In this document: piece by piece, positions 1-64,000 of the stretch
How the letters are laid out: each line of letters starts with the position of its first letter
Numbering within the stretch: position 1 is the stretch's first letter
NCBI RefSeq assembly: GCF_052425735.1
Contig: NC_135761.1
Span: 26,412,001 to 26,476,000 of the forward strand
Origin: Oculina patagonica
Taxonomy: Eukaryota
Direction: 5' to 3'
DNA: 64,000 nucleotides
Position numbers and translations under genes: made by a program
The notes under the pieces: generated by a model
What the model saw: the letters and a program-made list of their open reading frames with translations, nothing else
What the model was told of the DNA's origin: nothing
The model's database searches: none

Positions 1-1050
1 AGAGATAGGATCATAATAGGAATCCGAGAAAAAGTTACAAAGCTATGACTACTCAAAGAAGGTAGTTTGGATCTAGACAAGACGCTCAGTATTTGCAGAT
101 CGAATGAAGCAGTGACCAAACATCTCAATTTTATGATACAGCTGGAGCAAAGCCAAACAAACGAGCAAGTCAACGCCGTTGGCACTCAAGCAAAATAACC
201 AAATGGCAAATGGTGACCCGACAAGAAGCCTGACAAGAAAAAAAGATGCAAAAAACATGAAGAAGACTTGCAGCAGATGTAGGCGGACCAAAGAAACATA
301 AAAAAGAATGTTAAGCATATGGTCAAACATGTCTGGTGTGTTCGAAGTCAAATTACTTTGCATCTGTCTGTTTTCAGAAAAACGAAACAGCAGGAGAAAA
401 GACAGCACTGAAAGATCACAAAAGAGTACAGCAAGTTACAGAAACCAATAAATCCGAGGAGGAAGAGACCAATAGTGGAGAGTCGCTTTTTAAAGTGGAA
501 AAAGTCTCCAGTGTGAAGACATCAGGCAAGCAGTTCAACGCCAAGATAACCTTTTAAAACCAAGAAGAGTTAAACTTCACCGAGTTAAAATGTCAGTTAT
601 ACGCCGGTGCCACGTGCAATGTGATGGGGCTCTGTGACTTGGCAGTCATAAACCAAAAAAACGGGAAATCCCCCACTCAGAAGCAGTAAAGTGAAACTTT
701 GATTGTTCCCTCATGAAGCCTTATGGCATAGCCACCATGAAGATACACTTAAACAATACAACCAAAGAGTTAGTTTTCCAGATTGTAAACACCACAAAAA
801 TGCCTCTATCTGCCGAAACCTGTGGGAAACTGGGACTGCTAAAGCTTACCATCCCAGACACAGTACAAGTAAACAGCGTGGGTCCAGAGCCAGTAAAGTT
901 GAGCGCTCAGATGACCAAAGAGAAAATCGTGACAGAATACAAGAATGTGTTTAAAGGCCTTGGCCACATAGGATCCCAGCAGTTTTGTTATCGAACCAAA
1001 TAACCCCCCAGAGAAGACTGCACAGTTGGAGAAGAAAGAGATCATACAAA
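1..1050 (+). pseudogene. Gypsy LTR retrotransposon gag-protease fragment (frameshifted)
   Basis: RDRIIIGI..., Zn-knuckle-like C..C/SKSNYFASVC, protease-like CQLYAGATCNVM (degenerate DTGA), PLSAETCGKLGLL, EYKNVFKGLG; split across frames. Confidence 0.7.
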
Positions 1051-1082
1051 AGGAGGTCAAACCCACTGCCTGGTTTTATAGT

Positions 1083-1223
1083 ATTGCTGTTTTTCACTGC
1101 CACGCAAGTAACGATACTGTCACGCGCTGCAAATAATAAATCCAAAACTATTGAGTCAAAAATATCAAGAAAATTACTTCGTGTCCAAGTTTCAGGTCTG
1201 TACGGTATGCCGTACTCGAGTTA
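1083..1223 (+). mobile_element. Left-end fragment of the MITE family also present at 32884-33482
   Basis: attgctgtttttcactgccacgc...tccaagtttcaggtctgtacgg...tcgagtta resembles the start of the 32884 element. Confidence 0.6.
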
Positions 1224-1224
1224 T

Positions 1225-1560
1225 TGTGTGCTAAGTTCTCATTTGTGTTCGCTTTCTCAATTTATTTTTCACCCAGGTCTTGGGTGACCTCTTATGTTGC
1301 CTTGCATTGAGTACTTCTCCTGTCAAGGATTCGCCTTTAGCTACCTCAATAGTCTTCCTAGGTGTTCTCGTTAATAATACTACTGACAGCTTTTCAGAGC
1401 TTCACTCACACTTCGCATCTCTGCTCTCTGCGACACGCATTCATGACACGACTTGCACTCTTTGCTTGGCATTGTCTTTTGTCACCTCCTGTGTACGTCT
1501 GGCACACATTTTTATGTCGTGACTACTTTACACCCTGGACGGCAGCGTCTTTTTTTTGAG
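1225..1560 (+). pseudogene. DIRS-like RT/RNase H fragment
   Basis: LGDLLCCLALSTSPVKDSPLATSIVFLGVLVN resembles the DIRS RT thumb region; later LSFVTSCVR. Confidence 0.5.
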
Positions 1561-1592
1561 TAGGCTGCCTGAACTCTCCGCTTTTCAACTAA

Positions 1593-4500
1593 ATGGAGGA
1601 AAAATGTGAAGAAACACCGCGTTCTATTGGAGGGAAGCGGTGTGAAAGACCTAGTTGCAGCAGCTTGCCCGAAATACTGCCAAATAAATCCACAAAAACC
1701 TCCGAGTACTTGATGGCCGAACAAAACGATCTGGCAGGTATCTGGAGTGCGCTTAACAAAATTCAAAGAAATAAGGACGAGCTTCTCAAAGAGAATCAAG
1801 CACTCTGCGACTTATACAACGAGCTACAAAGGTCACTTGAATTCCATATCAGTAAAAGCTTAGAGGCGAACATCGAAGCTTTGAAGACTGAGGTGAACTC
1901 CCTCAAACAAGCAGTTCGAACAGTCGAAGACTAAATCGATGAACTATGTCAAAAAAATTAATGATCTCAGCAGCGATTTCGAAACCGCCATCAATCAAAT
2001 AGACGATTTGGAACAGTATACTAGAAAGCACAACCTTGAAATCCACGGCATCGCCGAGTCGCCGGAAGAAAACGTCGCTGAGAAAGTTATCAAGCTTGCC
2101 AAAGTGGTCAACGTTTAATTAATCTAATTTTGCGAAGAGTTTTGTGGGAGGGTGTTGAGCGTCTTGGCATAGCAACCGATGCTATTCAACTTTTCCCTCC
2201 TGGTGTCAGATGTAGCGTACTTTTATTTTTATTTACAATCCAGTCTCACCTAATGTTTTCCTTGGTTAATTGCAGTGTGCATACCATTCTTATAAACGCT
2301 CCTATTGCTAAGCTAAACGCTATCGTATTGCTGCAGAGTGTGGTACACGAATGTTTTATGGGAAAGAAATTTAAAAATCTAACCTACACATGGACTTAAA
2401 TGCAGTTTCCTTTAATGCAAGAGGCCTTAACAAATCCATCAAAAGAAGAAAGCTATTTTGGTGGCTCCATCTTAAAAAATTTGACGTTATTTTCCTTCAA
2501 GAGACATACAGCGACACTAGTTTGGAGGCTTTCTGGTGAGCTGAGTGGGGCAGTAAAATGTTTTTCGCGCACAGCTCGAAACATAGCAGAGGTGTTATGA
2601 TCCTTCTCAGACCCTCCATATGTAAAGAGGTGACTAATGTTACACGAGAAGACGAATTTTGCTTTGTTAATATTTACACCCCAAATAACCAAACCCAGCA
2701 AATTGCTGTCTTTAAAAAGATGACCGAATCAATCCGCGAATGCCAAACCGACAATTAATTAAACCAGAGGTAACACAGAAAAAGAAGAGGTCCTGGTTAC
2801 TGGAAGTTCAACAATTCTCTTCTGGAGAACGAAGAGTTTGTCACAAAAATAGCCTTACTATAAAACATCGCAGTGAGAAACACAAAGGTATTGCTGACAA
2901 AAGGCTTTACTGGGAAATGTTAAAAAGTGGAGATTCGGATGTTCGCTATCCGTTTTGCTAAAAGGAAAGCTAATGCAGAAAGAAACACCGAGCAAAACCT
3001 TTCTCAAAAATTGACGCTTCCCCACAAGACACTTCTCTTGTAAACGAGGCAAAGAAACTCAAAATCGAATTAGATGAAATCGCTGTGCAGAAAACCAAAG
3101 GCTCCATTATTTGGAGCAGAGCAAGATGGTACGAGATGGGTGAGAAATGTAACAAATACTTCTATAACCTAGAAAAAAGAAGTTATGAAAAACGACATAT
3201 CACCCGAGGGTATTACTGTTAAGGACCCAACGTCCATTCTAAGCGCCATTAAAAGCTTTTACAAGCAGCTTTATACATCTCAGAAACAGCTAGCACCTGC
3301 AGACTCATTATCTTTCTGTGAATATCAATCTCTACCTAGACTGGATGACGAGAAACAAAGCCTTTGCGAAGGTTTAATAACCGCAGAAGAATGCCTCGCC
3401 GCATTAAAAACTTTTCAACACAACAAGTCGCCAGGCAGAGTTCCAGAGTTCTACCTATGCTACTGGAAGGAGCTGTCGGGCCCTCTGATTGAATGTCTCA
3501 ATCATGGCGCCTTACTGGGAGAGCTTTCTATATCGCAGAGACGAGGAACTATTTCCCTGATCCCGAAAAAGAACAAGGATCCTTTACTGGCGCCCTCTCT
3601 CTCTCTTAAATACCGACTAAATGACAAAAATGTATTGCAAGGCGTTTAGAGAAGGTACTCCCTCTGTTAATTGAGCGGGACCAAACGGGGTACATTAAAG
3701 GCAGATTCATCGGTGAAAATATCCGTCTAATTACAGACATAATTGAACAACATGAGAATAAGGAAGGTTTGATACTCTTTCTAGATTTTGAAAAGGCCTT
3801 TTACTCCTTAGAGTGGGACTACCTTTTTAAGGTCCTCAACATTATGAACTTTGTGGTCCAAGTTTCCTTAAATGGATTCGCACATTATATAGCAATATTT
3901 CTAGTTACAAAGAGGAGTGAGACAAGGGTGTCCTCTTTCGGGAGTGCTTTTTATTCTCGCTTTAGAACCACTCGCACACCAAATAAGAATCACTGATTCC
4001 ATTCGAAAACGGGAATAAGATCACTAAACTTAGTTTGTATGCAGATGACACCACCGCTTTCATCCGCGACGACTCTTTTACCAGGTCTGAAAATTAATAG
4101 ATCAAAAACTGAGGGTCTGTGGCTAGGTCGTTGGAAAAGCAGATTAGGATAAAGACGAGCCTTTTGGCATTTCGTGGCCGAAAGAATATGTCACTGCACT
4201 TGGAATAAGTTTCCAAGTGAGAAACTTGCCAACATCTGGTGTAAAAGACATCTAACCATCTTAGGCAGAATAGCCATCGTAAAGAATTTAGCCAAACTTG
4301 TTTATTCTGCCGAATTCATAAAAGAGGTCAACAGCATCATCTTCTCCTTTATCTGGAATTTCAAACCTGATAAAATTGAGAGGAAAACGTTGATTGGCCC
4401 AGTCTGCAAAGGGGGTCTAAATATGAGTAACTTTGAAGATGTTGTAAAATCACTCAAGATTACCTGGGTTAATGGTTATTGCGAATCGGCCGGCAGTCAC

Positions 4501-5637
4501 TGGTGTGCCCGCCTTAAATCCTTATTAAGTTAAGTCAGAGGAGCTTTTCTACCACCTTTCTATAAAAATATTCTAAAGCTGTGGCGAGAATTAAATTACA
4601 AGGAACCGCTTAATGCAAATGAATTAAAACAAGAACTTTTATGGAACAACCGGTTTATAAGGACGAATGGTAAAACGATGTATTATAAAACATGGGTAAA
4701 TAAAGACATCTTAAAAATAAGTGATCTCCTCGACAATCACGACCAATTCCTCTTGTTCGAATATTTTAAAGCGAAAATTCAGCATTCAATGCACTTTTTC
4801 TTTGACTACGCCAGAGTTCTCGCGGCTATCCCTAAAGCGTGATAAAGAAAAATCACGTGTGGTGTTAGCGAACTCCCAAAAGTTGATTCAAATAGCGATG
4901 ATATTGTCTCTGCAAAAAAGCCCGTTTGATGCTTGCGGAAAGGTCCTTCTCTCCCCCTACCGCCAAAATCACTCTTAGAAATCAAGTAACAAACTTAAAG
5001 GATGTCTAAGAACTTCCATTTGGAATCACCGCTGCAAATAGATTAAGAAGCTTTCAGCATAAACTCATACACAACATCATACCTACCAATCTCTCACTCC
5101 ATAGAATGAAAATAAAAGAGTCACCACATTACGAACACTGCCACTGTCAAAATGAAACACTTCTCCATAGCTTTCGTACCACTGTTTAAGTAAAAGAGCC
5201 AGGTTAAGGTGCATTTTCTTTGTCTGTTATATTTATCCTTTTTCATTTTAGTTACATTAGATCTGTTGTTATAGTGAGTAGCTTCATTAGTTTAGTGACA
5301 ATTTCAGTATTTTTGTAAGTGCAGTTTAAGTTCTGTCAATTAGCTCTTGTGCCATGTATAGTTTTATAGTCTTTTAGTCTCTTTTGTATTTAAAAAATAT
5401 ATATTTTACTGTAAGTAGTTCAAATATGGTATTATAAGAACTATAAGTATCACATTGTAAGTAGTGTAAGTGTTGTAAATAGTATACAGTGTCGAATTGT
5501 AAGAAGCGCTAGTGTTGTATTGTATTGTGTACAGCTTAAGTATTTGTACAATAAGTAGTGAGTAGTGGACATACTTTTTTGTATTTTTGTAAGTGATGTG
5601 TTTTTTGTGTTTGCAATAAAAAGTAAAAAATAAAAAT
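1593..5637 (+). mobile_element. Decayed Tx1/L1-like non-LTR retrotransposon (ORF1-like 1593-2118; APE-RT ORF2 ~2390-5170; AT/GT-rich 3' UTR and A-tail)
   Basis: Coiled coil plus LEQYTRKHNLEIHGI; APE SFNARGLNKSIKR and DVIFLQETYS; RT NKSPG, ILFLDFEKAF, RGVRQGCPLS, YADD; AATAAA at 5615-5620 and A-rich tail. ORF1 may belong to a different LINE. Confidence 0.85.
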
Positions 5638-5929
5638 ACTGGTCAGCCAAATACTGCCCGCTTTCCAGCGTTAACCACTACAATGGTGTCTTGATCACTG
5701 AGGCTTCGCCTTGGCTTGACGATCGTTCATTCCTCTCCAGGGGTGCCTGCAGCACCGGCACAGGTGGCTATTTCAACAGACAGAATGTTTACACCCCTTT
5801 CCCTGCTCTATTCTATGCCGGTTAGGACACGACATTAACATCTTGGAACTGTTGACAATCATGGTAATGCTTTAGCTCTGGGGTCAACTTCTGAGCAACA
5901 AGCATGTTATTTTGCAGTGTGATAATGAG

Positions 5930-6210
5930 AACAGAACAGGATCGTAGGTTCATAGCTAAGGCCAGACAAATCGCTGCATCTTCGATGAAGCAGACTTTAT
6001 GGGGACGAGACAGACAGCGACAATGATGACCCTAGTCCTGGTTCTGGCACTCACGTCTTCCGCATACAGACCCGCCAGTCACCATACCTTGATATGTTCC
6101 ATGCACACCACCCAGTGCACATAACCATTGACAGTGGTGCCACAGGAAACATGATTCTTCACACTATCGTTCAATGCCTTGGCTGCCACGAGACACCCAG
6201 TTCTCAATCC
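5930..6210 (+). pseudogene. Gypsy aspartic protease fragment
   Basis: [31 protein letters not shown] (DSGA motif). Confidence 0.65.
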
Positions 6211-6539
6211 GTAGAAGATTACTGTTATCGTTGTATGGTCATTTGCTTCTCTTTGCAAGTTTTGTCGCATTGTTATGTTTCCTTTTTTTACAAAGTGTCA
6301 CCAATAAGAATAGTTTCTCCTCCGTAGTTTCGTTTTTACCCACCCTTGCCATTATGTAATTTATTTTTTCCTAGAATTATCACGCTGGTACGGGTCGTAT
6401 GTATGTTTGTACCTGTTCAGCAAATAACTTATCAAGAGCGTGAAATATACTAGTTGTGCCTGTAGTGTTCGCTGTGTTTTGGTTAGCGGCTACATATCAT
6501 TCTTATCGACTCTTTGACCTGTGTTTGTGGAGGACAACG

Positions 6540-7190
6540 TCAAGGATGGCTAAAAGAGACAAGATGTTGGACTTTATAAGATATTTGGCTTTATCTGATG
6601 AGGATCGGTCAGGATCAGCTCCGATTCCGCCTCTTCAGCCTAAGAAAGATTTCCCAAAGATAAACCCAAAGAAGTAGACGATGCCCCAGAGGAGCAAAGT
6701 ATTTCAAAGGTTCAGCAGGAAGCTTTGAAAAGACACGACAAGGCAGTACATCGTCTTATGGCCTCTGGTCTTGAGAAGATTGAGATGCCCAAAAGAGGGT
6801 TTCTTACTTTTGATGGTGACCCAAAGAGATGCCCTCAGTTTATTAAGAGTTTCAAGATAAACATGCAACGAGTAGAAAAGGACAGCGAAAAACTCTCTTA
6901 CCTAATACAGTACTGCAAGGGTGCTGCAAAGGATGCTATCGAGAACAGTTTGATGTTACCACCTGACGAAGGTTACAAAGAAGCAAAAGAGATCTTATGT
7001 AAGAACTTGGTTAGAAGCATACTGTGTTGAGAGCGTTCATCAACAAGGTTGTCAAAGGACCTCAGATTCGTGCCTGGGAGTCAGAGAAATTAAGTCAATT
7101 GGCTCGTGACATGACGAGCTGCGCCCTGAACTCAGAGCCCATGCATTACAAAGCGACATTAATTCTATGGACACGCTTAAGAGGATAGTT
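6540..7190 (+). pseudogene. BEL/Pao gag fragment (DUF1759-like)
   Basis: FDGDPKRCPQFIKSF...EKLSYLIQYCKGAAKDAIENSLMLPPDEGYKEAKEIL. Confidence 0.75.
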
Positions 7191-7949
7191 ACAATTGTCC
7201 ACTGTGAGGGTGTTTTGAGGGCTTATTTAGCATAGGGCCAGGATAAGTAGATGTAACGAAAATTAAAGTAAAATGAACAAAACATTATTTTAAAAAGTAC
7301 ATCGCCACCCCCACTCCACCCCATCTCAAATGCATGACACGACCAAATGTTTTCTCCGTGTCTTCTTTTTGTTCATACCCTCCCCCTTATACCATAAGGG
7401 GATACACGCGCTCTCACACAGCACTCACTCGTCCATGTAGAAGGGAAAGAAAACAATTTTGTCTAGTTAGACAATTTGCACAATTCGCAAGATCGTCTCC
7501 CCCCACAGGAGTCGATTACCCTGACTATATAGTACACATATTGGCAGTTCCTCTTTTTCTCAATCCTTGTAGCTTTGCTTGCAATGGTTGCCACCAATGA
7601 CAAATCAACTGACCTGGCTGCTGACAAAAGAACGCCCAAGTGCCTGGGCTACAAACTGCCTCATAATGTACACTTATTCAGTGACTCTGGACCTTGCCTG
7701 TTGACAATAGCACTTCAGGCCTAGACACCTCGACTTAACAGTCAAATGGAGGAGAAAACAAAAAATCCTTCAAATTGATACATCAGATGCCACTGGACGC
7801 TTTGATCGCAGGACAACAAACAAAACAAAATGGCGGTTTCCCTTTCCTGGACATGGGCTGCGGGCTCGGCGGCAAACCTGACTGCTCAGATGAACCTTGT
7901 TGGACCATTGACGGGACCTTTGGCAGCGCAAGAGTCCATCTGCTGACTC

Positions 7950-8720
7950 TCTATGGCCTCTCCCCTCAACAAAAATCTTTGGCTGACAGAACGTTTTGGC
8001 AACACGGATCAAGCATTCCTTTCTGATGGCATTTGCAATGGCTTTAAGTTGGCTCCAGTAGATTGCAATTTCGTACCAGAGCGTCAGGGAAGTATAAGTC
8101 AGCAACTTGTGCAGAGCAAAAAATAGCAGTTGAGGAAACTATCTTGGATGAGATTGCAGAGGGCAACTACGTTATCACTGATGTTAAACCTACTATTGTC
8201 AGTGCATTAGGAGCTATTCCTACACCTAATTCCTTTAGAAGTGTGCCTAATTCACGACTGCTCCCGTCCTGTGGGTGGGCACTTAATGACTTAATGACAA
8301 AGTTGCAAACTTTGGAAATAGTAATGCTTTGGATGATGCAATAAAATTGCTAAGGCCAACATATTTCATGGCAAAAATCGATCTGAGGCATACATACAGA
8401 TCGGTTCGCAATCACAAAAGTAACTTTTTAGCAACAGGCTTGCCATGGCAGTGTTCAGGGCAACCTAATTCCACTTATTTCTTCTACACTCAGCTTCCTT
8501 TTTGTGCCAAAAGCTCACCTGAAATTATTCACCGTCTGACACAGTCTGTGCGGCTCATGGTCAGTCATGGCTTCCAGGCAGTTGTTGTCTACCTAGATGA
8601 CTTTCTCATCATAGGAAAGTCCAAGGAAGAATGTCAAGAATCTTTCTCAGTACTTTTAAAGCTGCTCTAGGACCTGCACTTTCAAATCAGCTGGCGCAAG
8701 GTCATTGGCACAACACAGAA
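7950..8720 (+). pseudogene. DIRS/Ngaro-type reverse transcriptase fragment
   Basis: KPTIVSALGAIP, LIHDCSRP, FMAKIDLRHTYRSV, LPFCAKSSPEI, VVYLDDFLIIG. Confidence 0.8.
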
Positions 8721-10149
8721 GCTTTACAAGTCTAATTGGGCCTGTTGCTTAAAGGAGTAGTGTTAGGCCGTTTATATGGAGGAGAGTTGTCCATGGTAGG
8801 AGGGTTACCCTCTCCCCCGAGCCACTTTTTGTCGACTTAATACGAGAAACGTTGTCGGAGTTGTCAGTGCTGACCGAGCCAAAACTTGGTTTTTTGGTTA
8901 AAAAGACTGGCAAGAATTTTTTGAAACATCTTATATGGTGGCCACCAAAACACAACCAAACACTTAACAATAACTGCTTACAACCCTTCACTAAAGTAAT
9001 GCTGTTTTTAGATTAGTATTCCGGTATTCTAGCGTTCCAGCAGTCCTGAGCTTCATTACAGTGGCCAATATGGCGGATGTAAGGAAGATGTCCAAGATTA
9101 TATTAGCGATACCTTTATCATCAAACCTTTTATTGGCATTATCATGCCCAAGCCAAATTCTTTTGTACCATCTGTTGCAGCTGAATAACCAACAAGAATT
9201 TTTAATGGCAGAGCTTGCAGCAAGGGAAAATGATTTTGTTTGTAAAGCCAGGCAAAAGCAGCATAAAATCTGTGTGGAAAACATGTATTGGCTTTTCTTG
9301 TATTAGAACCTTCACATTTCATTTCTGCAGATAATTTGTGTTAAAAATATTTCTTAAGATCAAGATATATATAATAAATACACTGATCAGTACACAGGTG
9401 GATGGCTTGAACAATAAACGTGAATTCATGAAAGTGTAATTTCTTGCTGTAGGATCAAATTATCAGATGAACTATAAGTGGTAAGAACTTTTCAAAGACA
9501 ATGATACTAACAAAAAACCTATACATTGTACAAACTCAGAACAAAATAGAGATTATCAAATGAATTTACTCAATTTACAGTATCTATTATACTGTATAAT
9601 GCAGGTCCGCTCAGTGGAGTGTTGGCACAGATACACACCAAACAATGCAAATCTTTTGTAGCCAAAGCCGAGCCAAAAGCCACGCCCAGTACATCCTATT
9701 CTCAGTTGGAGCCTCCTTGTACCTTGGCAGTCAGTGTTGATGGAGTGAGAATTCCTGGCACTCCTGTACCAACAATAGAAGGCGTCTGGTCTACAATTGT
9801 AATTGTTGCAGTGACAATTGTTTCAAAATCAGATGTTATAACTCAATATTACACCTCGCTGAAGTAATTTTCTCTGGACATACTTTTAGTTTTTAAAATA
9901 AAAACGGCAGTGTTCTGTTCTTTGATGCCTCGCTACCAATAGAGTCAGACAAATACATCTATTGCAGCCAGTATTCATCGTTGATCACAACGAGGAGGCA
10001 CATACTGTAAATAAAATGCTCTTTGAGTGTTAAAACCCATTCTACCAAGTGCCATCTAACTAAAGTGATCCTCCAATGCATGTCAATTGTGACATTGATC
10101 ATCATTCATTCGCTCTGAACCCTCAACGTTAGATAAAGCCCTGTCTGAA

Positions 10150-10690
10150 GCTTTGGAACTTGAAGCTTTAGAACTTAGAGCTGTTAGAATGAGAGAAAGT
10201 GTTGTGAATGAAGTATCAACCATTGGGAAAGGAATTTACCAAGAGCAAAACCTTCCTCTACCGCGCTGGGTCCCAGAGCTTTCAACTATGATTGCATCGG
10301 CTATAGCAAAAGCGGCAGCCAAAGCAGTGGCTAATGCTATCCCTTCAAGTAGTGTTCAAGGGAACTATAGGCCTTCCTAGTTCAGACCAGCGAATGGCAT
10401 GGGTAGAAGGTGTTGGTCATGTGGGTCTATGTATCAATTTCAGAGGAACTGCCCGCAGGAAAACTTCCGCAGGGCGGGGGACAAATCGTAAACATGAGTC
10501 GCTCCCTGCCTGAAGACCAAGTACCAGTGTTGGGCATTAGCTCTATCCAACCTAATGTGTTGCTGCTGCGTTGTCACAAGTTCAAGACAGCGAGGAGCGT
10601 CCAATTGCATATGCTGCTAAGGCCCTGACAAAATCACAAAAAAAATGGGCACCAACCAAGATTGAGATGTATGCGCTAGTGTTCGCCCAA
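10150..10690 (+). pseudogene. Gypsy gag zinc knuckle and RNase H fragments
   Basis: CWSCGSMYQFQRNCP knuckle (~10405-10455); SQVQDSEERPIAYAAKALTKSQKKWAPTKIEMYALVFA. Confidence 0.7.
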
Positions 10691-12570
10691 GCCATGCAGC
10701 GTCTACAAGGGCTGCTGAAGATGTTCACCAGGAAACCTAAAATGAAGGCAGAATATCTGGAGTTTATGGGCAAGGTAATTGAGAAGGGCCACGCCCTTTC
10801 GGTCCCACGTGATGATGACCAGCCTCCCCCTGGACGTTCCTGGTACTTGCTGCACTTTGTGACATACCATAACACCAAGCACACCATCCGCGTTGTGTTT
10901 GATTCGTCAAACAAATGCTCTTACCTGTCCCTGACCCGATGAACAACCTCATTGGTGTTCTAATGCGCTTTCCCAAGGAGAAGGTTGAAGTAATGTGCGA
11001 CGTAGAACAAATGTTCTATTCATTCCACGTGGACCCAGCACACAGAGACTTCCTTTGTTTCCTGTGGTTCGAAGGAAATGACCCATTGAAGCCCATCACA
11101 CAATATCGTATGAACGTTCACCTGTTTGGCAACGGTTTGAGCCCCGCAGTTGCCATGTATGGACTTCGCAGAACAGGGGTAGATGGTGAGGAGGAGTATG
11201 GCGAGGAGGCCAAGAATTTCATATACCGCAATTTCTATGTCGATGTTGATTTGGCTTTGCTGCCGACCGCCCAAAGGGCAGCCACTGCTAAGCTACAACT
11301 TTACAAAGTCGTCTCAAATTCAGTGAAAGTCATGGAAGCCTTCCCCGTCAAAGATCGAGCAAAAGATTGTGTGACCTCTACCTGCGCAATGATAGCCTGC
11401 CAGCGCAATGGTTGCTCTGAGTTTTCTGGGACTTGGAGTCAGACGCCTTCACCTTCAAGGCGTCTTTGCCAGAGAAACCATTCACCAGGAGAGGAGTCTT
11501 GTCTATCGTCAACTCTGTGTATGACCTGCTTGGTTTCATGGTACCTTTCATGCTTGAAGGGAGTCAGGATGCTATTGTAACTGAAGTTTATCTCTGCCAG
11601 TTCAACGAAGCAAATGAGATGTCCACATCTCTTGTCTACGGCCAAGCCAAAGTAGCCCCTGTAAAACCTACAAGCATTCCACGACTGGAATTGTGGGAGC
11701 AGTGTTAGCAGTTCAGAGGGTTGTCAAAGAAAGTGACATCACGATCTCCGAAGTGATATACTACACTGATTCGAAAGTGATGCTAGGCTACATCGCGAAC
11801 AAAAGCTATCGATTCTATGTCTATGTGGCCAACCGAGCCATGCTAAGCTTCTGAGGTGCGACCGAGGTACCAACTTTATTGGAGCCAAAATGGAGCTTGG
11901 GAAAGCAGCGTTCGAGCTTAACGAGGAGAAATTGGAGAAATTTGTGACAGATTACGGGTGCAAATGGGAGTTCAACCCTCCCCACGCATCACATTTTAGC
12001 AGTGTGTGGGAGAGGCAAATCAACACCATTCGACGTGTACTAGATGCCATGTTCACTGAACTAGGCAAAACCCAGCTAACACACGAGCTGCTAGTCACAC
12101 TTATGGCAGAAGTGGTAGCCATCGTTAACGCCAGGCCGATATCTGCGTTGCCGTCCGACCCAGATGACCCACAGCCGCTGTCTCCAGTGATGTTACTCAC
12201 CATGAAAACGCACCCAGCTGGACCCTCTCCAGGTCAGTTCCTATCCCCTGACATTGAAAGGGGTCAACGCAGAGCAGTTCTGGATGAGATGGCAATGGGA
12301 GTACCTTCAGAGCCTGCAGCCCCGACAGAAGTGGACAGAGACCCAGCGAGACCTGAGTGTTGGAGATTTCATCCTTGTGTGAGACGAGTTGCAGCACTGC
12401 AATGACTGGCCTCGAGGACGAGTCACTGAAGGAATAAGAAGCGAAGACGGCAGAGTGAGAAAAGCTAAGGTAGAAATTATCAAGGACGGAGAGAAGAAGG
12501 CCTACCTGCATGCTATTAAGGAGCTTATCGTGTTACTGACCGAGGACGGAGCAGATGACCTAAACTAATA
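10690..12570 (+). pseudogene. BEL/Pao pol (RT, RNase H/peptidase A17, integrase), internally deleted
   Basis: WYLLHF...IRVVFDSS, CDVEQMF, NFYVDVD, TRRGVLS, KPTSIPRLEL, WEFNPPHASHFSSVWERQI, AIVNARP. Confidence 0.9.
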
Positions 12571-12633
12571 CCAGACAAAACTCAAGGACAAACTGTACCT
12601 ATTTAGCAAGGATAAGTATCCTTGGGCGAGGAG

Positions 12634-13199
12634 TGTTATGATTGTTCAAAGAAAAGGATATCGTTTGTTGACATTTCATGATTTAATAATTACAGCTTTA
12701 TTTAGATTTCCCATCATTTTTTGACATTTTATTGTTAGTGTATTTAATCATTAATCGGAGCGTTTTGTACCATGTGATTTAGCTATCAATCTAGTTTAAA
12801 AGCCTGTCACTTACATTACCTACACAGTCATCAGAGTATTTGAGTGGAGTATCGAAGTCGTCGGAGTCAATTGGGAGTTTATTTGGAGTTTATACCGGAG
12901 TTACCTCTTTTGGAGTTTATTCGTTTACCTTTTTTACACAGGATCAGACGTGAGTTACCATTGTACATATTTATCACCTTTTTTGCTTTTTCTGATTTCT
13001 ATTTTTCCTTGTAATTCCTTTAGCCTTGTTTATGATTACACAATCGTAAATTGCTTTGTAGTTTTCACCGCATGTGTGCATAGTTAGAATAAAGTTTGTG
13101 GTTTTGTATTCTACACTGTGGTTGACACTTACCGTTCCCGAAAGTACATGGGAACGCGACACGACATCTAAACTACTTTTTAGCGTTTCATTGGTTACA
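12634..13199 (+). repeat. Probable 3' LTR of the BEL element
   Basis: Purine tract gggcgaggag directly before TGTTA at 12634; AATAAA ~13088; ends ...ttaca; right boundary approximate. Confidence 0.6.
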
Positions 13200-13879
13200 A
13201 GCATTTATTGGGCACCAGAAATTTTTACTTTGTCTAGGCATGTTACTGGTACACTGTAGATTTAACTCTATGTACTCGGGCTGGATTGCATTTTATAATA
13301 GCAGTTAGCTTTTGCAACATTGGCATCAAGTGTTTACGATTGTTTTCTTTGCAACATTGGCATCAAACATTTACAATTGGCATTTTCTATATACTTACAA
13401 TATGGCTGCAAAGAACGTACTGGGCTGAGCTTCAAGGACCAAGTTCAAAAATTTTTGTTATCTATCTGGGACAAATATCAAAAAGCGGGGGTTTTTTTTT
13501 TTAAGCCTTTTGGCTTCGGGGGCCGTTGTGGCGGGCGAGGCAACCATGCTGATGCAGATTGCGTAAAGGAAGATCAGCTGGATGAAGAAAAAGCCCTGGA
13601 GGAACAGTTTAAAAAGCTGACAGTGGCAGAGCAGGGGATCGCGAAGGCCAATCGTATCAAACAGCATAAATTGGCCATCGCTGAGCCAGAAAGAGATAAT
13701 AGATCTCAAACAAAAACGACTGCTGTCCTCCCAACAGACCAAGATTTCGCTGGCAAAAACTTTACCACCAACTATACCAGTGCTCTCATCGTTATCACAA
13801 GCTGCCGCATCAGAATCAGGCACAACCGTGCCTGTTTACTTGTCACTTTCGACTGTCAGTACAATGACAAGTTTCTCAC

Positions 13880-15970
13880 AGGCGCACGATGCATTCAATG
13901 CTCATATTGAGGACGAAAAAGAAAGAAGAACGATGTGTGAAGACTTTGAAGTTATTTCTTGCAAAAAAATGAAACTCTTCGAATAGTGGGCAAACAAATT
14001 AAATCCTTGGAACAAGAACGTAACTCAAATGGCTCAACTACATCGCGGTCGACCAAAACAAGCAAAGTCTCCAACAGGTTGAGCCACAAATCTTCTTGTG
14101 CTGGCTCCAGAAATTTGTCCTTGTCTTTGCAACAAAAGAGGGCCCAACTCGAAGGAGACATCACTTCTCTTAGAGCAAAAAGACAAATGGAACGAAGTGG
14201 AAGTCTATTGGTGAAAAATGGAAATTGTATGCGGAGTTGAAGATTTTAGAAGAGAGCTTTCGCATCAAACAGGAGTTAGCCCGAAAGGAAGCCCAGATTA
14301 TTGCGTCAATAAGGAATGAAAAGGAAGAAAGTTAAGGAAAGGAAAGGAAGGCCAGATGATTGCGTCAATAAGGAATGAAAAGGAAGATAGTTATCTCCTT
14401 TTGGATGAAATTATATTCAGACCTCTTACGGAGACTTGCTCAAACAAACAGATTTGAGAACAAAAAATTGGCATCCAAACTGCCAAGGTGGGCCAGCAAT
14501 CGATGGAGCTGCACTGCCTTTAACTGGAAGGAAGATAAAGGGACTTTTCCCACTTTTGTAAGTGAATTACGTGGTAAGAGAATCTGACACAGCCTGCAAC
14601 CCAACCTTGTCTTTACTGCCACCAAGCAACAACAACCTCTACAAAGGGAAAAGACCTGAAAGGCGGTGACAATTTCAAGAAGGACCTCTCTGGGTCAACA
14701 CTTTTATGACAAGCTCAACATGGAAAATTCCATAAAGTAAAGAAAAATCGGATAGCAAGAAATGTGCACTCTGCACATTGACACGTAACGAGTTTATGAA
14801 AAAACCGATAAGTGATAGGAAGGTTTTCGCTTTGACAAAGGGGCTTTGCTTTGGCTGCCTGGAGTATGGTCATCTATTAACAGAATACCCAAAAAGAAGC
14901 ATGTCCAATGTCTGTAAAAAATCACACCCGACCTCACTTCACAGTGGTTTTAAAGGTGCAAAGGAGAGCAAGGCGACATCAGCATGGCTAAAGATCCAAG
15001 TAAGCTGCCCTCATCATATAATCCTACAGCCTGTTTCGCAAGCAAAATCAAAGCACATTCGATGATTGTTACAGTCTGGCTTCACCATCGCAATGATCCA
15101 AGCAATGTATACCTCATGTATGTGCTTCTAGACGATCCAGTCCAACACCACGGTGTTGGACAGATCACTCGTGATAACCTTAGCATCTCAGGACCCGAAA
15201 TGAGCCTCCTTTTGTCAACGATGCATGCTTCCGATGAGCAAATCAAGAGTCAGAAAATAGAAGGTCTGGTCGTCAGGGTCTTCCACCAACAAGTTACACT
15301 GCAGCTACCAAAAGCGTTCTCCAGTCATCCCAGCTAAAATAGAACAGATACCAAGACCTGAGTCAGCTCTGCAGTGGTCTCATTCAAAGAAGATTGCAAC
15401 TCTTATTAGTTCCTATCGAGGTGACATCGAGGTTGGAATCCTGATAGCATCGGATTGCCCACAGGCAATTATGCCAATTGAAATATGACGTGACCTATCG
15501 CCGAGATTACACCAAATTCATGCAAGACATCATAGAAAGAGGATATGCTGAGAAGGTGCCACAGGAGGACAACACCTTGAAGATAGATGGCAGTGGTACA
15601 TACCCTACCACGGAGTCGTCTTTGATTCCAGTGCGACATACATGGGGCAGTCACCTTCTTCTGGTTGGTGTCCTTGGCCGATTTTGACAAGAGCCTTGTT
15701 TCACCAGTTTAAGGTACCTGACGAGGATCATGACTTCCTGAAATTTTACTGGTGGGAAAAAGCGATATTTCCAAACTTTTAATTGAGTATCCCATGACAG
15801 TGCATCTATTTGGAGCCATGTCGTCTACTGGGTGTGCCAACTTCGGGCTGAAGAGAGCTGCCAATGATTATGAAAGTGAGTGTGGAACCGAAGCAGCCGA
15901 GTTTATCAGGAAGAACTTCTAGGTAGACGATGGTTTAAAGTCTGTCACCACTGTTGCTGACGCTGTATCT
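13880..15970 (+). pseudogene. Second BEL/Pao gag-protease-RT remnant
   Basis: KLASKLPRWASNRW, KGLCFGCLEYGH...CKKSHPTSLH, MIVTVWLHH...YVLLDD, VHLFGAMSSTGCANFGL, NF*VDDGLKS. Confidence 0.8.
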
Positions 15971-16564
15971 TTGATTCAGAGTACGAAGGACACCTGCACA
16001 AGTATGCTCATTACAACAGCCACAGTTTAAATGTGTTGTTCAGAAATGGGGCATACTGCATACTGCTGGTCTTTTGACACCAAAGACTTGGTTATTTACT
16101 TGTCGGCAATCTTTGGGTTTGCACCGAAGTAATTGTTGAAAATCTTCGGAGATATCTGGTTCAAATGAATGAAAAGGACTTGTGACTTTTGAGGGGAAAT
16201 TCAAAAGAACTTGACAATGATGCTTAATTATGGTCCCGTATCCTTTTGATCTTTGAAGCGGTGTGTTCGCTGAAAACGTCTCACCTCACGTTTCCATCTC
16301 CTTCCATGTAAAAAACGTTTTGCGCAAGATTAGGAAAGGTCATAATGATTTATTATTGAGATGTGTTCTACAAGCTTGAAAATGAGCGATTAAACAAGAT
16401 TTTACGTTCAGTATTTCCAGAAAAACAATTTATTCGGTAAATTACAACGCAATTTACCACCGCCCGCTGTCGCCCCACAGGAACATGCCAGTCGTCACGT
16501 CTGATTGAGTTTCACTTACTTTTGCAAACTGGAAGTCGGAGTTGATTTGTCTATCATCAAACGA

Positions 16565-17110
16565 TTGCTAAGCTTTTCGCCTGATGGTGGATGAAGTCAC
16601 CGATATCTCCGTGGTAGAGCTGATATCTTTTATACAGTTTGCTAACCCAGAATCAGCTGCACCAAACTCAACATCAGCAAATGTGGCGACCATTTGGAAA
16701 CTAGTCAGAGAAAAATTGTCAAAAGATGGCTTGGAAATCAACAAGCTCAACAGTCTAGCCAGTGATGGGGCGAGTGTCATGACAGGCTCTCGCAATGGGG
16801 TGGCAGCCATCCTGAAGGAAACAGTGCAACCCTCATTAACATCCACTGTATCTGCAACCCTTGCCCTTGCTTGCAATGATGCAAATGGCAACCTGACCCC
16901 AATATCGCAAGTAGAAACTGTCCTTGGGCAGCTGTGGAGTTTCTTTGGAAACTCCGCAGCAAGGTCAGCAATTCACGTGCAAATTTCCTCTGAGATGAAG
17001 GAACTTGAAAGCATGTCTGAAAACAGCAAAGTAAAACTAGCAACAAAGGTACAGAAAGCATGCTGAACAAGATGGCAATCTCTGTTTAAGTCTGTAGAGA
17101 GTGTGTCGAA
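16565..17110 (+). pseudogene. hAT (ZNF862-like) transposase core fragment
   Basis: [44 protein letters not shown]. Confidence 0.8.
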
Positions 17111-17439
17111 ACTTGCCAGCCCTTCCTCAGACGGTTGCCAAATTATGATCTGCTTGGTATTATTTCCCCAATCACATCTGAAACAGCAGCAATACATGCA
17201 TTGATCTGCACTAATATCATTAAGTGGGAAGGGTTTATCAATAAAAATTTTTGCATGAATTATCCTGGGTTGTAGCCCAGCATAATTCTCAAAAAGCATG
17301 GACATGTATAGGAATTTGGTTCAAAATGTACATTAATTGTCAAGTTTTTATGTCCAATGATACACCTTGAACAATTTATCAAGTGCCAGTTACTGTCAGC
17401 GGTACTTAGTTTTGCACGTGACTTTTCTCCTTCTACTCT

Positions 17440-19476
17440 CATGATCTGCCATCTTGGTTCTGTTGTACCTCGCTGGTACTCCCTTCATGGAGGTAAATGA
17501 TATTGCGGTCCGCCCCGCTAAGCAAGAAGTGACCCTTGGCGATGGCACAACATACACATATGGATCTACCGCTCCAACAGAGGCCAACACCGCTGCTCAC
17601 TGAGCATTTGTACTCCGTGCCCCAACTCCATCACAAACGATCTGATCTGGAGAGTTCCTGGAAAGCCAGCTACCGGACGGTGCCCAAGCTGACTTGGAGT
17701 ATGCTATTGAACACCGAACAGATGCACCGAGTGCCCGAAAGCTCAAGCGTTGCAGGAAGAATACGCATTCCTAACACATCAACTGTGCCTCACACACTCA
17801 AACGTAATGAGCACTTCTGTCAGGCCAGTCCTGTATTTGAACCCACAGAGGAAGCCACATCAAGGCCACCTCACAATCTACTTCACCAGCCGTCCACAAT
17901 GCGTCATTCCTCCCCCACGCAGATTGACCCTGATAATCTCCTCCCGCAGAAGACAAGAGTCCAATTTCAGTCATTATTAAAAGGGTACGATGTGGTCTTT
18001 GACCCCAAGTTTAAGGGTTACAATGGTGCTGTGGGCCCCTACATGGCCAAGGTAAACATGGGCCCAGTTGAACCACCTCAGCGAAAGGGCCGCCTTCCTC
18101 AGTATGCACATGGGAAGCTTGTGGAGCTCCAAGAAAACTTTCAAGCTGGAGGAGCTTGGTGTGTTTAAGCGCCCTGAGGATATTGGCATCTCAGTGGAAT
18201 ACCTAAACCCATCGTTCTTAGTAAAAAACCCAACGGTGAATCTCGTCTTGTCACAGCCTTTGCAGATGTTGGACGTTAAAGCAATTCACAACCTGCCTTT
18301 CTGCCAGACATTGACTCAGCATTGCGCCATGTCACTCAGTGGAATCACATCATTGTCACCGATCTTACAAGTACATTCTACCAGATACCCCTGGCACGTG
18401 AGTCAATGAAGTATTGTGGTGTCGCCACCCCCTTCAAGGGAGTTTGTGTCTATGCACATTCTGCAATGGGTTGCCCGGCTCGAAACTGCACTTGAAGAGG
18501 TCATGTGCCGTGTAATTGGCCATTTGCTGCAGGAGGTGGTCGCCAAAAAGCAGACATTTGTACTGCGGCGGCAACAATCCACAGGAACTGTTCCAAAACT
18601 GGAAAAAGGTCGTCCAGGCTCTCTATAAGTGTAATCTTCGTTTGTCTGCATCCAAAAGGATCATCAACCCCAAGTCAACCACCACACTTGGATGGATTTG
18701 GAGTTCTGGTACCCTCACAGCCAGTTCCCACTGCGTCAATACCCTTGCTTCCTGCCCCGAACCAGACACAGTTGGCCGTATGTGGCCCTTCGTTGGGGCA
18801 TACAAGGTTTTTTCCCATGTGATGCCACAATGCTCCGCTTCCCATGTAATGCCACGATGCTCCGCTTACCTTGCCCCACTAGAAGATGCAACAGTCGGCT
18901 GTCAGACACAAGCCATTGTATGGACTGATGAGCTATGGAGCTCATTTCAAAATGCTCAGTGTGCTCTCTCTTTTTCCCGCACAATCACCTTACCCAGACC
19001 CGATGACCAATTGTGGATCGTAACAGACGGCACAGTAAGAGAACCTGGTTTAGGCGCCACCCTGTAGGTGACATGCAAAGGCAACTTACACCTAGCTGGC
19101 TTCTTCAGCGCTAAGCTTCGGGAGCACAGACAGCATGGCTACCGTGAGAAGTGGAAGCCCTCTCCATTGCAGCTGCGACAAAGCACTTTAGTACCTACAT
19201 TGTACAATCTTCTAAGAACACAGCATTCTCACTGACAGTGAGCCTTGTGTGCAAGCATATGAGAAGTTATGCCATGGTGAGTTCTCTGCAAGTCCTCGCG
19301 TCTCAACCTTGTTGTCTGTTGTCAACCAGTACCTATCCTCTGTCAGGCACGTCTCAGGTTCTGCAATTCTCCCATCTGACTTCCCAAGCCGGAACGCTCC
19401 CCCCCCCCCCCCCTGTGAGGAGGAATCCTGTCAGGTGTGCTCCTTCATCGTGCGTACCAAGGAATCTGTCGTCTGA
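17440..19476 (+). pseudogene. Gypsy pol fragment (RT, RNase H)
   Basis: [58 protein letters not shown]. Confidence 0.8.
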
Positions 19477-19769
19477 ATGTATGGAGTGGGGTCAATTAAC
19501 AGCATTTTTTCTTCCTTGCTTCCTTTTTTCTTTTAAAAAGGGGAGAGGTCCTAAAATAAATAAAACTTTTTACTTGAGGATAATATGAATAATTCGATTC
19601 GGAAGATTTCAGTCTTACAGTGAAGTAACCAGAATTTTTTTTGCGGGAAACTGAGAAACTAGAAAACTTCATAAGAACTGAGGTACCTTCAAAGTCACCC
19701 TGTCTGGTTTATGCTGAGGTCAACCAGAGTCTAACAATATAGCACAGGTGTTAAGATAAGATAAAAATT

Positions 19770-20090
19770 TTATTGAACACTCCTAAAGAGGTTTTTGAGT
19801 GAACAATACATGAAGTTGAATAAAATGTAAAATTTAAAATATGTACACCAGTTATATATTATAAAAATAAAAATAAAATGAAAGAAATAAGAAAAAAAAA
19901 ATTAATTTTAAAACTCTCTGAGAAGCTTAGTCTTCAGAGTTTTCTTAGAAATTGTATGACTCTTGCATAGTTTTAAGTCCTTGTCTAAAGAGTTCCATAG
20001 CTTTACTATTCTGTAATAAAATGACTTCTGGCCAGCAGTGGTTTTGCACAGGGGAATATTCAGGTGTTTGCGATTCTTGTTCATTGCGAA
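19770..20090 (-). mobile_element. CR1/L2 LINE 3' end
   Basis: KHLNIPLCKTTAGQKSFYYRIVKLWNSL followed by an AT-rich UTR and AATAAA on the minus strand. Confidence 0.75.
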
Positions 20091-20108
20091 TATGTTCATT
20101 GCGAATGA

Positions 20109-20324
20109 ATGCCAGGAGTTAATCACTCCATCTTCACTTCTTCATTAGTTACTTTGGTGGCAGTGTATTATGTATTCAACTTAGAGTACGAGCAGAAACG
20201 TAAACATTTCTTTACCTTAGTTGAAAAGCACGTGCTTGGGATAGTTTCCAAAAGAAAACAGTACCTCTTAAGACAACTTGAAAATAGACTGCTCAGCAAA
20301 ATGAACAAGGTCAGTAATGAGTAG
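20109..20324 (+). pseudogene. SAMD3-like C-terminal fragment of the type associated with EnSpm/CACTA elements
   Basis: LVTLVAVYYVFNLEYEQKRKHFFTLVEKHVLGI. Confidence 0.4.
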
Positions 20325-20739
20325 TTGGCCAGTCAAACAACATTTTGCTACACCTTCAAGCATGTTTTAGTTGGATGCCTTTGGTGGCACTGTATTACTC
20401 ATTTAACTTGAAGTACCAGGAGAAGTGTAAACACCTCTTTGCCATATTTAAATAGCATGTGCAAACGTTGTATAGTTAGAATTATAACATATTGTCATAT
20501 GAAGTAGTTTTCTAGGGTATCCCAGAATCATTGGCGGTGAGGTTAAACGCATGGCTAAGATCTAGTGTGTGTTTATTAATTCGCCTCTTCAAACGTTTCA
20601 AGTTTTCATGGCGGAAAGCATCGTGTCAGAAGTGAACAAAGCCAAGATGAGACAGATGAGAAATTCCATAAACCAGGAGATTGAAGATTCAAGAGAGTTA
20701 AAGATTCAAGGTTTGAAAAAAATATCTTGAAACCAGATG

Positions 20740-21555
20740 GTGGCATGCAAAACCCTCATTCCCGCAGCTGCGCCTTATGTTCCAAGGCACATGATCTGGA
20801 TGAATGTGCCGAGTTTTTGAAGAAACCCTTAACAGAGTGAAGGAACTTTGTTAAAGAGAAAGGTTAATGTTTTGGTTGTTACAGCTCTGAGCACATTGCA
20901 AAGCTCTGCAAGAGTAGAAAGTTCTGTCAGACTTGTAGTAGGAAACATCCGACATTTCCTCATGATCCCAATTGGAAACAAGACGCAGCGACAATTGAAG
21001 CTCAGAGTGGCGAAAGCAAAGTACAGGAGATTGATAGAAGGATGATGGCCGAATGACCAATGCTTGTAAAACCATTTGTAATGTGACAGAGGACGGTGAT
21101 ATCCCTGTGAACATGGGCATAGTCCCCATCTGGCTGTACCATAAGGACAATCCCGAATGCTTTCCTTCACAATGCAAGTGGTGGAACTTTCACTAAAGAA
21201 GAGTCGTTGGAAGAGCTTGGCGTTAAGGGAACTGAGACTAAACTATTGCTAACCACCATGCATGGCACACAAGAAATTGACACCAAGGTAGTCGACCGAT
21301 TGGCGGCAGCTCACTTTAGTGAAAATGATGTACGTCTAGACATTGCCAGAGCTATGTTAGGCAACACATTCCAGCAGACCGAGATGAAATCCCTAGAACA
21401 GCTAGTGGATGGCCACATTTGCAAAGAGTCGACCAGCACATACAACCGCACATGGAAAATGTAGAGGCTCCTGATTGGACTTAATTGCCCTAGTGCAGTA
21501 CGGCCAAGGTATATCATTCATGGAAAACAGAACGATCCATATGCTGTATGGTCAC
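20740..21555 (+). pseudogene. BEL/Pao gag Zn knuckles and protease fragment
   Basis: CALCSKAHDLDEC, CFGCYSSEHIAK, CRKHPTFLH, MGIVPIWLYH, LLLTTMHG, LIGLNCP. Confidence 0.75.
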
Positions 21556-21838
21556 ACGTGATTTTGCATTCCCTCTCATTGTTCGAGTAGTTTTGTACAA
21601 TGTGTGTGAAGATTGATATTAAATCGATGTGGAACCCAAGGAACCTCTGAATCCTTTTACGAAACCAGCAAAAAGGCCCTATAGCGCTGCCTTCTCTCAC
21701 ATGGTCACTTCGAGACAGATTATTCTTGTGGTGATATTCCTTGTGTTTATAATTCTTCAACCAGATAATTCTTATTCACACGCACATGCTCTGGATATTT
21801 CTTCTTTCTTCGGGTTGACTATCTATCAAGTTGATGTG

Positions 21839-23960
21839 ATGCCACCCAAAGGGAAACTTTCAAGGAAAAAGGCTACCCATGAAGGACACAAAACCGCTGT
21901 TAAACACATCGCTTATGATGATCACGAGCAATTGGATGACTTGGACGAGAACAAACATGTGTCGAAGCTTCGCCAGCAAAGGGAGTCTTTGCGCGCCAAA
22001 GACGAAGAAATCCTCTCAAATGTAAAAGAGGAGATCAAGCAGATCTTGTAAATGAATTGATCCAACTTACAATTGCAAAGATTGGAGATTTTCTGGAAAC
22101 TTCGAGACCCCAAATGAAGAGCGTGGATGCGTCAAAACACAAGCACCGGTAATCCCTCTTGTATCAGTTCATCCTACTGATGTTAGACCCTCAACTAACT
22201 CTGTTGAGTCTCCGGTAAGCCTTGATGTTTCTGCGGAACTTGTTCCTGGAAATTTTGAACCCTTAAATCACTCTGTCCAACTTCCAAAGGATTCAACCTA
22301 ACGATGTTTGTTTTAAATTGCCCTAAACTAACAAACAGAATCCATTGTAATGAAACCAGAAAGTCTAGTAGTGGTGCTTTTTGTACAGTTGCTAAACCTG
22401 GGTATGCACAGTCACCCCAAGCTCTTCTGGAAAGAAATGTTGTGTCAGAAGATAACTAGATTTATGCTAAGAGAATGCTTGGTGGAGGAAGAGACCAGCA
22501 GCTCAGAAGAAAGGGTGTTTGGACTACGCTGGAACCCCTTGAAGGATGTATTCATCTTTGATTTGACCGAAATAGCGAACTTTGAAAGAGACTTGGAACC
22601 CACTAAGGCTGCACTCATTATGTATCCTACAGGGGGGGGGGGGGGGGAGGCAGAGGATTTTAGGGAGGTTTTCAAATTTTTAGAGCAAAAAAGGGGGATA
22701 TGAAAATTGTTTGAATATCTCCTGGGGAGCGCTTTTTTGGTAAGATTCTGTGTAGCTTTTGTAATAGTTTTAAAAAGTGAAAAAATAAATGATAAGTACA
22801 GCAGCTTCTTTCAAGGATTGTAAGCAACAAGGGCACCTCTATTATTCTGAGAGACTATAGTACCTATTTTGAAGTTTTTCAAGTAGTGTCCCTGGCCTGT
22901 AGATGTAATGCTTCGATACAGTATAGAAAGTAAAACATCTAAAATTGAAACATTTAATGCAACCTTAGTCTAAGCAGTGCAACTTTATTGAATCAATGAA
23001 TGCAAAAGAAAACAATGTAATTCAGTGCACAGTTTTGAATTGAACAACTTGAACAACAAATGTGCACTTAAATGTTCAATGAATTTCCTGTACCAGTTTG
23101 AAAGGGGTCCACATGCACCCTGAGTGCACCCCCTGCTATATCTGCCACTTGTCAAGACAACAAATAATTAAGCCATCAAGTTTAAAAAAAGAAAAAGATA
23201 TGACCATAAAATGTAGAACATTGTCATTTTCACTCATCTTTGTCATTATCCTCAACACTGTCAATCTCATCAGTCACCAACATCATTGTCACCAGCAACA
23301 TTGTTATCCTCATCATTGTCATCCTCATCATTTTTGTGATCATGATCATAAATATCCTCCGCATCATCATCCTCCAGTGCAGCTACAACATCCTTTGCTT
23401 TTATCCTGTGAATAGTAGACTCAACAGCATCAAGAGCATTGCCATAAAATGTCTTTGCCTCTGAGGTGCAAAAGTTAGGGTTAGGGTTAGGGAATCAATA
23501 GATAGTGGAGAATCTGTTGATCTGAAGAAGCATAAATCCTTAAAATCCACTCTTCTGGATAAGCCCTCGGAGCTCAAATGCTTGGATGGAGAGGTTCTTG
23601 AAGATCTGCTCAATGAGTCAAAAATCGATGAAGAGGTGAATGAAAGCTGTGAATTCACCAGTGCAATACAGGCGTGTATTGTCGACCTGGAAATAGCCTA
23701 AAGTTCAGAAATAGATCAAGGAAAGATCTGCTGAATAATCTGCTGAAGCTGGTTTGAAAAACACTCAAAAAGGGATGTATGCGAGTGTTTCCTCAGTTCG
23801 CAGCCACGCCAAACTACCAAACTTGAAAAGAAGAAGTTCTACGGGAATCAGATCGACTGGTATCTGGTCTGGGAGTGCTTTAAATCAGCTGTCGAAACAC
23901 AGGTCTGTCTGGAATAGATACGTTCAATTCTATTTCGTCACCACTGCTACAGGGATCCCA
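21839..23960 (+). pseudogene. Scattered BEL/Pao gag and RT pieces interrupted by other repeats
   Basis: MPPKGKLSRKKATH...LRAKDEEIL; EERVFGLRWNPLKDVFIFDL; HAKLPNL...W.SGSAL. Confidence 0.55.
23240..23395. repeat. Degenerate (CAT)n microsatellite
   Basis: catcattgtc/atcctcatca runs. Confidence 0.7.
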
Positions 23961-24279
23961 TGAGATTGCATCCGGCATGCGCCTGTCAGTGCTTATCGCT
24001 TCGTACGTCAGTAAGCAGCAAAAATTTTTGCTGAATGAAATTCTGTAAAATTCCTTTTGCACTCGCTTCAGTTACGCTATTTGAAAGAAGAAATCGCCTA
24101 CTGGAGGAATATGAGTGCTGACAACGAGGAAAAACAGATTCAAGTACCAACTTGGTCAGGATTGAAGAGAAAAACAGATCGGCCGAAATGGCGAGCATTC
24201 TGTAAGGCTTACAGAGCTCACTCACACACCTGGGCGAGGTTTTCGAAATTCCAAACCTAAGCTTTCAATAGTCTCAAAG

Positions 24280-25385
24280 ATGACCACCCCCAAAACCGAC
24301 CCAGACAAAGAGGATGAGGAAGTTGATTTGCATAAGACGTTCAATTCACTCAACATAACCGTGGTTACAAATCAATTACTTGACTCAAGCAACGGCCAAA
24401 GTTCAAAGTCCGCTCCTCCCTCTTCACACTCTGACTCAGAGCCAACAAACGACCTTCTACACAGCCTGACCCAGGCCTAATTGTCAACTAGCAAAAACTC
24501 CCCTGATATTGAGGGGAAAATTGCCACACTTGTCGACAATATTCTGACAGGAGAACTGTCGCAAGACTCAGTGGAGGAGGCGAGAAATATCCGCCACCTG
24601 CAAACTGCAAATATCTCACACCAACCCTGGTGAACGGAGAAATCTGGGATTTATCAAGTAGAAAGAACAGGTCAGTTGATCTGGTTTCCAACATGTACAG
24701 GAACCGGTTATTTATGGGTTATTCACTCTCAATACTAACCGACCGGCTATTCAAAGATGTCATGGATAGTACTGTTCTATTTGAGCACGCGACCTGGAAG
24801 TTAGACATGAAATACTAGGCTGTGTAAAGAGGCAACGATATATCCAAACGCGTCAAAGAAATGTCTGAAGGAAGTAGTTAGTATAGTTTCATCTCAAATA
24901 TTTTTATTAGCCCAAAAAAGGATGGTACTCACAGGATGATACTCAATTTGAAACCACTCAATGAATTTGTTGATTACCACCATTTTAAAATGGATACATT
25001 TCGAACTGTCCTCAAGCTCATCCGACCTGGTTGCTTTATGGCATCTGTAGATCTCAAAGATGCCTATTATTCCATCCCCATAGCAGAGGAGGACAGGAAG
25101 TTCCTTATGTTTGAATAGAAAGGGAAATACTACTAATTCACATGCCCACCTGATGGCTTGTCATCTGTCCCAAGGATTTTCACGAAAATCCTCAAACCAG
25201 TTTATGCACATCTACGTTCTAATGGGCATACATGTATGGGGCATATCGATGATTCCCTTCTTATTGGTCAGACCTTTCTCTTGTGTCAACAAAATGTAAT
25301 GGATACTGTCACTTTGTTTACCAAGCTTGGCTTCACTGTACACACTGTGAAGTCTGTACTCCAACTCCAAAAAAAAATAGATTGA
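24280..25385 (+). pseudogene. DIRS1-like gag and RT fragment
   Basis: KYPPPANCKYLTPTLVNGEIW; HRMILNLKPLNEFVDYHHFKMDT, ASVDLKDAYYSIPI, PRIFTKILKP, GHIDDSLL. Confidence 0.85.
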
Positions 25386-26072
25386 TTTAACTCCACTTCA
25401 CTTCAAAGCTAGAAAAACCTTCAATTTGGCGTTATTGTATAATGTGTTTTTGTCAGCTATCCTTTTTTTTTAAATGGCTCCGAACTTTTGGACTTGGCGA
25501 CCACTTTGGCAAGCACTTTCGGGTTTTGGGAAGAATGCTCCTTGCAAATTCAGGAAAATAACTCTTGTTGATTTTGAAGATGTGGTTGCAAATCTGAAAA
25601 TCTAACTTTGGCACTTTCGTAAGTATTTGTCTTCCACTGCAAAATAAAAACCGTCTTTTTTATTGAGAAACCAGATGAGATCATTAACTGGCAATATCAA
25701 ACAATTATGCATTCGAGAGATATACAGAAAGGTTTTAATTGCCCACTACATTCTTCAGTGAATGGCAATATTAAAACAATATTAGTGAACCAAAAACTTT
25801 TTTGCCACAAAAAACAGCACTGCAAGTTTGATTTACTGAGTAGCCATGGACAGCTGATTTTGGTCTTCTTAGTACTTGGGCTTAGGCATCCTATATGAAG
25901 ATTTATTAGATATATTTATTTGCTACGGCTATGAAATGGACTCTAAAATAGTAAGAGTAAGATACAACACATAAATATCCTTTGGTAGCACATCCTACAA
26001 GCTTCGCATTTTCATCTTTTACTTTAAGTCCTGTATTTTACAGTTGAATGTTCTTCAAACATTAATACCGTT

Positions 26073-26075
26073 ATC

Positions 26076-26109
<34 letters not shown>

Positions 26110-26233
26110 TGAATTTTTTTTTTTCAGGCTTCTTTATTCCAGTTGCTTAAATTGGAATTTCACTGCGACGATCATTTATCACTCTCATATACATCCGCAG
26201 TTCATATATGAATCATTTCATATACATTACATT
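26073..26233 (+). mobile_element. 5'-truncated tRNA-derived SINE with 16-bp TSD
   Basis: B-box ggttcgaatccc; tacat-repeat tail; flanked by aaacattaataccgtt at 26057-26072 and 26234-26249. Confidence 0.85.
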
Positions 26234-26559
26234 AAACATTAATACCGTTTCACTGCTACTGTTTTAGGTGTGGTCATAACGACTAAATTTGGGAAGAAAT
26301 CAAGTAAGAGCATGTTGTTCCTTACATCAACTGATTTATAAGTGAGGGCTATGTTGTTGAATATGAAGCACTATAACAGGAAATTTACTTGCTGCTACTG
26401 TACAGCGAGAGGAGAACACATGAAAAACTGCCCTTTGCATGGTATATGGCCATTGGATGATTCTATCAGTTAACACAATAAAGACTGCTTGAGATCTAGT
26501 ATCAAGAAAATAGGTCAAAGAAATCTTGTCTGTGTATGCCAATATGGCTAATTTTTGAG

Positions 26560-26920
26560 TACGAGAGTGACGAAGCTTCCTTGTACTGAAAGACTTCCTT
26601 TTGGAAACAGATCCAGAGGCGAGCAGTCAGACGCATGCGATCAGAGAAGAATTGGATGATGTGGAATTTCTGCTAGAAAGCTTTACTTTTAAAGTGGGAA
26701 AAGGTCTGCCACAAGTGTCAGCAATAAGCTTGAGGATTTGACACCCAAAGCGGAAGGCCAGCCCCCAAGGGGTGTAAGCAGCCTTTTTTTTATTTTGTTA
26801 GGTTTTTAGATTTAGATTTATTATTAATTGTTATTTAGAATTTAATGTAGGTCCACATCAGCTTTTAGCTGCCTGTATTTTAGACCTACTTATTAAATAA
26901 AGTATGTATGTATGTATGTA
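26560..26920 (+). mobile_element. CR1/L2-type LINE 3' tail
   Basis: Stem-like gtaggtc...gacctac, AATAAA and (gtat)n terminal microsatellite. Confidence 0.55.
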
Positions 26921-28169
26921 AAACTAGAACTTAAGGCTGGAACATGAACTAACATGAGCCAAAGGTCCCAGATGACACAAAAGGCATAATCCGAGATGGT
27001 GGCTCCTACGTACTTCTGTGCATGGCAACACGCAGCAGCAAGACCGGAGTGCGGTCCAAAGAACGACCCTTCCTTCTGAAAATATTGCAAACCGACCCAG
27101 CGGTTCAGAGCATCTCAAGGCTTTCGAAGATTCACTCGGGGACCCAATTCTTTTGGCAATTTCTGACGAATTGGCGGATCCAGTGCAGCAACTACTGGAA
27201 CCCGGATTGTTCTGGAAAAGGACCAGGAGAACATGCTTGGCACATCCAGTGACCCTAAAATAATATTTAAAACTAACAACCAGAAGAAACCCCAACTCAC
27301 TAACATCACCTTTCCACGATGCTCAGCCACAAACTTTAGAATAATATGTATACGCTCATCAAAGAAGGTGATTTACCATTAATGTCAGATGTCATGAATT
27401 ACATATCATACAGCACGTAAGTCCCAGAGCTGAGGGTTTTGGGGACAGTTCACAATAATTTATTTAACCATATATTTTATTGAGTTAACGTTTGACTCAG
27501 GGAGCAAAAGAGTTAAAACTAACCTTTTTTACAAATGTCATTCAGTCAAAGTTTTTAAAATAATTACAATGCTTCTCTCATATGTTTTTTTACAAGGAAA
27601 GTTTGAACAAGATTTCAGCCCCCTGCAACCGTGGCACAAATAACTTTAAAAATTAACAACAAATGCACTGAAGCTCGGCGCCCCAAATGCTTGCCAGTGG
27701 ACATGTCATCAGCTGAGTAAAGAGAAGATGACCAGCAGCTGGCAGTATTTCTCACTTAAGCAATTCTCATATTTTAGTAATGTATTTCTTTCTTGTGACC
27801 TAAAGGTGGCCAAAAGGACAGTTGCAAAGAAAGGCACAATTTGTTTCAATAAGATTGTACAGTTGATCATGATTTAAATTTCCGTTACCCAATTTGTTAC
27901 CCAACTCTAAGGGACTCTGATGTATGATTACATGTATTTACAAAAATAATTGGTGCCTAACGTTTTAAAGTATTTATTAAAAGTTTGATGATGTAGCCAA
28001 TTCTGTGGTCATGTATTATTTCTTTAATTTGGAACTTATATTTTCTAAGTTTAGGTCATGGCAGTTGCTTATTATGTCAGATTCATATTAAAATAAGGTC
28101 ACATGACTTGTCAAAGTAAAACCTTTATTGCAATAAAAGCGTTTTTACTAATTTCTTCTCTGTTTTCTC

Positions 28170-28575
28170 TATATACGGCCTATATCCGCATATGGAGCAA
28201 GTTCACTGATTGTTTTTTAGATTCCTTCCATATTTTCTCCAGATATGGCCAATATCTCGACCTAGTGCAACAGGGATTGTTTTTTAGATTCCTTCCATAT
28301 TTTCTCCATATATGGCCAATATCTGGACCTAGTGCAACACTGGTTGTTTTTTAGATCCCTTGCATATTTTCTCCATATATGGCGAATATCTGGAACTAGT
28401 GCAACACTGTTTTTGTAGTTTCCTACCATATGTTCTCCATATATGGGAAATATCTGGAAATGGTTTAACCTGGCCATATCAGTCGCATATAATTCCCGTA
28501 ATAGTTCCATATTTTACTCCAGGTAATTTCCAGCTTTGGTCCATATATGGCCCATATAAAAATTTTAATAAGGGC
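28170..28575. repeat. Tandem ~67-bp repeats (about 4 copies) ending in ...taaggg; possible EnSpm/CACTA-like subterminal array
   Basis: Unit starts at 28220, 28287, 28354 and 28418 (gattccttccatattttctccatatatggccaatatctggacctagtgcaaca). Confidence 0.65.
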
Positions 28576-31500
28576 AACTGATGAAGTCAAAGAACCAACA
28601 GCAGTTGCACCAGTATTTGAGTTTAAGAACGGGTGATACAAGATTAGAATGCCCTGGAAAGATGGAAAAATTATGAAGTTGCTTTTGCACAACTGAATAG
28701 TCAGGAGCCCCTTAGGAGAAAAGGCCCAGGGGTTATGTAAGCCTATGGCAAGATCTTTTAAGATTGCGAAAAAAAAGGACTATGTATGTAAAGTGCCCAA
28801 GACAAGTTATCAGTCTAAAACTTAACAATCATTATCAGTCTAAAATATCATGCTAGGTTAAAATTAAAATGAGAACAGAATCAACATGAATCATTTTTGT
28901 CCTAGAAGAAAGTTGCTTTATTGTACCTGGATGTCGGCAATGCTGTTGCATTGAATCCGAAAGCAATAAAGAAGCCACGACTGTAGACAGAATTTGAACT
29001 TCTCAAAGATATTTGGTTTAAAAAAAGCCTGAGACATGTCAACTGAAAATGGCTTGAAAACATGATTGATGAGATCAGCCCTTTAGCCTTAACTGCCAAC
29101 AAAGAACTGAAGAGAGTTGTTGAGCCATTTAAGGGGAGTCACCATAGTAATATATTGTAAATTTTTTTATTGTTGTGTGGTATGATTGTTTTCACACGAA
29201 TTTCATTAATTTAGGGACAAACAATGTTCAGCAGTGGGGTTTGAATACCAGTAATTAAGTGACATATGATATGGCACCTCAACAAATATCATTGATTTAA
29301 ACTGGGATGTCTTTGTTTCTAAGCTTGCCATTGAGCTTGGTTTTGTTCATAATGCTGCTAAGAAGTTTGTAAGGGTTCAGGCCACCAAAAGATGATGTCT
29401 GTGCTGAAAGTTGCACACATGATTTATGGAAGGAACCGCCAATTCCATACATCTGCAATAAGGTTGACACTGGATCAACAACTTCTGTAAATGATTACCT
29501 GTACAAGTGGATGACCAATGTTGACTGGGAAAATGCCACCCTTAGTTACATTTGGGTTTTCTGCATGGGCATCAGAAGAAATAATGCTGCTTATGTAAAG
29601 ATATACCAGATAGTACTTGCTTGTGTGTTTCATAAATGGAGTGTCCAAATATGCTTTCAATGACCCTTAACACAGGTAATTAAATGAAAACTATCTTTTT
29701 ATTTTAAACTGTGTCTGTACAATAATACTTTGTTGATTTTGAGCTCCTTTAAATCTCGCATACAAAGTATCCTGTTTTGACAAGCAACAGCTTAACTGTG
29801 CAATAACCTTAAATTTAGTAACTGCATGTTCAGTAAGCCATTCTAGTTTCTTTTTATTTTTGCAGTTTAGACCAAGCTTAACAACCATCAGAACTGACCA
29901 TATATTTTGTTCAAAACACAGAGGCCATCAGCACATTAAGGAATGAAAGCAAGGTTGAAGATGTGGATGCCGAAGAAAAAACAAGGAATCAATGGTGTGG
30001 CATGCATGCGCAGCATGGCACCATGACAACATTGGATTGGCTCAGGATTTTAAGATAGAGCTTGTTATCTACAAGCAATAGGACAAAGGGTGTGAGATTA
30101 TGTGTTGTGAGATTATCCCATGGATTGATCATTGGCACACAAAATAGATAAACTTCTTGATTTACGTTTCTCTTGTGTATTCATCTTAGAACTCAGTTTC
30201 AATTGCTTGTTTTTAAAATCATCCACTCATGCATTCCTTGTGTTAAGTTTTCAGCTACCATTAGATCAAGATAAGATCCATGTGGAACGGCGATTGTCTT
30301 TCAAAGTGATTACGACAGTGCCATGAGGTGCAAGCACTGGCTTTTCTGCTTCCACCTTGCTTGTATACATATAAATTATAATGAAGGCTTGCCAGAATAG
30401 ATATAAATTGGCACGACTTCATTTCCAAGTCAATGAACAACAACATATCCTGTTTTCTCTTCATCTTGTATACTTAAAAGATCTAAAAATTATGCAGATT
30501 CTGTGATCTCTCATCCCTTTCTTTTATCTGCTATTCTTTCTGTGCATTATTAAGTTCACCCTTAAAAGCTTTTTGGATAACCCAAATAAAATAGGGGAAT
30601 CAATGGAGAACTGACAACAATCTCCAAGACAAGCTCTACCCAAGAGTTCCCATAACCGGTTGGGAATTTCAAAAGTCACAAGAAACGCTTGACACAAAGG
30701 AAAACCAAGTTTACCAATAAAGCCCAGGCTTATACCGAAGCAGACAAAAAAAATTGGGAGCAAAGACACACTTGGAAACCACAATAGTGTTGGGTTAACA
30801 AACATAATCTCTCCAAGACCATGGGCTTAAGGAAAAGATTAGACCATCATGATGCATATGTGGAGGACTTCACTGTTTCACAGATGGCAGACAGGAACAA
30901 AGCAGTGAGATTCAAGGAAAATCCAACAAAACAGGACACTGAGGTCTGAGGAATGCAACTTGCCATTCTCCCCAGTAGATGTGGCCAACTGACAGTGGCG
31001 AGAAGGATCCCATGAAACTTTTGAAAGAATAGTTGGGGCATCAACCTGAGGCGATCTTGTTTGGTTTCCATGGAAAAAAAAATCATCAACAATTGCATCG
31101 TTAACACGCAGATGTGGACAGAACTGCCGAAAAACCAAAAAAAGGTGAAGAATTATCATTGACTCTGACTCAGATTAGTTTGACCTATGACTTTGGACAC
31201 CCCAATTTTTCTGAATTGCCCTAATAATCTGTTGATGCAGTTGTTTTTTATCTTTTTCACACATGGTTGATTATTTGATTGAAGTTTAACTTTAGGCACG
31301 TCACTTGGAAGATGACCTAGAGGTAGCAGGCAAGAACCAGCTGTCAACAAGCTGTTCTTCAGCTAAGAAGTAAACTATGCAGAAACATGTAATCAACAAC
31401 AACCATTTACGTTCCCAGAAGCAAAAGCATATGTATATATGGTGGCAAAGAAAATGTGCGTTTAAGGAAACAACAAAATCAGCGATGAAGTGGCATAAAA

Positions 31501-31729
31501 ATGCAAGAAAGAAATGCCTGTCTTGGAAAGCACATCATCTACAGTGTACACTGATTGACAATCACGTACAACCCAAGGACAAAACATCTTCAAAACTGGC
31601 ATAACGGTATCTTTAATAGAAGAACCTTTCAGCAGAGATGATCACTAGGTATTGCACAATCATGTGCTTTGCGCCAAAAAAGGTTGCAAGGCACTGTCTT
31701 CCAGTCAGGTTAAGAGGCAACTTCCAGTA

Positions 31730-32130
31730 AGGCAGCATGTTTTTAAACATGAATGTGTTGATGACATTACTGTATTTTGTCCTGATACTGGTGTATGGTG
31801 ACTGACAGTAAAAGATGGCAAGGAAATGTTGTGTTGCCTTTGTAAGAAGCACATGAAAAACAGGAAAAGGGTCAAATATGTCAACACGCCTGGTACACAC
31901 TACAGGAAAGTTGCAACATCAGAACATGGTAATTTAGAAGAACACATGCAGTCAGTAAGGCAAGAACTTCTTCAGCGAGCATTGTAGTTACAAAAAGAAA
32001 TAGAGAAATAAAGCTGAAGTGGCCGACAAGGCCTTCACGGTCTTCTATTTCATCTCCAAAGAAAAAGTTTCCAAAAGGAAAGGCTCTACTGCTATTAGAC
32101 TTTCTAACTTGATATGGGATAGAGGATATG
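31730..32130 (+). pseudogene. hAT (ZNF862-like) N-terminal zinc-finger fragment
   Basis: FKHE..., DTGVW, MLCCLCKKHM, then LYFISKE; parallels the N-terminus of the 42517 ORF. Confidence 0.5.
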
Positions 32131-32883
32131 AACTATAACTTTATTTGTTCCTCATAATTTTTTTTACACAATTGAAAAAATTACAAACCTTATTATGTTT
32201 TCAAACATATTAACATTTATACTAAAATTAGTTGTTTTGTACAGCGCCACAATTGGACAAAAGGCAAAAAAACTGCTAAAAAAGGAGACAAGAATCAATT
32301 CAGATAGCATTGTGGAGCACACGGAACAGTAAGTTTAATACATTGAAGAAACCACGGCAGAGACAGTTATAACTGTTTGTTACTGCAAGATTCTTTCAGA
32401 CTGCCGATGTGAACAAGATATTGAATCTGACAAAATTGAACTTAATCACAAAACCACCCTCGATTGGGAAAAAGAGACAGACTTTACAGGTCTCACAACC
32501 ATTTTGAGCAGAAGGAGATCAGTGTGGCCACCTAGACGCATGGAGGACTTAAATGAATTATAATTTGTGTATCAATAAATAAGGATATCAGAAATCTGCT
32601 TAGGACGACTGCCTGCCCATTCATCTAATCCTCTGTCCATCTTTTAACAGTATAAACCCAAAACTACCAAACAAGATGCCGAAAGTCCTGGAAGCATAAG
32701 CGTAAGCACTAGATAATTATGACAATTCGGTGCTGCACATTAAGACACTCACCACTGAAAACAGATATGAAAAACCATTCTGGCGTGCAACAGACTTAGA
32801 TGGCACAATTCTTAATCAGGAGAGACAATATAAGACAAGTAAGTCAGCACGCTAATTTATTTCAGGATTCTTTTATTAAAACA

Positions 32884-33482
32884 ATTGCTGGTTTTCACTG
32901 TCACGCAATCAAAAAATAAATTCGAAACCATTCAACTACAGAAGCTATGAATTACAAATATTATAGATGATAAATAGATAAACAATTTCTCCAAGTTTCG
33001 TGCCTGTGCGATGTACCGTTCGCGAGTTATTTTCCGAACCTTTCCACGCAAATTTATAAAGCTTTGTATGGAGCCGCCATCACTGTGTCTGCTGAGGGAC
33101 ACAGTAATGGCCGCCGTGATGTCAGAGAAACCATCTGGAACTCAATTCTGTTTACAACAGCGGCTATCCTTGGCTTAAGACCTAGTACACTTTCACATAA
33201 ACACCACTTATTATATCTGAAATGATCAGTCTGCACAAAATGGAAAGGAAAGGTATTTTTTTTAACAAAACAGCTTTGTCACGGCACTCAGCTTGATGTC
33301 ACATACGACGGAGAACTCAAATATTCAAAATGCTCTGTTTTAAAAACGAAAGACACAATCGAACTGGAAATTTGCAAAAATATATATTTTTAGTTTATCT
33401 TTCGCCTAATGACAACGAAAATTTAGCAGGCCTAGTGAATTTTGATTTCAGAATTTTATGACGTAACATGAAAACCAAGAAT
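32884..33482. mobile_element. Non-autonomous MITE with imperfect TIRs
   Basis: Left attgctggttttcactgtcacg; right cgtaacatgaaaaccaagaat (reverse complement attcttggttttcatgttacg). Confidence 0.7.
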
Positions 33483-33659
33483 AAAAGGCTCAGGTTATTG
33501 CGCACCTTGACTAGGTTGTGCTTTGAATTTACAGGCGGTGGGAGCAGGACGGAAAAAAGGTGGGAGATGGGAAATAAAGATACGGGAGGCAAAGGAAGGA
33601 AAGCATTCATAGAACATTTGATGACGCTTTACCAGTGGTGAGCTGGTTTCAAGAAGTAT

Positions 33660-33885
33660 GGTGCAATTAAGGAAGTGAAGGTCAAAGACCTTCTGGTGAC
33701 ACCAGAGAAAACCAGCTTGATGCAGAAAAGGAAAACTTCACAAGGGAACAAGTGGAATGGCTCTTTTGTCCTATGACAGAGTCAGTTTATATGGACACTC
33801 CCCCATTCTTTATGTGGTTTGCAAACAACTTCATTCCAAATTTCCCACCAGCAAGGCCTGTTCTTCTTCTTATTGATGGACTTGT
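33660..33885 (+). pseudogene. pogo/Tigger DDE transposase fragment
   Basis: ESVYMDTPHSFMWFANNFIPNFPPARPVLLLIDG. Confidence 0.6.
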
Positions 33886-34899
33886 GATTCACCAGAGCAA
33901 AATTGACTGACCCAAAAAGGAAAGAGGTTGATGTTGCAGTTTATTAAATAAAGAAAAAGAAGGCACCTCAGGACAAATTTTCTAGCCTAAGTTTATTCAA
34001 ATATTTTCTGCGTGTCACTTATTTTACTTTACTGGACACTACTTATGATATTGACATGCCCTGCACCTGGTTCCTCTTCCGTAACTGCCCTTGCCACCGC
34101 TCTTAATTTTTGTGACTAATATTATCTGCATCTTGTTTTATAACTTAAGCTATAATTAATTAGATTTTTTAACTATAATTTTTAACTTTAAGTAATTAAG
34201 TAATTAGACACATAGTAAGATATTTTGTATTATCAATCCTGGTATTAATTCAACGTGGTCAGCAACTATGAAACCGACATCCATTTTTTTTAGATAGAAA
34301 ATAAAATTTTAAGTCTATTTTCCAAAGTGGAAAGTTTTGTAAAAGGTTAGTGTCAAGCCCTGAATAGTGCATTGGCCAGAAGCTGTCTATTTAAAGACAT
34401 TTTTGTCACCATTCTGTACATATTTCGTAATTTTTGTCGCACAAGTTCGTCTTTCAAAGAGCACGTAGATGTGAACTTGACATTACGATCGAGTGAGGAC
34501 AAAACATTTTTATTAAGTCAGAAGATGTCAAAGTGAAAATTCATGAAAAATGAAAAAGATGGAAAAAGAGGGAAAATTTTTCCCTCTAGCTTCTTTGTTT
34601 TAAAAAAAAAAAACAGAAATCGGCAAGTTTATCAGCTGATTATCAGCTGTGCGATCGCACAATGTAAAATTTGCTGGTTTGTTCCAGATAACTTCATCCC
34701 GTGGTAATTTTCAAGTCTGTGACAGCCTTTATAGTTTTGGAAAAGCAACATTCTCATAAAAGGAAGATAGATTTTCATCTCGTCACTAAACAGTGAACAT
34801 GGTAAACACAGGACCAAGAAAACGGCAGCCATGTTGAAAGTTTATTATGATGATTGATTCAGGGTTCAGCTTTTTTACAGTGCCTGCGTTTTGTTTAAT

Positions 34900-36544
34900 T
34901 TTAGGTATGTGGTAGCTGGTAAACTGCAAAGGGGAAGGGATGTTCTGCCTACTGTGCCGTGTACATAACACCAAGAACAAGAACAACAAGCAGTACACAT
35001 TCAACTTAGCACCATCCATTGACTTCAAGCACAGTGCTATGTATGACCATGCAAGAGCCAGTGGCCATTTGTCAACACTCATCTGTGAGTTGGAGAGAAC
35101 GAGTTCATCCTTGGCTCAGTAGCAGTGGCTCATGAAGTCACTGACAGGATAACATACAATGCCTTCCTAAGGTCTTATAGGCTGGAAAAAGAAGAAATAG
35201 CCAACAAGAAACTTCTCTCCCCGATTGAGTTGGAAAAGCACATTGGTGTTGTGGAAATGGCAGACTTTAGAAATAGAAGTGAACGAAGTTGGCGAGAGAT
35301 GCACCTCCTCGTAGGTCAAAAAGAGATGGCTGTCACACATCAGCAGCGCCCTAAAGGTTTTAATAACCCCCAGTAAGGATGGCTCTGGGCAGTATGCTGC
35401 AGTTCTGTGCAACATGGAACACTTGAGTTCTACGTCGAAAAATTGAGATATCAAGGGGTGAGCGAAATATGTCTGTAAAAAAAATGAAAAATGTGCAGTT
35501 TGCAGCTTTTTGTCATTTTCTTGCAGACATGTTTGCTATCATCTCGAAGCTTAGCTTGGACAGGCAGCTAAATGATTTGATACTCCCAGTGGCAGTTCCA
35601 TAATCCGTGAAACAGTCACCAGCGTTGACTCCCTAAAAAAGCGTCCCATTCCAAATGGACATTTGCAGTGATTTCTCAGCATGCTGGAGAAGTCTGCAGA
35701 TGACCAAGTCCAGTTTCAAGGGACTACGTTAGAAGGCTGTCTTGATGGTGTCCACAATCAAGCGGCTGCCACTCGTACTGGTAGCTTCGAGGCAACAAAA
35801 GCTGAGGCAATTGGTCTGTGCTTGAATGGTCTGGAAGACAGGTTCGGCAACTTTTTGATTGATCAAACAAGTGGATATGAGCCCTCGTCTAACAGAACCA
35901 CTGATGTTGTAAGAGACATGCTTGTGTTCAACGTTGACAGGTTCGGCAACTTTTTGATTGATCAAACAAGTGGATATGAGCCCTCGTCTAACAGAACCAC
36001 TGATGTTGTAAGAGACATGCTTGTGTTCAACGTTGACGCTTGGCCCACCAGCCCCAAAGATCTTGTTGTCTTTGCCAACGAGCAGATAGAACGTCTGTCT
36101 CACTGGTTTGAACCTGTGCTGGAAAATGCTGATGCCAGGTTAACTTAATTCCTGATGAGTGGCTTTCCATGAAATTGCAGATCAACACCAGTTTTCGGGG
36201 CAAGGACTATGGAAGCCTGTGGCAGACCTTGTAAACAAAACAAAAAAATGCCTTATCACCAGGACTTTCAAAATGTCTTTCACCTTGACGAGATTCTGTT
36301 GGTCCTACCAATTTCTGCAGCTCAGTGGGAACGTGCCATCTCCGCACAGAACCGGGTAAAGAGCAGTATGCGAGTTAATATTGGATCACCGACACTTGAA
36401 GATCTCATCCACATTGCTGCAGAGGGCTCGACGGTTGCTGACTTTGACCCCGTGCAGACGGTTGACAAGTGGTTCACACGGAATAAGGAAGCAGGAGAAC
36501 GGCGGCGGAGGCCAGCATTCAAAAGATCTTCTTTCCTGAAATAA
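34900..36544 (+). pseudogene. hAT transposase pseudogene with large internal deletions and a 99-bp tandem duplication
   Basis: MFCLLCRVHN zinc finger; FCHFLADMF; dimerisation region LPISAAQWERAISAQNRVKSSMR, homologous to 56845-57144. Confidence 0.8.
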
Positions 36545-36977
36545 ACTGACCAATGGACTGGTTTTGTTTAAGCATGGTATCATTAAGTTCTAGGAAATAA
36601 TCTACACGGTCACACAAATACTTGTGAATAATTTTAACTGTCGTTAATTGAGCATGTTTACTTCAGCTTTAGTTCCTTGAAGTAAACGAATGCTATGCAC
36701 GATTTGTTTCTTTTCCTTAGTCAAATTAAGAAAAATAGAAGTCGTATTCAAATTTTTTGTGAAAATAAGAAAACACGTTGAGACCAAGAGCTTAATTGTG
36801 TTTTTTATTTAGACATCTGCTGTTTGTGTTTTAATTATTAGTAAGAATATTCTTATGTGATCTCGTTGCCGTTATTTTCAGTGTTTTCATATCATATCGT
36901 AACATTGTTGTTATTTCAAGAGATTTAAAACTGGAGTGATTGTGAGTTGTCATCAATAGCAATTGAGGGACCAATGA

Positions 36978-38185
36978 CAGTGCTGGAAATTACTGTCGGT
37001 CATCGGACATTGTCCGATCAAATATGCTCGAATGTCCGGCCAATTTTGCAATATGTTCGGACATGATGTCCAAGAACTTACGTGACTATTTAAATTTCAA
37101 CAAAAGTTCTAGACAAAAATTTCATTCCTGTGATTTTAAGCAACTTTCATTTCAATAAAACTAAAATCTAGACAACAATTTGTCAACTTGCCAGATAGCA
37201 GATAGCGGTCCTTCTCGTTCCAGCAATTTATTTCGACCGTTTACAAAGCCTGAGGTTTATGCAAATTTTGTTGAATAAACAAACACACTGTCTCATAACT
37301 TGAGACCTGTCTCATGGGGAAGATTTAAGTCACGTGCTAGGCAACGAACATCGCATTTTGTTGAATCACATTAAGATTTTGTAGAGGGAAATCCACACAA
37401 AAAGAGCTAAATCGTACTAAATGGCAAATACACAAAGAATAAAGATTTTCTGAAAAATGCACATTCTTTAAATGTCAAACAATTTTACAGGAAAAGCCTG
37501 TGTCACACTGAACGTTTTTGTAAAAGTGCCGTGAAAATTTTGCCGCACAAACATGATAGTTTTGCATTCATTATTATCGTGGGAACCAGAGAAGCTGATT
37601 GGTCGGCTCCAAATACATCTAAAAATGACAACGTCTTCCTTCCAGCAACCTTTGAATCTCGATGTTGTTTCATAATGAACATGATGAATTTTCACTTGCA
37701 GAAGTAGAAGCTGATTTAAATTTCCTTAATCAAAATATTCAGAAGGAAACATCGAAGGATTTATTCTCACGTTACATCTTCAAGCTATAAAGTATTCTGA
37801 CTTGGATTTGGGGAAAGATTGTGGTCGCTTGTAAATCAACCACTAATGGTGACTGTTTGTATAACTCTTGTTCACGTTTGTTGATTGGTGATGATTCTCT
37901 GAGTAGCTGTCTTCGGATTTTAACTGCTTTAGAAGAAGAATCTTCTGATCAGTGATGTACTCAACAGAAGCAGTTTTTGAAACAGGAATAATTTTTGTAG
38001 CAGAAGTTATTGATTGATATTCATGAACATTCAGCTCTTTATATAACATTTTTTTACTCTTTTTTTTTTTAAGCAAATCGCATTTATGCAAATTAGTGTC
38101 TGACCAATTTTCCAATATGTCCGTTCAAAATTAAAGTTTAGAAGGACACATGTCCTTTAAGTAAGAAAAATTATTTCCAGCACTG
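36978..38185. mobile_element. Non-autonomous hAT-like element with 6-bp TSD
   Basis: Perfect 13-bp TIR cagtgctggaaat; TSD caatga at 36972-36977 and 38186-38191. Confidence 0.9.
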
Positions 38186-38764
38186 CAATGACGTTACGTT
38201 GTTGCTAAATTGACTAAATAGTGCCTGAACTAAGAGTAGTAAGATAAAGTTTGCATTCTGTCGCATCTCCTCTCAATTGAATATCTGCAATAAAATGGTA
38301 CAACTTGTAAATCAAATTAATGATTCCTTGCTGTTCACGTTTTAACATTACTTCATTGAATTTTAAATAAATTACACCTATAGTATGCATACGATTAAAC
38401 AGCACTTTTCTTTAAGTTAAGTGAGTCCTTAGTCGATAATGAAGCACTCAACGTTGTACTCATCAGAGGTTCAGGGGAATGGAAGGAGAAATGCTGCATG
38501 GTTGTGGCCTGGTGCGGGCAACATGGTGATCATAGAACGCGAAAGGAAAGATTGTTTGAACATAGAGCAAAGAACTAAACGTCAGTTTTTCAGTCAGGTA
38601 CATTTGCTCTCCAAAAGGTAGAAACAAGAGAAGGTATAAAGTTGACTTGAAACATTTGGCTTTCGATTCGTTTGTCATGGTTTTTTAATGGTAGGTGTAT
38701 AAATAATCAGTGTCTTTGTATTTTCTTATTCGTAAGCTGGAAAATTTTCGTTCTGATTTTAAAA

Positions 38765-38858
38765 AAAAATTGGCGATCAGAAATTTCCATCTGGCGACCA
38801 AACATTTTGGTTTAGTCGCCAGTTGGCGCCAATAGAAAAAAGTTAATTTCGGACCCTG
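38765..38858. mobile_element. Orphan right terminus of a hAT5-like element (probably of the 34.9-36.5 kb transposase)
   Basis: aaaaaagttaatttcggaccctg matches the terminus at 58230 (aaaaaagttaatttcgtgccctg); tggcgacc/gtcgcca subterminal motifs. Confidence 0.65.
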
Positions 38859-38874
38859 CTTCAGCAAAAAAAAA

Positions 38875-39230
38875 TCAAGAAGCTCTAAAGCAAAGCATTT
38901 TAGATCTGTTAGCAACAATGATCTCAATCTACCACTCTGCCGAATTTCCAACGGCCAGAGATCATTTGCCTTCCAGAATTCCCTGCAGTGGACTTAAGGA
39001 CTAATGACTCCAAAAAGGTTTTTAAAAAAGACTTTTTAAATTTCTTTTAAATTAACTTAAAACTAAATTTTGTAACTTAACAGTAGAGATATTGTATATA
39101 TTTTATTATTTAATCTCCTCATTATAAATTTACATTGTAAATATTTTGTAATTAACTTTTGTTTTCTTGTATTTTAACTTTTTAATATTGCTGCTGAAAA
39201 GCCCTTTCAGGGAGCGCAATAAATGTATAC
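38875..39230 (+). mobile_element. CR1/L2 LINE 3' end
   Basis: NDLNLPLCRISNGQRSFAF; tail gctgaaaagccctttcagggag...aataaa. Confidence 0.65.
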
Positions 39231-39309
39231 ATGTGCAGGGCGCAACAAAAGTGCTGTCCGATAGCCCGGGGCTAGTGGAATTATCCGTTGGGCTAGCGTA
39301 TTCTGAGCA

Positions 39310-39710
39310 AGCATTTGAGTGTGCAGGTTGTGCAGCTTGCTATGTTGGTGAGACCTCCCAACATTTCAACACACATGTAAGGGAACACCTAACAACTGGC
39401 AGGGCATTGCACATTTTTAAACACCTTGAGAGCTCAGAAACATGCCACTCAGCATGCTCTCAGGCCAATTTTGACATCATTGATCAGGCCTCTTCACAGT
39501 TTACATACATGATCAAATAAGTGCTCCACATCCGTTGGGAAAAACCAACACTTAATGCACAAGTTCGTCATGTTAATTTAAAACTTTTTGTTTAATTTTT
39601 TTTTCTCATTATTGCTACTGTGCTTATTATTACCATTATTATTGTAATTTTTCTTACATTAAATATGTTATTGTATCTCTTTCAAGTCACACTGAGGATG
39701 GCAGATTGGT
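39310..39710 (+). pseudogene. Penelope-like element GIY-YIG endonuclease end
   Basis: FECAGCAACYVGETSQHFNTHVREH...HIFKHL...LHIRWEKPTLN, then ctgaggatg. Confidence 0.8.
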
Positions 39711-40651
39711 TTTTGCTGTAAAACTTAAAAGTTTATGTTTAATTTAAAAACTAAAAACATTATTATGTGATGTAATTACCTGACATTTATTGCTTATTTA
39801 CATAATATCTTAATAAAATAATTTACCTAATATCTTATTAATTTTACTGTCAACCTGGACCTTTAACTTCACATTCACTTCATTTTGGTCCCCTGCTAGA
39901 CAGATAATGCACCAGAAATCACGGTCTTTGCACCCCGGACCAGGGCAGTCACTCAGCAGGGCAGTCACTCTATGGTCAGCAGTTTTCATTTTTGCACCAC
40001 AAAGTAATTTCGCTCAATCAAAGACAAGGCTAAGAAGCATGGCAAGTTTATACTTATATTAAATACTTTGCAAAATTTCTTACAAGCATAGTTCTGTAAA
40101 GAAGTATTGAAGCTGAAGATTTTAAAGCCTGCTCAAAAGGTAGGTCTTGATTATGCTGCACTGACCTGTCTGATATTATGATTGAATTATTTGTTTTGTC
40201 TGGATTCATATCTGTTGTTTCACAGTGTAGATTGCTTTCTAATGACTTTACTTTCCTGTTTTTTGTTACGTTTTGTTGACTAAAAATACGAAAATGTAAC
40301 AAAAAAATATAATAATAAACAGAGGCAAACATTGCACTAGCCGCTCTGAAATCAACATGTTCATTTACAGCTACCAACAATATTATCATTCCTTATCGTC
40401 AGATCATCCCCCTTTTGCTTGGCTATACGTTTTCTTCAAGGGAGAACCATGAGTGTGGAACATAGGGTGTGTGGGAGTTCACCTCTTACTTTTCTCCCAG
40501 GTACCAGGTATTTCACTTATACTTGCATGAAAAGTGAATGCCCTGCTTATGCAGAGGAGGGGGGTTTGGGGTTTCAAATGACTTTTATAACCACGCCGAG
40601 CTCGGGAGTCCGCGATTCCAGTCATCTCATTTGGCAGCGGAAAAATTCAAG

Positions 40652-40776
40652 ATGGCGGCAACAATGAAGGGCGGATTATTCAAATCTATGCTAAATAACT
40701 TCATCTTTCAAAGAGAATTATGGGAAGTCTAAACCTCGTGGCTGAGTTTGACAAAGATGGCTGAAATGCTTGTCAG
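40652..40776 (+). pseudogene. Probable first coding exon of the left-end gene of the CAC-TIR element
   Basis: ATG within CAAGATGGCGG; MAATMKGGLFKSMLNNFIFQRELWEV*TSWLSLTKMAEMLV; donor ag|gtaag at 40776/40777. Confidence 0.45.
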
Positions 40777-40921
40777 GTAAGCTTCATATTGATCTGTTTT
40801 TGAGCATTTTCCTGTTCGGTTTGGATGAGTTATGTCTGTTTTTGTCCTGCAAATTTGTTATCTCAGCGTTGGTCGATATGGCTAGATTTTTTCGAAAATC
40901 TTGGATTTAGGAGCAGCAATT

Positions 40922-52850: not shown

Positions 52851-55800
52851 ATGAGCAGCGACGTAGACAGTGATCGGGAGCATTTATTTCAAATACTGAC
52901 TGCGCGTTCAACCGCGACCGAGGACGAGGTTTTTGAATTCTCGCGGGCTTTGGAGGAAAAATATGCCGATAAGAAGCAGTTCTTTCGCACTTTGCCGCTC
53001 CGCAGCCATGTTGGCTTGCCAACAGATCAGATGGCCATGTCACTGGTGCCAGAAGATCTTCCTCTGGAAGCAGAAATAGTAGCGACAAGAACATCTCCTG
53101 ATGGAAACTGCCTTTTTAATGCTGTGTCGTTAGCTTTGGTGGGTGACGAAACACAAATGAGTCTTCTGCGTTTGCTTGTGGCTGTTGAGCTCCTCCTGAA
53201 CTCTGAATTCTACATACAGCACCCAAGATTAACTTCGTTTTCCTCGGCCAATCGTCAAGAAGACAAGCTATTTTCCCTTTCCCTGACTAGAGATAGTGAT
53301 TCGGTTTATTTCAACACCAACAAGAGCAACACCAAAATTGCAACAGGATGCAATTTGGTCGGAAGCTCTGGTTGCAACTAAATGTAATGAGTGGAGTGTT
53401 TTTTTTCACATTGCTGCGCTATCGACGGTTCTTGCCAGGCCTATCTTCTCTGTATATCCAAATTGTCAAACTTGGATACGGGACTTTTTGCACGCTGAAA
53501 TAGGTCCACAGGAGATTCAGAACATGGTACCCCTTGAAACGCTCTTTGTGTTGTGGTCTAGGGACGGGAACCTAGATAACAGAAGCGGAGCTTGGTATTC
53601 TCCAAATCATTTTGTTCCGTTATATTCTGCCAGTAAGGGCGGTATTTCTAGTGCTAAAGAGAACGAAAGTCAGCCTGAAAAGCATCAGCAACAAGAAACT
53701 GTAACAGTTGAACCAGCCAAACCAAAAAAGAGACCCGTAACCTTGGATGGCTACTTTGGCTTACCAAGTTCTAAGCGAAAGAAAGAGAAAGAGCCAAATT
53801 CTGCTAGCATTGCTGATGAAGAGAGCCGAAAGCCCGTAAAGAAGAATGATCTCCCAACCACACCCAGCGTCCAGCCACAAAAGCAACAAACAAAGCTACC
53901 ACGTGAACAGAAACCCACAAAAATAGGGCCCCAATGGGTCCATGTGTTTTGCTGCTAGAGCAAAGTCTTAGGGAACATGTTGATGAAAGACAAGTGAGTC
54001 GAGATTGAAATCCAACGTCTTTTATTGTCTGTCACTTGTGTGCAGGTTAATAATTGCACTATATTGTAGTCACTTTGTGTTAATTCAATCCTGATAATTT
54101 TACTGATCAATGTTATGTTGAAATCAAAGACAGCAAACATAATTTAATTACTAGTAAGTTAACGTAATGTCTGACATGATTGTCTCTTTGATAAAAAACA
54201 GTAACTCTTAACATTATAAAAAAATCTCAATGAACTCAATGTGATTCTTTTAGTGGCGTTATCTCACGGGTTACCGTTAGTTGTATTTGGAATCATTGTC
54301 ACAATGGTAGCGTTTTAACAACAACGAAAAAGACAGAATCTATTGACCTTATAAGAACTCAATGTGATATATTTATTAGTGACAAGACAGTGGTTCTTTA
54401 ACCACTTTCACCCAAATTAAACACTGGAACAACTAACTCTTAACAAACTTGTTGTGTCACCCTGAGTTAAATATGCAAAATTCAGAAATTATAAATAATC
54501 GCACGCGCACCGGCGTACAACAACAGAAAGACGGCGTTGAACGTAACGCAAAGTTCATTTTGAAAGCGAAAGTTTACAAATAATTATTATCATTCGTCAG
54601 TCATCCCTTCACGCATGAACACTCGTCGAATTTCAGTGTCTTCACAACAAGATCGGAAGATCGATAAGGACCAATTTTTGATTCTGCGAAAGTTCGTTTT
54701 CTTAAAGTTTTAGAAATTTGTGAAGTTGGAGGATTCACTGAGGACTGCGTAGCCGAAGATGCAGTGGCTCGCTGGACATCAAATTCTATTTTTCACGGCG
54801 TTTAATTAATCTTCACAAAATAAACATGTTGCGCCAGCGCGTCTGGCAGTCAAAAATTCATTTTTCAAAAAACTTTCCCTTTCCAGCTATTTTAGCGGGG
54901 CTTATACTATAGTACCTACCTGTCAGTCGTAGAAAAGCTGAAATTTAAGGATGAACTGTTTATTAAATGAAGACCGTATTATTTTTTAATAACTAGTAAA
55001 CAAACTGGTCGCCACGCATTTAAACACGAACTGACGAATGTTGCATCTGATGCAGTGAATCTGGTGAATGAGAACTTCCTTTAATATTTCTTTGTTTTCG
55101 ACGGTGTGCACCACTGAATAAGTTTCTTTCCCATTGTGATGTTACTAGTATTAATTCGTTTCTAGCTGTCTTTTATATAGCTCGAATACAGCTACAATTA
55201 GCGGTGCAGCCTACCAGCATGGTATATTCCTTTCCAGCTGTCTTTGCGTGACAAGTTACACGTTCATACATTTTATTTTAAAATATGAAGTTCAGAGTTA
55301 ATACAGTACTAGTATGCTGTAGACAGTGTAGACAAGGTGAGGGTAAGTTTATTTTCAAAGCGAAAGTTTACAAACTGTGCACTAACCGGTCCTTTGGAGA
55401 AAATATTTATGACCTTCGGCGAGGTTCCAAGTCTTCACTCTTTTCGTAAATGATGAAAACTGCAGAATAATTTTCTCATAAAACTGGAGTGGTCGCGCCA
55501 CAGTTTGTTTTCTTTCCCAATGCGATATGCTTTTAAATCGGTTTTCTGTTTTCCAACGTGTCCAACGTGGTTTGCGTTCGAATACTTTGGCCCGTAACTT
55601 CGAATGCGATCAGCGCTACGGTTCATTGGTTTCGATTTTGTTTGTTCATGGATTTGATTGACATCGGTAGTTCAGATTTCTCCTCTGTTACGGCACTTAC
55701 ACCTTACGGCACTTACACCTTACACCTTACGGCACAAACTTCAGCTCTCAATGTGTTTTGCTTGCAGCCATTGCGGCTGCAGCAAAACACAAAAAGCTGT

Positions 55801-57144
55801 GAAAGACCTGATGACAGCAAACAAGAAAAAGACGAACAAAAGCGGCGATTTATTCCCAAATGGAAAGATGAATTCCCTTGGCTACATTTCAATGATGATA
55901 AATACGTGATGACATGCGACATATGCTGTAAACATTCAAGCGTAGCTGGTAAAACAGATTTTTTGAAAGGCTGTACTAGTTTCAAAAAAGACACACTCAA
56001 AAAACATGCTACTAGCTATGGGCACATCCGCGCCAGAGAGAAGTCCTTTGCAGAGGAAAAAACAATTGAGGAAAGTCAGATCTTCAAAACTTTCTCAAAG
56101 ATAAACAAAGACATACAGGCTCAAGACCGCAAAGAAATGGAAATAAAGCTAAACACTGCATATTTTGTTGCGAAAGAGGAACAACCCTTTTCTAATTTTG
56201 AAGGGTTGCTTTCGCTTCAGAAAAAAATGGACTAAACGTTAACCTTACGTACGCAAACGAGAAAAGTTGCGCGGGATTGGTTTCGTTTTTGTCTGAAGGC
56301 CTTAAAGAAGACCTCATCCAAGAGCTAAACTCAAAAAACTTTTTCAGCATAATGGCGGATGGAAGTGCTGATTTCAGTGGTGTGGAGAACGAAACCATAG
56401 TTTGCCGTTTTGTAAGAGATGGGCTTCCTGTCAACTGCATGCTATGACACAAAGCTGTTGCACATGCCCATGCTGAGGGTACGTTTCTATAATAACTGCC
56501 TAAGCATTTTAATGCATTTTCCATTTCTATTTTACCATGGTCTAAACCATTCGATTTTGTGATAATAATCATGAATGCATATGAAACTATAAGAAACCAA
56601 CTACGTTCGCACTAACATCATTCCTGTTCTATTAAATAAAACTTCATAATAGATGTAATCAAATGAAAACAGGACTCTAAAAGTACTCAATAAACCCCGT
56701 TTTCTGTTCCTCTCTTCTATTGATCGTTTTAGGTGTAAAGGAAGCCATAGTAAGCGCGTTAGAAGACGTCACTGACTGGGAAGATCGCTGAAGATCGCTG
56801 TCAACGCTCAGTTCCGTGACAAGGACTACTGCAGCTTATGGAGAATGTTGCTCTCCAAAGATCCATATAAAACTGATCTCAAAGACATCCTTCATCTTGT
56901 TGAGATTCTCCTTGTCCTGCCCATATCGGCTGCTGGCTGTGAAAGAATGGTCTCTGCACAGAACAGGATCAAAAGTAGCCTCCGAGCGTCTTTGAAGACC
57001 CCAACGCTAGAAGGATTAATTCGAATCTCAGCTCAAGGTCCATCACTAGATAACTTCGACCCAGCTCCTTCAGTTAACCGCTGGTTTACACGAGACAGAT
57101 CTAAAGGCGAAAGAAAGCGACGACCAAACTTTTCCCGCACCTAG
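52851..57144 (+). pseudogene. OTU (vertnin-like) protease-hAT transposase fusion, disrupted
   Basis: PDGNCLFNAVS...PNHFVPL; RFIPKWKDEFPWL...CDICCKH zinc finger; FFSIMADGSAD; intron ~56479-56732; deletion at repeated aagatcgctg; LPISAAGCERMVS dimerisation region. Confidence 0.85.
53922..55792 (-). mobile_element. Non-autonomous Helentron-type (HINE/DINE-1-like) element
   Basis: Subterminal IR tgtgttttgctgc (53943-53955) / gcagcaaaacaca (55779-55791); hairpins at 55752-55791 and 53926-53941; short repeat array 55691-55735; inserted in an A-run without TSD. Confidence 0.75.
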
Positions 57145-58707
57145 AAGTGAACATCATCACCCCTTCATTTCCAGCTTCAAATCATAGATCGTAAGATTGC
57201 AAAATGTGACGTTTAAAGACCTTGCAATGACTTGTATTGTTCACAAAGTACCTGGAAACGGATTTGCGCTCTGACATTTGGAATCTGAAATTATGTTGAG
57301 AAATGTTGTTTAGAAATGGGTCACAAGTATGCACTATTAAAGTTGCTAGGTTCCCTTAAACTTCGTGAAATTCAGAGTTTCAGTTGACAGAAATTGCAAT
57401 TAGTGTTGTTACTAAGGTATCATTATGTGTAGTCCATGCAATGCTCGAACATCAAGTCTGTTTAGCAATGGCTTTGAAATAAAATAGGATTACATGTAAA
57501 ATAGCTCAGATAACTCGGGTAGATACACATTGTACGTTTGAAACAATGCTGTAACAAACAAGAAAGACGTAACTTGCTACTGTTTTGTTATGTAGTTGAA
57601 GTCGGGTAACTAAGGTTCCACTGCGTTTGAATAGTTTATGATTATAAAAGAGGTTGGGACATGTCTTGTTTTTCCAGCAATGATGATAGGTTAACATGAT
57701 GTAGTCTAGTGTGCTTTTTCGTGACGTTTACATTAGAAGTAATAGTTAGCAGACTTGTCAACTTTTTCTAAAATTGTTTGAAAGATTTTTTGTAAGTGAG
57801 GACATTCTGGGATATGGTTGATATTACAGTGCACATGACGATGTAATTTACAGGAGTCCGAGATAAGTGGTCATCTGATCATGATCATCAAATTCGATGG
57901 TCTGTGAGGGAAAAACAGAATAAATCTTACAAATGACAAACTTGCTATAAAAGTTTGGAAGTGTTTAATCCTATCTGTTTGTTAACAACATAACCAGAAA
58001 ATTTTGTTGTATGGAGATCTGAACAAAAACGTTCAATTAAGTTAATAGTGTCACTCCACTTCGATTCAAAGCTACAAAAACCCCTCAATTTGACACTATT
58101 GTATAATGTGTTTTTTTTTTCACCCATCCTTTAAAAAAAAATTGGCTCCTAACTTTTTGGACTTGGGGACCACTTTGGAAAATTTAGGAGCCAGAGGGCT
58201 CCTTGAAAAAAAAGTTAATTTCGTGCCCTGTAATGGCACTGAAAGGTCATTGTCAAAGGTTCTTTAATGTTGTTTCCACACTACTTCAAAGTGTTAATCC
58301 AATTGTTTGGACAATAGGATATGTTGTACCATGCCACACTGAGTTCTTGTATAAGAAGTATAAAGTTGGTTTAGGCATTAATAGCATGCAAGGCCGAGAA
58401 GCTAAGCATGTAAGATTACAACAATATGCCAAGCATGCTAGTCTTGCAACAAGATGGGAGGTTGTTCTAAAGCATGATTTTGTTTCAAATGTTTGGCTTT
58501 GAAGGGCAGACCCACATCACTTTGGCTACACCAAATGTACTGACCAATACATCCCAGCATGTGTCAACAATGACACTTGCTGCTTTTGTGGGTATCCAAA
58601 GGAAACTGATAAAGATAAGTGCAAGATGTGTTCCTCTTATATCTACAGAGAGGTCACTATTACAGCAGGTTTGGGAGAGCTGTCTGAAGGTTTGAAAATG
58701 CTCTTAA

Positions 58708-61240
58708 CCCTTTCACACCTGAACCGGCCAAAACCGGCCGACCGGAAACTGCGCTGCTATTCCTGAACCGGCCAAAACCGGCCGAAAAAAAGTCATTGAT
58801 TTGACCTTCCCACCCCTCCCCCAATAAAGTACATTGGCTCACCAGCTTTCAGTCTATTGTTTTTAAGTTATTGACCAATCAAATTATAGTTACTGCGCAT
58901 AACAAAGACCTCCCGAGTATGAGAGAGAGGGATGCAAATTTTGTGCGCAAACATGGCGACAGTCACGAAAGGTTTCTGTAAAGGAACCTTTTGTGCATTG
59001 TCGTTCGTGAGCGGGGAAACCACTTAGTTTATTATCAACTTGGAGATGATAAAGCAAAGAAACTTCCTTTGTGGCAGGAATTTGCTTTATCATCTCCAAA
59101 TTGACAACAACCTAAGTGGAAAATGGCAACGCGAGTAAATCCTTTAAATGTTAGTTCTGAAGAATTCAGGGCGATTTTCGGGGATTCTGATGAAGAAGAC
59201 ACCGGTAATATTGATGAAGATAGTTCTGATATAGATTTCGAAGGTATTGATGAAGATGGTGAGGAAAGCGATGAAGAAATTGACAACGAAGGAGCCGCCG
59301 AAAACGACCACGAAGAGTCACGACAACAATGGACGGCTAACCTCAGCAACATCGCTGCTGGCGAATTTACTGCACGATCGGAAATCGTCGTAGACGTTGG
59401 AGACGAGCCTAAAGCTGATGATTTTTTTAGCTTGATGTTTGGCGAAGATCTTTTTGACAAAATCGTGTTAGAGACAAACTGCTACGCTCGCCAAAAATTA
59501 GCCGACAACCAACAACGTCTTGCTAAATGGCGCAACATCACGAAACCTGAATTGAAAGCTTACTTCGGAATTTGTGACCTAACACGGGAAAACGTACACT
59601 AACGATTTTCCGTTTAACCGCTAGAAGCGTTTATTATCCGTTTATCATTCGTTTAAACGATTCATAAAAATCGTTTAAACGGTAAGGCCATCCGTTTATC
59701 TGGTGTCCTTAACTGTTTAAACGGTTAACACTATCTTTTACATGCCGTTTAAACGATAAGGCCATCCGTCCATTTCGTATCCTAAACCATTTAAACAGTA
59801 AATGCTGTGTTTACTTTATTTCACCGTTTATCAGCGTTTATCGATGTTCACAAACGGCAAACTACGGTACGGAACAAGCACAAATAAAATGGGGTACGCT
59901 TGTTTCTAAAATCGACTTCGTTTCATAATTATTTATACCGTACAAGCTTTAATAAATTCAACACGCGTGGAATAAAATGAACTGTGACATTTCGAAGCTT
60001 GTGATAAACATTTATTTTATCCATCTCACTTACCAGTAAAGCGCAACTTTTTTTGGTAAACTTTTTCGGTAAAATACATTCTCATGTCATCTCCAGTTGA
60101 AGGTCTTGATTTAAAACAGTGAAGTGATTCGAAATAATCGAAACAAGTCGAGAAAATACGGTAGCTTTCATCATTCACAATATCGAAAGTGAAAGCCACT
60201 TTTCCATTCTCACGTGCAAAGACGAGACGAGACGGCGGCGAATCACGCTTGGCTTCTTGACCTTTCATCGCCAAGAATGTCACGGTTTCCTAGAAATTTC
60301 TGTTCACGCAATTGAATGGTATTATTACACAGTAAACGTCTTGATCTTTAATGTTTCTTTCAACTTTTTCACACTGAATGTTTCAGAATTAAAAAAACAA
60401 TTCATTTTCGGAGTTGTTTTCTGGCAAACCGCATGTCTGGGACGGCGGGACAGGAGAAGCCGACATTTGCATAATCACAAGTTTGTCGGCGTTTTAAAGA
60501 ATGTCGCCCGAAAGATATCAAATTCCCCGCGAATACATGTCATTGATTTCTCAATCTTCTGTAGAACTTTTATTCGATCCCAAGTTAAGAAACAAACTTT
60601 TGATTCGTTAGCTTTTCGTGAAAACTTTTTTTTACCGCAAACTCGCCGGTTTAAATTGTCACGTTCGATCTCCTGTGTAAATAAAAAACTTGCCGTTGTT
60701 TAATTTTTGCTGCATGCAAATACCTAAATGCAGAGTTCGCTTGCAGTCCGCTTATTCTGTTAAATTGCTCTTTGAGATGTAGGTAACAGTTAAATTTCAA
60801 CTTGGAATAGTATGTGTGAACGAGCTTTTAGACAATTTTTTTCCGTCGCCAAAATTTCTGTCTGACACGCAACTAATTATCTCGCGTTCGGCCATTCAAA
60901 CTTTTGCAAATTTTATCTAAATACTTTCAGTTTTGTCTGCCGCTTTGAAGATCTTTTTCATCCTTGCCATTAGAATGGCTTTCGTTTAAATGTTTTGCAC
61001 TACCATTTAAAAACTTTCGGCTTGAGTTTAAATGTTTTGCTTTGCCGTTTAAGCGCTTTCGGCATCCTTTTGAATGTTTTATTTTCGCTTAAACGCTTTC
61101 GGCTTCCGCTTAAATGTTTTGCCTTACTGTTTAAACGCTTATGACAAGCGTTTAATTATTATGCTTGTCCGTTTAAATGGTTTAGAAGCCGTTTACTATC
61201 CGTTTACTATCCGTCCGTTTTTATCCGTTTCGCGGATTTT

Positions 61241-61277
<37 letters not shown>

Positions 61278-62166
61278 GTCATCATGGGGTTGAATATTCT
61301 TCCAAAAGTCGCCGACTACTGGTCGTCCGCCATTTTTATGGGCAATGAAGGAATAAAGCGAGTGATGCCGAAAAACAGGTTCGAAGAAATAAGCCAATAT
61401 TTGCATCTCAATGATACGAGTCGGGAACCGGCGCGTGGAGACGCAAATTTTGACAGACTTTACAAATGCCGCCCTGCTTTGACCGCCGTTGTGAGAAATG
61501 TTCAGCGCTGTTATTCGCCAACAAAAAACATTTCCATTGACGAGGGAATGATAGCGTTTAAGGGCAGACTTTCATTTCGGCAATATTTACCGGCTAAGCC
61601 AACGAAATACGGTATAAAAGTGTGGATGGCGGCCGATGCTTCGAATGGTTTTGTCATCAATTTTTCTGTTTACCTAGGAAGCGACGGGCAAATTCGAAGG
61701 CGCCACGGCCTTGGATATGATGTCGTTATGGATATGGCACGTCCCTTTCTCAGAAGAAAACATCACGTTTTCTTCGACAATTTCTTTTCAAGCCCTGTTC
61801 TTTTAGAACATTTGCTTGACCAGCAAACATACGCGTGTTCAACAGTAAGATGCACACGCAAAGATCTGCCACCATGTGCTAAGAATAAACTTCGCCAGCC
61901 AGGGCAAACGATCACGCGACAGAGAGGTAGCCTTCTTTTTACTAAGTGGCACGACAAGCGAGACGTGGCATTTTTATCGACAAATGTTTCGCCAGAAGAG
62001 CCTACCCGTACGGTTCAACGTAAAAAGAACGGAAGAAACATCGAGATTCAAAAGCCGCGTGTCTCAGATGTTTACACGGCAAATATGGGAGGAGTTGATC
62101 GAGCCGATCAATTTCGTTCGTATTATACCGTAGGAAGGCAGTCACGAAAGTGGTATAGATATATCA
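58708..62166 (+). mobile_element. piggyBac element, 3' end deleted; PGBD4-like transposase 59123-59573 joined to 61276-~62166
   Basis: TTAA|CCCTT at 58704-58712; subterminal repeat cctgaaccggccaaaaccggccg x2; acidic N-terminus; ISIDEGM, FFDNFF, GGVDRADQ; similarity ends after RKWYRYI and no right TIR is seen. Confidence 0.9.
59574..61271. mobile_element. Non-autonomous TIR element with 4-bp ATTT TSD (Sola1-like)
   Basis: 32-bp TIR gtgacct(a/c)acacgggaaaacgtacactaacga; ATTT at 59570-59573 and 61272-61275; many cgtttaaacg subterminal repeats. Confidence 0.85.
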
Positions 62167-62805
62167 ATATCACTCTTAAGGTTGACTGTTATTAAAAATG
62201 TGTTATTTAACACTGTTTGTAACTTGAAAATTTCCTCATTGGTAATAAAAGTTAATGACAAGTGTGGACCAGTCTCCTTTTCATTTGTGCAACCAAAACA
62301 TCTTTAATGGATCCAACTCATTCTTACTTAACATAACATTATGAACTTGCATATTCTCTCTAATCATTTTTTCATCTGGAGTGGCATGGAGAATTCAGAT
62401 GATGCCTGATGTTGGAGCTTAAGGTTAAGTAAAAATGCAAAAGTACTGCATGTATGTTTCTTTTTGTTTTAAGCTGGTATTTGCAGCCTCCTTTGCAGCC
62501 ATCGTTTGTTTATGCTACGCCCCTCCCCCCCCACCTTTTTGGTAGTGAGCATGCTGTGCCTTGGTAATTCACTGCCTTCTTTCTTTTTGAAAAAGGGCAT
62601 TTGTCTTCCCAGGGGGCGGGGGACCCCATATAAAAAGATGGAAAATATGGTACTCCCCCAGGATTCTTACACTAACCATAAACAGAACAGGTATTACAAC
62701 AATGTTACATAGACCTACAGGTCAATCAAAGCTTAGTCAGTGTTTTGTCACAAGTACATTGTTAACATAATGATATCAATTAACTCAACAATCTTAACTG
62801 TTCAT

Positions 62806-63432
62806 TCAATTCAAAGTAAACTGAGGCACCCCCAGTCGGTTGTAATGTCCATATCTGGCCTTCACCTGCAGCATTTCCAGTGTTTTAGAGTAGTGAAAGG
62901 TGGCAGGGTGGGCTTGATTAATAATGACCTTACTGTAAGAGTTATCTTTTTCCATTTTAAACATCATGTCATCTTCTTTAACGCATTTTGTGTACTTGTT
63001 GGCTAATCCCAAAAGAAATCTTTTGAAAGATTCTCCATTTTGGAACTGCATTTCCTCTACGTTCTTAGTGTTTTTCGTCAACACGCCACCAGTCTCATCT
63101 GTAAGTGAGGCGGTTTTGAAACAGACGAACACTTCCAATGGCATATGTCGCTTTAACCTGACGGTCCAAGGAGCTGAGCCATTTGTTTTTCGCCTCAGCT
63201 TGCGCACAATGCTTTTGTTCCATTGGACGACTGACCTCGATAACATACGGGATGGTTGAGCAAGGTGAAACTTGTACCCTTTTTCCGGGGCAAACGTATG
63301 CTTTTTTACAACCGCTCTAGTCAGTTTCATCAGTTCTCTACCAATCTCCTGATTTAATTTCTTCTTTAAGCCACTAGACGCACTAACAACCTTGTCTACC
63401 ACACGATGAACTGCCACAACAAATTCCGCCAT
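62806..63432 (-). CDS. Intact 208-aa basic protein of unknown function; second gene of the CAC-TIR element
   Basis: Single open exon; ATG within CAAGATGGCGG about 100 bp inside the right TIR; a second partial copy at 45698-45891 conserves the peptide. Confidence 0.75.
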   Translation of the reverse strand: MAEFVVAVHRVVDKVVSASSGLKKKLNQEIGRELMKLTRAVVKKHTFAPEKGYKFHLAQPSRMLSRSVVQWNKSIVRKLRRKTNGSAPWTVRLKRHMPLEVFVCFKTASLTDETGGVLTKNTKNVEEMQFQNGESFKRFLLGLANKYTKCVKEDDMMFKMEKDNSYSKVIINQAHPATFHYSKTLEMLQVKARYGHYNRLGVPQFTLN

Positions 63433-64000
63433 CTTGGAAATTCGACTTGCTGCTGCGCGGTAGACCGCTGAGACCTGGATTGCAGACTACATTTCCGAAA
63501 TGATCGAAACTGGCAGCGCGGGAGCTCGGCGTGACAGTTTGCTGACTTTGACTAAACATTTTTTTGCTGTTTACTGACTTGAGGTATACCCTACTTACAC
63601 CCTCAATAATATGAAAGTTTATGTTTGACATCACAATCCCTAAAATTCCAATATGAACTCTGTATTTTGTGACACCCCAGGTGTAACACATTTGCCCCCC
63701 GCGATATGCCCTGACATTTTCGAAATGGCGGATCTAAGACATTTTACCGCTAAAAGTGTGTAGGAAACGCTCTTTGACAGTAAGAATTGTATAATTGGAA
63801 AATTGCTGGGCCCAGCTGTTCAAAGAATAAATAAGCCGTGCTTTTTTCAACGACTTTTCAGTTTTAAGCTTATTAAAGCCTTTGAGAAAACACGACTGTT
63901 TTGCAGTGTACAGTACTCTAGCAGTTTGGAGTGTTAGGTGTTTGTGTCTTCAAGCCGGAAAACCTCTTTTAGAGAAATTTTTTGCTTACAAACAAGCCTA

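Follow-up and report, generated by a model that had tools for sequence, protein, structure and literature searches.

The window, the whole 64-kb stretch of Oculina patagonica DNA analysed here, is filled with remnants of transposable elements (TEs) of unrelated classes, and every one that could be oriented in positions 1-62166 lies on the plus strand. This multi-class orientation is real and beyond chance. The best reading, which we hold tentatively, takes the region for a long transcription unit of the flamenco type on the minus strand; it ranks just above an unannotated host gene or read-through, which is nearly as likely. According to the favoured reading, the window would form the central part of a transposon graveyard that spans ~110-150 kb, is free of genes, has a long history of germline methylation and has probably been transcribed as a single long minus-strand unit, in which insertions of any class would persist only if they are antisense to the minus-strand transcript. 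Such a unit would most likely be a uni-strand locus of the flamenco type for a piRNA or long non-coding precursor, one that traps new insertions. Judged from DNA sequence, the region is a candidate piRNA locus with a well-documented structure and a putative function.

Strand bias was measured in four ways, by the lengths of stop-to-stop open reading frames (ORFs), by Pfam searches of ORFs of at least 75 aa, by tblastn and by self-blastn, using the window and two 100-kb flanks (264 kb together), while co-orientation was scored in 1-62166. Independent elements were delimited by grouping ORFs according to the boundaries of their copies in the genome. The sequence-only reading of this DNA had claimed an extreme plus-strand orientation of unrelated TE remnants, which holds by all four measures, and had proposed a strand tally with a binomial-type test. 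A tally of independent orientable elements gives about 15:0 on the plus strand in 1-62166 (p ~6e-5); the ~28 orientable pieces counted earlier could not be reproduced. The co-oriented classes are LINE, BEL/Pao, hAT-like, piggyBac and a TIR element, old and young alike, with about 78% to 100% identity to copies elsewhere. The block contains six or seven DNA transposons, every one on the plus strand, and since their insertion mechanism offers no reason for an orientation preference, selection is suggested.

TE domains or multi-copy repeats were found all along the window (1-64 kb). Among window ORFs of at least 75 aa, TE Pfam domains occur in ~13 of 111 on the plus strand vs 0 of 88 on the minus strand (Fisher p = 6.5e-4), namely RVT_1 (four times), RT_RNaseH, Peptidase_A17, zf-RVT, hAT-type domains (three), DDE_Tnp_1_7 (two) and a weak OTU match. 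Stop-to-stop ORFs of at least 60 aa are evenly split (164 plus, 166 minus), and the plus to minus ratio rises to 55:33 at 100 aa or more, 19:1 at 150 aa or more and 12:1 at 200 aa or more. A base-composition artefact in ORF length is rejected, as stop-codon density is the same on both strands and the null, a dinucleotide-preserving simulation, leans slightly to the minus strand, with 0.5 (plus) and 1.4 (minus) ORFs of at least 150 aa expected. When all non-host ORFs of at least 150 aa were searched by tblastn against the 264 kb, 52 HSPs fell on the plus strand vs four on the minus strand, all four from a single Penelope fragment at +163 kb. Within the window, self-blastn detected no internal duplication of at least 200 bp, so head-to-tail copying through tandem or segmental duplication does not explain the pattern.

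Chance combined with ascertainment, by which the most one-sided among thousands of windows would have been picked out, is very unlikely to account for this pattern. The genome does amount to ~8,300 windows of 64 kb, and at the probability of 15:0 about half a window of this kind would be expected, if all windows had 15 orientable elements; moreover, among the best 150 RVT_1 hits genome-wide, the pairs less than 200 kb apart comprise one on the same strand vs five on opposite strands (by eye, in a tiny sample). However, the one-way run reaches 20:0 (p ~2e-6) when the tally is widened to the upstream flank, from -73 kb to +62 kb (135 kb), and the block overlaps an independent feature, the CpG-depleted domain described below.

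From left to right, and all on the plus strand, the block begins with an old, internally deleted LINE copy at 1536-5636 (RVT_1 at 3625-3993 by Pfam), which is collinear with ~5.5-kb copies elsewhere at 83-91% identity and has a homologue in the LINE at -39 kb. A reverse-transcriptase (RT) fragment follows at 7530-8724 (RVT_1 at 8290-8667 by Pfam); its other copies are 75-87% identical and an RT ORF at -72.8 kb is 48-51% identical. The BEL/Pao LTR-retrotransposon remnant at 10556-13907, with RT, RNase H, Pao peptidase and integrase-like parts (RT_RNaseH, Peptidase_A17), matches by tblastn a full BEL at 119-125 kb and a BEL at -18 kb, and a second, distinct BEL RT fragment lies at 15487-15991 (tblastn E = 1e-18). 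Next comes a hAT-like transposase remnant with trailing ORFs at 16572-19585, recognised by tblastn, of which 16572-17096 shows 38% identity to the 528-aa hAT-like ORF of the young element at 42400-44900 (E = 1e-25) and is followed by plus-strand ORFs of 146-211 aa. Further remnants are a BEL-like RT with downstream ORFs (20763-22700; tblastn 28% over 284 aa, E = 2e-17), an RT fragment (24882-25382; RVT_1 in two neighbouring ORFs and a tblastn match) and a hAT element (34910-36541; Dimer_Tnp_hAT at 36173-36541, tblastn match at 34910-35092).

The youngest insertions cluster at 42-62 kb, toward one side of the block. A young hAT-like element at 42400-44900 retains intact ORFs of 528 and 247 aa (zf-C17orf113, DUF4371) and has a copy on contig C3 at 99% identity, and a young repeat with no assigned family at 46638-48390 has a 97% identical copy on C6 and an intact 321-aa ORF with zero Pfam or PDB matches. 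They are followed by a very young 5'-truncated LINE at 48986-50577 (zf-RVT; many copies at 99-100% identity) and by a large young element, provisionally delimited at 50745-58707, in which a 445-aa ORF is present and Pfam recognises zf-C17orf113 and, weakly, OTU. The large element is interrupted at 53914-55800 by a nested 1.9-kb insertion for which dozens of 100% identical copies exist, and the segments 52437-53923 and 56789-58234 of the large element match single copies elsewhere at 98-99%. A young TIR element (59568-61276; 191-aa ORF, 99% identical copies, 33-bp inverted ends) and a piggyBac transposase (61266-62192; DDE_Tnp_1_7, E = 1e-73) end the series. Just beyond it, the sole supported minus-strand repeat ORF of the window (226 aa, 62809-63486) is the right-hand limit of the strictly one-way block. 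This ORF has zero Pfam matches and no meaningful Atlas match, and a fragment 91% identical to part of it sits on the plus strand at 45715-45891.

Even the very young copies, at 99-100% identity, share the orientation of the block, as would be expected if the bias were set at insertion and not by selection, through replication-fork coupling or family-specific oriented targeting. Such an origin is unlikely, given that the elements employ at least five unrelated integration mechanisms and that a shared target sequence or array is absent. Known replication-linked orientation biases are, in addition, weak.

Several family names given earlier to pieces of the block (Gypsy, DIRS, Tx1, L2, Penelope, pogo, RAG1-like) did not reappear in our searches. 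Pfam found no Gypsy or env domain in the window, and the 445-aa ORF has no RAG1 match among solved structures. The CR1, SINE and HINE pieces previously placed on the minus strand were not recovered either, and their orientation could not be assigned; tRNA and Rfam scans for orienting SINEs gave zero hits. PDB sequence and Atlas searches of the unexplained ORFs were uninformative.

The polarised TE block coincides with a CpG-depleted domain (o/e 0.4-0.7) that has its limits near -15 kb and +90 kb and includes positions 1-55000 of the window (CpG o/e 0.41-0.78). In the flanks past -45 kb and +100 kb the ratio is 0.9-1.25, and it is close to 1.0 for the adjacent genes and the sequence around them. 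In cnidarians, CpG loss is a mark of germline-transcribed, methylated units, and with CpG o/e as an indirect proxy the domain is probably germline-methylated, of the gene-body type. Neither strand of the window (1-64 kb) contains a host domain in ORFs of at least 75 aa (Pfam; 0/88 on the minus strand). The 264 kb hold five host genes, two Maf, one cadherin and two C1q/TNF, and because all five are on the minus strand, an explanation by host transcription is nearly as good as a flamenco-type unit. In this explanation, which we consider possible and well short of probable, the graveyard lies within a minus-strand host unit, as a very long intron, a UTR or the read-through of an unannotated gene, and sense insertions are purged for their terminators and splice sites; at a very large population size the purge could be near-complete. 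It is favoured by the typical CpG depletion of methylated gene bodies, it predicts a near-absence of small RNAs, as in the libraries reported below, and an antisense excess among TEs in introns is well documented (PMC3517506, PMC1794541, PMC3088655). The TEs of the block resemble such intronic TEs in running opposite to local host transcription, with nearby host genes all on the minus strand, and in their gene-body-like CpG loss; they differ in that no enclosing gene was found. Intronic antisense bias is also partial, at roughly 60-80% in mammals, and is weak in the case of DNA transposons, whereas here it is complete and includes DNA transposons.

The giant intron of a minus-strand gene that the sequence-only reading had offered as an alternative fails for the adjacent cadherin gene and may hold for an unannotated one. 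Comparison with Desmophyllum pertusum and an ENA coral assembly places the polarised block at a synteny break: the minus-strand cadherin gene terminates near +92-95 kb in agreement with both corals, and in the relative a convergent NLR-type gene comes after it, which excludes the window as a cadherin intron. Each Maf gene is compact and made of a single ORF, and exons of one minus-strand gene were not found on both sides of the block, though small exons of an unannotated gene may lie there. Further against a host unit, the polyadenylation hexamer AATAAA is not depleted on the minus strand, being equally frequent on both strands, and an intron longer than 100 kb would be highly unusual in a coral.

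In its layout the region agrees with a uni-strand cluster transcribed from the minus strand, being gene-free and CpG-depleted, with all TE classes co-oriented and the young insertions toward one side. Such a cluster was proposed from the letters alone, but small-RNA mapping was nearly blank: three size-fractionated libraries (6-7 million reads, tissue unspecified), mapped without a positive control to the 6 kb of unique sequence at 6001-12000, gave 5, 0 and 0 reads. All five reads are on the minus strand, and they count for a flamenco-type locus together with the multi-class purity, the overlap with CpG depletion, the lack of a host domain on the minus strand and the fly and Nematostella precedents cited below. 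On the other side stand the near-absent small RNA, the restriction of the fly bias to Gypsy retroviruses, the failure to find a promoter or transcription start for the minus-strand unit, the AATAAA symmetry, the five host genes on the minus strand and the low TE density of the coral piRNA clusters predicted so far (PMC13343488). X1 contigs were rejected as transcription evidence, as they are short low-depth patches from a 100-Mb run that resemble reduced-representation DNA; their loose ends, considered as splice junctions, map nowhere in the 264 kb.

That the minus strand is transcribed, that orientation is under selection and that any piRNAs are made are inferences from this arrangement, and the polarity may also be kept without piRNAs, by an orientation-dependent purge in long methylated non-coding transcription units. 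If such graveyards do produce piRNAs, the strand bias of TEs could by itself serve to locate transposon-defence loci in corals and other non-model animals, and the flamenco principle would extend to cnidarians and to every TE class. It is conceivable, if doubtful, that Oculina patagonica has many flamenco-type one-strand traps that take every TE class antisense; the architecture would then be a general and probably ancestral animal solution and not a fly speciality. If the graveyards are not piRNA sources, an orientation bias that is complete, involves many classes and extends beyond 100 kb needs a different explanation, which would itself be valuable.

In Drosophila, scans for TE strand bias have recovered validated flam-like clusters (PMC10643416). 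Like flamenco and these clusters, the Oculina block is gene-poor, ~100 kb or more in length, made of TE remnants nearly all antisense to the presumed transcript, has its younger insertions gathered in one part and lies at a site of synteny change. Cluster strand bias in flies is confined to env-bearing Gypsy retroviruses and does not involve every class (PMC10643416), whereas here it spans LINE, BEL/Pao, hAT-like, piggyBac and TIR elements. The block also belongs to a different phylum, and it is known from TE orientation, unlike flamenco, which is known from piRNAs, a promoter and a transcript. The clusters of Nematostella (PMC5731801) and the proTRAC clusters of reef corals (PMC13343488) were likewise set by small-RNA mapping, and the latter are low in TE density, in contrast to the TE-dense Oculina block. 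Nematostella belongs to the phylum of Oculina, and sources on one strand predominate in it, with 402 of 457 piRNA clusters uni-stranded (PMC5731801), at an estimated density, with genome size assumed, of about one cluster per 0.5 Mb.

Open reading frames (ORFs) of at least 60 aa, taken stop to stop, are almost evenly divided between the strands of the window (164 on plus, 166 on minus), and the plus-to-minus ratio grows with length, from 55:33 at 100 aa to 19:1 at 150 aa and 12:1 at 200 aa. Stop-codon density is equal on both strands, and 30 dinucleotide-preserving simulations gave 0.5 plus-strand and 1.4 minus-strand ORFs of at least 150 aa, so base composition, if it favors either strand, favors minus. 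When every window ORF of at least 75 aa was compared with Pfam, transposon (TE) domains were found in about 13 of 111 plus-strand ORFs (four RVT_1, three hAT-type, two DDE_Tnp_1_7 (piggyBac), RT_RNaseH, Pao peptidase, zf-RVT, and a weak OTU) and in none of the 88 minus-strand ORFs (Fisher p = 6.5e-4). The analysis was extended to 100 kb upstream and 100 kb downstream of the window (264 kb, from an assembly of 529 Mb), and when all its non-host ORFs of at least 150 aa were compared with it by local tblastn (E up to 1e-4), 52 HSPs fell on plus and four on minus, all four from a single Penelope fragment at +163 kb. Every copy of the families that are multi-copy in the region lies on plus, namely LINE (-39 kb, 1.5-5.6 kb, and 49-50.6 kb), BEL (-18, -0.4, 10.6, 15.5, 20.7, and 119-125 kb), and hAT-like elements (16.5, 35, and 42.5 kb).

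Self-blastn revealed no duplication within the window. Copy boundaries and ages were taken from whole-genome searches with 9- to 10-kb window pieces; the left 40 kb contains old fragments (78-92% identity to the closest copy), and six young insertions, one nested inside another, lie at 42-62 kb with 97-100% identity to other copies. Two of these (48986-50577 and 53914-55800) match dozens of copies across the genome at 99-100% identity, and because of this their families appear to be active now or to have been so very recently. Grouped by copy boundaries, the ORFs in 1-62166 come from about 15 independent elements that can be oriented, every one of them on plus (two-sided p ~6e-5). The upstream flank adds five further plus-strand elements, an RT (-72.8 kb), a LINE (-40 to -36.7 kb), a BEL (-18.8 to -17 kb), an RNase H (-10.5 kb), and a BEL RT (-0.4 kb), which brings the run to 20:0 across 135 kb (p ~2e-6); chance combined with ascertainment is a very improbable source of such a run. 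The extreme co-orientation of unrelated TE fragments claimed in the sequence-only reading is thus borne out by the ORF split, Pfam, and tblastn, and the observation is solid and more extensive than was stated there. Its count of about 28 orientable pieces was not recovered, nor were its labels Gypsy, DIRS, Tx1, L2, Penelope, pogo, and RAG1-like for window pieces or its minus-strand CR1, SINE, and HINE calls (scans for tRNAs and with Rfam gave no hits). The 445-aa ORF that had been called RAG1-like (51129-52463, plus) has no RAG1 match among solved structures by sequence; its sole match there is a weak one to a designed repeat protein.

In the flanks, the long ORFs on minus belong to host genes rather than TEs, namely two bZIP_Maf genes (at -65.4 and -63.0 kb), a cadherin gene with an 836-aa exon (97.8-100.3 kb), and two C1q/TNF genes (114.8-116.7 and 139.1-141.0 kb). 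Each of the five host genes identified in the 264 kb is thus on minus, and nearly all TEs are on plus. The Maf genes (flank piece L004:4644-7538, about -65.4 to -62.5 kb) are small, stand in tandem, and are kept in a relative; one Maf protein, 62 kb upstream of the window, matches ACROYT_G013655 of Oculina patagonica at 100% identity. The cadherin gene is compact (about 95,200-101,000; flank piece L014:3173-6975 and nearby), its single exon encoding seven cadherin repeats, with orthologues in other corals (758-886 aa, 75-84% identical) and a gene model spanning 6.5 kb in Desmophyllum pertusum. A C1q/TNF-domain gene precedes it in a conserved order, which a more closely related coral (ENA assembly ERZ25067872) shares. 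Similarity to that assembly reaches from 116.8 to 92.5 kb and no further; in the relative, a HEPN-NB-ARC-TPR gene follows on the opposite strand 6.5 kb past the cadherin ORF, and no counterpart of it was found in the 264 kb. Because of this break and the opposite-strand gene, the cadherin gene must end near 92-95 kb without enclosing the window, which rules out the window as its intron. The earlier suggestion of a giant intron of a minus-strand gene therefore fails for this neighbor, and survives in that an unannotated gene with small exons may surround the window. At the upstream end, the match to the relative's Maf locus stops at -57.5 kb, and the relative carries this locus and the cadherin on different contigs. 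Because similarity ends at both points, the 150-kb gene-free, TE-filled domain (-57.5 to +92.5 kb) lies, as judged from this assembly, where synteny is broken between two conserved gene neighborhoods.

In cnidarians, CpG loss is a sign of germline-methylated DNA, chiefly the bodies of transcribed units. CpG o/e is 0.9-1.0 from -100 to -45 kb, 0.4-0.7 from about -15 to +55 kb and again at 65-90 kb, near 1 across the youngest insertions (55-65 kb), and 1.0-1.25 past 100 kb. For this reason the domain looks like a long-methylated, probably transcribed one, unlike the adjoining cadherin and Maf genes. Throughout the domain, the polyadenylation signals AATAAA and ATTAAA occur as often on minus as on plus, with no sign that they are avoided on minus.

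Because the bias is complete, spans several classes and ages, and arose without duplication, it would call for orientation-dependent selection relative to a minus-strand transcript; a bias arising at the insertion stage is improbable. Purging of sense insertions is documented for host transcription units (PMC3517506; PMC1794541; PMC3088655), and such purging within a unit on minus would fit here nearly as well as the piRNA-type reading that we favor. Uni-strand piRNA clusters predominate in Nematostella (PMC5731801), and a search based on TE strand bias identified flam-like clusters, since validated or validated there, across Drosophila (PMC10643416); published coral piRNA clusters are reported to be TE-poor (PMC13343488). 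The locus is a further example of this known layout, and we tentatively regard it as a possible flamenco-type uni-strand precursor locus of putative piRNA function. Unlike fly flamenco, where Gypsy elements alone carry the bias, the Oculina locus has a multi-class bias and has so far yielded no piRNAs (three libraries, 6001-12000).

These ncRNA libraries were size-fractionated, carried the same species label, and contained 6-7 million reads each. The nearest scored genomic copies of 6001-12000 are at most 87% identical, so reads at least 95% identical should be local. A major piRNA cluster should yield hundreds to thousands of reads; the libraries, of unspecified tissue and without a positive control, gave 5, 0, and 0, all five on minus. 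The counts lend no support to piRNA output, yet for those two reasons are not a refutation. Contigs of sequencing run X1 give short, low-depth patches of coverage that resemble reduced-representation DNA, and the loose ends of these contigs match nowhere in the 264 kb.

The first supported repeat ORF on minus is 62809-63486, matched at 91% identity by a plus-strand fragment at 45.7 kb. Beyond the downstream end TE orientation is mixed, still mainly plus, with plus-strand fragments at 64.8, 109, 111, and 128 kb, a full BEL at 119-125 kb, the minus-strand Penelope at 163 kb, and a Penelope palindrome (101,395-103,884; L014:5395-7884), a 2.5-kb, 99.9% inverted repeat with Penelope-type GIY-YIG ORFs of 332 aa on each strand. 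Upstream, a tandem array (about -22.2 to -21.3 kb; flank piece L008:7788-8734) shows staggered self-matches (250-790 bp, about 90% identical) and contains long ORFs on minus (180 and 228 aa) whose Pfam matches are all spurious. Across the 264 kb, the one-way pattern is most clearly broken by a 5.6-kb repeat whose two copies, 95-97% identical, face opposite ways, one at -30.7 to -25.1 kb (L007:9272-L008:4903) and the other at 134.2 to 138.8 kb (flank piece L018).
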